From the IMG/VR virus record IMGVR_UViG_3300038428_000220: a stretch of 64,000 bases of DNA. The stretch is one strand, 5' to 3'. This document shows positions 1-64,000 of this stretch, in pieces; the first letter of the stretch is position 1, and each line of letters starts with the position of its first letter. The notes below the pieces were generated by a model. It saw nothing but the letters and a program-made list of their open reading frames with translations, did no database searches and was not told the DNA's origin. This DNA comes from an uncultured virus (IMG/VR IMGVR_UViG_3300038428_000220) (lineage: Duplodnaviria; Heunggongvirae; Uroviricota; Caudoviricetes). The translations under genes were made by a program, and so were the position numbers.

Positions 1-396
1 GTTGGCGGACGGCGCGCCGGTGTCGCCATGCCCGTTGGGCTCGTTAGGATGAGGCTCGTGCGCCGACGCAGCCGGCCGGCCCGGGCGATCCGCGCCGGGC
101 AGGGGGATTCCGGCCAGCTGCGCCAGCGTCTCGACGGACTGCATGAACGTGCAGCCGGTACTTTGCATCTCAAATTCGTATATGTCGCCGCCCTTGTCGG
201 ACGAAAAGTCTTTCCATAATTGTTTGGAATCGTTGACGGTAAACGACGGCGTTTTTTCTTTGTTGAAGGGGGAAAGGCATTTCCACTCGGAGCCGGCGCG
301 CTTGAGATCCTTGCAGCGACGCATGACGACTTGCGAAACCGGCAGCCGGTCGCGCAATTCTTGAATGAATGACTCAGGGATTTTGCCCCGCGCCAT
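1..396 (-). CDS. DNA primase-like protein, N-terminal CHC2-type zinc-finger domain; runs off the window start (not in ORF track)
   Basis: Manual translation MARGKIPESFIQELRDRLPVSQVV...EWKCLSPFNKEKTPSFTVNDSKQLWKDFSSDKGGDIYEF matches the DnaG zinc-binding domain in its degenerate alphaproteobacterial form (LSPF..EKTPSF, DFSS). Confidence 0.85.
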   Translation of the reverse strand, partial: MARGKIPESFIQELRDRLPVSQVVMRRCKDLKRAGSEWKCLSPFNKEKTPSFTVNDSKQLWKDFSSDKGGDIYEFEMQSTGCTFMQSVETLAQLAGIPLPGADRPGRPAASAHEPHPNEPNGHGDTGAPSAN

Positions 397-538
397 AGCG
401 TTGCCTCGCTTCGTCTTTTTATTGTGAGTGCAGCCCGACCTGTGGTCCGCTCTGCCGGCGTCTTAGCCGAGGCGTCGCCCTATAACGACGCGCTGGGGCC
501 GCATGGTGACGGCGTACCAGAGGCTGCTGGGGTATTGC

Positions 539-850
539 TTAGTCCGGCTTGTGACGCTGCGGGTGCAGCGCCGCGCGCGCGGCCATTTGTAGAATCTCGT
601 TGGCGTATTCCGGGTCGTCAGCCAGCGCCGCCTGCGCGTAGGCTGTCAGCGCCGCGGCGGCGTATGCGTCCTTAAGTTTTATCACAAAGAATTCATCGTC
701 GTCCCCGACGTTGCCAAATTCGACAAACCCGCCGGTGTTGAGCGCGGTCAGGCGCTCGTTTGTTTCAGCGTCGGCCTTTGGCAGATTGCGCAGCTTGATA
801 AGCGCATACTTGCCACGGCCGTCGGGATTTGTGCTACGATCTAGTTTCAT
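539..850 (-). CDS. hypothetical phage protein
   Basis: ATG at 850 (MKLDRSTNPDGRGKYAL) follows GGAGG; packed in the operon. Confidence 0.65.
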   Translation of the reverse strand: MKLDRSTNPDGRGKYALIKLRNLPKADAETNERLTALNTGGFVEFGNVGDDDEFFVIKLKDAYAAAALTAYAQAALADDPEYANEILQMAARAALHPQRHKPD

Positions 851-854
851 ATTA

Positions 855-1460
855 TCACCTCCTGTCGTTGAACTTGGTCGACTCGTCGCCCCAGCTATCA
901 AACCGGTGATGACGCTCGCGCGCGAACAATTCCACGTAAGGTCCGGCGCAATATCGGCGCACGCGATCAAACAATTCGTCCGGCTTGCGGCTATGCTCGC
1001 GCCGCGGCGTTAGAATCAGTTCGCGCACCGACCTGCTCAACCGCTTGGCATTGCCGCGTCGACCGAGCAAGACGAACTCGGCGTTTTTGCGCGTCGTCAG
1101 CCCCAGGCCGGCATGGAAATCCCCGTCATCCACAAGGCCGCCGCCGTGGGTCTTTTTTAGCTTGACCCAGGTAAACGCGACCGCGCTATAGCGGAAGCCC
1201 CACACTTCAATGACCTGCAGCGCGTGCGGGAGGCATGGCCCGGTCGCCCATAAAAACAGGTGCGCGTCGCGCGCAGCCAACTGACCGACTGGCAACGCAC
1301 AGATATCGTCTAGGCCCATAACGTCGTAATGTTTTTCGGCGTCGCGTCGACTGTGCCAATTAGTCGATCGCAATGCTGTGTACGATTTATAAAGCCATGG
1401 CGGGTCCGCCACGATCGCCCGATACGCGCCGGGCTTTAGCTTGCCAAACGGCCACCCCAT
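855..1460 (-). CDS. MT-A70 family N6-adenine methyltransferase
   Basis: IVADPPW catalytic motif, LFLWAT, WGFRY, HSRKPDE, ELFARE. Confidence 0.92.
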   Translation of the reverse strand: MGWPFGKLKPGAYRAIVADPPWLYKSYTALRSTNWHSRRDAEKHYDVMGLDDICALPVGQLAARDAHLFLWATGPCLPHALQVIEVWGFRYSAVAFTWVKLKKTHGGGLVDDGDFHAGLGLTTRKNAEFVLLGRRGNAKRLSRSVRELILTPRREHSRKPDELFDRVRRYCAGPYVELFARERHHRFDSWGDESTKFNDRR

Positions 1461-1463
1461 GAT

Positions 1464-2054
1464 TCACCTACGCGCTTGGAATAGCGGGCTGTGCAGGTGC
1501 GCAGTCCTGGGGTTGGAGATCGCGCAGCCGTAGGACCAGATCGCGGCCGCGTCGGCCTCGTGGTCGTTGGCCGCGGGGATTTTCAAGATAGCGCACATGC
1601 GTAGCACGGCGTCCTTGGCTTGACTCTTGCCGTCGGCGCCGCGCGCAAAGGTGCGCTGGCCACAAAAATGCTTGCGCGCGTCCTGCACGCTGACGCCCTC
1701 AATGACATGAATCCCCGCCATGGCCGCGCAGGCCTCAAGCACGCCCAGGCTGCCGCGCAGGAAGGCCAACTGGTCCTCGCTGGCGCCGAATCCGCTGCCC
1801 GGCTTGGCGTTGACCTGCGCGGCAATCGGCATTGGCTTTTCGTAAAACACGCGACCCACGGCGTTCTCCTTAAAGTACGAATCCAGATAGGCCCGCAGGT
1901 AAGCCAGGCGGCGCGGTCGACCGTCGCCGGCGTCAGATAACACCCAGGTCCACAATCTTGGGATGCCACCAGCGACGCCGTCGCATACGCCAGTATTGGT
2001 GGCCACGTCGAATGCCGCGATAAGTGGCCGCTCGGCGGCTGTCATTTTGCACAC
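1464..2054 (-). CDS. RuvC-like Holliday junction resolvase
   Basis: AFDVATNTG, FYEKP and NDHEADAAAI acidic motifs. Confidence 0.75.
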   Translation of the reverse strand: MCKMTAAERPLIAAFDVATNTGVCDGVAGGIPRLWTWVLSDAGDGRPRRLAYLRAYLDSYFKENAVGRVFYEKPMPIAAQVNAKPGSGFGASEDQLAFLRGSLGVLEACAAMAGIHVIEGVSVQDARKHFCGQRTFARGADGKSQAKDAVLRMCAILKIPAANDHEADAAAIWSYGCAISNPRTAHLHSPLFQARR

Positions 2055-2467
2055 CTAAAAAGCGGCAACGATTCAACTGGTGCAGTCGTTTTAATTGGCG
2101 ATTTTCCCCAGTCGGCTTTTGCTGCCGCGATTTGTCTTGAGGTACGACGCCGGTGACAATTCGCGCACACCACATCACACTTGGCTATTTCAGCAGCGAT
2201 CTTTTCCAGATTTTTTGCCGACCTGGTGCACATGCCGATATTGAAAGATTTTTGCGACCGGTCCCGGTGGTCGAATTCGAGGACAACCGGGTCGGATTCC
2301 CCACAATCAACACACGGGTTAAGAGACAGATACCCGAATAGAAAAGCCCGCACACGAGCCTTGTAGGCGTCCTTGCCCCTTTTATAGTTGGCGTTGGTAC
2401 GCGCGCGGTTCCGTTTCCGCCACGTACGCATCCACGCGCGTCGCGTCGCTGGGTCCTTATGTGGCAT
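2042..2467 (-). CDS. HNH endonuclease
   Basis: CVDCGE...LEFDHRD...CDVVCANCHRRRT. Confidence 0.88.
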   Translation of the reverse strand: MPHKDPATRRAWMRTWRKRNRARTNANYKRGKDAYKARVRAFLFGYLSLNPCVDCGESDPVVLEFDHRDRSQKSFNIGMCTRSAKNLEKIAAEIAKCDVVCANCHRRRTSRQIAAAKADWGKSPIKTTAPVESLPLFRCAK

Positions 2468-2469
2468 GG

Positions 2470-3015
2470 CTAGTGCGTGGCGTCTTGGCCGCGCCCCAGC
2501 ATGCTGGCGCGCCTGGTCTGATCGTCTTGGTACCCGGCCATGTAACTGCGGTACTGTTCAGTCTCGGGCGCGTGCGGCGGCTTGGCCGGCTTGCCCTCCA
2601 TGGATTGCTTTTTGCCTTCATCGAACGCGCGATCAACCGACGGCGTGCGGTCGGGCTCGTTGAACATTTGCAGCTGGGTGCCCATAGGCGACCCAGCCCA
2701 TGCGGCCGCTTGTAGCGTCGACGCAATCTCGGCGCGCTCCTTGGCCTCGCCCTCGGGTGTGTCGCACGCAATCATGGTCTTGATCTGGTCGACCGTGATG
2801 CCGTCGGTCTCGGCGACCTTGCAGGCGTTTTTGAAATCCGCGTCCGCGCGTTTCTTTTTGGCCAGTGCGCCCTCGTAATTGTGCTTATGCTGCAGCGCCA
2901 GCGCGCGCAGTTCGTCATCGGTCAACTCGGCGCGTTTGCTGTTGTCGCCGATTTTGGCAGCCGCGGCTGCGGCACCGGCGGCGCCTGGAACGTCCGGTTT
3001 TGTGCGTTTGGCCAT
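2470..3015 (-). CDS. putative GapR/DUF2312-like DNA-binding protein with RMF-like C-terminal motif
   Basis: Start MAKRTKPDV after GGAG; GDNS then a helical segment (KKKRADADFKNACKVAETDGI); C-terminal AFDEG...YMAGY. Family call is by resemblance only. Confidence 0.45.
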   Translation of the reverse strand: MAKRTKPDVPGAAGAAAAAAKIGDNSKRAELTDDELRALALQHKHNYEGALAKKKRADADFKNACKVAETDGITVDQIKTMIACDTPEGEAKERAEIASTLQAAAWAGSPMGTQLQMFNEPDRTPSVDRAFDEGKKQSMEGKPAKPPHAPETEQYRSYMAGYQDDQTRRASMLGRGQDATH

Positions 3016-3037
3016 GTCGATCTCCTGGGCGTTGGCG

Positions 3038-3562
3038 TCATCGGAAGGTGCGGTAATTGTTGCGGCGTATGCCCCGCGGGTAGCCGCCGCCGGCGACGCG
3101 CGAATGGAACGCGCAATAAGGCCCGGTCTTGATGTTGTCGGCCGGCCCGCCGCAAAAAAAGAAACTGGGTGAGCCGATATCACCGACCGGCCAGCGGCAG
3201 GTCATGTCGGTCAGCTGATGCAGCGTGCGGCGTTGCTCGACCGGTATCGCCAGGTCGTCCAACGACACTAGCGGCAACGGTTCTGCCGGCAGCGCCCCGT
3301 CGGGTGTCGACACCGGCTGCCGTCGCCGGTATGGGCGCGCCTGCGGCACCGTGGCTGGCGCCAGATGTGCCTTGTGCGGCTTGCTGCCGCCGTTGGCACC
3401 GGTCAAGCCGATTCGGTGCAGTTTGCCGATTACTGCGTTGCGGCTGACGCCACCGCCCAGTTCAGCCGCGATCTGGCTGGCCGACAGCCCGTCAGCCCAC
3501 AGCGACGCCAAAAGAGTCACGCTGTCGTCGGCCCATACAAAGTCGGTCATGCGAACCCCCAT
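3038..3562 (-). CDS. gcrA: GcrA-like cell-cycle regulator
   Basis: LWADGLSASQIAAELGGGVSRNAVIGKLHRIGL and LTDMTCRWPVGD...FFFCG...PYCAFH. Confidence 0.93.
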   Translation of the reverse strand: MGVRMTDFVWADDSVTLLASLWADGLSASQIAAELGGGVSRNAVIGKLHRIGLTGANGGSKPHKAHLAPATVPQARPYRRRQPVSTPDGALPAEPLPLVSLDDLAIPVEQRRTLHQLTDMTCRWPVGDIGSPSFFFCGGPADNIKTGPYCAFHSRVAGGGYPRGIRRNNYRTFR

Positions 3563-3574
3563 GGCGCCCTGCCG

Positions 3575-3844
3575 TTAAGCCGCGCGTCGCCGCGGCGGCG
3601 GCCGATCTACCGCCGGCGGCCAGGCGGCGCCGACCGGCCAAGCCTCTGAAAACTTAAGCATTGCGGCGTCGTAACTGGTCACCAGGAAGGGCGGTGGATT
3701 GCGGCCCAGGATTCGGCCCAGCAGCTTGCCGTCGTTGAAAAACAGGCGCGACACGGTGCTGATAGCGAGTCTGGGCCGGCGGCACGCGCGGTAGGCCGCG
3801 ACCACGGCCCTGATGTTCTGGGTTAGGCGTTGTTGCTCGTTCAT
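3575..3844 (-). CDS. Cro-like small HTH regulator, probably leaderless
   Basis: First gene after the leftward promoter; ISTVSRLFFNDGK HTH-like segment, WP..AAWP tail; ATG 7 nt after the -10 box. Confidence 0.55.
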   Translation of the reverse strand: MNEQQRLTQNIRAVVAAYRACRRPRLAISTVSRLFFNDGKLLGRILGRNPPPFLVTSYDAAMLKFSEAWPVGAAWPPAVDRPPPRRRAA

Positions 3845-3851
3845 GCCCGGC

Positions 3852-3882
3852 ACCATAGTGGCATCGGCCCCACTATGTCAAA
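3852..3882 (-). promoter_or_regulatory. leftward sigma70-type promoter with overlapping inverted repeat
   Basis: Minus strand TTGACA-N18-TATGGT; CATAGTGG/CCACTATG inverted repeat at 3854-3877. Confidence 0.7.
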
Positions 3883-4142
3883 CCGCTGCCCAGCTGCCGT
3901 CCGGCCGCCGCAGGCGAGTCCGGCGGCAGCGACAATGGGTTTACAGCCGTTAGGCGACAATTCTGCCAGCCCCAGTAAGGTGGCGAAGCCACCTTACGAT
4001 AGGCAGTCTAAAGAGCCGCGCGCGCGGTCATATACTGCAATTCATGGGCCAGATTCCTGTCGCCGGGCCAAAGTGACAGCAAAAATATATTTGTCGCTTT
4101 GGCAAGCGACATTGTCACTTGGCCGCCGAACCCCCCAGCGCT

Positions 4143-4151
4143 TGTGGATAA
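4143..4151 (-). promoter_or_regulatory. consensus DnaA box
   Basis: TGTGGATAA = TTATCCACA on the minus strand, in the divergent intergenic region. Confidence 0.45.
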
Positions 4152-4194
4152 CTGCCCGTCGGCGCCTAAAAACCAGCCGGCACCGGCCGGCCGA

Positions 4195-4225
4195 TTTGAC
4201 ACTATGGGGCGAGTCCCACTATGGT
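4195..4225 (+). promoter_or_regulatory. rightward sigma70-type promoter
   Basis: TTGACA(4196)-N18-TATGGT(4220), then GGAGG and ATG at 4249. Confidence 0.7.
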
Positions 4226-4248
4226 GGCCGGCAACATTGGAGGCGTAG

Positions 4249-5514
4249 ATGGCCAAGATTCTTGAACTCAGGGTGGACAATTTCCGCCGCATTAGCGCGG
4301 TCGAGATACGCCCAGACGGCAGCTTGGTCGTAATATCTGGGGCTAACACTGCAGGCAAAACCAGCGTCCTGCACGCAATCTGGGCGGCATTCAAAGGCCG
4401 TGCGGTCGCCGGCCCCACGCCGATTCGCAAGGGCGCCGAGTCGTGCACGATTCGCTGCCAGACCGACGAATTCACCGTGACGCGCAGCTTCAAGCACACC
4501 AAGGACGGTGAACTGACCACCGACCTTAAACTGGTGATGACTGACGGCCGTAAGATCGACCGCAAGCCACAGGCCATGCTGGACGCGCTACTGCCCGATT
4601 TGGCGCTGGACCCGCTGGATTTTATGCGCCGGCCGGTCAAGGACCAGGTCGATACGCTTAAGGGCCTGGTGCGCGGTTTTGACTTCGCCGCCAACACCAA
4701 GGCGCGCGACGAGGCGTTTGCGCTGCGCACGACGGCTAACAGGCGGCGCGACGAATCGCACGCTGCGGCCGAGGCCATCGTGCTGCCCGACGGGCCCGAG
4801 CCAAAGCCGATCGACACCAGCGCGCTGGTCGACGACATGGCAAAGGCTGCCGCGCACAATGCTGATATTGAAAACCGCAAGGCGCGACGCGAGCAGGCGC
4901 AAACGGATATCAACACTAAGCTAGACGAGGCCGAGCAGCTGCGCGCGCGCGCCGCCACGCTTGAGCGCGACGCCAAGGCGCTGCAGACCAAGCTGGACGC
5001 CGCCGAACCGCTGCCGGCGCCGATCGACGTTGCGAAGCTGCGCGCCACAATCGCCACAGCGGAAACCACTAAGGCGATAATCGACAAGTTTACCGCCCGC
5101 CGGCAGTACCTGGCTGACGAGGCAAAGCATATGGCGACGTCCGTTGCGCTCACGCAGGCTATTGCCGACCTGGACGCGGCCAAGCGCGCGGCCGTTGCCG
5201 ACACCGCGCTGCCGGTCGGCGGGCTGGTATTCGACGACGAGCAGATACTGCTGGGCGGCGTGCCGTTTGAGCAGGCCAGCCTGGCGGAAAAGCTGCGCGC
5301 CAGTGTCGGTATCGGCATTGCGCTGTGTCCGCCCAACCCCGAGCCGGCGCTGCGGATTATGACGATTGATGAAGGTTCCGAGCTCGACGACCACAGCCTG
5401 GCGTTGCTGGCCGAACTGGCCGATGTGCACGGCTATCAGGTCTGGGTGGCCCGCGTGCAGCCCGGCGCCGGTTTTGTGATCGAGGACGGCCACCTGGCGG
5501 GGGCGGCGTCATGA
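4249..5514 (+). CDS. AAA/SMC-like (SbcC/RecN-type) ATPase
   Basis: Walker A GANTAGKTS, central coiled coil, signature-like ASLAEK, Walker B IMTIDEG. Confidence 0.85.
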   Translation: MAKILELRVDNFRRISAVEIRPDGSLVVISGANTAGKTSVLHAIWAAFKGRAVAGPTPIRKGAESCTIRCQTDEFTVTRSFKHTKDGELTTDLKLVMTDGRKIDRKPQAMLDALLPDLALDPLDFMRRPVKDQVDTLKGLVRGFDFAANTKARDEAFALRTTANRRRDESHAAAEAIVLPDGPEPKPIDTSALVDDMAKAAAHNADIENRKARREQAQTDINTKLDEAEQLRARAATLERDAKALQTKLDAAEPLPAPIDVAKLRATIATAETTKAIIDKFTARRQYLADEAKHMATSVALTQAIADLDAAKRAAVADTALPVGGLVFDDEQILLGGVPFEQASLAEKLRASVGIGIALCPPNPEPALRIMTIDEGSELDDHSLALLAELADVHGYQVWVARVQPGAGFVIEDGHLAGAAS

Positions 5515-5729
5515 ACATCTGCGTGGCTGGTCTGCTGGCAGCGCTGTCGTGCAATACGCCCGCGCTTGGCTTCCGCGATTTTTACGCCGCATGCTATTAC
5601 GACGGCAGTCAGGGTACGCATTGGGCTGGTCGTAGCACGGAAACAACCGAAGTCGTGTTGAAGCGCCTTGTCGACGCGCAAGCCGACTTTATCGACTACC
5701 GCGTGACGCGTATGGAGATATGCAAATGA
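5511..5729 (+). CDS. hypothetical protein
   Basis: ATGA-coupled to the upstream gene. Confidence 0.5.
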   Translation: MNICVAGLLAALSCNTPALGFRDFYAACYYDGSQGTHWAGRSTETTEVVLKRLVDAQADFIDYRVTRMEICK

Positions 5730-5941
5730 CCGACCGCCGCGCCGTCACCGCCGAGGACATTGTCGCCGTGGCGACCGAAATGGACGTGATACAGGCCGTT
5801 CTCAACGCGGCGCTGACGCCGGGCGGTCTGGCAACCGACCCGTCTTACACGCACCTGACCAACGACACCGTCGACTTGCGTCTGACCAAGCAGCAGATCG
5901 CCTTGCTGCTGACCTGCATCGAAATGGCGGTGATGGCATGA
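5720..5941 (+). CDS. hypothetical protein
   Basis: Overlap-coupled small ORF. Confidence 0.55.
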   Translation: MQMTDRRAVTAEDIVAVATEMDVIQAVLNAALTPGGLATDPSYTHLTNDTVDLRLTKQQIALLLTCIEMAVMA

Positions 5942-6120
5942 CCGCGCCCCTGTTCACCATGCGGCACGCAGCCGTCGCCGTGCTGGCGGCCGTCGTGGTG
6001 CCGGAGTTGCTTCTTTGGGTCCTCGCCACGCTATCGCCCCCAGACCATTACGGGCCAGACCCGCTGGGGCCGCTGCCGGACAAAATCTCACACCTACAAC
6101 TGGACCGCTGGGTGCCATGA
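5938..6120 (+). CDS. small membrane protein
   Basis: One hydrophobic segment; ATGA overlaps at both ends. Confidence 0.55.
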   Translation: MTAPLFTMRHAAVAVLAAVVVPELLLWVLATLSPPDHYGPDPLGPLPDKISHLQLDRWVP

Positions 6121-6452
6121 CGGATTACCTCAACGAATCGGCCGCCGACGTGCAGGCCCGCGCGCTGCAAAGTCTTGAGGACGCACTGACGCGCGCCGGC
6201 CTGTCGGTCGCCGACGAGATTGTCGTGCGCCACGTCATGCGCAAGGCATGGCCGGACTTTTGCGGCGCGCTGCAGGATGCCAGGCGCGACCGGGCCGAGG
6301 TGTACCAGCTGCGCGCGGCCGCGCTGCTTATGCTGGTCAACGTCTTTTGGGAAACCGTGTGCGTGCTGACGCCGCAGGAAAAATGGACGACGCAAGCCGA
6401 GCGCTTCTTGCGCCAGCTGACCAGCGCAATCCGACAGGGGCCGGGGCGATGA
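6117..6452 (+). CDS. hypothetical protein
   Basis: MTDYLNES start in an ATGA overlap. Confidence 0.6.
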   Translation: MTDYLNESAADVQARALQSLEDALTRAGLSVADEIVVRHVMRKAWPDFCGALQDARRDRAEVYQLRAAALLMLVNVFWETVCVLTPQEKWTTQAERFLRQLTSAIRQGPGR

Positions 6453-6762
6453 AATTTGACAACCACAAAATGACCGACGATGAGATTGCCTACACGCGCG
6501 CGCTGTCGCGGCTGCCGTGGGAGGCACGATTCCATAAAACACTGGACAACCCGACGGCGCCGTTGAAGCGGACGAGATTACCCCCGACCAGGTGGTGCCG
6601 GTGATTCTGACCGTGCTGTCCGGCGCAATCGCGTCGGTGGACGACGCCGCCGGGCGCCAGGCGTTAATCGACATGGTGACCGGCAGCCTCGCCGAGGCAG
6701 TCGAGACAAACAGGCAAAGGAGGCCACATGACGACAGCACCAGCAAAACCAGCCGCCACTAA
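6449..6762 (+). pseudogene. hypothetical gene apparently split by a frameshift near 6551
   Basis: MKFDNHKM...HKTLDN continues with protein-like composition only in the -1 frame (DGAVEADEITPDQVVPVILTVLSG...). Confidence 0.4.
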
Positions 6763-7708
6763 ACCCGGAATATATTTCGGGATGACCAACGAGTTTTATC
6801 ATGCAGACCCAGCGCTGGGCAGCACCAACCTGCGCAAGCTGGCGAATAATCCTTCGGATTACTGGTGGGAATCGCCGTACAACCCGCACCGCGAAATCGA
6901 GAAGGTGACGCCGGCGCGCACGCGCGGCAGCGCTATGCACACGCTGGTGCTTGAAGGCGAGGCCGCTTTCGACAAAATATATATGTGCGGGCCACACCAC
7001 ACCAATGACATGGCGCCATCCGAAAAATCTGCCGCGACGAAAGCCGCCAACGCAAAGGCAGCGGCGAGCGGCAAGATTGTGCTGCCGGCTGATGATTACG
7101 ACCGCATTGCCATCGCCAGCACGATGATAACCAAAAACCCTAAGCTCGCCACGGTGTTCCAAGGCGGCATGCCCGAGGTGTCGGTGTTCTGGGCGCGCGA
7201 CGGCGTCATGTACAAGGTGCGCCTAGACTATTTGAAGCCGCGCGGCGTCGGCGACCTCAAGTCGATCACCAACATGCGCGACAAGCCGTTCCCCGACGCT
7301 TGCTATGACGCGATCGCAGGCTATCGCTATGATGTGCAAGCGGCACACTATCTGGACGGCCGCGCGCAACTGCCGCAGCTGCTCGCCGACGGCTGCGTGT
7401 ACGGCGACCACGACGCCGATCTGCTCAAGCGAATCGCGGCCTCGCCCAAATTTGCGTTTCAATGGGTATTTTTCCAGGCCGACAAGGCACCGATGACTTA
7501 CAGCGCCATCATGTCGCCGGCCAACCCCATGGTGCAGCTGGCGCAGGAGGAAATCACCATAGCCACGCAAAACTATCTCCGCTACATGACCGAGTACGGG
7601 CCCGACCAAATTTGGCTGCTCATAGAAGATCCAATGGAAATTGAGCTGGAAAGCATGCCAGGCTGGTTTGGTCGCACGCGCCGCACCGACCGGTCGCGCG
7701 CAGCCTGA
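6728..7708 (+). CDS. RecE/exonuclease VIII-like PD-(D/E)XK nuclease (DUF3799-like)
   Basis: PGIYFGM.NE.YHADPALGST, GSAMHTLVLE, PEVSVFW, KVRLDYL, DLKS, YRYDVQAAHY. Confidence 0.88.
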   Translation: MTTAPAKPAATKPGIYFGMTNEFYHADPALGSTNLRKLANNPSDYWWESPYNPHREIEKVTPARTRGSAMHTLVLEGEAAFDKIYMCGPHHTNDMAPSEKSAATKAANAKAAASGKIVLPADDYDRIAIASTMITKNPKLATVFQGGMPEVSVFWARDGVMYKVRLDYLKPRGVGDLKSITNMRDKPFPDACYDAIAGYRYDVQAAHYLDGRAQLPQLLADGCVYGDHDADLLKRIAASPKFAFQWVFFQADKAPMTYSAIMSPANPMVQLAQEEITIATQNYLRYMTEYGPDQIWLLIEDPMEIELESMPGWFGRTRRTDRSRAA

Positions 7709-7746
7709 CCACCGTCAACTGACCCCAACCCCCAGGAGTCGACACC

Positions 7747-9054
7747 GTGAACACACAACAGCAGAACGACAAGACGCGCAACGGCGAGGTGCTATCGCCC
7801 ACCACCGCGTTGACCGAGCAGACGCTGGCCGTCGACCTGGCCCGCGTGGATATCGACGTGCAGATCGCGACTGCGCATAAGTTCCAGCGCTCAATCGACA
7901 CGTTTATTAAAAAGGTCAAGACCATGGCCTGCTACAACGAGGACGCGGCGGAAAATTGCGTCTATTCGTTGCCGCGCGGCGGCAAGCCGATCCTCGGGCC
8001 CAGCATTGGATTCGCCAATATCGTTGCCCAGGCCTGGGGCAATTGCATCGACGGCAACCGCTGGGTCGCCACAGACCGGCGCGAAAAAGTCGTCGTGTGC
8101 GAGGGCGTGTTCCACGATTTGGAAACCAACCGCAAGGTCGTGGTGTCCGAACAGCGGCGCGTCGTCGACAGCAAGGGCCGGCTGTACAGCGACGACATGA
8201 TTATCGTCACCAGCAAGGCCGCGGGCGCAATCGCGCGCCGCAACGCCATCCTCAACGCGGTGCCGCGCGCGCTGTGGTACCCGATCTGGGAGCAAGCGCT
8301 GCAGATCGTGCGCGGCGATATGACGACATTCGCCGAGCGCAAGGACGTGGCGCTTAAGGCCTTTGCGCAGTTCGGTATCACGCCGGCGCAGATCGTCGCG
8401 TTTATCGGACTCAAGGGCGAGCCCGACCTGACGTTGGAGCATATCCCGACGCTGCGCGGCGCCTATGCGGCGCTGCGCGACGCCACGCTGACGGCCGAGG
8501 AAGTCCTTGACCCGCGGCGCCAGGCCGCCGGGTCGTTTGACCGCGTCGAAAACCCCATGGCGGACGACGACGACACCGTGGTGGACAGCACGGCCAAAAA
8601 TCCCGGCAACGGCAAGCCGGCCGAGCCGCAGCAACCGCAACCCAATCAGCCGCAGCAGCCGACAGACGCGCCCAAAGCGTCTGGCGGTGCCGCTGCCACC
8701 GCCGAGTCCCCCCAAAGCGGTCAAGCGCAGCCGGCAGCTGCGGCTGATCCTGCAACGACCAAGCCCAAGCGCACCCGCAAGCCAGCGGCCGCGGCAACCG
8801 AGCCGCAGTCGCCACCTGCCGCGCAGCTTGGCGACACGCCCAAGCAAGCCGCCCCGGCGGCCCCGACCAACGCCGAGCAGTACAAGGCGCACGCGCTGAC
8901 GTGGATTGCCGCGGCGACCAGCCAGTCAGGCCTTATCGACTCCTGGCGCAGCGAGCGCGACCTGCGCACCCGCTGCAGCGTCGTCGAGGATGTGTTCGAC
9001 GAAATACGCAAGGCCTATGACGCCAAGCTGGCGTCGCTCAAGCCGGCGCCCTGA
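7747..9054 (+). CDS. putative single-strand annealing/recombination protein
   Basis: Directly after the RecE-like nuclease; globular N-half (YSLPRGGKPILGPSIGFA, RNAILNAVP), Pro/Ala/Gln linker, short helical C-domain. Confidence 0.55.
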   Translation: MNTQQQNDKTRNGEVLSPTTALTEQTLAVDLARVDIDVQIATAHKFQRSIDTFIKKVKTMACYNEDAAENCVYSLPRGGKPILGPSIGFANIVAQAWGNCIDGNRWVATDRREKVVVCEGVFHDLETNRKVVVSEQRRVVDSKGRLYSDDMIIVTSKAAGAIARRNAILNAVPRALWYPIWEQALQIVRGDMTTFAERKDVALKAFAQFGITPAQIVAFIGLKGEPDLTLEHIPTLRGAYAALRDATLTAEEVLDPRRQAAGSFDRVENPMADDDDTVVDSTAKNPGNGKPAEPQQPQPNQPQQPTDAPKASGGAAATAESPQSGQAQPAAAADPATTKPKRTRKPAAAATEPQSPPAAQLGDTPKQAAPAAPTNAEQYKAHALTWIAAATSQSGLIDSWRSERDLRTRCSVVEDVFDEIRKAYDAKLASLKPAP

Positions 9055-9056
9055 CC

Positions 9057-9248
9057 ATGGCGCACGCATCATGCGAAACGTGTCGGTGGTGGGATTCCTC
9101 GGTCGTAAAATCTGACGCCCAGCCGGAAACCACCGGGCTGTGCCGCATCAATCCGCCGGTTGCCGACGAGCGGACTGGCAGCGGGATTTGGCCGTTCACC
9201 GACACCGACGACTGGTGCCGGCGGCACAGCAGACAGCGAGGGGCCTGA
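9057..9248 (+). CDS. small Cys-rich protein
   Basis: CETCRWW...GLCRINPP...WP...DWC. Confidence 0.65.
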   Translation: MAHASCETCRWWDSSVVKSDAQPETTGLCRINPPVADERTGSGIWPFTDTDDWCRRHSRQRGA

Positions 9249-9338
9249 CTATGATCCATGCTTATCCGGTTGACACCCACAGCCACCTGTGCTAGATAAT
9301 GCGGGTAGGCCGATCCCCGGCCTTTAGGAGAGCTAATC

Positions 9339-9647
9339 ATGGATATGTCCCCCGCCTGCACAGCGCCTCGGCAGCCGCCGATCAGCGAAAAGGACCGGGA
9401 ACACCCGCTTTTCGCGCTCTATTCGCAGCATCGTTCGGCTTGTAATCGTCTGCTGGTAGAGGCATCCGCCTTTCGGGATTGGTTGTTTCAATATGAACGC
9501 GACTTGGTTAACAGCAAAGCCGCCTCTGACCCGCGCTATCCCGCGTTTCTCGACTGGATGCAGGGAAGCCAAGCCGGTGCGCGCAAATGCCCGGCTGGCG
9601 TGTTTCCGCATAACTTTTACTTTTGGATCGAAGGGGGCCGCTGGTAA
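9339..9647 (+). CDS. IS passenger hypothetical protein
   Basis: AGGAG RBS; lies inside the TIRs. Confidence 0.7.
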   Translation: MDMSPACTAPRQPPISEKDREHPLFALYSQHRSACNRLLVEASAFRDWLFQYERDLVNSKAASDPRYPAFLDWMQGSQAGARKCPAGVFPHNFYFWIEGGRW

Positions 9648-9662
9648 CAGCGGGGTTGCACC

Positions 9663-9860
9663 ATGAAAACCTTCACTGTCCAATTCGATAACGAACCGTG
9701 GCGCAATCGTTCCTTCAAGGTGCGCGGCATCTGCAAATGCGATGTGCTTAATCCTTGTTGGGACGGCCGTAAGGACGACATACCGGGCCAGCATTGGGGT
9801 GGCGGCCCTGCTTGCGAACCCTGCACGAAAGCGGCGTTTGCCGCCAAGGCGGCTGCCTAA
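9663..9860 (+). CDS. IS passenger small Cys-rich protein
   Basis: CKC, C, CEPC; stop abuts the transposase ATG. Confidence 0.6.
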   Translation: MKTFTVQFDNEPWRNRSFKVRGICKCDVLNPCWDGRKDDIPGQHWGGGPACEPCTKAAFAAKAAA

Positions 9861-10898
9861 ATGAACGCAATCCATGACATACACGCGCGGAGCGATTTGG
9901 CTTTCCCCAAGTCGCTCCCGCAATTCCAAAAGCTCTTTCCTGATGACGCGGCTTGCGCGGCCTATCTGGAAAAGGCCCGCTGGCACGGCGGCTTTCAGTG
10001 CCCGCATTGCAAAGCCCGTGGCGAGCCGTTCCGCTTCGCCGCGCGGCCCGGCGTGCTGCGCTGTAAGGCTTGCCGCAAAGACGTAGCCCTTACGACCGGC
10101 ACGGTCATGGCGCGCACCCATACGCCGCTCACGACTTGGTTTTGGGGCGCTTATCTCGTTTCCAGCATGACGCCGGGAATGTCCGCCGTTCAATTCCAGC
10201 GCCAGCTTGGCCTTACCCGCTACGAGACGGCCTTTCAAATCCTGCATAAGCTCCGCGCTGGCATGGTGCGGCCCGACCGTGACGCCATCGGCGGCAATCT
10301 GGCACGCGGCGACCATGTTGAAGTTGATGAAACGTGGATCGGCGGGGCCACCCGTGGCGAAGGTAAAGGCGTTCACGATCAAACGCTGGTCATTGGCGCG
10401 GTAGAGGTTCGCCAGCGACCGCCCAAGAAGGGTGACAAGCCCGAACGGCGCGGGGGCCGCTATGCGGGCCGTCTGCGCTTGGACGTGATGCCCGACCGTA
10501 CCGCTAAGTCTCTGTGTGGCTTCGTTGAGCAAGCCGTGGCTCCGGGCGCGATTGTCATCACCGATGCCGCCCCGAGCTACGCTGGCCTCGAAAAACTCGG
10601 CTACGCCCATTTGCCGGTCGTTGAGGCCAACGACCCGAAGGTGGCCGAAGAATACCTGCCGATTATTCACTTGGCTTTCAGCAACCTGAAAAGCTGGCTT
10701 CGCGGCACGCACCACGGTGTCAGCCCGCAACACCTGCAAGCCTACCTCAACGAATTTGCCTTCCGCTTCAATCGCCGCTTCTACCCGTTCAACGCCTTCC
10801 GCTCGCTCTTGGGCATCGGCGCAAACGGCGAAAGCCCGACCTATGACAGCCTCTATAGCGGCAAGTGGAAACACCCTACGGTTAGCGATCATGGGTGA
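9861..10898 (+). CDS. IS1595-family DDE transposase
   Basis: Zn ribbon CPHC/CKAC, HTH, VEVDETWIGG, ITD, H..FSNLK, HLQAYLNEFAFRFNRR. Confidence 0.95.
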   Translation: MNAIHDIHARSDLAFPKSLPQFQKLFPDDAACAAYLEKARWHGGFQCPHCKARGEPFRFAARPGVLRCKACRKDVALTTGTVMARTHTPLTTWFWGAYLVSSMTPGMSAVQFQRQLGLTRYETAFQILHKLRAGMVRPDRDAIGGNLARGDHVEVDETWIGGATRGEGKGVHDQTLVIGAVEVRQRPPKKGDKPERRGGRYAGRLRLDVMPDRTAKSLCGFVEQAVAPGAIVITDAAPSYAGLEKLGYAHLPVVEANDPKVAEEYLPIIHLAFSNLKSWLRGTHHGVSPQHLQAYLNEFAFRFNRRFYPFNAFRSLLGIGANGESPTYDSLYSGKWKHPTVSDHG

Positions 10899-10916
10899 GA
10901 ACCGGATAGGCATGCT

Positions 10917-11093
10917 ATGATCGATCGCCAATATAACAAAATCGTTATCGAGTGCGATTCGTGCGGCGAAGTCTTTAATGGCGAGCCCGGCGAGGAATTC
11001 GCCGTGCTGTGGGCACGCGCCAAGACCGACGGCTGGCGCACGCGCAAGATCGGCGACGAATGGGTGCATGGCTGCCACGGATGCGGAGTCTGA
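10917..11093 (+). CDS. small zinc-ribbon protein (not in ORF track)
   Basis: MIDRQYNKIVIECDSCGE...GWRTRKIGDEWVHGCHGCGV; its ATG lies within the IS target duplication. Confidence 0.7.
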   Translation: MIDRQYNKIVIECDSCGEVFNGEPGEEFAVLWARAKTDGWRTRKIGDEWVHGCHGCGV

Positions 11094-11095
11094 CA

Positions 11096-11779
11096 ATGCA
11101 AAAGCTGCTTTTTACAGATGTCGAGACAAATGGCCTGACAGATTTCAGCAAGCCAGCTGACGCGCCTGGACAGCCACGCGTCGCGCACCTGTGCATGATC
11201 GCACTGCACGGTCGCGCGCAATGGTGCAAGGCCAACGTCTATATCCGGCCCGACGGCTGGACCATGACGCCTGAGACAACCGCAATCAACGGGCTGACCG
11301 ACGACAAGCTGGACGAGTATGGGGTCCCGGTGCGCGACGCGCTGGACTCATACGCGTACTTTGTCGACCGCGGTTATGTCGTTGTCGCCTTCAATGCGTC
11401 ATACGACCTCAAGGTGCTGCGCGGCGAACTGCGGCGCGCGAAAATGGACGACCGCTACGGCAAGACCAGCAGCGTATGCACCATGCGGGCGTCGACCGGC
11501 GTGTGCAAAATCCCCAAAGCCAACGGCCGCGGCTATAAGTTCCCCAAGTTGGCCGAGGCTATGCGGCATTTCGGGCTTGAGCATGTCGGCGCCCACACCG
11601 CGCTGGGCGACGCGCAGGCCTGCCTGGACCTGTTCCTTAAGCTGCGCAGCCTGGGCGTCGACCTGACGCCAACGCAGCCCAGCGACAAGCCCAACACGGA
11701 AGGGCGCCCTGCAGCGCCGGACGCACCGCGCGACCAGCTGCAGGCACTGCGTGAGGGCCGCCCAGCCGTTACCGATTAA
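11096..11779 (+). CDS. DEDDh 3'-5' exonuclease (DnaQ-like)
   Basis: DVETNG, AFNASYD, AHTALGDA. Confidence 0.9.
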   Translation: MQKLLFTDVETNGLTDFSKPADAPGQPRVAHLCMIALHGRAQWCKANVYIRPDGWTMTPETTAINGLTDDKLDEYGVPVRDALDSYAYFVDRGYVVVAFNASYDLKVLRGELRRAKMDDRYGKTSSVCTMRASTGVCKIPKANGRGYKFPKLAEAMRHFGLEHVGAHTALGDAQACLDLFLKLRSLGVDLTPTQPSDKPNTEGRPAAPDAPRDQLQALREGRPAVTD

Positions 11780-11800
11780 CCCCCAAGGAGTCATACCCCC

Positions 11801-13702
11801 ATGACTGACAAAACCCGACACGACGTGCTGCAGCTGACGCCCGTCAGCCAGTTGCGATTTGGGCACGACCCCAAAGCCGGCCCGGCTATCAATGCGCGCG
11901 TAACCGGCCGGCTGGACGGTATCGAGGCCATAGCTGGCACGATTGCGCATTACATCGCGCGCCTGCCAGGGCACGCAGGCCTGGTGCTGCCACTAGCCTG
12001 CGTGGCGTCGCCTGACAGCGATTTGCTCTACGTGGTCGACGGCAATCGCCGCCTGGCCGCGCTGCAGCTTATGGTCAAGCAGCAGACGATACCCGACACG
12101 CACCTGGTGCCCTGCATGGTGCACGGCGTCATTGGCGACACCGCGCTGGAAATGTCGCTGGTCGCCAACAGCGCCAGCCCGCTGCACCCGGTCGACCGGT
12201 TTGAGGCCTTGTCGCGGCATATCAACCAGCTGGTCGCCGCCGGCGCGACCGTCGAGGACGCCTATGCGGACGTCGGCGCGCTGTTCACCATGACGCCGCG
12301 CCAGGTCAAGCAGGCCATGGCGCTGGGCAACAGCCTGTCGCCGATAATCCGCGACGCCTGGCGGGCTGGCGATATCAATGCCGGCACCGCCGAGTCGTTC
12401 ACGCTGATACCCAAGCCGGCCGAGCAGGAGCGGGTGTTTAAGAAGCTGAAAAAGTCCCACAGCCTGCATGCGCATTATGTGCAGGACGAGGCCGGCAGCG
12501 CCGACGACAAGATTGCCGCGCTGGTGACGTTTGTCGGCGCCGACGCGTACCGCGCCGCCGGCGGCCAGATTACCGAGGATCTGTTCCACGAGGCCCATGT
12601 GGTCAGCGACGCCGACCTGGCCAAGCGGCTGGCGGACGAAAAGCTGGACGCGCGCTGCAAGTGGCTGGTCGAGCAAGACGGCTGGGCCTGGGCGCGCGTG
12701 CCGGTCAATCCCAGCGAGCGGTACCACCTGACGCAGCAGGAGGCCAAATCGAAGCCGACGCCGGACGAGCGCAAGCAGCTGGACGACATGGCGCGGCAAA
12801 TCGACGCCATGGAGGAAGCCGACGACGACAACCAGGATAAGTATGACGCACTGCGCCGTGACCACGACGCGCTGCAGCAGACCGTCGACCTGCGCGCCTA
12901 CACGCCCGACCTGCGCGCCAAGCTGGGCTGTCTGGTGTGGATTGAGGACGGGCGCTTGGAAATGGCGTTCGGGTTCCGCGCGCCCAAGGCCCAGCCCGCC
13001 GGCACACAGACGCCGGCCGGCCCGACCGCGGCGCCCAAGGCCAAAAAGACCAAGGCGGCCAAGTTTGACCCCAGTGGTGGCGTCAGCAACGCGCTGGCCG
13101 AGCGCATGGCCAAGCAGTTGACCAAAGCCGCCGACGAGGCACTCGCCGGCAATGGCACGCTGGGCCTGCAGGTGCTGGTTGCGCAGCTGGCCTATGGCAG
13201 CGACGAAAGCCCGGTCAAGATCACGCACCGCGGCCTGCGCAGCATGGACGTGCTGGACCGCAACGAGGTCGGGTTTGACGACGCGCTGCGCAGCATGCGC
13301 CGGCTGTCGACGGCCGACCTGCTGACGCGGGTGGCCGGCTGGGTCGGCATTGCGCTGCGCTTCGACGCCCGCCAGGCCGACGACCTGCCGTACTGTGGCG
13401 ACAATGACGGTTACGACGCCGCGCTGCTGGACGCGATACCGCCCAAGGCGCTCAACATGCAGCTGCGCAAGGCCTGGGACGCCAAGGATTATTTCGACAG
13501 CGTCAGCAAGCAGCTGTGCCTGCAGGCGGTCAGCGAGGCGGTCAGCCCCGAGGCCGCGCGGTCGGTGCAGGGCCAGCCCAAGGGCGACGTCGCCAAGTTC
13601 GCGCTGGCCAACGTGGTCAAGACCAAGTGGCTGCCGCCGCAAATGCGCGCGGCCGGCTATGACGGGCCCAAGGCGAAGCAGGTAGCCAAGCGCAAAAAAT
13701 AA
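11801..13702 (+). CDS. ParB/Spo0J-like N-domain protein
   Basis: YVVDGNRRLAAL, SLVAN...LHPVDRFEA, HTH, Y.AAGG...DLF. Confidence 0.85.
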   Translation: MTDKTRHDVLQLTPVSQLRFGHDPKAGPAINARVTGRLDGIEAIAGTIAHYIARLPGHAGLVLPLACVASPDSDLLYVVDGNRRLAALQLMVKQQTIPDTHLVPCMVHGVIGDTALEMSLVANSASPLHPVDRFEALSRHINQLVAAGATVEDAYADVGALFTMTPRQVKQAMALGNSLSPIIRDAWRAGDINAGTAESFTLIPKPAEQERVFKKLKKSHSLHAHYVQDEAGSADDKIAALVTFVGADAYRAAGGQITEDLFHEAHVVSDADLAKRLADEKLDARCKWLVEQDGWAWARVPVNPSERYHLTQQEAKSKPTPDERKQLDDMARQIDAMEEADDDNQDKYDALRRDHDALQQTVDLRAYTPDLRAKLGCLVWIEDGRLEMAFGFRAPKAQPAGTQTPAGPTAAPKAKKTKAAKFDPSGGVSNALAERMAKQLTKAADEALAGNGTLGLQVLVAQLAYGSDESPVKITHRGLRSMDVLDRNEVGFDDALRSMRRLSTADLLTRVAGWVGIALRFDARQADDLPYCGDNDGYDAALLDAIPPKALNMQLRKAWDAKDYFDSVSKQLCLQAVSEAVSPEAARSVQGQPKGDVAKFALANVVKTKWLPPQMRAAGYDGPKAKQVAKRKK

Positions 13703-13811
13703 TGGCCAAGCGCTTACCAAAACCGCCGACCGCGCGCGCTATGCTGCCGACCGCCGCTATCGCGACAGTCGTAAGAACCGTGCTTATCCGGTTTAGACAC
13801 ACGGACACAAA

Positions 13812-13907
13812 ATGCAGACCGTGACCTATAAATACCGAGTGAAAGACCGCAGCGCACGGAAGGCGCTGGCGCGGCACGCTATGGCCTGCAATCAAGGGGA
13901 TGTTTGA
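13812..13907 (+). pseudogene. 5' fragment of a tnpB-like gene
   Basis: MQTVTYKYRVKDRSARKALARHAMACNQ aligns by eye with MILTFKYRIKDATVGKYLDRHSRSVNF of the TnpB at 54111. Confidence 0.7.
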
Positions 13908-14446
13908 TGAGACGAAGGGCATCGACTTTCATAGGCCATTTATGCCGTCACGGTCACTTTGGCGAGCGTTATAGCAGCAGTGGTGAATGTGTCGAATGCG
14001 TTCGCCTGCGCTCGTTAGCGCCCTCAGCCATAGAGAGGCGAAAGCGGCATGATCACGACCACCCGGATAGATGTGTTGCACGAGTCAGGCGCTATCAAGC
14101 AACCACAAAAGGGCGTGCGAGTAGTCTATGGCATAGCGCGCACAGCCGGAGTGAAACAGTCACCATTACGGTTGAATGGATTGAGAAACGATTAGCGCGT
14201 GGGGTCTGCGAAGTAAGTGGCTTGCCTTTTAACTTTTCAAGATCAGTCAAAATGGGTCCTTATTCACCCAGCCTTGATCGGATTGATACAACGGCGGGGT
14301 ATACACCTCAAAACTGCCGTATCATCCTGTGGGCATTAAACGCTGCCTTTAGTCACTGGGGCGCGGATACCTTTGAGCCCATTGCCACGGCATGGCTCGC
14401 CCGCAGTGCTGCGGGTCCAGCTGTGGAAAGCCGGGTAGCCGCATGA
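13904..14446 (+). CDS. HNH-like (His-Me finger) endonuclease
   Basis: CRHGH...CVEC, CEVSG, PSLDRIDTTAGYTPQNCRII...N; more AT-rich than flanks. Confidence 0.72.
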   Translation: MMRRRASTFIGHLCRHGHFGERYSSSGECVECVRLRSLAPSAIERRKRHDHDHPDRCVARVRRYQATTKGRASSLWHSAHSRSETVTITVEWIEKRLARGVCEVSGLPFNFSRSVKMGPYSPSLDRIDTTAGYTPQNCRIILWALNAAFSHWGADTFEPIATAWLARSAAGPAVESRVAA

Positions 14447-14540
14447 CACAAGATTTTGCCTGTGTGTGCTAACCGGATAAGCACGCTACAGTACAACGGC
14501 GTAAACGACTCCACCCCACGACCCCCAACGAGGTGACACC

Positions 14541-14951
14541 ATGCGACGATTGCTCCTGACGACTGCTGCGCTGATTTTTGCCACCGCGGCCGCGGCCACC
14601 GCGGCCGAGGTCGATATGTCGACCGTGCTGCTCGACGGCAGCGGCAAGCCCATGCAGGAGTGCGCACAGTGGGTGACAAAAAACAACCAGCCGGATTGCG
14701 ACCAGCTTGTCGACCTGACGCTGGGCCTGCTGGCCTACGGCTCGCTCAATAAGGCCGTGCCGAACGAGGGCGCGGCCGACCAGACCAAGCGCGGCAACCT
14801 GGCGCTCAAGGTCTACCACGCCGGCAAGGTCACACTAGACCACGACGAGTCCGAACTGATACGCGCCGCGATTGCCAAGCAGGGATACCCGCCCGTCACC
14901 GTCGCGCGGGCGCTGGCTGTGCTTGACGGCACGCCGCCGCCAAAAAAGTAG
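14541..14951 (+). CDS. exported hypothetical protein
   Basis: Signal peptide, GAGG RBS. Confidence 0.7.
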   Translation: MRRLLLTTAALIFATAAAATAAEVDMSTVLLDGSGKPMQECAQWVTKNNQPDCDQLVDLTLGLLAYGSLNKAVPNEGAADQTKRGNLALKVYHAGKVTLDHDESELIRAAIAKQGYPPVTVARALAVLDGTPPPKK

Positions 14952-14962
14952 ACCGCAGGCCC

Positions 14963-15172
14963 ATGGTCCGATTCGCCCGCCCGGTACTGCTGCCAGACCC
15001 GCGAGTCGGACCTGCCCGCGCGGCATACGACGACGACCTGATTACACGCGTCATGGCGCGATGGGACGCCGGCCTGGACACGCAGACGATTGCGCTTGAG
15101 ATTTTTGAGAGCGAGGCTGCGGTGTGCGTGGCGCTGCGAGTCGGCCGCGAGCGTCGACGTCAGGGACAATAA
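14963..15172 (+). CDS. small HTH-like protein
   Basis: WDAGLDTQTIA...SEAAVC. Confidence 0.5.
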   Translation: MVRFARPVLLPDPRVGPARAAYDDDLITRVMARWDAGLDTQTIALEIFESEAAVCVALRVGRERRRQGQ

Positions 15173-15199
15173 AAAGCCGCGCCGACATGGGCGCGGCGT
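15171..15199 (-). terminator. intrinsic terminator at the convergence of the two arms
   Basis: GCCGCGCC/GGCGCGGC stem followed by T5 on the minus strand. Confidence 0.7.
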
Positions 15200-15235
15200 T
15201 GTCGCTCCTTGAAAGGGCCGCCAGCCAGCGCGCGC

Positions 15236-16021
15236 TTACTTGCTGACCGCCAGGTCCTGCCACTGACCGTCACGGCCGGATAAATACTCAATCGCCTCGT
15301 CGACGGTCACGCTGCGGTTTGTCTGCAGCAGCTTGCGGTGCGGAAATCTTGCCAAAACGTCGCGGAACGCCCCGACGTCGAAGTCAGGTTTTTGGATTCG
15401 CCAAATCTCGAACACGGCCGCAAACACAGCGTCCCAGGTCGCCGGCTCGATCAGCGTGGCAATCAGCTCGTCGTACCCCTGCGCGTCCGACTTATAGAGG
15501 ATCGGCCAGCCTGGTCGCGCCCACCGGCGGCTTTCGACGTCGGCGCGCAAGGTAACGACAGGTTCGGTACTAAATGGGTCGCCAGCCATGGCCGAGCGCA
15601 GCAACGAGTAATTGCCGCAGTTCTCGTGGTCAAGGTACAGTTTGAAAACTCCGCTATCGCGGGCCAGCGCAAAACCAAATTGCGACACCCGGCCGGCCCA
15701 GGGCGCAAGGTTGTGGGCCATGTTCTCATAATTCGTCGCGTCCGGCTCGTACGCATACACGCGCGCGATATTCGACAAGGCAATCAGCGCCTGCCTGGAA
15801 AACAGCCCGACATTGGCGCCCACGTCGACCAGGACGAAAGGCGGCCGGCCGCCCGCGACGTCGCGCAGCCACCGCAGCTGCGCGCTGTCGGGCCGGTGCG
15901 CGTTAAGCCTGGCGGCGCCGCCAAAGCGGTCGTTGCTGATCTTGATCGGGTGGTCGGCCCAATAGACGGTCGTGCCCGGCGGGGGATAGACCGTTACGGT
16001 ATCGCCTCGAATGCCAGCCAT
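15236..16021 (-). CDS. FkbM-family methyltransferase (start uncertain)
   Basis: VDVGANVGLFS, AYEPD, KSDAQGYD. Confidence 0.85.
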   Translation of the reverse strand: MAGIRGDTVTVYPPPGTTVYWADHPIKISNDRFGGAARLNAHRPDSAQLRWLRDVAGGRPPFVLVDVGANVGLFSRQALIALSNIARVYAYEPDATNYENMAHNLAPWAGRVSQFGFALARDSGVFKLYLDHENCGNYSLLRSAMAGDPFSTEPVVTLRADVESRRWARPGWPILYKSDAQGYDELIATLIEPATWDAVFAAVFEIWRIQKPDFDVGAFRDVLARFPHRKLLQTNRSVTVDEAIEYLSGRDGQWQDLAVSK

Positions 16022-16602
16022 GTGCCCTCGACGTGCTTAATGTCGTGACCCGCTGCGGCAAAGTCGTGCAGCACCGCGCGGACGTCAACCAGCGGGACGC
16101 CAGCTGCATCGCGCAAATCGTGGTAATCATGAAATATAATTATGCCGCCCGGGCGCACCCAGTATCTGGCCAGCTCGGTATCGTTCAACACGCCCGCGCG
16201 GCTGTGATCGCCGTCGATAAAGACCGCGTCGCACGGCCGCAGGTCGGACACCCGCAGGTCATGCGACCCGCGCGGCCGCACCAATAGCTCAAATCGCGAG
16301 TCGCCCTTGACCAGCATGCCAGGCTCGGCGGGCACCTCGTCGCGCTGCGCCGCCATGGCCGGCACGTAGCCCACCGGCACGTCGACGCCCTGGTACCGCT
16401 CTATGCCCGGCACGTTGGCCAGTATCGCCTTGGCGGTGCGCCCGACGTTGACGCCAAACTCGAGAACGCCGCGCGGCTGCACGCTGCGCACCAGCGCCAC
16501 CAGCACCTCGAGCTCGCCTGGGTTTAAGAATCGACGCGGCATGTCGCCCCAGTCAATAGGGCGCACGTCAATTTGCGACTGCTTAACCTTTGGCAACGTC
16601 AT
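15994..16602 (-). CDS. class I SAM methyltransferase (Methyltransf_24-like)
   Basis: VLEFGVNVGRT, FIDGDHS, PGGIIIFHDY. Confidence 0.88.
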   Translation of the reverse strand: MTLPKVKQSQIDVRPIDWGDMPRRFLNPGELEVLVALVRSVQPRGVLEFGVNVGRTAKAILANVPGIERYQGVDVPVGYVPAMAAQRDEVPAEPGMLVKGDSRFELLVRPRGSHDLRVSDLRPCDAVFIDGDHSRAGVLNDTELARYWVRPGGIIIFHDYHDLRDAAGVPLVDVRAVLHDFAAAGHDIKHVEGTWLAFEAIP

Positions 16603-17429
16603 GGCGATTCCTCGAACAGACCTGGCTGCAGACGGTGACCGGCCGGCAACAGGTGCAGATAGTGCAGCGGGGGCTCGTAGTGCGCTTGCGCGGTGGCCGG
16701 CTCGTAAAACTTATCATCGCACAAGTCGTCGCGCACAAAGAACGCGTTGCCGCCGGCGAGCGAACAGCCGACGACACGATAACCCTTTTGCGTGCCGAGT
16801 CGCACCATGGCCTCTAGACTGGCACCAAAATAGTTTGATCCGTCCCACTTGGCGTCGGGCTGGTACGGCACGACCAGCGACAACGGCGGCCGCAGGGTCG
16901 CATTGTATTCAATCACCACGACGCGCGGGCTGATCGTCTCGATGGCACGCCATACCCAGTAATCGTTGAAATCAATATCAATGCTCAAAAGGTCGACCAC
17001 GCCGCGCAGGCCGTTGCTATCGAGCAGCGCATTGATATTTTCGGCTGTGACTGTGCCCTCCTGCAGCACCAGCTTGTGCGCGTCGATAAACGGCGCAAAG
17101 TTTTGCCTGATCGCCGCGACGTCGTCTGGATTCGATTCGATCCACAAGCCCGACCAGCCCTCGACCAGCAGTTTGACTGTGTTGCATTCGGTGCCGGGCC
17201 CGACACCAAATTCGACAAAGGTGCGCGCTGTTGGCTCAATGCGCCGGAATATCTCGTCAATGATTCCGTCCTCGTCGTTTTGCGAATAGACCTTATAGCC
17301 GTAACGGGCCAACCGCTTGGGGTCAGCATTGCGCGGGCTGTCGACCTTGGCCTGCCAAGCCGCCATGACGGCCATTTGAGTCAACCGCACAGCCGCGGCG
17401 GCAAGCTCATGCAAATCTTGCTCGATCAT
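16599..17429 (-). CDS. FkbM-like methyltransferase
   Basis: YSQNDEDGII, FVEFGVG, DLLSIDIDFNDYW, IEYN, NAFFVR. Confidence 0.75.
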   Translation of the reverse strand: MIEQDLHELAAAAVRLTQMAVMAAWQAKVDSPRNADPKRLARYGYKVYSQNDEDGIIDEIFRRIEPTARTFVEFGVGPGTECNTVKLLVEGWSGLWIESNPDDVAAIRQNFAPFIDAHKLVLQEGTVTAENINALLDSNGLRGVVDLLSIDIDFNDYWVWRAIETISPRVVVIEYNATLRPPLSLVVPYQPDAKWDGSNYFGASLEAMVRLGTQKGYRVVGCSLAGGNAFFVRDDLCDDKFYEPATAQAHYEPPLHYLHLLPAGHRLQPGLFEESP

Positions 17430-18349
17430 CGTGGCGCTATCCTGTCGACGAATTCAATTAGTCGCTGCCGTGCCACCGGCACGTCAATGCGCTTGTCGCA
17501 CGCGTGACCGGCATGGAAACAATCGCACGGCCGTATCGGGTCGATCAGCAGGGCCGGCGCCAAGGTCGTGGCGCGGCAGTACGACGCCGAACTTTCATGG
17601 CCGCCGAATACGATCACGCTGGGCACCCCGACGGCCTGCGCCATAGCAATCGCGAAGCCCGGCGCCGCAAATACCAGGCCAGCAATCGAAAACAACCCGA
17701 CCAGCGCCTCGACGTCCAGCTGCCCGCCGTGTAATTCCAGGTCGGCCTGCACGCTCGGCCCGACCAGCCACTCCTTGCCGTCCTCAAGGTCCGCGACGCT
17801 GACGACAAAATAGCGGTCGCGGATTGCGGCCAGCAGTTGCGCGTACGCGTCGGCGTCCGGGTTGCGCTGGCCGGCCGACCCCCATTCGGTGCGCACGGTC
17901 AGCGGCCGATAAACCAGCAGCGGCTTGGTCGTCTGGCCGACAATCGCCCGGGCGCGCTCCTGCCATTGCGCCGGTACCGGCAGCCGGAAATCGGCGCCGC
18001 CGACGCGGCATATCGGGAACGTCTCCGACGCGTGACCGACCTGGGCGGCCGGCAGCGAGCCGTATTTTTGTATGCCGGCACGCGTGTACCAGATCCGCAT
18101 GCTTTGCGTGACGCCAGGCGGCAGCGGTCGGTACTTAGCCTGCTCGCGCTGTGCATTTTTTAATTGCGTGCGCAGGCCGGTCTGCTGCGGGTCAACCAGC
18201 GTGACCGCCGGCATGTCGTGATAAATCGCCGGCCAGGGTGTCTTGAGGAACACCGTATAATGCGGCAGCAGCTGGCGGATAATCGCCCGCTGATAGACGC
18301 CATCGCCAAGGCCCATCATCCCATTGACCAGCAGCTGCGGGCCTACCAT
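17426..18349 (-). CDS. GT-B glycosyltransferase (GT9/heptosyltransferase-like)
   Basis: GLGDGVY, AQAVGVPSVIVFGG, C-terminal PCDC...C...I. Confidence 0.75.
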   Translation of the reverse strand: MVGPQLLVNGMMGLGDGVYQRAIIRQLLPHYTVFLKTPWPAIYHDMPAVTLVDPQQTGLRTQLKNAQREQAKYRPLPPGVTQSMRIWYTRAGIQKYGSLPAAQVGHASETFPICRVGGADFRLPVPAQWQERARAIVGQTTKPLLVYRPLTVRTEWGSAGQRNPDADAYAQLLAAIRDRYFVVSVADLEDGKEWLVGPSVQADLELHGGQLDVEALVGLFSIAGLVFAAPGFAIAMAQAVGVPSVIVFGGHESSASYCRATTLAPALLIDPIRPCDCFHAGHACDKRIDVPVARQRLIEFVDRIAPR

Positions 18350-18987
18350 CGCAAGGCGTCCTCGATCGACATTTTGGGGAAACACTCGATAGCGCTGTGG
18401 GGACTCGCGTTGACGACGTCGACGCCCAGACTACGGCACGCAGCCGCGGCGTCAACAAAATCGCGCGCCCAGGTCGCCCAGTTGCTGGCCGTCACGGCGC
18501 GCCACGTGTAGGCGTCGTGATAATGGTGCCGCCCGTCAATCAGCCCGTAATCGTACCCCAGCAGCACAATGCGCTTGGCGCGCTTAAGCACGGCCAGATT
18601 CAGCGCCGCATAGCCTGACGTGTGGCCGCGGCGCAGCACGGCCGGGTCGATCGACAGTCCAGGTTGCGGCTCGTTGCGCAGGTTAATCGCCCCCGCGACC
18701 GGGGGCACCTCGCGCCACCATTCGCTGCCCATGGACAGGTACAGCTGCGTGGTGCCGGCAAAGGCCGTCAGATCGCGCCAGCGCTCTTTGACAAAGCGCA
18801 GGTCGATCGACACCCCGGCGGCGACCGGCAGGTGGAGCATGCTTTCGTTGACGCCGCACAGGTGGCCCAGGCCGCACAGGCGCTTAAGATCGAAGCCGGC
18901 CAGCGACGGGCCGCCGCCGACCAGGAACACGGTTTTGTCGCCCCACCAGGGCGGGCCGACGCAGCCGGGTGTCGGGATAATGACCAT
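18343..18987 (-). CDS. MAF/DUF115-like glycosyltransferase-fold protein
   Basis: VFLVGGGPSL, VN, TSGYAALNLA...IVLLGYDY, VVNASPHSAIECFPK. Confidence 0.7.
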   Translation of the reverse strand: MVIIPTPGCVGPPWWGDKTVFLVGGGPSLAGFDLKRLCGLGHLCGVNESMLHLPVAAGVSIDLRFVKERWRDLTAFAGTTQLYLSMGSEWWREVPPVAGAINLRNEPQPGLSIDPAVLRRGHTSGYAALNLAVLKRAKRIVLLGYDYGLIDGRHHYHDAYTWRAVTASNWATWARDFVDAAAACRSLGVDVVNASPHSAIECFPKMSIEDALRW

Positions 18988-19002
18988 GCGGGCGTCTTGT
19001 GC

Positions 19003-19039
19003 AAAAAAGTGCCGCCGGAGCCTACTAAGAACCGGCGGC
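19003..19039 (-). terminator. intrinsic terminator after the lysis region
   Basis: GCCGCCGG/CCGGCGGC stem, then ACTTTTTT on the minus strand. Confidence 0.7.
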
Positions 19040-19078
19040 CAGTCTTACGCTCAGCGGGAGGAATGTCCTTCTCTACGC

Positions 19079-19198
19079 CTAGCGCCAATAAACCACAAGC
19101 ATCCCGAACGCTGCCGCAGCGATGATGCCGATTATGAATCGCGACACAAACGGCCGCGGCGGCAGCGGTTTATGCAGGTCGGGTGATTTGCGGGTCAT
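19079..19198 (-). CDS. 39-aa membrane peptide (not in ORF track)
   Basis: MTRKSPDLHKPLPPRPFVSRFIIGIIAAAAFGMLVVYWR; ATGA overlap. Confidence 0.55.
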   Translation of the reverse strand: MTRKSPDLHKPLPPRPFVSRFIIGIIAAAAFGMLVVYWR

Positions 19199-19713
19199 CG
19201 GCTGGCGTACCGAGCGGCGTGCGGATTGACTATCGTGTAGCCGGATATGCTCCGCTGGTGCAGCCGCGATTGATGGCCACCGCTGTTATAATCCGCAATC
19301 AGCCACACTGACCCGCCGACGTAGCTCCGCAGGACAAAGACGTGGTGCGATCTGACGCCGACCATGCCGGGGGCCGGTGACGTTCGGGGAAACCGATACC
19401 AAGCCGATGCCGGCCAAAGGGATCGTATTGCGCTGCCAAATACCTCTACAGCCGCCCCACAGGCACAAAAGGCCCTAGCCGGGCAGCCCGCAGGATGAGG
19501 CAGAAACGACTCATCGAAGCTATTGGCTATACGGGTATGGGCACGCCTCGAATAACGCACCATGGGCGATTTGTGGGCCAAATTCCAGCTAGCGTCATAG
19601 ACGCGGTGGTGGTGTCGGTAGTGGTGATGATGCCGGGCCTCGGCCGGGGCCGAAAAGGCGAAGGTGACGACCGCCAGGGCGGCCAGGGTGACCCGCGAGA
19701 TTCGCATTGTCAT
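19195..19713 (-). CDS. exported CHAP/NlpC-like Cys-His protein
   Basis: Signal peptide, His-rich linker, AFCACGA ... PAPGMV ... HHVFVL ... DYNSG. Confidence 0.55.
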   Translation of the reverse strand: MTMRISRVTLAALAVVTFAFSAPAEARHHHHYRHHHRVYDASWNLAHKSPMVRYSRRAHTRIANSFDESFLPHPAGCPARAFCACGAAVEVFGSAIRSLWPASAWYRFPRTSPAPGMVGVRSHHVFVLRSYVGGSVWLIADYNSGGHQSRLHQRSISGYTIVNPHAARYASR

Positions 19714-19869
19714 TGCCTCGTAGTTCGTGTCGATTTTTATGCCCCTGCTAGATGGGCGAGAAAGTCGACATTGGGTTGCGGGGCGCGCGTCTGAGCGCGG
19801 ACGATATGAACTCGTGGATCCCCTTGGTTGTGGGGGATGCTGGATAATAGCCGCGTCGGGCCGGCAGGC

Positions 19870-20286
19870 CTATAGGGCAAACCAGACGCCGAAGGCCACC
19901 GAAAATAATGCTACCCAGACCCACGCCCGTGCCCCGCACCCAACGGGCATGACGCTGCGCACCCAGCAGACTGCACCCCATAATGTGATCGCGGTGCTGA
20001 CGACCAGCATAACCTGCGCCCAATAGCTAAACGTCGCCGACTGCTCGTGGTGGTTTGTCATATGACGCCACACCCACAGCATGTCGTTTTTCATGCCAAT
20101 GCCGAAGAACAGCAGCACGGTCGCCCAGGCAGCCTTGGCCTCAAGTCTGATTCCGACAAAACTGTATGAATTTTCGCGCCACAGCCGGTGCAGATAAAAC
20201 AGCGCCGACAGCATCATAGCCAGCAGCATGGGGGCCAACGCGCCGTCGACCGCCTCGATAAGCGGGCCCGGGACCGCGTCGTTCAT
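19870..20286 (-). CDS. four-TM membrane protein
   Basis: Four hydrophobic segments. Confidence 0.65.
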   Translation of the reverse strand: MNDAVPGPLIEAVDGALAPMLLAMMLSALFYLHRLWRENSYSFVGIRLEAKAAWATVLLFFGIGMKNDMLWVWRHMTNHHEQSATFSYWAQVMLVVSTAITLWGAVCWVRSVMPVGCGARAWVWVALFSVAFGVWFAL

Positions 20287-20501
20287 TGCACCGGCCTGAC
20301 TGCCCGGCGGCCGCGGCTGCGCTTGCTTTGGCAATCTTGGCGCTGCCCGTGCAGCAAGCGGCTGAATTCGTCGGCCCGTTCTTGAATCCTGGTCGAGCTG
20401 GCCACAATCGACTGCGTGGCCGCCGCCGAGGCGGTCACGCTGGCCGACACCGCAAAGGCCGCCTTGATTGCTGCTGCCGTTTGGGTAAGCAGACTTTTCA
20501 T
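20283..20501 (-). CDS. hypothetical protein
   Basis: ATGA-coupled on both sides. Confidence 0.55.
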   Translation of the reverse strand: MKSLLTQTAAAIKAAFAVSASVTASAAATQSIVASSTRIQERADEFSRLLHGQRQDCQSKRSRGRRAVRPVQ

Positions 20502-20722
20502 CGGCCGCGCGTTCTGATGTTCGAATCCTTGACCGTATCGATCAGGAAGCCAAGCGTTTTGTCGATGGACGTCATGGCGATTGCGATGGCTTCACTGCGT
20601 GTGCTGGCGTCGTTTTGCTGGCGCACCAGCTGCCGCCATACGATCAGCGCAACCGCGAGGCCGACCATAAGACCGGCGCCGAATGAGCCACCGTATTGCA
20701 GCGCTGGCTGTAGAACGTCCAT
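20498..20722 (-). CDS. single-TM holin-like protein
   Basis: One TM plus amphipathic tail, in the lysis region. Confidence 0.5.
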   Translation of the reverse strand: MDVLQPALQYGGSFGAGLMVGLAVALIVWRQLVRQQNDASTRSEAIAIAMTSIDKTLGFLIDTVKDSNIRTRGR

Positions 20723-20723
20723 G

Positions 20724-21407
20724 TCACCCCCCCGTTCCCTCGTTTCGCTTGCCGGGGGCGGCACGATATAACTGCATGTGGTGATATCTAAAAGCACTGT
20801 GGTCAGTCGCCGGCGGTGACTGGCTGACATGGATAAGCGGGCTCGGCCTGACCCACGGCCACCGCGGAGGAATCGGGAATGGGACCTCAGTAATTAAGTC
20901 GTGGCCATCGTCGTCGCCGTTGCAATAGCTGGACTGCCACGGGATTGGCGACAGCATGTCGCTGAATGACGCAAAGCCGGTGAACGGTTCTCCAAACACC
21001 ACGCGGCCGCTCGGTACGTCGCCGTCTAGGATGGCAAGCCCGCACAGCACGTTGGCGCGCGACGCGCCGAGCGAGTGACCTCCGACGCGCATGGGCTTGC
21101 TTGGTCGCCGCAGCGCTTTGATTTTAGTGTAGGCCCCGGGCATGCCGATCAGGAATCCGTCGTGCACCTCGTTAAGCGTCGAGTGCAGCGTCGGCTTTGC
21201 GATAAAGTCGAAGTCGTCCAGCCACTCTGCAAAATTATCGGTGCCGCGGAAAATAACCAAGTCCTCGTCGTCGGCCTGCACGACGCCGAAGCAAACGCCG
21301 GTTAGGCCGCCGCCTGGCTCATAATGCGACCACCCAACCGAGGGCTCGCCCGGGTAGGCGTAAATGCCGCAACACAAGTCGGCAATGCCCTGGTCGGTGG
21401 CAACCAT
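20724..21407 (-). CDS. class 3 lipase (alpha/beta hydrolase)
   Basis: VIFRGT, VHDGF, GHSLG nucleophile elbow, FGEP, DLITEVP, HHMQLY. Confidence 0.88.
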   Translation of the reverse strand: MVATDQGIADLCCGIYAYPGEPSVGWSHYEPGGGLTGVCFGVVQADDEDLVIFRGTDNFAEWLDDFDFIAKPTLHSTLNEVHDGFLIGMPGAYTKIKALRRPSKPMRVGGHSLGASRANVLCGLAILDGDVPSGRVVFGEPFTGFASFSDMLSPIPWQSSYCNGDDDGHDLITEVPFPIPPRWPWVRPSPLIHVSQSPPATDHSAFRYHHMQLYRAAPGKRNEGTGG

Positions 21408-21420
21408 TAAAGCTGACCTT

Positions 21421-22137
21421 TTAGTATTTCAGCGTAAAGCCAACCTCGGCGGCGTTGCCAAGCTTCACGCCCGTCGCCGGGCCGACCGACAGCCCGGTGC
21501 TTTGCAAGACCCACTGCGCGGTCACGTCCGCGACCACGCCGTTGCTCAACCGCGATTCGAGCCCGATACCGATGCCGGGCGATATCAGCCAATCGCGGTT
21601 TTGTGCGAATCCGAAAGTTGCGCTCACGTCCTGTTCGTGCAGCGACACGAAGATGAATGGATATTGTGGTCCCTGGGTCACGCCCGCCGGCAACGCCGGC
21701 AACGCCGGGACCGATAGCCCGCTGGTCAGGCTCGGGAACAAGTTAAGCATTGACGACAGCGGGCTGCCGACGCCGGCGCGCTGCTCAAAGTGCAGCGGAC
21801 CGGTCAGCGCGAGCCCGTTCTGCGTGCCGTTAAGCCCGGCCCAGTCAAAGTTGCCCTCGACGAACCAGAACGTCCCCGGCGTAGTGCCAAACGGGCAGCC
21901 ATAGCCAAGCGTCAAGCCGACGTCGCCCTGGATGATCGACGCGCCAGGGGGGCCGCCGCTGATCGTGCCGGCGCCGCCGAGCGTGTTGAGGCCGAAATAC
22001 ATACCGCACTGGCCAGCCACATAGCCGGACAGCAGATTGGACTTTGGCTGCTTGGCCGGCATGTCGGCAGCACCGGCAAGCGCCGGGACAAACAATGAGG
22101 CAGCAATCGCGAGTAGAAAGATTTTACTTTTCTGCAT
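21421..22137 (-). CDS. outer-membrane beta-barrel protein (rhizobial Omp-like)
   Basis: Signal peptide + AADMPAK start, amphipathic strands, terminal VGFTLKY. Confidence 0.72.
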   Translation of the reverse strand: MQKSKIFLLAIAASLFVPALAGAADMPAKQPKSNLLSGYVAGQCGMYFGLNTLGGAGTISGGPPGASIIQGDVGLTLGYGCPFGTTPGTFWFVEGNFDWAGLNGTQNGLALTGPLHFEQRAGVGSPLSSMLNLFPSLTSGLSVPALPALPAGVTQGPQYPFIFVSLHEQDVSATFGFAQNRDWLISPGIGIGLESRLSNGVVADVTAQWVLQSTGLSVGPATGVKLGNAAEVGFTLKY

Positions 22138-22168
22138 AGTGGTACGCTCCTGGGGTTGGACTCTGGTC

Positions 22169-22894
22169 TTAAGCAGTAAGTGGCGGCTGTACGATCGGTG
22201 CAGGCTTGGGCTGTGCCGCGTCGACGACAGCGGCAGCGGCCGGAGGATTAGGCACCGGGCCAGCATTTGGCTGTTGTGCCGGTGCAGCCGCTGGTGCCGC
22301 AGTTGACGCCGTTGCGTGCGCCTGCGCGATAATCGCGGCGCCGGCCGGCACCTGCGGGATCGCGTCAACGATTTTGTCCTCTAGCAGTTTGGCCGCGCCT
22401 GGCGCGTCAAGGCCGAAATGCGCCAGCGCGTCAGGTATGCGCGTGATCGCGCTGTTAACCTCGGCCGCCATGGCCGCGCTGCCCACGGTGACGGTCTTGC
22501 CCTGCATTTGCACCGCGCCGGCGGCGACCAGCGAGCTGGCGGCGTTCTCCAAAAACTTGGTCAGGGCGTCGCGTTGACCTTGGTCGATCGTCACGCCGAG
22601 TTTTGTCTTGAAAATCCAGCCGACCCAGCCGACGCCGCCGACAATCAGCGCTTGCACGACGGCGTCGACATAAGGCTGCAGCACGGTACCGAAGGCCTGA
22701 CCGATATTGATTATGCCCCCGCCGGCTTGTGCCGGGGCCTGCACGGCTACGGTCATAGGTGCGGTGCTGTCCCAGCCCGCCTGGGCCACGGTCTTTTGCA
22801 CCGTCGTGGACGCGGGCGCAGATGGCGCCTGCGCAAACGCCACAGCTGGTGCGAAAGCGATAAATGCAGCCGCAAGGAAACGAATGATTTTCAT
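22169..22894 (-). CDS. holin-like membrane protein
   Basis: Signal peptide, TM, GVTIDQGQRDAL...A; adjacent to the endolysin. Confidence 0.5.
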   Translation of the reverse strand: MKIIRFLAAAFIAFAPAVAFAQAPSAPASTTVQKTVAQAGWDSTAPMTVAVQAPAQAGGGIINIGQAFGTVLQPYVDAVVQALIVGGVGWVGWIFKTKLGVTIDQGQRDALTKFLENAASSLVAAGAVQMQGKTVTVGSAAMAAEVNSAITRIPDALAHFGLDAPGAAKLLEDKIVDAIPQVPAGAAIIAQAHATASTAAPAAAPAQQPNAGPVPNPPAAAAVVDAAQPKPAPIVQPPLTA

Positions 22895-22907
22895 GTGGTC
22901 CCCCGAA

Positions 22908-23831
22908 TCAGGTCAACGCGGCGACGGCCTTTTCTATCTCAGGCTGCGTCACTCTACCACATTTCCCGTCATCTAAAAGGTCGCCATGCGCGCGCTGGAA
23001 TCCACGCACGGCCTGCTTGGTCGCCTGCCCATAATCGCCGTCGACGGTCAACGGGAAAGCACCAGGTGGATGCAGCTCGGCCAAGGCGCCCAAAATCGCG
23101 TCCCGATAGGGCTCATGCTGACCCAGCAGATTCATTTGCGCCTGCACCCATGCGTTGTCGTGCAACGCGGCGGGCGTCACCGGCGGCGGCATGGCAGGGT
23201 GCGTCGCTTCGGTCGGCATGTCTGGCGTGTACAGGCTGCGCAGTTCTGGGTCGGCCGCCAGCATGCGCGCAAACAGCACCGCGGTGCCAAGCTGATGGTC
23301 CCACGCGCTCGGGTCCCAGCGGCCGTCGCCGACAAACTTGCCGCCCAGATACTGGTCGCTGCCGGCCCACACGTAGGCTGACGGCACGCCGTGGAAATAA
23401 TACCCGGCGCCATTCCACAATTCCTCTTTGGTCAGCATGCCTGGGATCGACCAGTCGGTCCATTGGTTGACGTGATCGCACGCCACTAGACCGTCGATAG
23501 CCGCAGCCTCAAATGTAAAAGGCGGCTCGGCCGGGGGCGGAATGCGACCAGCCGGCACGTTAACAGATCGGCACGCGAGAGGATCGCCTTGTGCTAGGCT
23601 GCGTTCCCAATTGCCGCTCGACTCGCGCTCGTGCGCCAATGCGATGAAAGCCGACCCGCATTCAACAGGTAGACCAGCAGCTGCGGCGATCGCCTGGTAT
23701 CGCGGCTTTGTCGTCGGCGTCCACAAGCGCGTGACGACACGGTCAATCTGCGCAATTAATTTGGGATGCACGCGCATGTTTTGCCAGCGCGATGCGTTGG
23801 CCGCAGTTAACGAAACGATATTAACCTGCAT
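22908..23831 (-). CDS. endolysin (lysozyme-like catalytic domain + peptidoglycan-binding domain)
   Basis: HERESSG, LAQGDPL, SAYVWAGSDQY.GGKFVGDG; C-terminal VDGDYGQATKQAVRGFQ...DG.CG..T. Confidence 0.88.
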   Translation of the reverse strand: MQVNIVSLTAANASRWQNMRVHPKLIAQIDRVVTRLWTPTTKPRYQAIAAAAGLPVECGSAFIALAHERESSGNWERSLAQGDPLACRSVNVPAGRIPPPAEPPFTFEAAAIDGLVACDHVNQWTDWSIPGMLTKEELWNGAGYYFHGVPSAYVWAGSDQYLGGKFVGDGRWDPSAWDHQLGTAVLFARMLAADPELRSLYTPDMPTEATHPAMPPPVTPAALHDNAWVQAQMNLLGQHEPYRDAILGALAELHPPGAFPLTVDGDYGQATKQAVRGFQRAHGDLLDDGKCGRVTQPEIEKAVAALT

Positions 23832-23927
23832 GATATCGATCCTTTTATTAGGAACGGCCAGCTATCTTAAAGTCGCCATGCGGCCAGAGCGCGTGCATCA
23901 TGTCGAGGGAGATCATTCCTTTTTCTC

Positions 23928-24152
23928 CTACTTGCTCTCAAGTTCCTTGATGCGCGCCTGAGCCTTGGCGAGATCGTCGGTTTGCTTCGCGAGTTGCACA
24001 TTGGCCGTATCAATCATTTTAGCTAGCTGCGTATTCGTATTTCCGCAGGCGGTATAAAGTTGCTCTTGAACTGTTGGCTGCGGTCCCTGCTGCGCGAAAG
24101 CAGGAGAAACCGCAAATAGCGCCAGCGCGATCACAAGATGCCTAAGTTTCAT
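23928..24152 (-). CDS. small exported coiled-coil protein
   Basis: Signal/TM segment followed by heptads. Confidence 0.6.
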   Translation of the reverse strand: MKLRHLVIALALFAVSPAFAQQGPQPTVQEQLYTACGNTNTQLAKMIDTANVQLAKQTDDLAKAQARIKELESK

Positions 24153-27100
24153 CGGGTTGCCCTCTTCAATTCGTTGATCTCGGCGCGCATGTTGTCGTTG
24201 TCTGCCTTGAGTTGCTGGATGGCATGTAGGCCGATAAACAACAACGCACCAGAATCATAGTTGATTGTCTCACCCTTAACGTCGTGCCTGGCAATGTCCG
24301 GCAACACCGCTTCAACATTCTGCGCCGTTGTGCCGTATTGCTTGTGCGCGCCGTTATCACCATAGCCATCCAGATATCGGTAGTTCACGAAATCGATTTT
24401 CATGAGGTCATCGATACCGGCAACCATCGGCGCGAATGCTGTCTTGAACTGCCGACCGGACGTGCCCAAACAAATGCCGAGAGCGCCGGTGCCGGTATAT
24501 AGCAGCCCCGTGGCGGCGACGCGGCAGACCGTTGCGTCGGTCTGCGCCGTATCTGCGGCCATCGTAATCACGTTCAACGTGTCGGTGAAGATTGCTCCGG
24601 CGTTGCCGAAGCCGCCCAAATTGACAATATTACCAGTTGTTTTCGAGGTTGATACCGTTGTTGCTGGAAAACTCGCGTTGCCTACGTTGTTGATCCTCAT
24701 GCCCCCAGCGCCGGTAGCCCAAGGCGCAATGACAAAGTTCCCTGTATCTGATGCATTGTTGGAAAATATAATGCCACTATCCCCCGCTTGAACAATATTA
24801 TTCAATGATCCAGCACCCATTCCGGTGGACAAGAAATACCATTTGTTATTTGCGCTTCGGACTTCAATCCCGTCAGTCCCACTGTCACTGTTGGGTATTG
24901 CCACATACATCGTCTTGTCATTGGGATTTGACGTGTTAGCGCCTCCCGCCCAATGTCCAGATGTGTCGATCTGCCAACGAGTTGATTGGCTCCCGGTTTT
25001 GAAAACGATTGAATCGGACGTGCCAGTGCCCGACGTACTTTCCAGCGTCAACGATGAACTTGCAGCCGCGCCACCAATGGTAATTGGGGCAGACATCGAA
25101 GTCGTGAAAGTGCCAACAGGTCCAACGAACGATGTCCCGGCATAAATTGTTCGTGGTGCAAGCGTCGTGGCGTTCGTTCCGATATCGAGCGTGTTCGTGG
25201 TGGAGAACCCAATTCCGCCAGTGAACGTGCCACCAGCTAATGGCATGTAGTTGGCGATGGTAGCTGAGCATCCGGTTCCGACACCAGATAGGTCAGAACA
25301 TGCCGCTTGTGCAAACGTGCCGCTGCCGTCCGATTTGATCGCTCCCGTTACTGCCCCAGGGTCGGTGGCTATCGTCAAATTGGCACCAAGTTTCAGCGTC
25401 CGTGAACCGTTAACTACGTCGACGGTGACGGCGCGGGCGGCCGTCAATGCCGACGATGAAGTGGCTGAAATAGTTGTGTCGTAGGTCGCGCCATCGCGGA
25501 GGCCAAGCGACGCCGCTGCCGTTATCCCGCCTAAGATTTGAGCCGGAGCGCCGTTTCCTAGATTAATGTAATCGCCACCGCTTACACTGTTGATCCGTAA
25601 ATGAGCACCATCGTTGTTGATGCCCCACGTCTGCGTTCCGTTGGTGATGCGGAGATTGTCGCTACTACCATTGGAGATAGTTTGTGATGTCGTGGCAGCA
25701 AGGGCGGCGCGTTGCGCATTGACGTTTGCTGCGCCTACTTGATCCGTAACAAGCTGGTGAGAAACGGCCAATCCTTGCGAGACATACGCCGAATTGTCGG
25801 TGTAAGGGAAATACGAACCTGTGCCGGCAGTCGGAGCAGGCGTGCCGTTTTCGGTATCGACCGAATAAATTATGTTGCTTACGCCAGATGTGACGCCGCC
25901 CGTATCGGTCCCTTCGGCATAAGTGGCCCCGGTGCCGGTAATATGCCAAATTGTATTTCCACTACCACCGACAGGATGCGCGGCTGTGTTGCCGCGTAAA
26001 ATTAAATTTTGCCCGGTTCCGGTAACAACCACTCGGATCGATGCGATGTCGTTGTTGTCAGCCGAGATGGCATCGACGCAGTGGCCATTTGTAATCTGAC
26101 AAGAAAACTTGGCACCGACATTGAATGAAAAATTAGCATTTGATGACCCGCTTAATTTGTAACACGTTGCGGCCTGTGCCGGGGCACCGTCAAGCTGTCG
26201 GCAAAACAAATCGATATCGGCATATTGCACATCAGCGGCCTCGCCAACATCCGTTCCGGTGATGCCTGATGTGAAAAGAACGGACTCTGATCCAACGCTA
26301 TCGACAAGGTTAAGGTGATAGATACCGCCACGAACGGTATCGACTTCAAGCAATCGCGTAGCAATGGAATTTCCAAGTACGCGCATGTTTGCGAAGCCGC
26401 CGCCGCTATTGACGGATTGCAGAACACCATTGTACGGCGTGCGATGTTTAAGGACGGTTCCCGCGAATGTCGGCGTGATCGTTACGCAATAGTTTGGCCC
26501 GCTCAGATCATGAAATGTCGGTAGAGTGCTGGCTGGTCCGGTGACTAGAATTTGCGAATATTGATTGTCGATGGTCGATGCAATTTGATAGGTTCCACAA
26601 GGCAGCGTTAGAACTCCGCCGCCAGCAGCGTTGATGGCCGTTAGAGCAGCCGCAAAGCCAGTCGAATTTGCCATATCACTATTGCTCGCAGATATTCCAA
26701 ACTGATTGGCGTACCAGTTTGTGCCGCCGTAAATTCCTGGAACATAGGCCGTCGCCCCAGAGTTCATTACCGGGACTTGGCCAGGCGTCGCCGCCGCCTG
26801 CGAGCCGCCGAGGCCGCCGAGCGACAAAGGCACGGTCGTCAGTCCGATTGTCGCGGTCGGTCCACTGAACGACACCGTGACCGGCGAGGTGACCACAAGA
26901 TTCGTGGAGCTGATCGGCGCCGTATAAACGCCAGTTGCCGGATCAAGGTATCCGATCAGGGCGCGCACGCCGGTCGAGCCGACCCATTTGTACCACTGAT
27001 ACGGCGATGTGCCGACGACCAAACAGTCCTCGAATACGTAGCCAGTCGGGCACGTTGTGACCGACGACTGTGAATGACCGGCAATGATCGCATTGATATC

Positions 27101-27256
27101 GCTAGCGGCGGCCGCGAAATTGTTGCGCATTGGCGCGGATTGCAGCGGCGCACCGGTGATCGGAATGTTTTCGTTAATGGTGCTTTGCGCGTGCACCGGC
27201 GCGATCAGAGCAACCACGATAGCGAGCGAGGCCGCTAGCCTTATGAATTGACGCAT
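24149..27256 (-). CDS. tail fibre/spike with beta-helix-like region and C-terminal intramolecular chaperone (S74-like)
   Basis: AALTAINAAGGGVLTLPCGTY pectate-lyase-like start; TSGRQFK...GTTAQNVEAVLP...AIQQLK. Confidence 0.85.
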   Translation of the reverse strand: MRQFIRLAASLAIVVALIAPVHAQSTINENIPITGAPLQSAPMRNNFAAAASDINAIIAGHSQSSVTTCPTGYVFEDCLVVGTSPYQWYKWVGSTGVRALIGYLDPATGVYTAPISSTNLVVTSPVTVSFSGPTATIGLTTVPLSLGGLGGSQAAATPGQVPVMNSGATAYVPGIYGGTNWYANQFGISASNSDMANSTGFAAALTAINAAGGGVLTLPCGTYQIASTIDNQYSQILVTGPASTLPTFHDLSGPNYCVTITPTFAGTVLKHRTPYNGVLQSVNSGGGFANMRVLGNSIATRLLEVDTVRGGIYHLNLVDSVGSESVLFTSGITGTDVGEAADVQYADIDLFCRQLDGAPAQAATCYKLSGSSNANFSFNVGAKFSCQITNGHCVDAISADNNDIASIRVVVTGTGQNLILRGNTAAHPVGGSGNTIWHITGTGATYAEGTDTGGVTSGVSNIIYSVDTENGTPAPTAGTGSYFPYTDNSAYVSQGLAVSHQLVTDQVGAANVNAQRAALAATTSQTISNGSSDNLRITNGTQTWGINNDGAHLRINSVSGGDYINLGNGAPAQILGGITAAASLGLRDGATYDTTISATSSSALTAARAVTVDVVNGSRTLKLGANLTIATDPGAVTGAIKSDGSGTFAQAACSDLSGVGTGCSATIANYMPLAGGTFTGGIGFSTTNTLDIGTNATTLAPRTIYAGTSFVGPVGTFTTSMSAPITIGGAAASSSLTLESTSGTGTSDSIVFKTGSQSTRWQIDTSGHWAGGANTSNPNDKTMYVAIPNSDSGTDGIEVRSANNKWYFLSTGMGAGSLNNIVQAGDSGIIFSNNASDTGNFVIAPWATGAGGMRINNVGNASFPATTVSTSKTTGNIVNLGGFGNAGAIFTDTLNVITMAADTAQTDATVCRVAATGLLYTGTGALGICLGTSGRQFKTAFAPMVAGIDDLMKIDFVNYRYLDGYGDNGAHKQYGTTAQNVEAVLPDIARHDVKGETINYDSGALLFIGLHAIQQLKADNDNMRAEINELKRATR

Positions 27257-27275
27257 TGAGTGTCGTCCTCTGTCG

Positions 27276-29192
27276 TCAAAGTTTGATGATTATGTTCCAG
27301 AACGCGCTGGGTTGCATGTTGTTGTGCGCGCCGTCACCGCCGGTCGCGTTTGTGGACATGAGCGGGCCGCCGCCATTATTGCCAAGGCCTGGCTGGTTGG
27401 TGACGGTATTGACCACAGATATGCCGATTGTGTGCGTGTGTGATGGCATTTCCGGCGTCGTCAGCAGGTGCGTTTCTTCTCCCAGGTTTGTGCCAAGCGC
27501 ACGCGACGTCAGGCCAGCGCCGGCGCCGGCGATGCACAGCGCGCGGCCCAGCTGCAGTGTCAAGCCAATGCGATTATTGGCCGCCCAGTCGGCCGCCGCG
27601 CTCGCGCCGCGCGCCACTGGCGTGCCGCTACTGTTGTAGGTTGGCGCATACGTGTTGCTGATATTGTTCCAGAGCAGATTGTAAAGCGCCTGGAACGTCG
27701 TGCCCTGGTGCGTCGCACCGGACGACGTGCTGCCGAGTGTGCCGTCGTCCATCATAAGCCAGCCGGTCGGCGCTGACGTTGCGAGCGTCAGAACTGCCGT
27801 GCCGGTCATGCCATACGGGCCAGCGACAGTAAGCGAGCCGCTGCCGTTATCTGCCAGCGTGCTGGGTGCGACCGTGAGCGTCAAATTGCCGCTGCCGTCG
27901 TTCTGGGTCCATTGGCCCAAATTCAAGAATGCGGTAGCGCCAAGCACGCCAACCTGCAGTACCCAGTACGTGCCATTGAAGGCCATGGTGACGGGCACAT
28001 TCGCAATGAATTCATTGCCGGCAAAAGCCACCAGCACGCCACCGGACACCTTGCGGCAGGCTGTCGCTGCTGTGCCGGACACGGCCAGCATGGTCGCACC
28101 AGTGTTGGCGATGCCTGGTATGAATGTGATGCTGTAGCCGGCAACAAGCGAAAACCCTGCCGGGCTTACCGGGGTGACGACCTGCGCATTCGCGAGTCCG
28201 GTCGAGGTGCCACCGACAAAATTGACCGCCTGACCGGATGCCGGATTCCAGACCGCAGCCGCGGCATTACCGGTCGTCGAGCAAAAATACAAAAGATTGT
28301 TGGCAACGTCGACGCAAAGATCAGCCGGCGATACGCCGGCGACGGCAGCGACGCCGGCCACATGGCCGTTCGGATTGCCTGCATACGAGTACATGCTGGC
28401 CAGGCCAGACCCGGTCGCCGAACTCGACACATTGGCCAGCTCGGCCATTTTAATTTGCGGGGCTTGCCCCGGCTTGGCGCCATGGTGAGAACTCAGCAGG
28501 CCAGCCAGGAACGGCGCATAGGGATAATTGCCAGGGACGTTGGCGCCGACCGCGGGCCCAGCGACAATGATTTGGCCCGACGTGACCGAGGTCTGACCAA
28601 ATGCCAGGTCGATAAGATAGAGCGGCACATACCCAATCGAAGGCGTCGGCGGCACCTCGGACCCGGTGGTCACCGGCGAGCCATAAATGACCTGGATGCT
28701 CGCAACGCCCTCACGCTCCGTCGGCTGTGTCTGTCCGTCCCCGTTCGGCCCCTGGAACGGCACCGTCGGATTGGCCGAATTCCAGTAATACAGCACGCCC
28801 CCCGTCGGGTCATTGGCGCGGATTACGTCGACCTGGCCAAACGATACCTCGATCAGCGCCCATTGACTTTGACCGGCCGAGAGCGCCGCCGTGGTCAGCG
28901 TCACCGTTTGCGCGGCCGCGAGGCCTTGCTGCATAATCAGATCGGTGTCGTTCGGCAGCGACCCGTACTGGGTAGCATCAGCTGCCGACAGCTCGTAAAT
29001 GCGTCCGGCGGTAAGATTGAGGACCAGCGACGCCGGACTGGACGGCGTGGCGGCAAAGCCGGTGACTACGGTCGTGGTATTGCCCGCCAGGTCTTGCTGC
29101 AGGTACCCGGCCGCAATCAATGCGTCGCGCCACCCGTTTAGAATGTCGAATGTGCGCGGCTGCTCTTGAGTATAGATGATCGACCGGTTCAT
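27276..29192 (-). CDS. tail fibre protein with tail-collar domain
   Basis: APTGWLMMDDG, GEETHLLTTPEMPSHTH, HNNMQPS...IIKL. Confidence 0.85.
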   Translation of the reverse strand: MNRSIIYTQEQPRTFDILNGWRDALIAAGYLQQDLAGNTTTVVTGFAATPSSPASLVLNLTAGRIYELSAADATQYGSLPNDTDLIMQQGLAAAQTVTLTTAALSAGQSQWALIEVSFGQVDVIRANDPTGGVLYYWNSANPTVPFQGPNGDGQTQPTEREGVASIQVIYGSPVTTGSEVPPTPSIGYVPLYLIDLAFGQTSVTSGQIIVAGPAVGANVPGNYPYAPFLAGLLSSHHGAKPGQAPQIKMAELANVSSSATGSGLASMYSYAGNPNGHVAGVAAVAGVSPADLCVDVANNLLYFCSTTGNAAAAVWNPASGQAVNFVGGTSTGLANAQVVTPVSPAGFSLVAGYSITFIPGIANTGATMLAVSGTAATACRKVSGGVLVAFAGNEFIANVPVTMAFNGTYWVLQVGVLGATAFLNLGQWTQNDGSGNLTLTVAPSTLADNGSGSLTVAGPYGMTGTAVLTLATSAPTGWLMMDDGTLGSTSSGATHQGTTFQALYNLLWNNISNTYAPTYNSSGTPVARGASAAADWAANNRIGLTLQLGRALCIAGAGAGLTSRALGTNLGEETHLLTTPEMPSHTHTIGISVVNTVTNQPGLGNNGGGPLMSTNATGGDGAHNNMQPSAFWNIIIKL

Positions 29193-29204
29193 GCTGATTC
29201 CCCT

Positions 29205-30083
29205 TTATTGCCATACCACGCCGGACTGGTCCCATGAAATACCCGGCTGGTCCCAAGACGCCGCCGGCGGCGCGGCGACGAATTGCACCCAAACGACGGT
29301 TCCTTCGCATTTTGTGCGGTTGATCGCGTTGTAAACGGTCTGCGCGCCCAGCGCCGCAGCGCCAGGTGGGTCAATGAAATAAATCCCGAACTGATTGGGC
29401 ACGTCCCAAAAGAACGGCACGGTATCGAGGCAGGGCGTCGGGTTGTTGCCGAACGGCTGTGCGCTCGGTAGCACGGCGTTGACAAAGCCCTGATACGCGA
29501 GACTTTGATCGGTCCAGCGGAACGGATTGTTTGGCGTGTCGACGTCCCAGAACGACATGGGGGCGCCCAGCGCCGGGTCCCACACCCCGGTATCGGCCGG
29601 GCGCCACGGCTCGACAACACGCGGGGCATAGCCACTTGTCGCCTGCACGGCGGCCGTCACCGCGGGGCGCGTGGCGCCGGTCGGCAGCAGCGCGGCCATT
29701 AGCCGTGCACGATATGCGGCGTCGCCTTCGCCCGGCAGTCGCCAAATCGCGTAAATGTCCGCGTCTAGCCCTGACCCCTCAATGGGGCCGTCGTAATCCG
29801 GCAGACCTGGCGCCAGGTGCGCGTCATTGTCGCCGAAGTAATCCACCGAGGCGATATCGAGCGCGTCGCCCACCGCGGTCTGCAGCCGCGTCGCCGCGGC
29901 GGCATACGCCAGCGAGTCCATGGCGGACGACGGGCCGGTGCCGATCGACTTGAGCATTTCGTAAACGGCGCCGGACGGCAATTTTGCCTGCGCACTAGCC
30001 CAGCCGGGCGGGAACAACGCGCACATGCGCGACGCGAACTGGTCCGGCGTAATTGTCGGAATGATGGTCGCCGTCAGTCCCAT
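29205..30083 (-). CDS. baseplate wedge protein
   Basis: RLQTAVGDALD..DYFG, GEGDAAYRARL; follows the baseplate J gene. Confidence 0.75.
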   Translation of the reverse strand: MGLTATIIPTITPDQFASRMCALFPPGWASAQAKLPSGAVYEMLKSIGTGPSSAMDSLAYAAAATRLQTAVGDALDIASVDYFGDNDAHLAPGLPDYDGPIEGSGLDADIYAIWRLPGEGDAAYRARLMAALLPTGATRPAVTAAVQATSGYAPRVVEPWRPADTGVWDPALGAPMSFWDVDTPNNPFRWTDQSLAYQGFVNAVLPSAQPFGNNPTPCLDTVPFFWDVPNQFGIYFIDPPGAAALGAQTVYNAINRTKCEGTVVWVQFVAAPPAASWDQPGISWDQSGVVWQ

Positions 30084-30084
30084 T

Positions 30085-31233
30085 TTAATAATTGTCCACA
30101 GTTATGTTGTTGATCGGCGCGTAGGCGCGCTTGAACTCATTGATGGGGAAATCTTCATTGTAGCCGTTAATCGTCGTCGACGGCTGCACCGCAATTACAC
30201 CAGGCACCGCCATGGCGGCACCTTCCAGGACGCTGATATAGATTGTCTCGCCTATGCCGAGCGCATTGGTGGCCGCCTGCAGCGCAGTCTGCACGTTAGC
30301 GTTGACGGCCGTCGTCACAAAATTGGGGTCGACGCGCACGGTAATCGCCTCGTTGACCGTCGTGCGCGTGACCGCCTGGGCAATCGCCAGGATGGTAAAC
30401 CCCCGGGTGACTTCAACGGCCTGCTGTACCAGCGTCACCAGACCGGCCGGCGGTGCCCCGCTGCCGTCGTCGATCGTTGCGATGAATTCGCCAGGCTGGA
30501 CGGCGCCGCCGGTGTTTATGTTTTCCAAGATCGAGGCGTCGGCCACACCTGGTACATTGAACACCGCCGACACGATGGCGCCGTAGGTCGCCTTCGACAG
30601 CGAATTGATAAACAGAATAAATCGCGCGCTATAGCTGGCGTCGGATTCCGCGCTGGTGCCATTGGTGATCGCCGCCGGGTTGGTCACGGTGTCGACGCCG
30701 GGCAGATTGCTGCCAATTTGCGACAACTGGTTGGCGGTCACATTGTAAGCGGCGCCGATTTGCAGCGCCTGCACGGTTGCGGTCAGGCTACTTTGGCCGG
30801 TCGCCAGCACGTAAGCGTTAAGGCCGGCGTTCCATGTCGGCTGATTGGTGTCAGCAATCACCTGATATTGAATCGCACCGCCCTGCGTCTGCACGATGGT
30901 GCCGGCCACGATAAGCACATTGCTGAGCGCCGGAGAGAACGAACCGAACACCACGCCGCCTTGACCCCCAACCCCGGCCTGCCGGTAGAAACCAAATTGT
31001 TCATAAAACGTGTCCAGGTCGGCGCCGGTCGACGTCTGTGCGCGCGCGATTTGATTGACCAGCTGAATCTGGGCCTGGATGAAAACCAACTGACCTGCAA
31101 CGGTTTCCATGAAGGCATAAAATGCGTCACCTTCCTGGAACGTCGGCGGGAATCCCAATGAGGCGGCCCAGCCGGCGACCATGTCCGATACGTATTGCGC
31201 AAAGGTTTTTGAAGGCAGTCCGGTCATGGTCAC
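30085..31233 (-). CDS. baseplate J-like protein
   Basis: TSTGADLD, AESDASYSARF, SLSKAT...I, VPGV. Confidence 0.9.
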   Translation of the reverse strand: MTMTGLPSKTFAQYVSDMVAGWAASLGFPPTFQEGDAFYAFMETVAGQLVFIQAQIQLVNQIARAQTSTGADLDTFYEQFGFYRQAGVGGQGGVVFGSFSPALSNVLIVAGTIVQTQGGAIQYQVIADTNQPTWNAGLNAYVLATGQSSLTATVQALQIGAAYNVTANQLSQIGSNLPGVDTVTNPAAITNGTSAESDASYSARFILFINSLSKATYGAIVSAVFNVPGVADASILENINTGGAVQPGEFIATIDDGSGAPPAGLVTLVQQAVEVTRGFTILAIAQAVTRTTVNEAITVRVDPNFVTTAVNANVQTALQAATNALGIGETIYISVLEGAAMAVPGVIAVQPSTTINGYNEDFPINEFKRAYAPINNITVDNY

Positions 31234-31634
31234 ACCTGCAGGGCCAATTGCCCGGGCTCGCCAGAGTTAAGCACCACGCTGACGATGGCCCAGAATGTCT
31301 CGTTATCGGGTTGCACATACTGAATCGTCGGCGGCGTCGTCGACGCCACGTCGGCGTCCTCAAGTACACCGCGCGAAATGATCTGCTCGAGATTGGCGAT
31401 ATATTCCACGTCCGTGTTCTGGTCGACCAGCGAGCCGCCGCCAATGCCAAAGGTTGGATGGAAAACATAATCGGCCGGCGTATTGACGCCGTCCGGCAGC
31501 TGCTGCGCCGGGTTGGTGATGATCCTGCGCACAATACGCTGGCGCACCCAATCCCATGCGACAGCTGTTTGAATACTGCCACTAGGCGTAATCAGAAGGT
31601 CTGAATTCCAATCGAGCCAAAAATCGACGCCCAT
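31230..31634 (-). CDS. baseplate W/gp25-like protein
   Basis: DL..TPSG, QRIVRRIITNP, YVFHPTFG. Confidence 0.7.
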   Translation of the reverse strand: MGVDFWLDWNSDLLITPSGSIQTAVAWDWVRQRIVRRIITNPAQQLPDGVNTPADYVFHPTFGIGGGSLVDQNTDVEYIANLEQIISRGVLEDADVASTTPPTIQYVQPDNETFWAIVSVVLNSGEPGQLALQV

Positions 31635-31639
31635 TTTGT

Positions 31640-31756
31640 CTATCCGACTTCGTTGCCAACTATGGAGCGCCCTATTTTGACGCGCCAAATTGCTGATCCG
31701 GTTGCTGGATCATATTTAAGAACCTCTTTCAACCGGGCGAGCGTGATTCGTTTCAT
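31640..31756 (-). pseudogene. N-terminal stub of an HNH homing endonuclease
   Basis: MKRITLARLKEVLKYDPATGSAIWR resembles LSADYIRSILAYDPLTGEFRWR of the ORF at 43027. Confidence 0.7.
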
Positions 31757-32376
31757 TATTGCGCCTTCAAAACCGTGCTGTTGGAGCCGTCCGCCAATTT
31801 GACCGCCTGCAGCGTGCCGCCATTGCCCAGGTCGATTTCCGGCGCAGTCACCTGCGCCTTAGTCGCCGCCGTCACCGTGGCATTGCGTGTGGCGGTCACA
31901 ATAACATCGCGCTGCGCTGTCGCCAGCAAATCCTGGTGTGCCGTCAGAGCCACGTTGCCGTCGTTGGTGAACTGCAGCGTGCTGCCCGACTTGTGCTTGA
32001 TGCCCATTTCACCCGGCTGCAGCTCGGGGAACGGCGCCAGGCTGGTCTGATTAAAGAACATGCTGGCGACCGCGGCCACCCCGTAGGCGCGCTCGACCAG
32101 CTGAATCACCACCGGCTCGCCCGCGGTCGGGTTTTGCGCCGTCGCGCCGCCCACCGGAGCGATCTGGAATCCGAAGCCGTTGCCCGACCAGCTGGATCCC
32201 AATGGCATCCATGACGTCAACACGCAGTTGTTGGCCGCGTCGCGCATGCTGGGGATAACGCAGCGCACGCGGTGCAGCTTGGGGTCGTACGACGCGACAT
32301 GCGCATAGACAAAGGAGCGATGCTCCTGGCTCTGCTGCTGGGCCGCGTGTTTGATCTGGTGCAACAACTCGTCCAT
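31756..32376 (-). CDS. baseplate assembly V / central spike
   Basis: VASYDP...SWMPL OB-fold, HKSGSTLQFTNDG, beta repeats. Confidence 0.85.
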   Translation of the reverse strand: MDELLHQIKHAAQQQSQEHRSFVYAHVASYDPKLHRVRCVIPSMRDAANNCVLTSWMPLGSSWSGNGFGFQIAPVGGATAQNPTAGEPVVIQLVERAYGVAAVASMFFNQTSLAPFPELQPGEMGIKHKSGSTLQFTNDGNVALTAHQDLLATAQRDVIVTATRNATVTAATKAQVTAPEIDLGNGGTLQAVKLADGSNSTVLKAQ

Positions 32377-33653
32377 TAGCCCGCCCCACTGGCCGTCGAT
32401 ATCGACTCGCCGGCGCCGACCGGCTGGCGGTCAAGCAGCCGCAAATGCGTGTCCAGCTCGCCCTTTTCGGATTTAGGATTGAGAACGTATTTGTGCGTGT
32501 ACTCGGTGACGAAATACTGGTGCGCGATAAAGTCCTGGCTAATCTGTCCGTCCAGCGACGCCGGACTGGACGGCTGCACGGCGGCGATAAAATTAGACTT
32601 GATATCGACGACCAACTCGCGCTTGGAAATGTCCAGCGCAATCGACTGCGCGCGCTGCTGCGCCTGCGCCTGCGTCAGCCCGTCGACGTGGAAAGTGTAA
32701 ATCGGCACCTGGTTGTTTTTTTGTGTGCCGGCAGCGCCGCTGTTCGACGTGGTCGCTGACAGGATGGCCTGCGCCTGCGGCCCGGTCCACAGCCCGGCGT
32801 TTACCTTGGCGTTGTCGTTGGTGCTGAAATTAGACCCTATGACATAGGCCAGCCCCTTGGTCAGCGTCGACGACGTCGGGTCGTACGACAGCACGATGAC
32901 CTGGAACGTCTGGTTGCGGCGCGGATTATGGCTGACGTCAAGAGACATGGCGCCAAATGAGCCGGCTGGTATCGGGTTGACCATATAGGTGAACGGCAGC
33001 GTCGGCAGGCCGGCGCCGGGCGCGCCGAACACCAGGGACTTGCCCGGCGTTGTATAGACGATGTTGCCGCTATCGCGCGCCAGGCGCGTCAGTATCGCCC
33101 ACAGGCTTTGCGGCGTCGTGGTCAGAATCGTATTGGCGCTGTCGCCGAAAATCGTCCCCACGTCGACGTCGCCGCCCTGGGCCAGCCGCAGGTCGGGCGT
33201 CAGACCAAACTGGTTGGCTATCGAGGTGACGATTTGCGACAGCTTCTGGTTTTGCGTATTGACGCCGCCGGTCGCAACCTCGCTCGGCGCCAGTGGGCCG
33301 GTGTTGCCGCCCAGAATGCTGACCAGCACACGCCGCTGGTCGACCAACGGGCCCGACCAGTCGCGCGCATGGATCGATACCAACGTGCGCGTGTAGCTGA
33401 ATTTGGCGCTCAGATACTCGCCGCTGAAAATATGCGAGCGCACGCCGTCGACGTCCACATACACGTCGACCGGCAGCGACGTCGGCGCTGCGCTCGACAG
33501 CTGCACCAGGTCAATGCCGGCGGCCGCCAGCCGGGCCATGCCGGTGCCCGCGACCATGTGCCCGGTATTGCCGGCGCCGCTGCCCTTGACGTCGAACGAC
33601 TCGATTGGAATCGTCTGGCCGCCAATGTTTAGCTCAACCCCCAGGGCGCTCAT
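32376..33653 (-). CDS. baseplate hub (gpD/gp44-like)
   Basis: ARDWSGPLVD, SQIVTSIANQFGL, WAILTRLA; gene position. Confidence 0.75.
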   Translation of the reverse strand: MSALGVELNIGGQTIPIESFDVKGSGAGNTGHMVAGTGMARLAAAGIDLVQLSSAAPTSLPVDVYVDVDGVRSHIFSGEYLSAKFSYTRTLVSIHARDWSGPLVDQRRVLVSILGGNTGPLAPSEVATGGVNTQNQKLSQIVTSIANQFGLTPDLRLAQGGDVDVGTIFGDSANTILTTTPQSLWAILTRLARDSGNIVYTTPGKSLVFGAPGAGLPTLPFTYMVNPIPAGSFGAMSLDVSHNPRRNQTFQVIVLSYDPTSSTLTKGLAYVIGSNFSTNDNAKVNAGLWTGPQAQAILSATTSNSGAAGTQKNNQVPIYTFHVDGLTQAQAQQRAQSIALDISKRELVVDIKSNFIAAVQPSSPASLDGQISQDFIAHQYFVTEYTHKYVLNPKSEKGELDTHLRLLDRQPVGAGESISTASGAG

Positions 33654-34516
33654 GTGGCCGGCACCCTGATAAGGAACTGACCGATTGGCTGCGGGTCAGG
33701 CGGCAGCCCGCTGGCCGTCGCGATTTGCTCCCACAGCGTCGGATCATTCAAATACTGACCCGCCACCTGAAACAGGTTGGGGTTTATCATTTCCATTTGG
33801 CGCACCGACGCCGTCGGCGCCGCGACAATGTTGGTGACGGCAATCGAGTACGACACCAGGTCGGCCGCCGGCGACGCCTGCGTGGGGTCGGTGCCGACGA
33901 CAATCGGCGCCGCCGCGGTCTGCAGCACGGTCGCCGCCGTATTGATCGCTACGGCATTGACGCCCGATATGCCGGCGACGGTGCCGTTGCCGGTCAGCAG
34001 CCCGGTCTGCACGGCGCCGGTCAGCGCGTTGGCCAGCGGCACCAGGCTGACCGGACATGCCAGGCCGTCGTCGCCCTGCACGGTGTCGTCGATTGCCGAC
34101 ACCTGGTCGTTTAATTGCGATTCAAGCGATTGCGTGCCGACCGGCTGCGTGCCGACGCCCGACAGGTCGGCAATCGGCTCGAACGTGATCGTGTACGGGA
34201 TCAGATATTGATGCTTGGGGTTATATTTGAAGTCCGCGACCTTGCCGATAAACGACTGCGGCCCGTAGGTCAGCACCACCGGCAGGCCGACGGTGCGCAC
34301 CCGGTCCAGCGATTGCGCGCGCGCGAAGGCACCGGCTTGCGAGAACAACCCCGACCACGTCACGGTGTGCGGGAAGGCACCCAGGCTGTCGACGTCTTTT
34401 GCCCCACCGGGGTACTCGTGCACGACCAGCACCTGGCGGCCGCCGAACGGGCCGATTTCCTGCGGCACCTCGATGCTGGCGAAGGTGACTCCCCCGATGG
34501 TAAGTGGTAGACTCAT
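33650..34516 (-). CDS. tail tube initiator / LysM-like protein
   Basis: GGRQ.LVVHEYPGG; C-terminal NLFQVAGQYLND...W.QIA. Confidence 0.7.
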   Translation of the reverse strand: MSLPLTIGGVTFASIEVPQEIGPFGGRQVLVVHEYPGGAKDVDSLGAFPHTVTWSGLFSQAGAFARAQSLDRVRTVGLPVVLTYGPQSFIGKVADFKYNPKHQYLIPYTITFEPIADLSGVGTQPVGTQSLESQLNDQVSAIDDTVQGDDGLACPVSLVPLANALTGAVQTGLLTGNGTVAGISGVNAVAINTAATVLQTAAAPIVVGTDPTQASPAADLVSYSIAVTNIVAAPTASVRQMEMINPNLFQVAGQYLNDPTLWEQIATASGLPPDPQPIGQFLIRVPAT

Positions 34517-34548
34517 TGCCTCCGTTGCCCCCCAAAGGAGATTAAGCC

Positions 34549-34878
34549 ATGGACAAGTTCGGACGTTTGATGCTCGGCAATACGTGCATCGCTATTGGCG
34601 CCCGTGCGTTCAACATGATTGACCGGCTCATGTTTGCCATTTGCGGTGCGGTGGTGCTCGCGGCTGGCATTGCAGTGTTGATAGTGGAAAGGACGGTTGG
34701 ATGGGCGATTCCCGTTATTGCTACCTTGTTCGCTCTGGGTTTGTTTGCGGCCAACATCATGGCCGAACGCGACCGAAACAAAATGCTGAAACACTACGAG
34801 CGGTCGAACAAGATCGTTGCAGACGCCATCGCCGCGAACGATAAGCGGTGGGAGAAAGTCGCCACTGGTCAGCGGTAG
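34549..34878 (+). CDS. two-TM accessory protein, opposite strand
   Basis: GGAG RBS, two TM segments, inserted in the tail operon. Confidence 0.65.
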   Translation: MDKFGRLMLGNTCIAIGARAFNMIDRLMFAICGAVVLAAGIAVLIVERTVGWAIPVIATLFALGLFAANIMAERDRNKMLKHYERSNKIVADAIAANDKRWEKVATGQR

Positions 34879-34890
34879 GCTCATGATTTC

Positions 34891-35514
34891 TTAATCGTCC
34901 CTGACTTTTCCTGCCGCCCGCAATGCCGCTTCTGCTCTCGTGCGAAATTGGACGGCCATAGAATGATCGCGCCCATATAAGTCGCAAAGCGCTAGTGCGG
35001 CAGCCTGAATTTCTTTGTCCGTTGGCGGCGGCACTTCTATTGGCGTTGGTCTCCACTGGTTTTCACACGGGCCAAAATAACCTTCCTTGCCACCGGAAAA
35101 TTGCAGCCACTCGTCGGTTGTGTAGATACCGGCACCCGGAACAATATCTACAATGCGCTGCTTCCCGACGATTTCGCCTTTGGCGCTATCACATGCACCA
35201 ACGCCAAGGCGGCGGTCCACTTTTTCCTTTGTCTCTTGCGTAATTGGCCCGTCTGTCATTGGCCGCATCTTTTTTGACGCCAACGAGAAGTCGCCGTCGT
35301 TGGTGAACGCCACCGACACCGCATTGGCGAGTTTAACGACCTCATGGCGCGGCAGTGTGATGCCCGCGAAGGGGCAACCGCTGTCAGGCCCGAGCATAAT
35401 GATTTCGATTTTTCCGTCCCTCACTTGGATCATAAAGAACGGCGACCTCTCCACCAGTTTTGTGGATTTGTTCTGCGGGTCTTTCACAAACTTATAAATG
35501 ATCTTGTCAATCAT
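34891..35514 (-). CDS. accessory hypothetical protein
   Basis: AAGGAG RBS; more AT-rich than flanks. Confidence 0.6.
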   Translation of the reverse strand: MIDKIIYKFVKDPQNKSTKLVERSPFFMIQVRDGKIEIIMLGPDSGCPFAGITLPRHEVVKLANAVSVAFTNDGDFSLASKKMRPMTDGPITQETKEKVDRRLGVGACDSAKGEIVGKQRIVDIVPGAGIYTTDEWLQFSGGKEGYFGPCENQWRPTPIEVPPPTDKEIQAAALALCDLYGRDHSMAVQFRTRAEAALRAAGKVRDD

Positions 35515-35544
35515 GGCCGTCTCCTTCGTTGGGGAACAAAGTAA

Positions 35545-37626
35545 TCATGGGATATCGCCCCCGCTGGTGAACTGACTGGACAGCGCGCCGTCAGCCTGCC
35601 CGAGATTGTGCTGGCTGCTCATGCCGAGCAGCTCGGCCAGGTAATGCGCGACGCGCTTGGCCAGGCCCTCCTGGTCCATGCTGGGGTCGGCTTTGATCGT
35701 CGCGTCGATGGTCGTGTGTTGCGACGACGCCGTGCCGGCGCCAACGGCGCCTACCGGGCCACCGGTGCCGATAGCAGGCGGTGCGTTGGGCCATGCCGGC
35801 GCAGCCGTCAGTGCGCCGCCCAGCAAAAACTTGCCGCCCTCATAGGTGCCACCGGCGAACGCGCTCAACGCAGCAATCGTGCCCGCGACCGGCAACCCGT
35901 ACCCGGTCATTGCGGCCCCGATAGACAACGGGGACGTCATAAGCACGCCCTCGGCCATGCCCTTGCCGAGCGCTTCGCCTAGCGTGCCCTTGGCCGGCGG
36001 CCCGAACGTGGTGCCCTGGCTTGGCAGGTGACCGGATATAGTTTTGAAACTCTCGTCAACGCTGCGCAGCCCGACCAGCAGCGGCGGCAGCACGTATTGA
36101 CCCAGGTCGGCCAGCACGTTGGTCATGTCCTGCCACGTCTCGCGCGCCATCTGGATCGGCGACTCTTTGCTGTAATCTTCGAAAAAGGTTGCGTAGCGGC
36201 CCTTGAATTCGGGGAATTCCCTTTTTAGTTCGGCCTCCTGTGCCACCACAGCCGGCGACATTAGAATCGACATGCCGCGCTGGCCCTGCTCGCCAAAGTT
36301 CTTTTTCATCATGGCGCTCCGTTCGGCAATTGGGAGGAGTTCTGTTTTTTGACGAACAAGGCTTTTCGCTAAATTGATGTCCACGAATTCACCTGTCGGA
36401 TCGTAAGCTAAGTATTTGCCAGCTTCGTCGACTAGGCCGACCTCCTTCATGGCGAACATTCGTCTGGCGTATTCTTTGGATGACATTATCCGAGGATCAG
36501 GCGGCAGCAATCGCTCAAACGCCGCCCGCAGCCAGGTGCCGGATTTTGTGTTGGTCGCGCCCGCGCGGGCCAGCGCGGTCGCCTCATACAAGACGTCTTC
36601 CGGCTTGACGTTGAGCGCAGTGTGCAGGGTCGGCATGGCGTAGGACGCGGCGCGCACCATTTGCGGCATTGTCGCCGGGTTGGTGGTGGACAGGAACGCG
36701 AGCAGCGGCGCCATGCCCTTTATGTCCTCGATGCCGTACTCTTGCGCCATGTGGGCCTGCTGGACGAGCGAATCCATGGCGCCCTTTAAGTTGGTGCCCG
36801 GCTTGACCTTGGCCTCGACCGCCGCAGCACGCAGCATTTCAGGCAAAATCCCCAAGCCGCCGCTTTCCTTGCCCGCGGCCCCTTTCAGCAGCCGGATTTC
36901 GTCGGTCGCCGCCTCGGCGATCTCCTTATAGCCGAATCCAGTAGTGGCCGCGGTGCTTTGGATAAGGCTACGGAAATACTTGTCGTTCTCTGGCGTGTTG
37001 GGCAGGCCGGCATGCCATTTCATTTGAAAAATAGCGTCCTCGAGTTCGGCCTGCTCAAAGACGCCATACGCCAGCGCGCCGGCGCCGATCATGGCCGCTG
37101 TGCCGTGGTGAGAACTGCCAGCACGGAAATACCCGCGCATGCCGCCCGGCAGTGGCATGCCGATGCCCTCGGTGACAAAGCCGCCGCCGCGGCTACCACC
37201 GCGGCCAGGCCCATGGCGGCCACCGCGGCCGCCAATACCGACGCCACCGACCGCGCCGGCCCCCACACCGGCCACATTCGGCACCCGCAGGCCACGCGCC
37301 ACGCCGGCGGCCCTGGCCAGTGCCGCTGAAAGTTCCCGGGCGTTTGCGGTCGCCATCACCAGGTCGGCATTCATTGCCCCCAGGCTGGCCGCAAATGCTC
37401 CGCTCGTATCTTCGGACACTTTGCCTATGCGCGCGATTGCGTCGGCGGCCTTGGTCGCGCCGGTCGTCACGCCGCTAAAGGTCAGGCGACCGAAGCTGCG
37501 CAGCGTCTTGACGGCCGCCGTCATGGTCACGTCGACGTCGCGGCCCAGCTTGGCTATGCGCTCAAGCGCCGGGCTTGCCTCGTCCACAATCCTAAAAAGG
37601 GCTCCTACTTCATAGCTACTTATCAT
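35545..37626 (-). CDS. tape measure protein
   Basis: Ala/Gly-rich helical protein, IVDEASPAL start, KSGTWLR; gene position. Confidence 0.8.
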   Translation of the reverse strand: MISSYEVGALFRIVDEASPALERIAKLGRDVDVTMTAAVKTLRSFGRLTFSGVTTGATKAADAIARIGKVSEDTSGAFAASLGAMNADLVMATANARELSAALARAAGVARGLRVPNVAGVGAGAVGGVGIGGRGGRHGPGRGGSRGGGFVTEGIGMPLPGGMRGYFRAGSSHHGTAAMIGAGALAYGVFEQAELEDAIFQMKWHAGLPNTPENDKYFRSLIQSTAATTGFGYKEIAEAATDEIRLLKGAAGKESGGLGILPEMLRAAAVEAKVKPGTNLKGAMDSLVQQAHMAQEYGIEDIKGMAPLLAFLSTTNPATMPQMVRAASYAMPTLHTALNVKPEDVLYEATALARAGATNTKSGTWLRAAFERLLPPDPRIMSSKEYARRMFAMKEVGLVDEAGKYLAYDPTGEFVDINLAKSLVRQKTELLPIAERSAMMKKNFGEQGQRGMSILMSPAVVAQEAELKREFPEFKGRYATFFEDYSKESPIQMARETWQDMTNVLADLGQYVLPPLLVGLRSVDESFKTISGHLPSQGTTFGPPAKGTLGEALGKGMAEGVLMTSPLSIGAAMTGYGLPVAGTIAALSAFAGGTYEGGKFLLGGALTAAPAWPNAPPAIGTGGPVGAVGAGTASSQHTTIDATIKADPSMDQEGLAKRVAHYLAELLGMSSQHNLGQADGALSSQFTSGGDIP

Positions 37627-38078
37627 CGCACACCCTTCGGCGTGAGCAATGACACCGCCAGCTGGCCGAAGAACAATTCAAGTTGCGGGCCAGATCGCGA
37701 TGCCGCCAAACCAATAAAGGGCCGCGGCGGGATGCTGCCGGTCGGCTTAAGTGTTCCGAATTCTTGCCAGAAAGCTATTTTGCTGGTCGACCCGACGGCG
37801 CCAACGGACCCAACGGCATAGAAGCCGATTGACTCGCGCATTTCGCCGGTGCGCAGCAGTGGGTCAGTAGCGCTGATCCTGCCGAGATATCCGAGTTTTT
37901 GCTTTTCCGCGATCGTGCTGTCGGCCAGCGGTGCCCAACCTGGCATTTCGTGGCCGATATAGCTTTTAGCTTCTAGCGCAACGGATTCCACAACCGACCG
38001 CAGGGCAGTCGTGACACCCGTGCGGCTCTCACCAACCGCGCGCTCCATTAGATTTGAAAATTGTTTGAACGACAGCAT
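37623..38078 (-). CDS. HK97 gp10-like / virion morphogenesis protein
   Basis: WAPLADST, PLLRTGEMRESI, QEFGT...IPPRPFIG. Confidence 0.8.
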   Translation of the reverse strand: MLSFKQFSNLMERAVGESRTGVTTALRSVVESVALEAKSYIGHEMPGWAPLADSTIAEKQKLGYLGRISATDPLLRTGEMRESIGFYAVGSVGAVGSTSKIAFWQEFGTLKPTGSIPPRPFIGLAASRSGPQLELFFGQLAVSLLTPKGVR

Positions 38079-38081
38079 GGT

Positions 38082-38261
38082 CTAGCCCTGCCCCGGGAAC
38101 TTGACCCGGCCCGTGGCCCAATTGACCGCGCCGCCCTCCAGCTGCTGGGCGCAATACAGGAACGCCTTGCGTTCTATCGCGCCCATCGCCCGTGCCTCTG
38201 CCCACGATACGTGCCCGCCTGTCGCGCGCACGCATTCCCTAAAGTCAGGGTCCTCGCAGAT
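38082..38261 (-). CDS. frameshift-accessed second frame of the tail assembly chaperone
   Basis: ICEDPDFRECV...SWAEARAM...ERKAFLY...EGG.VNWATG begins at the A9 run, with no obvious RBS/start. Confidence 0.65.
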   Translation of the reverse strand: MCEDPDFRECVRATGGHVSWAEARAMGAIERKAFLYCAQQLEGGAVNWATGRVKFPGQG

Positions 38262-38829
38262 TTTTTTTTACAATCTGCAGCTCTTTCAGTTTCACCGCCG
38301 GCCAGTACTCGCTCAGCACGTAGGCTAAGACGTCCAGCGAATTGTCCCCCAGCAGGTTGGCGACTTTTTGCACATCGACCCGGCTGGTAATCGGCGGCGG
38401 CTTCTGGCCGTCAATTGAGCGCACGCTGATGCAGCAGCGTGCAATCAAGTCGAGCGCGTCGCTGGGCGGCTGGCCGGCCATCAGGATGGCGACGCGCGCG
38501 GTCAGCGACACGCCGGCGGGCGGCCCAAACACCACGTCGCGGCCGTCCGGCAGCTTCAACTCAATCGTTTCGATATCTTCGCGCGGCTTGACCACGTCGG
38601 CCGGGTCGGACTGTGTGCCCTGTTCCTCGGCCGCATGCTCGTCGTGCTGCTGCTGATGCAACGCAGCCGTGCGCTCGGGCGACGGCACTGGCCGTCGATT
38701 GCGCGGTGCCGCCTGTCGCGCTGCCACGGGTTTTTGTCCCGCTACCGCAGCCGCGATCTCTGGCGGTATTGCGCCGCCGGTCGGCGCCTTTATGGCGCCC
38801 GTGCTGAGGGTAAGCTCTGGTGATCCCAT
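38245..38829 (-). CDS. tail assembly chaperone
   Basis: Between tube and tape measure genes; ends on slippery GTAAAAAAAAAT. Confidence 0.75.
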   Translation of the reverse strand: MGSPELTLSTGAIKAPTGGAIPPEIAAAVAGQKPVAARQAAPRNRRPVPSPERTAALHQQQHDEHAAEEQGTQSDPADVVKPREDIETIELKLPDGRDVVFGPPAGVSLTARVAILMAGQPPSDALDLIARCCISVRSIDGQKPPPITSRVDVQKVANLLGDNSLDVLAYVLSEYWPAVKLKELQIVKKNLRGP

Positions 38830-38854
38830 GGGGGTGGGGCTCCTTGGTTAAGAT

Positions 38855-39352
38855 TTACGCGGCGGCTGCAAGCGCCGTCAGGAAGGGCGCGCCGCCGCCG
38901 GTCCCGACGCATTGCGCCCAGGCGAAGGCGAGCGACTGGTCGACCTCCTTCATGCCTTTGTAATTGCCGAATGTCGGCTTGTTGAATTGCACGCCGGTGT
39001 ACAGGTACTCGTCCACCGTGCCGTCGCGATTCAGTATGTTGATCGACAGCGAGAATTGCGGGATGACGCCGCGGCGGTGATACGCGTCCATCAGGTCGAG
39101 TATCATTTGCTGCAGGTTGCCGTTGGCGCGCGCGAAGGTGAAGCGGCCGGTGCCACCGTGCCAGGTGACCTGGTGCACCGGTATGCCGCCATTGTCGATC
39201 GGCACAATAGTAATCAGCGTGTCGACCGCCTCGGTGTCAATGTCCATGACGCGCCCGAGGTCGGACAGCGGGAACTGGTCGCCGTAGTCATCTTGGACGA
39301 TGCACGACGCATCGGTGCCAACCGAGAATCCATTAACGGTTACAGCTACCAT
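38855..39352 (-). CDS. tail tube protein
   Basis: Follows the sheath gene; NGFSVGTD, NRDGTVDEYLYTGV. Confidence 0.8.
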   Translation of the reverse strand: MVAVTVNGFSVGTDASCIVQDDYGDQFPLSDLGRVMDIDTEAVDTLITIVPIDNGGIPVHQVTWHGGTGRFTFARANGNLQQMILDLMDAYHRRGVIPQFSLSINILNRDGTVDEYLYTGVQFNKPTFGNYKGMKEVDQSLAFAWAQCVGTGGGAPFLTALAAAA

Positions 39353-39391
39353 GACTTAGTCTCCTTTGGCTGATCGGTGACGCGTATCTCG

Positions 39392-41335
39392 TTAGTTGCT
39401 AGGCGGCGATTGCCCCGGTGTAGCGCCAACGGTCACTACAGTCGTGCCCCCTTGAAGGGTGAGAATAAAGAACCGCACGCTGGACAGATAGCGCACGCGC
39501 ACCAGCACATAGCAGTAATGCTGCGCAACGCTTGTCGGCGTGTTGACGCCCTGGCCCGCGACTGCGTTCTGGCTGGCGTCGAAAGTACAGACCACCGCAA
39601 AGTCGTCGATCTGCCCCACGGTCCCGTTCGCCCCCTTGAGGCCTTGCAGGAAGGTGTTGAGCTGCAGTTTGACCGCATTGCGGAACGGGTCGTTGGGCTG
39701 CTGACTCTGCAGCTGGTCGACGAACACGCCCATGGCGGCCTGGAAACTGCGCGCCAGCCAGCAGGTCATGCGCCAGTATTCGAACGGCTGCGTGACGCGC
39801 GTGAGCGACGTCGTCTGGCCGTGCCGTATGCCGAACACCGCGCCTGCCGGAATCGGGTTGGCAATGAACATGACGCCGGCGCTGGCCAGCTGCCCGACCT
39901 CGGATTCGCTATACGGCACATTGCCCGTGGTCGGATTGTTGCGCTCGGTGCCGACCACCAGCGCGACCTGCTTATTGCCGGGCGACTGCGCCGGCGGCAG
40001 CGTGGTGATATAGCCGCCGATGTACGCGTTGGGCGACACCAGGCGCGTGATCGCATTGACCGGGTCGTAAAAGTACACCCAATCCTTAGTCCAGGCGAAA
40101 GCCGGGTCGTGCACGGCGACGGCCGACACTTGCGCGAGCGCGGCCGCGGTGGTGGTGCCCAGCGCCATGGCCTGCAGCAGGCTGCAGCCATTAACCTGCG
40201 CGAACTGCAGCAGCGTCGGGGAAATGGTTATGTCGGTGCAGCCGACCAGCCAGACGACGCCGACTGCCGGGTTTTGGCTTTGCAGCGCGTACAGCCCGGT
40301 GGGCGGAATCACGCTGTTGCTGCCCAGCAGCGTTGCGGTGACGACGCCGGCGCGGCCGTCGGTGCCGCCGCTGAATGCGTAAGTACCGGGTGTCGGCGCC
40401 CCGACCGCCTGGTTATAGGCGCCAGCGGCAACGATTGCGGACGGCCCCTGGAAACCGGATATGCCGTTGGTGACGGCGGACGCGAGCGCTTTCCAGAATC
40501 CGGCCGCGGGGATATTCGCGTACAGCTCCTGCTGGCCGGTGGTCGGCAGGAAAATCCCCACATTGAACGTATTGGTGGCCGCGCCGGCGCTGATCTGCAC
40601 CTGGATGGCATTGCCGACCACGCCGGTAAAAATGCCCTTGAGCGTAATGCCGGTGCCGGACGCCGCCGCGGTGCCAAGCGTTGCCGTCGCGCTCGAGCCG
40701 CTGGTGCGGGTGTACGTGACCTGCGGCGACAGGGTGGTCGGCTGGTAGATCGAGCAGACCACGCCGGTGCTGCTGGCGAACAGGCCGGCCGCGCTAATGA
40801 CGGCGTTGGCATTGACCGCGGTGGCCAGCTTGGCGGCGAGCGACGTCAAGGTGTCGCCGCTGACCACGGGGATGGTCAGCGTGATCGGCGAGCCCGTTAG
40901 GACGCTGGACGTGAAAGTGACAGAGAACGAATCACCCGAGACTGCCGAGCCGGTGAGCGTGACGGTTTCGGCGCCCGACGTGAGCGCGCCCGACAGCGGG
41001 CCCGACGCCGCGGTGTCGTTGCCGTCGGTGACGCGCACCGCCCAGCCCTCATTGTTCAAACCGCTGGCCTGGCCAAACGCAATCGCCAGGTCGGTCGCGA
41101 TATCGTACGGGTCGGTGAGCGACGCGGCGCTGATCGGGCCGAAGGTCTGCAAAGCGTCAAACGGCGAGCCCAGGTGCTGGGCTTTGTTGACCGCGCCCCA
41201 GCTGGCGGTGCCGACCAGACCGAACACGTCGGTGGGCACCCCGCTGATATAGCCGGGCGGGTTTTGGATCGCGATGTACAGGTCGTCGGCGGTCAGTGAC
41301 GCAGGATTGAAGTTTGCGGCTGGAACGATTGGCAT
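39392..41335 (-). CDS. tail sheath protein
   Basis: GLVGTASWG, VRVTDG.D, FSGGTDG, VRVRYLSSVRFF. Confidence 0.9.
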   Translation of the reverse strand: MPIVPAANFNPASLTADDLYIAIQNPPGYISGVPTDVFGLVGTASWGAVNKAQHLGSPFDALQTFGPISAASLTDPYDIATDLAIAFGQASGLNNEGWAVRVTDGNDTAASGPLSGALTSGAETVTLTGSAVSGDSFSVTFTSSVLTGSPITLTIPVVSGDTLTSLAAKLATAVNANAVISAAGLFASSTGVVCSIYQPTTLSPQVTYTRTSGSSATATLGTAAASGTGITLKGIFTGVVGNAIQVQISAGAATNTFNVGIFLPTTGQQELYANIPAAGFWKALASAVTNGISGFQGPSAIVAAGAYNQAVGAPTPGTYAFSGGTDGRAGVVTATLLGSNSVIPPTGLYALQSQNPAVGVVWLVGCTDITISPTLLQFAQVNGCSLLQAMALGTTTAAALAQVSAVAVHDPAFAWTKDWVYFYDPVNAITRLVSPNAYIGGYITTLPPAQSPGNKQVALVVGTERNNPTTGNVPYSESEVGQLASAGVMFIANPIPAGAVFGIRHGQTTSLTRVTQPFEYWRMTCWLARSFQAAMGVFVDQLQSQQPNDPFRNAVKLQLNTFLQGLKGANGTVGQIDDFAVVCTFDASQNAVAGQGVNTPTSVAQHYCYVLVRVRYLSSVRFFILTLQGGTTVVTVGATPGQSPPSN

Positions 41336-41349
41336 TGTGAGTCCCCCGT

Positions 41350-42228
41350 CTAGCTTTCCAGAACTGCGTAAGCCGGCACCAGCGCCAGCACGGCGTACAG
41401 CACGTCCTGCGTCGTGATTGGATACTCCAATCGCGTCAGGAAGTCATGCCGATAAACGTCCTCGAGCGTGTCGTCCTCGATCGCATAATCGTTTTCCATG
41501 GTCAGGCGCGCCTGGGTGACGCCGTCGGCCAGCGTCGGCCCGAAATTGTCCTGCAGGCTGCCCAGCAGCGTGGTGATGGGCGACACCGCAATGGCGCGCG
41601 CGGGCTGTGTTTGGGTCCAGACCGTGATTTGCAACTGTGATTCGCGCCGCCCCAGCTCGCGTACCTGCGTGCCGCCGTTGCCGGTATAGCTTTGCAACGC
41701 CACCGGGCCGGCGGTCAGGTTGTTGAGGTGGACCGTCGCGCCCGTCGTGGTGGCGAGCAACCAGGTCGACAGCGTCGGGTCGGCGTTGATAAGCCCGGCC
41801 AGCCGGGTCGCCATGCTGCCAGGGGTGTCGCCGCTGACGGCGATTGCGACCACGGCCGCGGTTTTGTTGGGCGCGTTGGACTGCGGGGCCCTGGCGATCA
41901 GCGACACCGCGTCGCCGGCCGACACCGGGCCGCCCAGCGTCAGCGAGCCCGAATGAGTCGGCGGCAGCGTCGCCGGCGGATTGACCACGCTGGTGAGCGT
42001 CGCCGGCGTCACGATCCGGTTATAGGGGAAGGACGACCAGCGTGTGGTGTTGCGCCCCACCTTGCGGTCGTACACGCTTATCAGCGTGCCGCCGTTGCGC
42101 GCCAGGTTCTGCAGCGCCGTCACCGGCGGCCAGCCGACAGCGCACTGAATCGGTGCCAGCGCAATACCGGTCACGGCAGCCGTCACCTGCTTCTGTAAAG
42201 CCGCCATGACGTCGTAAATCGTGGTCAT
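41350..42228 (-). CDS. tail completion/terminator-like protein
   Basis: GWP, QITVW, YRHD...EY; position before the sheath gene. Confidence 0.6.
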   Translation of the reverse strand: MTTIYDVMAALQKQVTAAVTGIALAPIQCAVGWPPVTALQNLARNGGTLISVYDRKVGRNTTRWSSFPYNRIVTPATLTSVVNPPATLPPTHSGSLTLGGPVSAGDAVSLIARAPQSNAPNKTAAVVAIAVSGDTPGSMATRLAGLINADPTLSTWLLATTTGATVHLNNLTAGPVALQSYTGNGGTQVRELGRRESQLQITVWTQTQPARAIAVSPITTLLGSLQDNFGPTLADGVTQARLTMENDYAIEDDTLEDVYRHDFLTRLEYPITTQDVLYAVLALVPAYAVLES

Positions 42229-43028
42229 GGCTGGGCCACCTTGCGGTCGCACAGCAGCTGGTAGCCGACCACGCCCGCCAGCTGCTCGTACGGACTGACC
42301 ACGACATAGCGCGCGCCGTTCTGGTCAATGATCGCGTCGCCCTCGCGCGGCAGATAGCCGGGCAGCGGCGGCACGTAGAAAAACCAGTGCGTCGGCTTAA
42401 GCATGCCGGGCACACCGGGGCCGAAGATCGCTTCCCCCCGCCGGTGCGCACTGCCGATTCCGGCCGGCACCAGCGAAGCGCCCCCGGCCCCGGCACTCCC
42501 GAAGGCGAACGAGCCGCCCGCGAGGACCAATGGCTGGTCGTTGTCGTGTGTGCTTTCCCAGTATTGCGACCCGTCGCCCTGGACAGCCGGCGCGACGGCA
42601 GGCCGGTAAATCGTGACCAGGCGGTTAATCGTGCCGCCGACCGCCTTATTGACCGGCGGGTGCCAGGCCAGGCACATGCCGTTGAGCTCAATCGTGCCCG
42701 GTATGCTGGTCGCGCCGGCGCCGTAGCTGACGCCAGGCACATAGGCCGGGTCGTTGAGCAGGAAAATATCGCCCAGCACGAACGGGTCCATGTTGGCGAC
42801 AATGTCGATCCACTGCGTGGTGTTCTTGAGCCCGGTCAGTATTTTGGTTTCGCCGGTTATCTTGCGATAAAACAGCGGGAAGTTGCTCGCCACCTTGGCC
42901 CAACCGCCGGGGAAGTCGCCGGCCGAAGATCCAATAATCCGGAACGCGTTGTAGGGCGGCCCAAGCTTCCGCGCCGCGATGCCCTTGCCGCGGTCAATCT
43001 TACTTTGTACTGTCGCATAGCTAACCAT
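42225..43028 (-). CDS. head closure/neck protein
   Basis: KIDRGKGIAARKLG, GDAIIDQNGARYVV; gene position. Confidence 0.6.
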   Translation of the reverse strand: MVSYATVQSKIDRGKGIAARKLGPPYNAFRIIGSSAGDFPGGWAKVASNFPLFYRKITGETKILTGLKNTTQWIDIVANMDPFVLGDIFLLNDPAYVPGVSYGAGATSIPGTIELNGMCLAWHPPVNKAVGGTINRLVTIYRPAVAPAVQGDGSQYWESTHDNDQPLVLAGGSFAFGSAGAGGASLVPAGIGSAHRRGEAIFGPGVPGMLKPTHWFFYVPPLPGYLPREGDAIIDQNGARYVVVSPYEQLAGVVGYQLLCDRKVAQP

Positions 43029-43569
43029 GGCGGGCCCCGCGATGCCGCGACCACAAAGACGGACAGAATTGTCGGCTGATTATATTCGTTCGATTTTGGC
43101 CTACGACCCGCTCACCGGCGAGTTTCGATGGCGCCATAGAGATGATCGCCCAAAATGGTGGAATACGCATTATGCTGGCAAGATAGCTGGAACGATCGAT
43201 GCCAATGGCTACCGGAGAATCTGCATCGACAACGGTTGCCGACACCTTGGCCAAAGACTCGCTTGGCTGATTATGACGGCGTTGTGGCCAATAAATGAAA
43301 TTGACCACAAAAACACGGATAACGGCGACAACCGCTGGGACAATTTGCGCGAGGCGACGGAAGCCCAAAATAAAAGAAACAGACGCATGTTGGTTCGAAA
43401 TGCGTCCGGGCTCAAAGGTGTTTGTGCACATAAAGGCAAGTGGCAGGCGACAATCTATGCCGAAGGCATCAATTACTACCTCGGTCGCTTCGACACACCA
43501 AAAGCCGCGCACAACGCTTATTGTGCAGCAGCAAAACAGCTGCATGGCGAATTTGCACGCACTGCCTAA
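43027..43569 (+). CDS. HNH-AP2 homing endonuclease
   Basis: YDPLTGEFRW, IDHKNTDNGDNRWDNLR, SGLKGV...YLGRFDT..AAHNAY. Confidence 0.92.
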   Translation: MAGPAMPRPQRRTELSADYIRSILAYDPLTGEFRWRHRDDRPKWWNTHYAGKIAGTIDANGYRRICIDNGCRHLGQRLAWLIMTALWPINEIDHKNTDNGDNRWDNLREATEAQNKRNRRMLVRNASGLKGVCAHKGKWQATIYAEGINYYLGRFDTPKAAHNAYCAAAKQLHGEFARTA

Positions 43570-43573
43570 CCAT

Positions 43574-44392
43574 CTATACATACGAAATGGCTCCCGTGCG
43601 CTGAGGTTGCTGACGCATATCCTTGTTCATCGGCGTGCCGAGGAAATCAGACAGCATTTGCCGCCAGTTTTCGTATAGGCTGCGGCGCTGCCCGGCCTCG
43701 TTGCTGCGGCCTTTCCAGACGTCGGCCTTGATCGTGTCGAGGTTTTGCGACGTGCTGGCATAGGCGTTCTCGAGCCCGTTCAAGATCGGGATATAGCCCC
43801 AGATCGTCGTGACGCCGTCCAGGCTGGTGTTGGGGTTGAGCTGCACGCCGGTTGCGGTCAGCTGCGGCGCCACCGCGCCAGTCCCGCTGCAGGTCAGCGT
43901 GAAATTGACCGGGCAGATAAACCCGACTTCCGGCACCGCGACGGCATTTTGCGAGAACGGGCCGGTGCCGTACGGCGACAGCCCCAGGATATTGGCGGCC
44001 TGCAGCGTCGCGTTGCGGTTGACGGCCGCGGTCAGCGCGTTGATCAGCGTAATGCGTGCGTCGTTGTCCGGCGGGTTGTTCAACGGTGCCGTGACGATCA
44101 CGCTGACCGGGCTGCCCAGCGGGCCGCCGCTGAATGTCGCCGTCAGGGTGTCGCCGGTGTTGGGCTGCGGGCCGGTCAGCGCGACGGCGCCATAGGCCAG
44201 ACCGGTCAGCCGGGCTTCCTCGTCCGGGTTTAGGTTGTTCATTTTGTATTCCAGGAAGCCGTAGGCCTGGAAAAACCGGTAACCGACCGCGCCCTGCGCC
44301 AGCGTGCCGCCGGCAGGCGATATGCGCAGCAGACCGGCGACCGGATAACCTAGATGGCGTCTTACGTCTGATTTTTGGGCTGCGGTCAGCAT
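43574..44392 (-). CDS. head-tail adaptor-like protein
   Basis: MLTAAQKSDVRRHLGYP, LEYKMNNL, NLDT.KADVW. Confidence 0.65.
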   Translation of the reverse strand: MLTAAQKSDVRRHLGYPVAGLLRISPAGGTLAQGAVGYRFFQAYGFLEYKMNNLNPDEEARLTGLAYGAVALTGPQPNTGDTLTATFSGGPLGSPVSVIVTAPLNNPPDNDARITLINALTAAVNRNATLQAANILGLSPYGTGPFSQNAVAVPEVGFICPVNFTLTCSGTGAVAPQLTATGVQLNPNTSLDGVTTIWGYIPILNGLENAYASTSQNLDTIKADVWKGRSNEAGQRRSLYENWRQMLSDFLGTPMNKDMRQQPQRTGAISYV

Positions 44393-44399
44393 GGGGCTG

Positions 44400-44810
44400 C
44401 TACCCCACGCGCTTTTTCTCGGCGCCCTGTCCCGGCAGCGGGAATACAGTCTTGCAATGCGGGCAGCACGCCATGCCGCCGGCCTGGCTGACCGGGCAAA
44501 TCGGCGCCTGGCTCGCCTTGAGCTGCTCAATCTGTGCGTGGTCGGTCAGTACCATGGTGCGCTTGAATTCGCCCACCACATTGCCCAGCAGGCATTTGAA
44601 GTCCTGCATGACCACATAGGGCTCGAACACCAGCGCGGCCGGCGCGCTTGGATGCACGACGACGTCGGCTGGCTTGTCCGGCGCGGCCGCGCGGACCTGC
44701 GCGGTGCCACAAGTCGGGCACGCGGCCTTCTTGTAATGCACCACGGCCCCGCACTGCGGGTTGGTGCATGGCCGGAAGCCGACCGGAAGTCTGGTCGCGT
44801 GGTCCGTCAT
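44400..44810 (-). CDS. zinc-ribbon hypothetical protein
   Basis: CTNPQC, CPTC, CPHC. Confidence 0.65.
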   Translation of the reverse strand: MTDHATRLPVGFRPCTNPQCGAVVHYKKAACPTCGTAQVRAAAPDKPADVVVHPSAPAALVFEPYVVMQDFKCLLGNVVGEFKRTMVLTDHAQIEQLKASQAPICPVSQAGGMACCPHCKTVFPLPGQGAEKKRVG

Positions 44811-46069
44811 ACGATCGGTTCCCCGCTTGCCACCAGCGCCAACAGCAGCTGGTAGTCGACAAAATACGGGTTGCCGTAGAAGAACGACCGCGCCTGGCCG
44901 TTATAGGCAAAGTCGAAATTGTTGGTGACCAGAATCGGGCCCGAGCCGTTGGCCAGCTTGCCGCTGTTGCTGAACGTCACGGTTTCGGTTTCGCCGTCGG
45001 TCGTCACGGCCGTGGTCGTCGGGTTGGCCGGCACGGTCAGTGACAGCGTGCCGGTGACGGATTCGCTGTAGCGCACCTGGCCAAAGCCGCCCGGGACCGT
45101 AATCGCGATGCTGCTGCCGGTGCGCAAGCCGGTAATGCCGGCCGCAGCCAGCACGGGGTCGCTGTTGATGGCCGCGGTCAGGCCTGCGGCCGCCAGGGCG
45201 GTCGTGATATCGGTCGGCAGCGTGATGTAGGACACGGCGTGCGGGCTGCCGGGCAGATTGGCCGCGGTGAACGTCACCGTCAGCGTGTCGGCTGCGTCAG
45301 GCGTGGCGCCGACAACGACGGCCGGCGACGTTTTGTTGACCCAGCTGGTGACCGTGTAGTCGCCCGCCGGCACGCCGCTGATTTTGACGGCGCCGCTTGT
45401 GTCGGTGCCGATAATGCCCAGGCCGGCCAGGGTCGGGTTGGCCGCAATCGCCGCCACCAGGGCGTCGCCCATGTTGGTCGCGCTTTGCCCGGTCGTCGGC
45501 GCGGTCTGAATCACAACGCCGCCGCCCAGGCCGGGGCCGGTAAACAGCACGTTGACCTGGTCGCCCGTCAGCGCGGTGCCACCCAGCGTCACGGTCGCGC
45601 CCTCGCCGACGGGCGACGTCAGCACGGACAGATTGCCCACCGGGCCGGCGTGCTTGAACGTAATCACGGCCTCGACGGCGTCGGCGCTGATATCGGCCTG
45701 CTGGGCGTTCAGGTTGTCGTTGAACAGCGTGGCCAGCTGCTCGGCGACCGCCACCAGGGTGTCGGTGCTGCTGACCAGATAGGTGACAGAGATTTTGGGC
45801 GGGCTAAGACCCTGCGCGGCCAGCGCGCCGTTGGTCAGGTCAATGGTGATTTCGTCGCCCGTGGTGATGGTGCCGCCGATAGTCGCGGTCGCGGTCGCGG
45901 CGACGCGCGGGTTGGCCGCCAAAAAGTCGGCCGGCGACTGATTGCCACCGCCGGTGCTGTTGAGGCCGACCACGGGGGTATCGAAATTAGGCAGCAGCGT
46001 CGGGCGACGCGGCTGCACGGTGCCGACCGGCAGACCAGAAGGCGGGATTTGATCGTTGTTCGCAACCAT
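44807..46069 (-). CDS. virion decoration-type protein with three repeated modules
   Basis: Thr/Gly/Ala-rich; three T.GGT...GD...(L)A.AIN repeats. Confidence 0.65.
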   Translation of the reverse strand: MVANNDQIPPSGLPVGTVQPRRPTLLPNFDTPVVGLNSTGGGNQSPADFLAANPRVAATATATIGGTITTGDEITIDLTNGALAAQGLSPPKISVTYLVSSTDTLVAVAEQLATLFNDNLNAQQADISADAVEAVITFKHAGPVGNLSVLTSPVGEGATVTLGGTALTGDQVNVLFTGPGLGGGVVIQTAPTTGQSATNMGDALVAAIAANPTLAGLGIIGTDTSGAVKISGVPAGDYTVTSWVNKTSPAVVVGATPDAADTLTVTFTAANLPGSPHAVSYITLPTDITTALAAAGLTAAINSDPVLAAAGITGLRTGSSIAITVPGGFGQVRYSESVTGTLSLTVPANPTTTAVTTDGETETVTFSNSGKLANGSGPILVTNNFDFAYNGQARSFFYGNPYFVDYQLLLALVASGEPIV

Positions 46070-46073
46070 GGCG

Positions 46074-46286
46074 TCAGCCCTTCTTGATCAGATTGCCGGC
46101 GTAGCGCGGCGTGGTCTTTTTCCCCATACGCACCCGCTCGGCTGCGCGCGTCATGCCCTGGCCACCGCTGACCTCTTTGTCCCAGTTGGGCGTGAAGCAC
46201 TCGGTGCCGCCGAACGCTGGACCGGAGAACACCGCCGTGGTGGTGCGCTTTGGCGGCGCTATCTCTTTGGCCGGCTTGCCCGCCAT
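46074..46286 (-). CDS. small basic protein
   Basis: Packed ORF. Confidence 0.55.
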   Translation of the reverse strand: MAGKPAKEIAPPKRTTTAVFSGPAFGGTECFTPNWDKEVSGGQGMTRAAERVRMGKKTTPRYAGNLIKKG

Positions 46287-46287
46287 G

Positions 46288-46938
46288 TCAGTTCAACCTT
46301 GCTCGTTCTCGGATTTCCGCAGCGCGATTTGGTACGAATTCCTCAAGCGTTTGATCGCGTTTACTCGAATTACACGGAATGCAGGCCGGAACGATATTGC
46401 CGACCTCTGTCTTTCCGTCACGCGACAGCGGCATCAGGTGTTCAAGGCTCAACTTAGTTTCGGTGCCACAATATGCGCATGCGTGGTCAAACTCTTTGAG
46501 AAGCGCGAGCCAGTCGGCGCGGGTGAACTTGCCTTCGATCTGCGTCGCAGCCTGAATCACTCCATCTTTGTACGTTTCGGCACGCAGAATAGCGCGTTTC
46601 AGACGCCAGCGATCACGCAGAATCGGGCGCTGTTCCGGTCGTTTTGTATAAGTACGCATGTAGGCAGCGTGCTTTGCTCGCGCAGTCGGCGTCTTGCTGC
46701 GGCGACGGGCGCCAGCATTGTCTCTCTCTAGATTTCGCAGACGCCATGTGGCCATGCGAATTGTTCCATCAGCTATGTCGCAAGATTTGCAAGATGAACG
46801 ATAACCGCTTGGATCCTTTTTTGTGATCTTGCGCCGATAGAAGTCTGTTAGTGGCTTTTCTTCACCGCATCCTGGACAGCATTTCTTGCCACTCGATAGA
46901 TCGAGAGCAGGCCGCCCAATTTTGCGGGAACAACCCAC
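46288..46938 (-). CDS. HNH endonuclease
   Basis: CPGCGEEKPLTDFY, CAYCG...EHLMPLSRDG...NIVPACIPCNSSK. Confidence 0.9.
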   Translation of the reverse strand: MGCSRKIGRPALDLSSGKKCCPGCGEEKPLTDFYRRKITKKDPSGYRSSCKSCDIADGTIRMATWRLRNLERDNAGARRRSKTPTARAKHAAYMRTYTKRPEQRPILRDRWRLKRAILRAETYKDGVIQAATQIEGKFTRADWLALLKEFDHACAYCGTETKLSLEHLMPLSRDGKTEVGNIVPACIPCNSSKRDQTLEEFVPNRAAEIRERARLN

Positions 46939-47157
46939 TCACGGACCTCCATATTTTTTCATCGGCTCCGTGTACTTTTCCGCGCTGCGGTCGCCCTCGT
47001 GCGCCATGCCGGGCGCAGTCTCAACTTTGCCGTCACCCGGCACGGTCATGGTCGGGCCGCCGCCGCGCTGTTGCTGCACGGAGATTTCCTCGGCGCCACG
47101 CCCTTTGCTGGACTGGCCCCTGAGGGACTTGGAGATATTCTTGCTGGGCGCCTTCAT
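46939..47157 (-). CDS. small hydrophilic protein
   Basis: AGGAG RBS; directly after the capsid gene. Confidence 0.6.
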   Translation of the reverse strand: MKAPSKNISKSLRGQSSKGRGAEEISVQQQRGGGPTMTVPGDGKVETAPGMAHEGDRSAEKYTEPMKKYGGP

Positions 47158-47250
47158 GCTTTCGCTCCTGGGTCAATCCGTCTGTCGTCTTAGGCGTCAG
47201 TCCCCCGGGGCGTCGCCGTCCCGGGGGTCGCCAGTTACCCCCGTAAGCCC

Positions 47251-48651
47251 TTAGCCGACGTGTTCCAGCACCAGGGCGCGCTTGAACAACGCGTTGCTGG
47301 CGGTCGGGATAATTGCCGTGGTCGCCGTGATATCGGTCGGCACCGCGAAGTCGCCCACCCAATTCCACGACAGCGAGCAGACCTGCTGCAGGCGGTCGAG
47401 GGGCGGGCGCAGGATCTGTGCGACGCCGTTGACCAGGAACACCTCGCCGATCGCGTTGACGCCTTCGCGCGCCAGCCACGTCTCGAGGCCTTCGAAATCG
47501 CCCTGGATGATCGACTCGGCGCCCAGCACAATCGGGCGACGGATGCGCTGACTGATGACCGACAGACCCGTGGCCGTGCTGGCCGCGTTGTAGGCGGCGC
47601 CGTTGTACTGCACGCCCGGGGGCTGCACGTAGGTTTCAGTCGTCGGGATGAACGTCACACCGAGCAGGCGGACAATGTCGCCGTCGCGGTATTCGCTGGC
47701 CCGGCTGTTGCCGGCAAACAGAACCTTGAAGTCCTGGTCGGCCCACAGCTGCCGCATGCTCGTGTTGTCGAGGATACAGTGATAGGTGCCGTCGGTCATG
47801 GGCGGCACGCCGTTGTCGCGCAGGTAGGCGAGCGCGTCTTCGACCAGGCCCATGGTCAGCATGTCGCTGCCCTGCAGCAACGCGGTGGTCAGGCGGGAGA
47901 ACGGCCGTAGAATCTTCGGCCCGTTGAGCGCCGTCATGGCGTCGCCGTTAACCGGCGTGGTCGCGGCGGTGAACGTCAGGCTGCCCGAGATACCGTCGGG
48001 CGTGGTCGACTTGTTGGTGGCGTCCGCCGTCGCGGTGTTGACGGTCAGGGTCTGTGTCACGCCGGCGTTGCTGGCGGCCACTTCCTGCACGGTCAGCGGA
48101 TTGCCGCTGCTGATAGGCGTCACGACGCCATTGACCAGCACGGTGGTGAAGCCCCGGATATCGTCAAGCCAACAGGTCGTGGTGCTGCCGGCGTTCAAGT
48201 CGGTGCGCACGCGGGAATTCCCGCCCAGGTAGGCGCTAAACAACTTGTAGCGGCAAATCCGCTCCATGGACTGGGCGGCCTGCACGCCGTTGTTGCGGCT
48301 GTTGGCAATCAGCTGGTCGGCAATGCCGGCCAGTTCCTGCTGCATGTTGGTGTCGACGGTGTCGGCGTACGAGGCAATCGTGAAGCTGTACTGCTCGACC
48401 GAGAAGGTGGACGACGTCAGGCCGTTGTCCAGGCCAGTGTTGCTGGCCGGCGTCATTGGCGTGGTAACCGGCGTTTTGCGGCCCTTGCGGGTCCGCGTCA
48501 GCGTTTCACCGATTCGCGACGGCACAGTCTCCTGCAGGGCCGCGCGCCGATAAGCCAGGATCGAATCCAGGCCTTCCTCAAGTTCGCGCTCCAGGAACCC
48601 CTGCTGCAGAATCGCGGCAAGCGCGGCGGGAAAATTGACGTATGAGCCCAT
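47251..48651 (-). CDS. major capsid protein
   Basis: NFPAALAAILQQGFLERE, GETLTRTRKG, RPPLDRLQQ...W.WVGDF; follows the scaffold gene. Confidence 0.85.
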   Translation of the reverse strand: MGSYVNFPAALAAILQQGFLERELEEGLDSILAYRRAALQETVPSRIGETLTRTRKGRKTPVTTPMTPASNTGLDNGLTSSTFSVEQYSFTIASYADTVDTNMQQELAGIADQLIANSRNNGVQAAQSMERICRYKLFSAYLGGNSRVRTDLNAGSTTTCWLDDIRGFTTVLVNGVVTPISSGNPLTVQEVAASNAGVTQTLTVNTATADATNKSTTPDGISGSLTFTAATTPVNGDAMTALNGPKILRPFSRLTTALLQGSDMLTMGLVEDALAYLRDNGVPPMTDGTYHCILDNTSMRQLWADQDFKVLFAGNSRASEYRDGDIVRLLGVTFIPTTETYVQPPGVQYNGAAYNAASTATGLSVISQRIRRPIVLGAESIIQGDFEGLETWLAREGVNAIGEVFLVNGVAQILRPPLDRLQQVCSLSWNWVGDFAVPTDITATTAIIPTASNALFKRALVLEHVG

Positions 48652-48654
48652 GTG

Positions 48655-48875
48655 GGTCCCCCAAAGCGTGATTGATCGTTCCGGAAGGGACAGCGGCTGT
48701 TACCAGCGCGTCATGGGTGCCAGCACCCAGTCCCGACGATCATTCACGGCACCCAGGGGGGCGGGCGCGTGGGGGACAACGGCGATCTATCGCACGACCA
48801 ACGTCACAAGGTCGGCCAGTCTCGGCCGGGACCCCAGGTTGCGCGCCTAGCCTGCTAGGCCGCGCGAGTCACGAC
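48655..48875 (-). ncRNA. candidate structured 5' leader of the capsid mRNA
   Basis: Nested stems 48668-79/48736-47 and 48687-91/48730-34, GCTG-GTAA-CAGC hairpin, TGGGTGC/GCACCCA hairpin. Confidence 0.5.
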
Positions 48876-48881
48876 ACGCAA

Positions 48882-48912
48882 TCTATAGAGCCGATTTAAT
48901 TCGATTGTCAAA
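48882..48912 (-). promoter_or_regulatory. sigma70-type promoter upstream of the capsid gene
   Basis: TTGACA-N18-TATAGA on the minus strand. Confidence 0.65.
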
Positions 48913-48918
48913 TTGTGG

Positions 48919-48956
48919 AAAAGAAAACGGCCACGTCGGGTGTGAACCGGTGGCCG
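48919..48956 (-). terminator. intrinsic terminator after the scaffold gene
   Basis: CGGCCAC/GTGGCCG stem + TTTTCTTTT. Confidence 0.7.
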
Positions 48957-49102
48957 CTTCCTTGACGCTCGCCCTTTGCCCATGTGGGGCCCGACTCGTG
49001 CCGGGGACGATACCAGACCTGGCCTGCCGTTTCCATGGCCGCGACCAGAAGCCACCGAAATGGCCGCGTTGTCCGTTGTCGTCGCGGGTGGCTGACACCC
49101 GG

Positions 49103-49759
49103 CTATTGGTTGCCCAGACTGCGCAGCGCGTCCTTTTTTTGCTGCTCGTATGCGCGCTTGCCCTCGGGCGTCTTTGGGATATCGCGCACGCTTGTCGTCG
49201 GCGGCGCGGCCCCAGGCGCTGGTGGCGGCAGCGGCGACCCGGTACTGGCGCGCACCGGCGCTGCAGCTGGCGCTGCGGCCGGCTTGAACCAATCGGGCTT
49301 CTTAGTCTTGCCCGCCGCAATCGCCTCGCTAATGCCGGTGAACGTGCCGGTGGCCGGGTCGTACGACACGGCCTTTTTATCAATCAGCGGCAGCAGGTCG
49401 AGGTCGGTCAGCCCGGCCTGTATGGCCGCGGCCTTAAGCTCGGCGTCGATCAGCTGCCTGCGCGTCGCCTGCAGTTCGGTGTTGCCGGCCTCGCGCGCGG
49501 TACGCTCGCGATTATCCGCCTCGGTCTTGAGTCGCGTGATTTCCGCGTTAGCCGCGTCGACCTGTTCCTTGGCGGTACGCGCCTCGACGCGATTTGCCGC
49601 AGCCTCGGCGCGTGTGTTCGCAACGGTGTTTTCCAGCACGGCAATGCGGTCCTGATCGGTCTGACCAGCTTGCCGCGGGGGTATCGGCGGCGCGACCGGC
49701 GGCACAACTGCTGCAGGCGGGGGTGGGGGCGGCGGCGGTGCATTATGGACGTCAGACAT
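49103..49759 (-). CDS. capsid scaffolding protein
   Basis: Pro-rich ends, coiled coil (RAEAAANRV), AELKAAAIQAG..D.D, KPDWF. Confidence 0.8.
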   Translation of the reverse strand: MSDVHNAPPPPPPPPAAVVPPVAPPIPPRQAGQTDQDRIAVLENTVANTRAEAAANRVEARTAKEQVDAANAEITRLKTEADNRERTAREAGNTELQATRRQLIDAELKAAAIQAGLTDLDLLPLIDKKAVSYDPATGTFTGISEAIAAGKTKKPDWFKPAAAPAAAPVRASTGSPLPPPAPGAAPPTTSVRDIPKTPEGKRAYEQQKKDALRSLGNQ

Positions 49760-49785
49760 TTGGGGCCTCTCTTGGGGTTAAGAGA

Positions 49786-49869
49786 TCATAGATACCGTTT
49801 ACGCAAAAACCAAGCCAAAATCACCATGCTCGGCGCGCAGTATATCACGAATGCGTGCCAGATCGTCAT
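49786..49869 (-). CDS. 27-aa membrane peptide
   Basis: MTIWHAFVIYCAPSMVILAWFLRKRYL; ATGA overlap. Confidence 0.45.
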   Translation of the reverse strand: MTIWHAFVIYCAPSMVILAWFLRKRYL

Positions 49870-51200
49870 GCCGCCTTGTCCAGATAGGCCGGGGTGTTGT
49901 CGTTCGATGCCGGGTCCAGGTCGCGGTTGAGCAGGTAGGGGAAATATCCCCACGCGAAGCCGTTGTCTTCGAACGCGATGTACCCGTAGCCATAAATGGC
50001 CATGTTGCCTTCGCAGTCCATGATCGGGTCGACGCTGTTGCGCGGCACCGCCGGCCCAACCATCGTCCAGGTCACGCCCTGGTCGGTGGACCGCCACATT
50101 CCATAGCCGGTTAAATCCGTTATGCCTCCACCCCACGACACAACATAAACTGAGGGATAGCTTTGCCCGGACGCGGGCGCACCGAAGCCGACGCACATCG
50201 GTTCTTTAATCAATGAACTTGAAATCGTCGCGAAGGTCGCGCCGCCGTCGGTAGAGTGGAACAGCGAACTTGCCCCCGGATGCACCACCGTGCCGCCCCC
50301 AACGAGCCCTCCGGCGATCCATATGTCGTTCGCATTGCTAGGAGTCGCCTTCAATCTGATTATGTTGAACCCGAAGGCGTGATTGCCCATGAACGTGACG
50401 GTGCCGCCGCCGCCCGTCAGCTTGTAAATTCCGCTGCGGGAACTTGAGGGACTGGTTGCCGAATTGGTAGTGGCGAGGGCGATGTAGAACGTCCCCGCGG
50501 TCACGCGGTCCGCTGCGGTGGTGTAGTAGGGCCTATACGGCTGGATCAGATCGTTGTTGGAGTTCGCGTAGAGCGACACGAACAGGCTGTCCGCGCTTCC
50601 GCTGCTGGCCGACGTCGCGGCCGCCAGCAAAGTCACGGTGCCGGCGGCGCACGAAGACACCACGCCGATAGTCTTGGGCGGGGAATAGGTGTAGTCGAAA
50701 ATCTCGGCAGTGGGATAAATGCCGGCGCACGAGCCCCCGCTGATGGTCAGCGTCGTGTCGTGCAGGGCCCACGACGCGCCCGCCGTGACGGACACCGGAT
50801 CGGCGACGCCGTTGAACAATAAATTGTCGCCGCTCGTAACGGTCGCCAGCGAGTTCGCGTTGAGCGTCAGCGTGGTGCTCGCGCAGCTCACTATCTGTCC
50901 GATGTTGACGGCGCCGCCGCCCTGAATGTCCCACGCCGTTTCGCCGGCGACCGCCTTTGAGCAAGACCCGACCGTGAGCGTCGCGCTGCCGCTTGCCGAG
51001 GTGGCGCTCGCGGTCGTGGTCGCCGCCAGGCCCGACGTTGGGGTGGCGGCGGCGAGCGAAACGTGCGTCCACCCCGACCCGCCGGCCCCTACCCCGCCGT
51101 TCATGGTATAGAACGGAGCCGACAGGGCGTAGGTCAGAAGAATGTTCAGCGGCGTGCTGACGGCGAGGGCCATGCCGTATTGAACTTGGTTCGTGAAGTC
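49866..51200 (-). pseudogene. C-terminal part of a BNR-repeat / GH74 xyloglucanase-like beta-propeller protein lacking its native start
   Basis: AADRV, HSTDGGATF, VGFGAPASGQSYPSVY, RSTDQGVTW; the frame loses protein-like composition upstream of ~51200. Confidence 0.65.
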
Positions 51201-51670
51201 GACGAGCCGGTCGCGATGCAATGCAGCGTCGTAACGCCGGTCGGAATCGTGAAAGCAAACCAGCCGCCGCCGGCCGTTATCTCCTGGTCGCTGGTCGTGG
51301 CGGCCACGCCATTGACGTTGCAATACATCGGGTTGGCGCCGACGTTCGACACTACCGTGACCGGGCCAGTCGGCAGCGTGCCGCTGCTGTCGGAGGTCGT
51401 GACCGACAGCGGCGTCATGCGCGCGCCGGTCACGCTGGGCGTAAAGCCGCCAAGGCTTGCCGACAGCGTACCAAACACTGGTATGCCGCCGCCGGCGCAT
51501 GACGACGTGCCGTCGCTGTTGACGACCGGCACAGCCTTGCCGGTCGAGTTCAAGCAGTACAGCGACACGCGCGCGGCGGTGCCGTCGTATTTTTGCTGCG
51601 CCTGGGCGGGCGCCACGAGGAAAAGCGCGGCGATCGCCGCACTGACAATGGCAGCCTGTAAGCATTTCAT
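51146..51670 (-). CDS. exported Thr/Gly-rich protein, probably truncated at ~51200
   Basis: Signal peptide MKCLQAAIVSAA...AQA; last ~18 aa look out of frame. Confidence 0.6.
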   Translation of the reverse strand: MKCLQAAIVSAAIAALFLVAPAQAQQKYDGTAARVSLYCLNSTGKAVPVVNSDGTSSCAGGGIPVFGTLSASLGGFTPSVTGARMTPLSVTTSDSSGTLPTGPVTVVSNVGANPMYCNVNGVAATTSDQEITAGGGWFAFTIPTGVTTLHCIATGSSTSRTKFNTAWPSPSARR

Positions 51671-51671
51671 T

Positions 51672-52373
51672 TTATGCGGCTCCATTATAGATGGCCGACA
51701 CGACGGCACCGCCGCCGGTCAGCGTCTTAAGGCGCGCCTTGATGTACGCCGTAGTAATGCTGACCTGCGTCAGCCCCAGCTCGGTTATGGGCGCCAGCAG
51801 CACGCCGTCGGTGCCGGCCGCAATGGTGACCGACTCATTCGCGCCGCTATTCAGCACTCCGGTCAGCAGCGTCGTATTGGCATTGGGCGGGCTGCTGGGC
51901 GTGCCGGGGAATACCGCCGAGGGAAACTGAATCGTTATGGCGCCCGCCAGATTGGTCGCCGTGATCTGCACGGCCTGCATGCCGGCATCGGCGTTGATTT
52001 TGGTCACCAATGCGGCGGCGATGCTGGTGAGACTGTCGCCGCTGACCACGGTGTGCGTCAGAGTCTTGCTGCCATTCGGCAAATTGGGATTGATAAAATC
52101 CAGGCCGACCAGATCGCCCGGTGTCGCCGTGCCGCCGATCGTCGCCGTGTAGGTATTAAGCGGCCAGCCCAGCGCGTTGGTGCCGAAAACGTCTATCTCG
52201 AGCGTCGAGATTGAACCAAACGCCTCGATTGAGCCGGTCTTGGCCCAGCCGGACGGAATCCACAGGCCCTCGACCGGCGTTGCCGCGACTGCGTCCAGCA
52301 ATCGTGCCCTGATGCCGAAAGGACCGCCGAACGGCGCGGACTGGTATTCACTGACCGGCTGCGTGCGCAACAT
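51672..52373 (-). CDS. virion structural protein with shared inserted module
   Basis: TATIGGTATPGD...VVSGDSLTSIAAALVTKINAD. Confidence 0.6.
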   Translation of the reverse strand: MLRTQPVSEYQSAPFGGPFGIRARLLDAVAATPVEGLWIPSGWAKTGSIEAFGSISTLEIDVFGTNALGWPLNTYTATIGGTATPGDLVGLDFINPNLPNGSKTLTHTVVSGDSLTSIAAALVTKINADAGMQAVQITATNLAGAITIQFPSAVFPGTPSSPPNANTTLLTGVLNSGANESVTIAAGTDGVLLAPITELGLTQVSITTAYIKARLKTLTGGGAVVSAIYNGAA

Positions 52374-52392
52374 GGCGTCCCCCAGTTTCGGA

Positions 52393-52617
52393 TTACGATT
52401 CGCTCTCTATCACGGCCACGATCTCGTCCTGCGCGACCACTTGGCCCAGCTCAATCCTGTGCCGCACCACGCCCGCGCAGGGTGCCACGATGGGCCACAG
52501 CGTTTTCATGCACTCGACCTCGACAATCCGATCGCCGGCCTCAACGCTGGCACCGTCGTCGGCGCAGCGGAGCGCGACGGTCCCGGCAATTTCGGCCCGG
52601 CAGTCTGTGGTGCGCAT
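52393..52617 (-). CDS. stand-alone biotinyl/lipoyl attachment domain protein
   Basis: AEIAGTV...G.SVEAGD.IVEVECMKT...APCAGVV...GQVV...AVIE. Confidence 0.85.
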   Translation of the reverse strand: MRTTDCRAEIAGTVALRCADDGASVEAGDRIVEVECMKTLWPIVAPCAGVVRHRIELGQVVAQDEIVAVIESES

Positions 52618-52687
52618 TCGGCGGGGGACTCGGCTGGCAGCATGGACTGGTCAGGCCTCGACGGTGATTCGTCGTCTTGGACGCACG

Positions 52688-53011
52688 CTATACCATTTCC
52701 TGCGTTTGCTCGCGCCAATTAATCGTCAGGTTGGGCGCCGCGTCGCGCGCGTCGACCACGGCAATCAGCGCCCCGATGGCGCCGCCGCCCAACCAGAAGC
52801 TGCCCGTGAACATGCTGGGCTGCAAAAACAGCAGACGGCCCAGCGCGTCCTCAAGCTGCACGCGCCCCCAGGCGCCGGCCGCGACAATCTGCACGCTGTA
52901 GAGCTCGGCGTGCCGGCGCGCCAGGCGGAAGCGCCCGGCCGCGGTTATCTTGTGGCTGCGCATGAGGCTGCCCGGGGCCGACGGCGCGTACACGTCGACA
53001 AGGTCAAGCAT
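52688..53011 (-). CDS. hypothetical beta-rich protein, paralogue of 55960-56421
   Basis: GRLLFLQPSMFTGSFWLGGG vs GRAIYQAPAAIMGSFMMDGG. Confidence 0.6.
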   Translation of the reverse strand: MLDLVDVYAPSAPGSLMRSHKITAAGRFRLARRHAELYSVQIVAAGAWGRVQLEDALGRLLFLQPSMFTGSFWLGGGAIGALIAVVDARDAAPNLTINWREQTQEMV

Positions 53012-53040
53012 AGCGTTCTGGGGTTATGTACTTGACTCCC

Positions 53041-53337
53041 TCACGCCTTTTCCTTGGCGACCAACGACGCCGACACGCTGACGCCGGCCGATATGATGGC
53101 GCACCCCGGCGAGCCAAGATTGCCGCTCCAACCAACCGAGCCGCTGACCGACACATAGAAGTCCTGTTTGTCATTTGGCTCTGGAATAATGTTGACGAAA
53201 GCCATCACGGCAGTTCGCGCCTGCATGCGGTCGGCGGCATGAATCGGCTGCGACGCCTCCACCTTGTCTAGCTCGGCGTCGACTTTTTTCATCACCTCGC
53301 GTTCGGTCGTCCCGCGTACACTGAATGAGTAGGACAT
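53041..53337 (-). CDS. hypothetical protein
   Basis: AGGAG RBS; MSYSFSV. Confidence 0.65.
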   Translation of the reverse strand: MSYSFSVRGTTEREVMKKVDAELDKVEASQPIHAADRMQARTAVMAFVNIIPEPNDKQDFYVSVSGSVGWSGNLGSPGCAIISAGVSVSASLVAKEKA

Positions 53338-53394
53338 TGATGTCTCCTGGTGCAGATTTGCCGCAACCGGATGATTGCGGGGCCACCTATTTAA

Positions 53395-53631
53395 TCAGGT
53401 GTCGCACGGCTTGTCGATAAACGCTGGCGGTAACTTACGACGCCGCGGTCGGAGAGGCCGGCCAAACACTGGCGCAATGCTGCGGTCGTGGCGTTCCATC
53501 CTATCCTCGTAGCTTTCCGCACGCACGATCGGCAGCAAAATCACCATCGCGGGCTGCTCGCGGCGCACCGCCGGCGCGTAGGACGGCGCCCAGTCTGCAA
53601 ACTGCACGACGTTACGGGCGCGCTTGCTCAT
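53395..53631 (-). CDS. hypothetical protein
   Basis: Its ATG abuts the IS left end. Confidence 0.55.
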   Translation of the reverse strand: MSKRARNVVQFADWAPSYAPAVRREQPAMVILLPIVRAESYEDRMERHDRSIAPVFGRPLRPRRRKLPPAFIDKPCDT

Positions 53632-53658
53632 CGTGACCTCGGGCGGAAACCCCGCCGT

Positions 53659-54090
53659 TCACGGCGGGGAGGAAGCCCGTTGAGCTTCCACGTATCGCTT
53701 GACCCTCTCAAGCGGAGCGCCACCAGCACTGGCGGCAAAGTAGGACGGCGACCAAAGAACACCGCGCCAATAACGAGCAGCGATATCCCGACGCTCAAGT
53801 CTGAGCAGTCGCGACGATGTTCCCTTGAGGGCGTTAACCAAGGCGGAAACGGAGTGCTTCGGCGGGTACTCAATAAGCAAGTGAACGTGATCTTTTTCGC
53901 CGTCACAGGCGATAAGCACACAATCCATTGCGGCGCAGACCTTGCCAAAATGGCCTTTGAGCCAATTGATCGCTGGATCGTCAAGGAGCTTTCGACGATA
54001 CTTTGTAACAAATACAAGGTGACAGACCAACTTAGTGACGGAATGTCTACCCCTACGATATTCTGTCTTGTCCACTTGAAATCCCTCCAC
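53659..54090 (-). CDS. tnpA: Y1 HUH transposase
   Basis: HLVFVTKYRR, DHVHLL, LKGTSSR, LWSPSYF, YVEAQ. Confidence 0.95.
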   Translation of the reverse strand: MEGFQVDKTEYRRGRHSVTKLVCHLVFVTKYRRKLLDDPAINWLKGHFGKVCAAMDCVLIACDGEKDHVHLLIEYPPKHSVSALVNALKGTSSRLLRLERRDIAARYWRGVLWSPSYFAASAGGAPLERVKRYVEAQRASSPP

Positions 54091-54110
54091 AGACCAAGTA
54101 GATAGTCTGC

Positions 54111-55187
54111 ATGATTTTGACTTTCAAGTACAGGATCAAGGACGCGACAGTCGGGAAGTATCTCGACAGGCACTCGCGTTCGGTCAATTTTGTTTGGAAC
54201 TACTGTTGCGAAACCCAGCGTAAGGTTGAAGCCTATTACAAGGCAGGCGCACCTAAGCGCCGTTGGCCTTCGCATTTCGATCTCGTCAAGCTGACCACGG
54301 GTTGCGCAGCGGAACTTGGCCTGCACTCCGATACGGTCGGACAAATCTGCAAGCAGTTTGTAATCTCGCGCAACGCGGCCCGACATGCTCCGCGTTTCCG
54401 CGCCAGCAGGGGCCCCAAGCGAGCCCTCGGCTGGCTGCCCTTTATCAAGCGCACCGTGAAACTCGACGGCGCGCACGTTGTCTACCTCAAACGTAAATTC
54501 CATTTCTGGAAGTCGCGGGATATCCCCGACGCCATCAAGACGGGCTGCTTTACTCAAGACGCCCGTGGTCGCTGGTATGTTTGTTTCCAGTGCGAGGTTG
54601 CCGACGATCTGCCAACTGGCAACGGCGAAGTCGGGATTGATCTTGGATTGAAGACCCTCGCCACATGCAGCAACGGCGACACTATCTCCGCCTTGCGGCA
54701 TTATCGCAAATATGAGGCTACGCTCGCCATTGCACAGCGCGCCGGACATAAGCAGCGCGTCAGGGCTATCCACGCCAAGATAGCGAACGTGCGCAAGGAC
54801 CAACTTCACAAGGCCAGCAGCAAGATTGCTGCGGAAAACCAACTTATCGTTGTCGGCAATGTCAGCGCCGCACAGCTTGCCAAAACGCGAATGGCTAAGT
54901 CCGTTCTCGATGCAAGCTGGTCGATGCTGCGGAACATGCTCGAATATAAAGCCAGCAGGCACCGGGCGCGTTACGTTGAAGCCGATGAGCGTTGGACTTC
55001 CCAAGTGTGTTCGTGCTGCGGGACAATTCCCGACAGCAGTCCGAAAGGTATGGGCGCACTTGGAATAAGACATTGGGTATGCTCAGACTGTGGTTGCTCG
55101 CATGATCGCGACGCGAACGCTGCTCGGAACATTCTCCGTGTCGGGGCGGAACGTCGCCCACCTGTAGAGGAAATCCCCGCCCTTTAG
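54111..55187 (+). CDS. tnpB: RNA-guided endonuclease TnpB
   Basis: GIDLGLK, TSQVCSCCG, CSDCG..HDRDANAARNI. Confidence 0.95.
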   Translation: MILTFKYRIKDATVGKYLDRHSRSVNFVWNYCCETQRKVEAYYKAGAPKRRWPSHFDLVKLTTGCAAELGLHSDTVGQICKQFVISRNAARHAPRFRASRGPKRALGWLPFIKRTVKLDGAHVVYLKRKFHFWKSRDIPDAIKTGCFTQDARGRWYVCFQCEVADDLPTGNGEVGIDLGLKTLATCSNGDTISALRHYRKYEATLAIAQRAGHKQRVRAIHAKIANVRKDQLHKASSKIAAENQLIVVGNVSAAQLAKTRMAKSVLDASWSMLRNMLEYKASRHRARYVEADERWTSQVCSCCGTIPDSSPKGMGALGIRHWVCSDCGCSHDRDANAARNILRVGAERRPPVEEIPAL

Positions 55188-55200
55188 GGCGGGGAAGACG

Positions 55201-55419
55201 TTAAGCTGCCCTCGTGTATTCCCACCTAAAGTTGCCGCCCGGCAGTGGGTGCTTGCTGCGCTTGACGCGGCCAACGGCCGCTAGGTGACGCAGCATGGTG
55301 TCGACGCTCTCCGGTGACCAGCAGCCCACGCGCTCCCATATCTCGCGCGCGCCGCGCGGGTGGCTGTCCACCACCGACATAATCTGGTCGAGCGTCGCTG
55401 GGCTGAATCCACCAGTCAT
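55201..55419 (-). CDS. small winged-helix-like protein
   Basis: AREIWERV...LRHLAAVGRVKR...WEY. Confidence 0.55.
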   Translation of the reverse strand: MTGGFSPATLDQIMSVVDSHPRGAREIWERVGCWSPESVDTMLRHLAAVGRVKRSKHPLPGGNFRWEYTRAA

Positions 55420-55643
55420 GGTCTAATAATTCCCCCCAACAGTCTGGCGTCCAGCCGCTTGGCGCTGACCGGCACACCGATTCGCGTCTCGATCAGATTG
55501 GCCAGCCGGCACGGTATGCCGTCGGCCCAGCCCAGATAGTTTATCAGCGGCACGCCCAGCTCGTGCGCGGCCTCGGCCGGCGTGTAGCGATTGCGCTTTT
55601 GCCAGGCCTGCAGCTGCAGGGCGATGTTGCGGGGTGCTGCCAT
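55416..55643 (-). CDS. XRE-like HTH protein
   Basis: YTPAEAAHELGVPLINYLGW. Confidence 0.65.
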   Translation of the reverse strand: MAAPRNIALQLQAWQKRNRYTPAEAAHELGVPLINYLGWADGIPCRLANLIETRIGVPVSAKRLDARLLGGIIRP

Positions 55644-55646
55644 TGG

Positions 55647-55970
55647 TCAGCCCGTCAGCTTGTCCAGCAGAATCTTGTGCGCCAGCTGCGCGGCGCGGAA
55701 TCCGCTTTCAAATCTCGTGATTGCAACATTGGTGTCGGCTTCCGTGACGATGCCGCTGCAGAGGACGCCAAACAGCAGCGACACATGCGCGTTGAATGCG
55801 TCGTCCAGCGCTTTGGTGATCTGCTCTTTGGTCATGCGTAAAATCTCCCCCACACCGGTTTGCTGCGCAGCGGCCAGCGTAGCCACGGGATTCGCGCCGA
55901 CGACAGCACACAGCCGAGCATCAGCGCGCGGCGGTGGCGGCGCAAGGTCGGCTCCAGCGTCATGCGTCAC
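55647..55970 (-). CDS. hypothetical protein (start uncertain)
   Basis: Packed ORF. Confidence 0.5.
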   Translation of the reverse strand: MTHDAGADLAPPPPRADARLCAVVGANPVATLAAAQQTGVGEILRMTKEQITKALDDAFNAHVSLLFGVLCSGIVTEADTNVAITRFESGFRAAQLAHKILLDKLTG

Positions 55971-56421
55971 CAGCTGGGTCGGGTGCGCGCTGCCGGACTG
56001 GCATCCAGACTATGCTGGCAACGGTCGACACGCTGGCGTGCCCGCTCGTTGCCCTGATTGTTAGACCATGCAGGAATCCACCGTCCATCATGAACGACCC
56101 CATAATAGCTGCTGGGGCCTGGTAGATCGCCCGACCATTGCGTGTATCGTAAGCAATGCGTCGTTGCTTATGTTCGTCGATCTGCGCCTGCGTCGAGCCA
56201 GGCCGCAGGGGCGCAGGTTCTTCCATATTGTCGCCGGGGAAGTGGCCGCCCACGTCAGGGATTCCATCAAAGGCTTCAAGCGCACCGGCGCCAGCGTGTG
56301 TGCATGCGATGGTGCGCAAAATGCCGGGTCCTTCCTCAAGGATAAAAGTGCCCTTGCGGTCGAGAAGCCATATTTTGCCGCCCAGCGGCGGCAGATCGAC
56401 GCGGATTCTAACTGGCTTCAT
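55960..56421 (-). CDS. hypothetical protein, paralogue of 52688-53011
   Basis: MKPVRIRV start in an ATGA overlap with the portal stop. Confidence 0.6.
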   Translation of the reverse strand: MKPVRIRVDLPPLGGKIWLLDRKGTFILEEGPGILRTIACTHAGAGALEAFDGIPDVGGHFPGDNMEEPAPLRPGSTQAQIDEHKQRRIAYDTRNGRAIYQAPAAIMGSFMMDGGFLHGLTIRATSGHASVSTVASIVWMPVRQRAPDPAGDA

Positions 56422-58133
56422 GCGTTCACCGTCGTGCGCGGCCCTATGTTCATGCCGCCTACCTGCGCGGGACCGGCCGCCGGGCTGGCCGACTCGGGCT
56501 GGTCGGCCGGCGTGCCGGGCTCCACCGGCACGTCGACTGACGTCGGCTGCGGCGCCATTGGCGTGGCCTCGTCGGGCTCCGTCGGGCTGTCGTCGACCGC
56601 GTCCTGTTCTTCGCCGGCGTCCTCCATGTCGATCATGGACAAATCCAGCACCTGCGCGATGTAGGCCTTGGCTTCCTCGAACGTAATAAGCTGTTCTTCC
56701 GGCTTTGGCTCGGTCGCCGGCACGGCGTCGACATGCGCGCCCTGCGCGCTGGCCGGCCTGCTGCCTGGTTGCGCTGGCGCGGTCTTTTTCATCGGATCCA
56801 ACATGATTTGGAACGCTTGGGCGAGCGAGAACACCTCGTCGGGCGTCGGCTGGAACATGCGCGGCCACTGCAGCGTGAAGCCGCCGGCGTCCTTGTCGAT
56901 CTTGGACGCAATCGCTATCTTTTTGATCAGCGGCAGCGCACCATGCTCGCCGTACTGGCTGCGCAGGTCGCCCACCATGTCGTCGCTGTCCTGGTCGAGG
57001 TACTCCATGGCGCGCCCAGACAGCGGGGCTTTCATTTTGTCGGGGTCTTTACGGCTGGCCGCGATCTGCTCGAGCGCCATGTTGCGCAGGTGGTCGATCA
57101 GCTTGAGCGCCGCCTCGGTGCCGGTGCCGGACATTTCCAGCAGCTTGGCGTCGCCGACGCCGACCATGCTGCCGTCCTCGTCCTTGTAACCGGCTTCCAT
57201 TTCCAGGTGCGTCATGGGCCCGCGCGTCACGGCGCCGTTCATCACCTTGCCGATCGTCACCAACTGCGGCGCGCTGTTGTAGCGCGTGCCGCGACCGATT
57301 TGGCTCAACGTGTAGTCGAGCTCGACGCTGTTGGGGATTGCGTCTTCGAACGTGCAGCAGCCGTCGGGCGCCAGGCCGCCGCCCAGATTGACAAACCAAT
57401 GCGCGCACACAAAGCCCAGGTCGTGCTTGTATTCCTCGCCGGCCCACGGCTCTAACTTTTTGTTGGCCGCGCCCTCGCCGACAAAGCCGTGCACGGGATT
57501 CCATTCGACCTTCTTGACCGGCTGATACGTCACCTCGCCGGTCGGCAGCCAGTCGCGGATATACCAATACTCTTGGCCCTTCTCGACGCCAGGCGCCCCC
57601 ATGGCTTCAAGCGCTGCCCCGCTGGTCGTGTAGGCAACGCGCAGCTGCGCCAGCTCCCCCATGTCGTCAAAGCTGGGTTGGCAGTATTTGGCGCGCCAGC
57701 ATTGCAACGCCACCTTGGGGTTTTTGCCGCCTGTGGTTTCGACGCGAAACGTGACGGCCACGGCGCCGACGCTGCCCAGCAGCACGGCTTCTGCCATGCG
57801 TTCAAAAAACTTGCCCTTGCGCAGCAGCGCCGCCATGGACGCAATCTTGGCCTTGTCCTTGTGGCGCACCTTGGGCGCGTGCCGGCCGGTGAACAGCTTG
57901 CGGGTGCACCAGCGCGCGACCATGCGCGGCAGCCGGTACTGCGCCGACGGTCGGCGCTCGGTCAGCGGTATCAGCTCCTGCGTGCCTGGCTTGACCTCGT
58001 CGTAAAACGCATAGTTCAAATGATTGTAAAAGGTGCCGTCGAGCAGGCGGTCGCGCAGGTCAAGGCAGCGATAGCGCGAGTCCTCGCTGGCCCAGTCGGG
58101 GTATCGGATCGCCTGCGCGATTTTGCGGAACAT
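56418..58133 (-). CDS. portal protein
   Basis: Position after terminase; DYTLSQIGRGTRY, AKLLEMSG, SGRAME; acidic tail. Confidence 0.82.
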   Translation of the reverse strand: MFRKIAQAIRYPDWASEDSRYRCLDLRDRLLDGTFYNHLNYAFYDEVKPGTQELIPLTERRPSAQYRLPRMVARWCTRKLFTGRHAPKVRHKDKAKIASMAALLRKGKFFERMAEAVLLGSVGAVAVTFRVETTGGKNPKVALQCWRAKYCQPSFDDMGELAQLRVAYTTSGAALEAMGAPGVEKGQEYWYIRDWLPTGEVTYQPVKKVEWNPVHGFVGEGAANKKLEPWAGEEYKHDLGFVCAHWFVNLGGGLAPDGCCTFEDAIPNSVELDYTLSQIGRGTRYNSAPQLVTIGKVMNGAVTRGPMTHLEMEAGYKDEDGSMVGVGDAKLLEMSGTGTEAALKLIDHLRNMALEQIAASRKDPDKMKAPLSGRAMEYLDQDSDDMVGDLRSQYGEHGALPLIKKIAIASKIDKDAGGFTLQWPRMFQPTPDEVFSLAQAFQIMLDPMKKTAPAQPGSRPASAQGAHVDAVPATEPKPEEQLITFEEAKAYIAQVLDLSMIDMEDAGEEQDAVDDSPTEPDEATPMAPQPTSVDVPVEPGTPADQPESASPAAGPAQVGGMNIGPRTTVNA

Positions 58134-58439
58134 TCAGGCCCCCTGCGGCGGTGGTGACGCGTCGACCTCGTCGCGCATGTTGACCGACGTGGCGAAACGA
58201 TTCTGCAGATAGCTGATTCCGGCCATCAGCAGGTGCACTGTGCCGCTGTCGTCTTCCCAGCCGTCGCACAGCCAGCCGCCCGGCTTGACGAATGTGAACG
58301 CGATTGCGCGTATTTGACCGGCCTTAGCGCGCTCAAGCAGCTGCTCCAGCTTAGCGATCACATTGGCCTGCGGCTGCAGGTCGACAGCAACCTGCGGGTT
58401 GGCGACGCCGGGGAAGGTGCGCACGTTGTCGGTCGTCAT
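58134..58439 (-). CDS. hypothetical protein
   Basis: LEQLLERAKAGQIRAIA; ATGA coupling. Confidence 0.6.
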   Translation of the reverse strand: MTTDNVRTFPGVANPQVAVDLQPQANVIAKLEQLLERAKAGQIRAIAFTFVKPGGWLCDGWEDDSGTVHLLMAGISYLQNRFATSVNMRDEVDASPPPQGA

Positions 58440-58651
58440 GCCGCGGCCTCGTCCACCCAGGCAAAGTCGATCGCGCCGCCCGGCAGTCGCACCATATAGC
58501 AATTCGCTGGATATGAACGACGTACGCTGACGACGGCCGCCACGCAGGGGTCCTTGCCTTCCTGCACGCGCTTGTGCAGGAGTGCCAGCACCGCGGCATC
58601 AATCACAGCGTCGCTGTGGCGCATCGTTTGTTTGGTCACAATTATGGTCAT
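58436..58651 (-). CDS. hypothetical protein
   Basis: ATGA-coupled. Confidence 0.55.
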   Translation of the reverse strand: MTIIVTKQTMRHSDAVIDAAVLALLHKRVQEGKDPCVAAVVSVRRSYPANCYMVRLPGGAIDFAWVDEAAA

Positions 58652-58875
58652 GCCGCGACCTCGTCGGCCGGCGTGTCCAGCGTAAAGCGCCGCTCGTTGA
58701 CCGTGTCCTGCTTGCCGGTATCCTCGTAGCGCACCAGCCAGCTGCCGGCGCCGTATTGCGGCTGCGGCAGCTGCACCGTCGCCAGGCGGTGACCGCCGGC
58801 GGGTCGCCAGCCAGCGTCGCACGCGACCTCGACGACGTCGCCAGCTTGGTATGGTCGCGGCTGTCGCATGGACAC
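58648..58875 (-). CDS. small SH3/Tudor-like protein
   Basis: YQAGDVVEV...W...ATV...WLVRYEDTG. Confidence 0.5.
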   Translation of the reverse strand: MSMRQPRPYQAGDVVEVACDAGWRPAGGHRLATVQLPQPQYGAGSWLVRYEDTGKQDTVNERRFTLDTPADEVAA

Positions 58876-58939
58876 CGTTGGAATCAGCGCAGCGGTCGGC
58901 TGCGCGTTTATGAGCCAGCGCGCGCGTCGGCGTCAAGCG

Positions 58940-59209
58940 TCAGCCGGTGATCCCCATGGCGCGCTCGATCGCCTTGCGTTTGATCCACCGCCACAGCCGG
59001 TCGGCGGCCACGCCGTTGTCGTTTAACCGATATCGCCGCCACCGCTTGGCCTGCCGACCGTACACCCGCCGGTGCATCAGGTCGACCAGGCGCCAATGGT
59101 CGCCGCACAGCCATTCGTCGAATTCGGTGCGCGCGGTCGTGTGCCGGCAAAACGGCACGCAACAGTGCAGGCGGCCGGCGCGATTCCGCTTTTTGCCGTC
59201 CTGGGTCAA
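58940..59209 (-). CDS. hypothetical Cys/His protein
   Basis: CCVPFCRHT...EWLCGDHW. Confidence 0.6.
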   Translation of the reverse strand: MTQDGKKRNRAGRLHCCVPFCRHTTARTEFDEWLCGDHWRLVDLMHRRVYGRQAKRWRRYRLNDNGVAADRLWRWIKRKAIERAMGITG

Positions 59210-59356
59210 GTAGATTCCCCCTGCTTGCGCCAGCCAGGGTAAACGGTTGCTTAACTAACGCACCTGCTGCCTGGCGGCGTCGATAGGCGGTCGGCCGACC
59301 TTGCGCGGCTTAGGAGACAATGTCACTTGGACGTCTGTCATTTGTCACCTGGATTG

Positions 59357-62032
59357 TCACCTTGCGAAGATCGGCAGCACCTGGGCGCCGCCGGACTGCG
59401 GCTGCGTGCGCTTTTTCTTCTGCAGCCTGGCGTAGCCGCCCGTCATGGCGTCGGTCTGGTCCTTGAACTTGCTGCCGGGGAAGTTTGTCACTTCCTCCAA
59501 AAACGTGTCGTTCCACGGCCCGACGACAATCTCGACGTTACCATTTTCGGCCTGCGCCGCCATGGGCTCCGCGCGGTCGATCTTGCTGCCCGTCTCAATC
59601 AGCTTATGCGCGTCAAAGCCGTCCAGCATGCTGACCATGTCTCGCGCCACCGTATTGTGCACGACGATATCGCGCACTAGAAACGACGCCTGTCCGCGTA
59701 CCGTCAGGCAGCGGCACGGTCGGACGCCAGCCGGCGTCACGGACATGACCTGATCCGGCAAATAGTCCTCGTCGAAACGGCGATAGATCGACGCGTTGGC
59801 CAGCGACGCCAGTCGGGCGGCCTTGAACGAGTGGTGCACCGGAATTCGCTTCAAAAACCGGCCATAGGCGTCGTCCTGCTGGCGCATGCGCAACAGCCAG
59901 CTACGGTGGCGTTTCTCCAGATATTTGCCATTCTTGGTCTTTAGCGTCGAATTGATGCCAAGCCGCAGCAGCAGGTGCTGCACATCCTCAAGCAACGCCT
60001 TGCTGACGCTGTAGAATATGACCTCGTGCGCGTCTTTCGATACGAATCCGTCACAGGCGAAATAGGCCCCAAGGAATTCAGCCACCAACGGGCTGGGGGC
60101 GCCAAACACCCATGCTGGCACACGTTTGGTATAGGCATTGTGCCCGGCCAGTCCGGTATCACGCAGCCATGACTGCAAGCCCGCTGCGTTGATCTCGCCG
60201 CGCCGGTAACCATTGCTGGTGCGGCCACCAACGGATTGCACGCAATGCCGGAAGTCCAGCAGCTCAACATGGTCGTGACAACAGAACGACGATTTGCTGC
60301 TTTGCACCTTGCGTTCCGGTCGTCGGATGCTTGTCACCGATCCATCGCCAATAAAATAGCCAGCAAGCCGGAACTCTTCCGCCGAACGATCAGCGATCGC
60401 CGCTATGCGCGGAGTACTGCGGAGCGCGACAACGCTGCCTGGGCGCAGGGCGCCGGCAGCCACCCAATCGTCTGGCGTGAGAAACGGGTGGTCAAGCGCC
60501 GCCACGACTTCGCGCCCGGATCCTGTCTTAATGCACACCGTCGGCAAGTCGCCCTGTTGAAACACAGCGTCGACCATCCCAGGCACACCATCCTTGCCTA
60601 TGACGGTGTCACCAACAATGATTTCCTTAAGCGGCACCTGTTGGCCATCGCCGCGCAAGATCAATTCTTCCTCCCAGATTGGCTTGCCGGCGCTGCCAGG
60701 GTCTTGCGGCACCTGCACCTCGTAGCTACCGCCCAGCTGGGCAATGCGTATCTGGTCGGCCAGCGCCGTCGCCTTGACCAGCCGGCGCACCAGGGGCGCC
60801 TGCTCGCGACAGCGCTGCACGTCGGCAATGCAGTATTGCGACAATGTCGGGTGCTTGCCCAGCAGCACGCCGGCGGTGTAGGGCGGGTCGGCCGTATAAG
60901 TCGCCTCGGTGTCCGCCAGGTCCCAGTGCCGCACCCAGCGATAGCCCAGCGGCATGGCTGGCCTGGGCTTGAACCAGGCGCGCTTGAACATGCCGCCTTC
61001 GCGCGGCACCGGAGTCTGTTGGTGTTGCCCAGAAACTGCGTATGCGGTCATCTCGCGTTCAAGTGCATCCACGGTAGCTAACGGGAATCGTTCAGGAAAT
61101 AGCAATTCCCCCTCTTGCCGGCGCGGGTCAGTGAATATCGGCGTCGTGCAGTGCCGGCCTTGCTCGTACCGCATGGGCAGCACCAGGGCTATGTGCTGCA
61201 CCCCGATTTGCTCCCACACCCCGCTGGGGTCATCCTGATGCACCCGCTGCATAATCAGCGCGATGGCCGACGCCACCGGGTCATTAAGACGAGTTGGCAC
61301 CGATTCCCGCATGATGAACTTAGCCTGCTCGCGATCGGCGTCCGACTTGGACTGCGGCACCGACAGCGGGTCGTCGATCGTCAGCACGTCGCCGCGGCCG
61401 CCGGTCAGCCCCTCGAACGCCACGCCCTCGCGTGTGCCCTTGCTCGAATTCTCAAACGACGTTTCGGCCACGCGTGTCAGCTTCACATGCGGCCAAAGCG
61501 TCTGATACCAGTCCGAAAGGATCAAATCGCGGGTCTTGCGCGTGTCGCGCTTGACGTAATCCGCCGAATAGCTGGTCGACAGGAAACGCCGGTGTGCCAG
61601 ATTGCACGGTCCCCATTGCCAGGCGTTCCATAAAACACTGACAATCAATGATTTCCCGACGCCTGGCGGCACATTGAAGCGCACCTTGTTCGGCAGCCCC
61701 ATGGCCAGGAAACGACCCCAGGTCAGAGCCTCAAGGTGATCGCATATCGCACGCACCACCCAGCCCTCGACAAACTGCGTCCTGGGCTCAAGGACGTGCC
61801 AGGCCTCGCGCACAAAGCCGATTAAGGTCTGGCAGCGCGCGCGGATAGCATCCGCGTTCGCCTGCGTGTCTGCCCGCTCGCGCTCAGTGGCTCGTTGGTG
61901 CTTTGCCTGCTGGATCGCCTGCAGCAGTTGGGTCGGCGAGATTCGCGACAACACTGAGAGCGCCAAGGACTCGCTCGAATTGCTCAATATCGCCCTCCGG
62001 TAGTTTGCCCAAGATGGCCGCCAGTGCCGCAA
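59357..62032 (-). CDS. terL: terminase large subunit with intein (true start probably near 61955)
   Basis: NVPPGVGKS, TGGRGDVLTIDDP, IMQRVHQDD, WDLA, QDPGSAGK, KDQTDA. Confidence 0.93.
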   Translation of the reverse strand: MRHWRPSWANYRRAILSNSSESLALSVLSRISPTQLLQAIQQAKHQRATERERADTQANADAIRARCQTLIGFVREAWHVLEPRTQFVEGWVVRAICDHLEALTWGRFLAMGLPNKVRFNVPPGVGKSLIVSVLWNAWQWGPCNLAHRRFLSTSYSADYVKRDTRKTRDLILSDWYQTLWPHVKLTRVAETSFENSSKGTREGVAFEGLTGGRGDVLTIDDPLSVPQSKSDADREQAKFIMRESVPTRLNDPVASAIALIMQRVHQDDPSGVWEQIGVQHIALVLPMRYEQGRHCTTPIFTDPRRQEGELLFPERFPLATVDALEREMTAYAVSGQHQQTPVPREGGMFKRAWFKPRPAMPLGYRWVRHWDLADTEATYTADPPYTAGVLLGKHPTLSQYCIADVQRCREQAPLVRRLVKATALADQIRIAQLGGSYEVQVPQDPGSAGKPIWEEELILRGDGQQVPLKEIIVGDTVIGKDGVPGMVDAVFQQGDLPTVCIKTGSGREVVAALDHPFLTPDDWVAAGALRPGSVVALRSTPRIAAIADRSAEEFRLAGYFIGDGSVTSIRRPERKVQSSKSSFCCHDHVELLDFRHCVQSVGGRTSNGYRRGEINAAGLQSWLRDTGLAGHNAYTKRVPAWVFGAPSPLVAEFLGAYFACDGFVSKDAHEVIFYSVSKALLEDVQHLLLRLGINSTLKTKNGKYLEKRHRSWLLRMRQQDDAYGRFLKRIPVHHSFKAARLASLANASIYRRFDEDYLPDQVMSVTPAGVRPCRCLTVRGQASFLVRDIVVHNTVARDMVSMLDGFDAHKLIETGSKIDRAEPMAAQAENGNVEIVVGPWNDTFLEEVTNFPGSKFKDQTDAMTGGYARLQKKKRTQPQSGGAQVLPIFAR
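59654..60682 (-). mobile_element. 343-aa intein with LAGLIDADG endonuclease, Pro at position 1
   Basis: GSAGK|PIWEEELILRGDG...DHPF...LAGYFIGDG...FLGAYFACDG...CRCLTV...VVHN|TVARD. Confidence 0.88.
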
Positions 62033-62390
62033 TGTCCAGCGGACTACCGTCCGGATTGGTGTGCGCCACGCCGGTCAGCCGGCGGTGGCAATACATCGCG
62101 GCATCGCGCGCGGCCATGCGGGCATACGATAGCTCATTCCTGACCAATTCGCGGTCCAGCGGCCGACCGCCTTCCCTGCCCTCGTCAGCCTTGGCGCGCG
62201 CCTGCTCGCGTCCGGCTTCGTCCATGTGGTATCTGGCGATCGACAGCAGCATGTCGGCCGGGCTGGCACCGGCATGCAACGTCTTTATTTCGGCCGCCAC
62301 CGCGCTGGCGCTGCTCGCAACGCCTGGAATGGCCAATTTATCGGCTTTTGGCTTCCGCCCGGCACCTGGTCGCCATCCACCTCGTGGCAT
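61884..62390 (-). CDS. terS: terminase small subunit
   Basis: MPRGGWRPGAGRKP, AARDAAMYCHRRL; directly upstream of terL. Confidence 0.75.
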   Translation of the reverse strand: MPRGGWRPGAGRKPKADKLAIPGVASSASAVAAEIKTLHAGASPADMLLSIARYHMDEAGREQARAKADEGREGGRPLDRELVRNELSYARMAARDAAMYCHRRLTGVAHTNPDGSPLDIAALAAILGKLPEGDIEQFERVLGALSVVANLADPTAAGDPAGKAPTSH

Positions 62391-62572
62391 GTTTTTGAAT
62401 TAGCCCTGCAATCAATCTGGAATCGGTCGGGGGCGATATTGAGCCCGTGCGGATCATAAGGCAGCTTTGCGCGCCAATGCAAATGGTGCTGCAATTAACG
62501 GGTTTGCACGTTGCGCTGGGTGGCGCGCGGAGCCATGTTTGATTTGATCGAGAATCAAAAGAGCCGCCGGCG

Positions 62573-62799
62573 ATGCTCGTTTACAAAATCACCAACATGC
62601 TGACCGGTGCCGAGTACGTCGGGCTGACGTGCCGCAGATTGCTGACAAGGTGGAGCGATCACAAGGCGAAGGCGCGTGCCGGAACAAAAACGCCGCTATA
62701 CAACGCAATGCGTAAATATGGTTTTGCTGCATTTTCGATCGAGGCAGTTGCGTCTGCCAAGTCCTACGATGCGCTAAAAGCCGCCGAGGTGGCGATCAT
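62573..62799 (+). pseudogene. GIY-YIG endonuclease interrupted by IS insertion
   Basis: LVYKITN..TG..YVGLT...RWSDH...LYNAMRKYG...E; IS left end begins at 62800. Confidence 0.82.
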
Positions 62800-63006
62800 C
62801 GTGACCTCGGGCGGAAACCTCGCCGTTCACGGCGGGGAGGAAGCCCGTTGAGCTTCCACGTATCGCTTGACCCTCTCAAGCGGAGCGCCACCGGCACTGG
62901 CGGCAAAGTAGGATGGCGACCAAAGAACACTGCGCCAATAGCGAGCAGCAATATCCCGGCGCTCAAGTCTGAGCAGTCGGGACGAGGTACCCTTGAGGGC
63001 ATTAAC
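62800..63006. mobile_element. truncated second IS200/IS605 copy (left end + 3' part of tnpA)
   Basis: Close but diverged copy of 53632-53838, also preceded by TCAT; cut off by the TIR at 63007. Confidence 0.9.
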
Positions 63007-63047
63007 CATGCTTATCCGGTTTAGACACACAGCCCTAGATGTAGTGG

Positions 63048-63674
63048 TCACGGGAATACCAGCGTTTTGCCATTCCATGCGCAGTCAGGAATGTTCAATT
63101 TGATGTAAGCCAAAATGTCGGCGTCCAGCGTGGCGCGCTTGGCCTTGTAGTCGGCGTACAGCGTGGCGCGCTTGGCCTCGTAGTCGGCGTACAGCGGGGC
63201 GTGCTTGGCCTTGTAGTCGGCGTACAGCGGGGCGTGCTTGGCCTTGTAGTCGGCGTCCAGCGTGGCGCGCTTGGCCTTGTAGTCGGCGTACAGCGTGGCG
63301 CGCTTGGCCTTGTAGTCGGCGTCCAGCGGGGCGTGCTTGGCCTCGTAGTCGGCGTCCAGCGTGGCGCGCTTGGCCTTGTAGTCGGCGTACAGCGTGGCGC
63401 GCTTGGCCTCGTAGTCGGCGTACAGCGTGGCGTGCTTGGCCATCGCCTCACAACCGCCCAGATAGATCATGTTGTGTAAGCGGATAGCCACTTCGTTCTT
63501 CGGCTTTTTACGCTTCACATAATCAATGCGTTCATTCACATCGTGTGACTCTTCGCACAACTGTTCATGGTGCAGAAAACCAAACCAGCCTTTCGTCGGG
63601 CCAGTGTAATTGTAGCGACCTGGAAACAATGTATTCTCGATCTTCTTGCGGCGCGGATGATTAACCATTTTCAA
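63048..63674 (-). CDS. 11-residue repeat (hendecad coiled-coil-like) cargo protein
   Basis: About 10 x (R/H)A(T/P)L(Y/D)ADY(K/E)AK; ends PDCAWNGKTLVFP. Confidence 0.8.
   Translation of the reverse strand: MKMVNHPRRKKIENTLFPGRYNYTGPTKGWFGFLHHEQLCEESHDVNERIDYVKRKKPKNEVAIRLHNMIYLGGCEAMAKHATLYADYEAKRATLYADYKAKRATLDADYEAKHAPLDADYKAKRATLYADYKAKRATLDADYKAKHAPLYADYKAKHAPLYADYEAKRATLYADYKAKRATLDADILAYIKLNIPDCAWNGKTLVFP
63118..63441. repeat. 33-bp tandem repeat array, about 10 units
   Basis: Unit like GTAGTCGGCGTACAGCGTGGCGCGCTTGGCCTT with a few binary variable sites. Confidence 0.92.
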
Positions 63675-63767
63675 GTCCTCTGCCCCTGAAATCCCCGAGG
63701 CGCGGGATCAACATCTAGTGGCTCTTAGCAGTTGTGTGCGTCAACCGGATAAGCATGCAAGAGACAG

Positions 63768-63995
63768 TTAAGTGACAATGTCTCCTGCGTTGTCACTTTG
63801 GTGCGGCAAGCCCTTGTCGGCGTACTGGCGCGCCAGCAGCTGCACGCCGGGCGGTATCTCGCGGTGGTCATGCTCAAGGCGCCGCATGAGGCGCGACAGC
63901 GTCCTGGGCAGGCCGCGATAGCCCAGCGCCCTGGCAAACTGGCTCTGGCTGGCGCCCAGCACGATGCGGATTTCCCTAAGCTCGGCGCCGGTCAA
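63768..63995 (-). CDS. XRE-family HTH regulator
   Basis: TGAELREIR..LG.SQSQFARALG...RLE....IP. Confidence 0.8.
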   Translation of the reverse strand: MTGAELREIRIVLGASQSQFARALGYRGLPRTLSRLMRRLEHDHREIPPGVQLLARQYADKGLPHQSDNAGDIVT

Positions 63996-64000
63996 GGCGT

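What the first reader, a model, noticed from the sequence alone, without database searches (positions are those of the whole stretch)
9249..63757. One IS1595-type TIR family delimits three different cargo cassettes in a single phage
Seen: the end motif C(A/G)TGC(T/C)TATCCGGTT...CAC occurs six times as three inward-facing pairs: 9257-10914 (transposase + two passengers, perfect 8-bp duplication), 13779-14485 (tnpB stub + HNH-like nuclease) and 63007-63757 (11-aa repeat protein). The two small ones (707 and 751 bp) have no transposase and unrelated cargo, and each has self-matched termini (CGTG/CACG vs CATG/CATG). Known: IS1595-family elements make ~8-bp duplications, can carry passengers, and the ISSod11 group has nnnGCnTATC ends. 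Inference: a phage gene-shuttling system in which one transposase mobilises single-gene cassettes in trans, i.e. a transposase-driven route to morons.
Basis: partly seen in the sequence, partly recalled or inferred. Interest (0 to 1): 0.82.

Follow-up and report, generated by a model that had tools for sequence, protein, structure and literature searches.

The report
Jumping-gene cassettes in a peat phage
A phage from peat carries one complete jumping gene and two transposase-less gene cassettes with the same ends, members of a large and apparently undescribed family that carries many unrelated accessory genes in uncultivated phage genomes.

Summary
TGCYTATCCGGTT occurs exactly six times, as three inward-facing pairs.

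- A (9257-10914) is an intact IS1595-family element. It has two passenger ORFs, a zinc-ribbon/DDE transposase and a perfect 8-bp duplication, CTATGATC.
- B (13779-14485) has no transposase. It holds a 28-codon tnpB remnant and an HNH/EndoVII-like gene.
- C (63007-63757) has no transposase and holds one 11-residue-repeat gene.

Public viral contigs add 48 TIR pairs. Of 51 pairs, 38 have perfect 8-bp duplications. The interiors of 46 non-autonomous elements fall into about 41 unrelated groups. Identified cargo includes Mom, DNA methylases and NADAR. One cassette sits at two sites with different duplications. A homologue of C sits in another phage with its own duplication. Transposition of transposase-less cassettes is therefore well supported for the family.

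It is not shown that A's transposase moves B and C:
- Neither B nor C has a duplication.
- Their subterminal sequence class differs from A's.
- C is present in all four near-identical relatives.
- The one allele lacking B ends outside the inverted repeats.

The closest known kind is the mobile insertion cassette (MIC231). This scan has met the family before on other DNA (e1-3686474, e1-3424895).

The parts
9249..9256 (.). Left copy of the 8-bp target duplication CTATGATC of element A
   Evidence: Read directly. It is identical to 10915-10922. It overlaps the start codon region of the downstream 58-aa ORF.
9257..10914 (+). Element A: autonomous IS1595-family element with passengers (transporter IS), 1658 bp
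   Evidence: TIR pair. Perfect duplication. The closest viral relative, L042/L292, has 81-82% transposase identity and a C5-methylase passenger in the same position.
9339..9647 (+). Passenger ORF 1 of A (102 aa)
   Evidence: ORF. No Pfam or PHROG match. No relative among held loci except the same phage.
9663..9860 (+). Passenger ORF 2 of A (65 aa, cysteine-rich)
   Evidence: ORF. No Pfam or PHROG match.
9861..10898 (+). IS1595-family transposase (345 aa)
   Evidence: PF12762 1.9e-36 and PF12760 2.5e-13. NF033547 at 191.5 bits. C47, C50, C68, C71, D156, D235 and E298 are invariant in alignment A1.
10915..10922 (.). Right copy of the target duplication CTATGATC
13701..14494 (.). 794-bp segment absent from one contig of a peat metagenome run: B plus 78 bp on the left and 9 bp on the right
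   Evidence: table 5. An X14 contig of 1068 bp (depth 4) joins 13700 to 14495 with 2 nt of microhomology. Its flanks are identical over 698 and 370 nt.
13779..14485 (+). Element B: transposase-less cassette, 707 bp, CGTG tips, no target duplication
   Evidence: GC is 0.54 and cargo GC3 is 0.49, against 0.83-0.87 in neighbouring genes.
13812..13895 (+). tnpB 5' remnant (28 codons, then stop codons)
   Evidence: 68% identity over 25 residues to the start of a 367-aa TnpB. That TnpB fills a 1156-bp cassette with the same TIRs and the duplication ATATCAGA (G002/L272).
13904..14446 (+). Cargo of B: HNH/endonuclease VII-like nuclease (180 aa)
   Evidence: phrog_3322 8.9e-23, phrog_1035 1e-13, phrog_3118 8.5e-07. 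No Pfam or NCBIfam match.
62827..63006 (-). C-terminal half of an IS200-type tnpA, cut off exactly at C's left tip
   Evidence: PF01797 7.1e-14, profile positions 67-121 of 121. NF033573 2.5e-12. No N-terminal half lies on the other side of C.
63007..63757 (-). Element C: transposase-less cassette, 751 bp, CATG tips, no target duplication
   Evidence: Its ends are the common cassette type. A homologous 686-bp cassette with the duplication AAGTCAAT sits in another phage (L341).
63048..63674 (-). Cargo of C: 208-aa protein with an 80-residue head and about ten 11-residue repeats
   Evidence: The near-identical phage contig L033/L331 has a copy shorter by 231 bp, which is 7 units of 33 bp.

Best explanation
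The window is part of a tailed phage from peat and wetland metagenomes. It carries three members of one lineage of IS1595-family transposons.

A is a complete element with inverted repeats, two passenger genes and an intact zinc-ribbon/DDE transposase. It inserted recently, and precisely, into the 2-nt junction between two phage genes.

B and C are mobile insertion cassettes. They have the same ends, no transposase and one accessory gene each.

In this lineage the roughly 15-bp outer repeat plus a subterminal CAC-type motif is what the transposase most likely recognises. On that inference, any DNA between two such ends can be moved by a family transposase made elsewhere: in the same phage, a co-infecting phage or the host. 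Insertion gives an 8-bp duplication. Cassettes most likely arise from passenger-carrying elements that lose the transposase gene.

B and C are old or rearranged copies. B is a chimera: the 5' end of a TnpB cassette joined to an HNH gene with a 3' end. C abuts a truncated IS200 tnpA. This would explain why neither has a duplication.

Shown: the anatomy, family membership, an intact transposase, and transposition of transposase-less relatives elsewhere. Inferred: action in trans, the origin of cassettes by loss of the transposase gene, and the rearrangement history of B and C.
For: Window:
- Six exact end motifs form three pairs.
- A has a perfect 8-bp duplication.
- A's transposase domains and catalytic residues are intact.

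Family:
- Of 51 non-redundant TIR pairs (48 from IMG/VR, 3 from the window), 38 have perfect 8-bp duplications, 2 have one mismatch and 11 have none.
- Of 46 non-autonomous elements, only 4 groups share interior DNA, leaving about 41 unrelated cargos.
- L012 and L109 are 98.5% identical cassettes at two sites, with duplications CTATATTT and AATGGATA.
- L341 is a C-type cassette (86-94% identical over aligned pieces) in another phage, with duplication AAGTCAAT.
- 53 viral loci encode transposases related to A's; 50 are 63-88% identical over the best segment and 3 are 35-66% matches. 41 have both ends, 25 of those have perfect duplications, and they carry 0 to 4 differing passengers.
- L306-L308 are one 1150-bp passenger-less element at three sites.
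- L302 joins a cassette-type 5' end to a transposase.
- Only 9 of 36 cassette-bearing viral records, and 6 of 17 that are at least 90% complete, encode a PF12762 transposase.
- TnpB-only cassettes with the same ends and a duplication exist.
- In passages read (PMC6199540), mobile insertion cassettes are defined as IS-related elements lacking a transposase, and trans-transposition of MIC231 by the IS231 transposase is reported as proven.
Against: - B and C have no duplication.
- A's ends are of the CCCA subterminal class; B's and C's are CACACA. The two ends of an element resemble each other more than shuffled pairs do: longest common substring 6.23 against 4.83 +/- 0.18, reached in 0 of 2000 shuffles. 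That test ignores relatedness between elements.
- None of the 41 autonomous elements with both ends has CACACA at both ends. The master element for the commonest cassette class is therefore unidentified.
- All four IMG/VR relatives of the C region are at least 99.8% identical and all hold C.
- No contig in four runs skips A.
- The allele lacking B ends 78 and 9 bp outside the tips.
- A homologue of C's cargo has no TIRs within 1.5 kb (L342).
- No experiment was possible.
Confidence: 0.8

Rival explanations
1. B and C did not transpose into this phage. They came in by recombination with other phages or cassettes, by homologous or illegitimate exchange, and are now immobile relics. A is simply a separate, recent insertion.
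For: - B and C have no duplications.
- B's interior is chimeric: a tnpB stub followed by an HNH gene.
- The allele lacking B removes 794 bp with 2 nt of microhomology, not the 707 bp between the tips.
- An X13 contig follows the window up to 13894, the end of the stub, then runs on unlike sequence for 194 nt (table 8).
- C abuts a truncated tnpA whose other half is missing.
- 11 of 51 family members lack duplications.
Against: - Both ends of B and C are intact over about 24 bp and match active relatives.
- C's homologue L341 has a clean duplication.
- Excision followed by resection and end joining would also give the 794-bp allele.
- Adjacent deletion by the transposase would also remove a duplication.
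Confidence: 0.4
2. Cargo is exchanged mainly by homologous recombination across the conserved ends of about 45 nt (5') and 41 nt (3'). Phage RecT/exonuclease systems would use these as short homology arms, so transposition only seeds sites and recombination swaps genes.
For: - The common cassette type has conserved ends. The cargo start is often the ATG at nt 43-44, and the stop lies 28 or 41 nt from the tip.
- The window encodes an exonuclease VIII-like protein and a neighbouring protein of phrog_3657 (function unknown; I read it as RecT-like from its position only) at 6728-9054.
Against: - I found no case of one site holding different cargos. L279 and L292 share an octamer, but their flanks differ.
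- No empty or swapped sites turned up among the held loci.
- Compact cargo can be explained by selection on genome size.
Confidence: 0.2
3. The presence or absence of B reflects homing by its own HNH endonuclease, a free-standing homing gene, rather than any transposase.
For: - B's cargo is an HNH/EndoVII-like nuclease.
- The 794-bp polymorphic segment lies in an intergenic region just after the ParB-like stop codon.
- The phage holds other selfish nuclease elements: a GIY-YIG ORF, and a terminase gene whose match is split by an insert.
Against: - The nuclease lies inside intact IS1595-type repeats next to a tnpB stub.
- No relatives of the nuclease were found in viral contigs for comparing contexts.
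- Only one contig, at depth 4, supports the allele.
Confidence: 0.12
4. The repeats are not transposon ends at all. They are chance matches or regulatory sites.
For: None beyond the short length of the exact core (13 nt).
Against: - 9 matches against 1.8 expected, and 0 of 100 shuffles reached 9.
- The pairs face inward.
- 38 of 51 pairs have exact 8-bp duplications.
- IS1595 transposases lie between such ends in 41 loci.
Confidence: 0.01

Closest known systems
Mobile insertion cassettes (MIC231 of IS231, Bacillus cereus group; Chen 1999 and De Palmenaer 2004, as summarised in passages of PMC6199540 read)
   Same: Two IS-type inverted repeats with no transposase. One or more unrelated passenger genes. 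Size from about 700 bp. A conserved region next to one repeat is shared with the parent IS. The elements depend on a transposase supplied in trans.
   Different: - The parent family is IS1595, not IS4/IS231.
- Many cassettes here are smaller (207-832 bp) and hold one tightly packed ORF.
- They sit in phage genomes, up to four per phage.
- Trans-mobilisation is untested here.
Passenger-carrying IS1595-family elements (transporter IS; Siguier, Gagnevin and Chandler 2009, seen only as a citation in PMC8101967; its content is recalled)
   Same: Element A has the family's zinc-ribbon plus DDE transposase, inverted repeats, an 8-bp duplication and passenger genes.
   Different: This clade is found mostly on metagenomic and viral contigs. 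Passengers differ between close relatives. The clade has spawned many transposase-less cassettes.
DDE-transposase-associated and solo TnpB elements with inverted terminal repeats (Altae-Tran et al. 2023, PMC10691335; passages read)
   Same: The TnpB-only cassette G002/L272 and B's tnpB stub fit the report of solo TnpBs between transposon ends that are mobilised in trans.
   Different: The main text of that paper does not name IS1595 (0 occurrences). In B the tnpB is reduced to 28 codons and a nuclease gene has taken its place.
Mycobacteriophage mobile elements MPME1/2
   Same: Very small transposable elements that spread among phage genomes.
   Different: As I recall, MPMEs are about 440 bp and encode their own small putative transposase. 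The elements here carry unrelated cargo and rely on a separate IS1595 transposase.
MITEs
   Same: Short non-autonomous derivatives with IS ends and target duplications. True non-coding ones (101-141 bp) with the same outer repeat occur in Terriglobia and Nitrospira genomes.
   Different: B, C and most phage copies are filled by an ORF, so they are cassettes rather than non-coding miniatures.

Membership tests
IS1595 family (element A) | Transposase with a DDE_Tnp_IS1595 catalytic domain | tested here: met
   PF12762 1.9e-36, profile positions 4-153 of 153. NF033547 at 191.5 bits against a cut-off of 75. D156, D235 and E298 are invariant.
IS1595 family (element A) | N-terminal zinc-finger domain (all groups except IS1016, per passages of PMC8101967) | tested here: met
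   PF12760 2.5e-13. C47, C50, C68 and C71 are invariant.
IS1595 family (element A) | Terminal inverted repeats and an 8-bp target duplication | tested here: met
   CATGCTTATCCGGTT and CATGCCTATCCGGTT at the tips, with CTATGATC on both sides.
   The tips read CATGCTTATC, which fits the recalled pattern. The pattern itself and the phylogenetic placement could not be checked, because no ISfinder copy was available.
Mobile insertion cassette (B and C) | Two inverted repeats of an IS with no transposase gene between them | tested here: met
   No transposase domain in B's or C's ORFs.
Mobile insertion cassette (B and C) | One or more passenger genes unrelated to transposition | tested here: met
   HNH/EndoVII-like nuclease in B. 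Repeat protein in C.
Mobile insertion cassette (B and C) | Target duplication as a mark of transposition | tested here: not met
   B: GTAAGAAC/CTACAGTA. C: GCATTAAC/CAAGAGAC. The feature is met by relatives: C's homologue L341 and 31 of the 44 non-autonomous elements (7 of that call's 38 perfect duplications belong to autonomous elements).
Mobile insertion cassette (B and C) | Mobilisation in trans by the parent transposase | not testable with these tools
   Needs a transposition assay. Indirect support: 11 of 17 near-complete cassette-bearing phage records lack the transposase.
MITE | Short and non-coding | tested here: not met
   B and C are 707 and 751 bp and are filled by ORFs of 180 and 208 aa.

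The most novel reading that the evidence does not exclude
These IS1595-derived cassettes are a phage-borne gene-cassette system comparable in role to integron cassettes. Standard ends of about 45 and 41 nt frame a single ORF, often supplying its start codon and abutting its stop. They allow transposase-driven insertion at gene junctions and perhaps cargo exchange by recombination. On this reading the system is a major route by which soil and peat phages gain and swap accessory genes, notably DNA-modification genes that would counter restriction.
Probability: 0.3. Interest if true: 0.85.

Novelty: new variant of a known kind. Interest (0 to 1): 0.66.

Why it matters
Phage genomes are generally thought to be poor in insertion sequences (recalled, not checked here). 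How they acquire single extra genes ('morons') between conserved genes is usually put down to illegitimate recombination.

Here a transposon lineage is prolific in phages:
- One phage lineage holds four cassettes and one complete element within 12 kb.
- One record has four transposase genes.
- Insertions sit at gene junctions.
- Identified cargo includes Mom, three kinds of DNA methylase, a PAPS-reductase-like protein, NADAR and TnpB. These suggest roles in evading host defence.

If the cassettes move in trans, this is a concrete and testable mechanism for gene flow between phages and hosts. Their ends would also give a simple sequence tag for finding new accessory genes in metagenomes.

Tried and rejected
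Searches for relatives and empty sites:
- Megablast of the three regions against cultured phages found no match. tblastn gave only distant hits.
- The ParB-like neighbour has no relatives in IMG/VR. JGI metagenomes gave three contigs of the same phage and one 34%-identical, non-syntenic relative.
- The C region has four IMG/VR relatives, all at least 99.8% identical and all with C.
- The flanks of all held elements were compared with all held loci. No empty site appeared; only C's repeat-length variant did.
- A 20-nt left flank of B had 0 hits in viral contigs.
- The 76-nt and 11-nt stretches beside B matched nothing meaningful in the window or the loci.

Other checks:
- B's cargo has no relatives in viral contigs.
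- G003, G043 and G044 proved to be one phage lineage with identical element arrays, so they show no polymorphism.
- Promoter idea: autonomous elements share TTGACA, 17 nt, then TGCTAGATAAT-like sequence at the 5' end. The sigma-70 scan called nothing there, so I do not claim a promoter.
- The genome-contig scan with the 14-mer gave 122 rows, mostly single hits in unrelated taxa that I take for chance. I count six distinct pairs, and their subterminal sequences differ from the phage type.
- I considered the 309-315-aa transposases next to some cassettes as masters. The one examined (L019) has different repeats, and the cassette is inserted in its right end.
- L279 and L292 looked like one shared site, but their flanks differ.
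- Bins without contig cover over B's cargo in X13, X14 and X16 are not evidence of absence.

Steps dropped:
- The target-site composition table was not computed.
- A search for full-length relatives of the 31-aa tnpB stub could not be run because the query was too short.

Literature: searches found no paper describing IS1595-type cassettes in phages. Subscription journals and supplements were not covered.


Full report
**Observation**

The motif TGCYTATCCGGTT has six exact matches in the window, arranged as three inward-facing pairs. With up to two mismatches there are nine matches against 1.8 expected, and none of 100 shuffles reached nine. The three imperfect matches lack the CRTG tip and the following CAC motif, so I set them aside as chance. 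The pairs bound A (9257-10914), B (13779-14485) and C (63007-63757). A is flanked by CTATGATC on both sides. B and C have no duplication; their flanks are GTAAGAAC/CTACAGTA and GCATTAAC/CAAGAGAC.

**The host genome**

The window is a tailed phage. PHROGs matches include tail sheath, baseplate wedge, major head protein, a large terminase whose match is split by an insert, exonuclease VIII and a ParB-like protein. The stretch 8800-15000 is held by 24 listed peat and wetland metagenome runs. No cultured phage is close.

**Element A**

- The 345-aa ORF matches DDE_Tnp_IS1595 (1.9e-36), Zn_ribbon_IS1595 (2.5e-13) and NF033547 (191.5 bits against a cut-off of 75).
- In an alignment with nine relatives, the four zinc-ribbon cysteines and D156, D235 and E298 are invariant.
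- Two small ORFs (102 and 65 aa) lie between the left end and the transposase. Neither matches any family.
- The insertion sits in the 2-nt gap between the stop of a 63-aa ORF and the start of a 58-aa ORF. The duplication recreates that start codon.

A therefore meets every feature of the IS1595 family that I could test. It is a passenger-carrying, apparently functional copy.

**Elements B and C**

B holds a 28-codon opening of a tnpB gene followed by stop codons. Over 25 residues this stub is 68% identical to the start of a 367-aa TnpB (NF040570, 220 bits). That TnpB fills a 1156-bp cassette in a viral contig with the same inverted repeats and the duplication ATATCAGA. After the stub comes a 180-aa ORF matching phage endonuclease, endonuclease VII and HNH families. 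Its GC3 is 0.49, against 0.83-0.87 in the neighbouring genes.

C holds one 208-aa ORF with an 80-residue head and about ten 11-residue repeats. C's left tip abuts the C-terminal half of an IS200-type tnpA (PF01797, 7.1e-14). The other half of that gene is not on the far side of C.

**The family outside the window**

From these I extracted 48 non-redundant inward pairs of 207-1983 bp.

Duplications and cargo:
- With the window's three, 38 of 51 pairs have perfect 8-bp duplications, 2 have one mismatch and 11 have none. One of the 11 (L028) has a direct repeat offset by a base or two.
- After adding L341 and the TnpB cassette, the interiors of 46 non-autonomous elements share DNA in only four groups, which leaves about 41 unrelated cargos.
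- Pfam and PHROGs name a minority. Among cassette cargos these are Mom-like proteins (2), D12 and N6/N4 DNA methylases, a PAPS-reductase-like protein, NADAR and a DUF1281_C protein. One autonomous element carries a C5 methylase as passenger. 27 of the 36 IMG/VR cargos tested have no PHROG match.

Evidence that cassettes move as units:
- L012 and L109 are 98.5% identical cassettes at different sites with different duplications.
- A homologue of C (L341, 686 bp, 86-94% identical over aligned pieces) sits in another phage with the duplication AAGTCAAT.

Conserved ends. The commonest cassette type has about 45 nt conserved at the cargo's 5' side and about 41 nt at its 3' side. The cargo start is often an ATG at nt 43-44, and the stop lies 28 or 41 nt from the tip. 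By my count, the longest ORF has the same orientation relative to these asymmetric ends in 16 of 18 such elements.

**Autonomous relatives**

- 53 viral loci encode relatives of A's transposase. 50 are 63-88% identical over the best segment; 3 are 35-66% matches.
- 41 loci have both ends, spanning 1150-2715 bp. 25 of these have perfect duplications by a fixed-offset call, and they carry 0 to 4 passengers that differ between close relatives.
- L306-L308 are one passenger-less 1150-bp element at three sites.
- L302 joins a cassette-type 5' end to a transposase, which links the two forms.
- The protein collection holds 5793 homologues at E <= 1e-20 among the 8000 candidates scored. The 120 best are 69-87% identical and nearly all metagenomic. 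A few come from MAGs named Methylocella, Terriglobales and Pseudomonadota.
- In four bacterial MAGs that hold elements with the same outer repeat (three shown as MAGs of Nitrospiraceae, Binataceae and Terriglobia; two Terriglobia in all), the transposase matches are only 31-54% identical, and the subterminal sequences of those elements differ.

**Is the transposase supplied in trans?**

Of 36 cassette-bearing viral records, 9 encode a PF12762 transposase. Among the 17 that are at least 90% complete, 6 do and 11 do not. So many cassettes sit in phages with no cognate enzyme. Some phages are heavily loaded: one record has four transposase genes, and one lineage has four cassettes and one complete element within 12 kb.

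**What weakens the claim for this window**

- B and C have no duplications.
- Nucleotides 16-31 of the two ends of an element resemble each other more than shuffled pairings do. The longest common substring is 6.23 against 4.83 +/- 0.18, reached in 0 of 2000 shuffles over 83 elements. The test ignores relatedness between elements. Even so, clear classes appear: CCCA, CATGCA, CATACA, CTCCCAA and CACACA.
- A is of the CCCA class. B, C and roughly 25 cassettes are CACACA. None of the 41 autonomous elements has CACACA at both ends. Whether A's enzyme accepts B's and C's ends is therefore open.
- All four IMG/VR relatives of the C region are the same phage and all contain C. They differ only in repeat number.
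- Contigs from four peat runs all show A, and none skips it.

One X14 contig (1068 bp, depth 4) joins 13700 to 14495. It removes B plus 78 bp on the left and 9 bp on the right, with 2 nt of microhomology and otherwise identical flanks. B is thus polymorphic in the population, but not at its tips. Possible explanations:
- excision followed by resection and end joining;
- an unrelated deletion;
- arrival of B within a larger segment;
- homing by its nuclease.

I cannot tell these apart. An X13 contig follows the window up to 13894, the end of the tnpB stub, and then diverges. This fits, but does not prove, the idea that B is a recombinant between a TnpB cassette at this site and an HNH-bearing cassette. 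Such an origin would also explain the missing duplication.

A homologue of C's cargo sits in another phage with no inverted repeats within 1.5 kb (L342). The cargo family therefore also exists as an ordinary phage gene.

**Comparison with what is known**

The elements fit the definition of mobile insertion cassettes: two IS-type repeats, no transposase, passenger genes, a conserved region next to one repeat, and trans-mobilisation (proven for MIC231). I took this from passages of PMC6199540. A fits the IS1595 family as described in passages of PMC8101967. TnpB between inverted repeats, mobilised in trans, is reported in passages of PMC10691335, whose main text does not name IS1595.

Nine literature searches found no paper describing IS1595-type cassettes in phages. 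Subscription journals and supplements were not covered.

Earlier agents of this scan reported the same kind of cassette family on other phage DNA (e1-3686474, e1-3424895, e1-6034508, e1-6197317). I did not compare their sequences with these.

**Verdict**

A, B and C belong to one IS1595-derived lineage of a complete element and transposase-less cassettes. That lineage is abundant in uncultivated phages and has moved many unrelated genes. The specific claim that A's transposase shuttles B and C in this phage remains unproven and faces some contrary evidence. In kind it is a variant of a known class. Its scale, its phage setting and its standardised single-gene format make it worth an experimental test.

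Noticed in passing
window 59357-62032 (-): The large terminase ORF is 891 aa. Its PHROG matches are split (residues 34-455 and 795-883), leaving an insert of about 340 residues that looks like an intein or homing-endonuclease insertion.
   Followed up: partly
window 62573-62851 (+): A 92-aa GIY-YIG ORF (PF01541, 1.9e-05) lies next to the truncated IS200 tnpA and C. Several selfish elements cluster upstream of the terminase genes.
   Followed up: partly
window 63095-63445; L331, L333, L334: The 33-bp repeat array in C's cargo varies by 7 units between phage contigs that are at least 99.8% identical. Two contigs break inside the array. A TIR-less homologue (L342) is 288 aa, with many more repeats.
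   Followed up: partly
L019 742-2993: A second kind of IS1595-type element: a 309-aa transposase followed by a NADAR-like passenger, with TIR AAGGGAATTATATAC. The 477-bp cassette is inserted at the inner edge of its right repeat.
   Followed up: partly
G003:C1:270-12429; G043; G044: One phage lineage carries four cassettes and one complete element within about 12 kb. The arrangement is identical in three records.
   Followed up: partly
L272 1253-2408 (G002): A 1156-bp cassette made almost entirely of a 367-aa TnpB gene, between the same inverted repeats, with the duplication ATATCAGA.
   Followed up: yes
window 13027-13894 in run X13: A 1062-bp contig matches the window up to the end of B's tnpB stub, then continues for 194 nt of unlike sequence. 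This may be an alternative content of the cassette at this site.
   Followed up: no
window 10737-10868 in run X13: A 2780-bp contig at depth 47, about ten times the phage's depth, matches the 3' part of A's transposase gene with 5 differences. A related element is much more abundant than this phage in the same peat sample.
   Followed up: no
window 13685-13712: GCCAAGCGC occurs at the end of the ParB-like gene and again 19 nt later, at the start of the 794-bp polymorphic segment. This may mark an old recombination junction.
   Followed up: no
L055 around 2490-2500: The left flank of this cassette is itself the inner part of another inverted repeat (AACCGGATA), so cassettes insert into one another's ends.
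   Followed up: no
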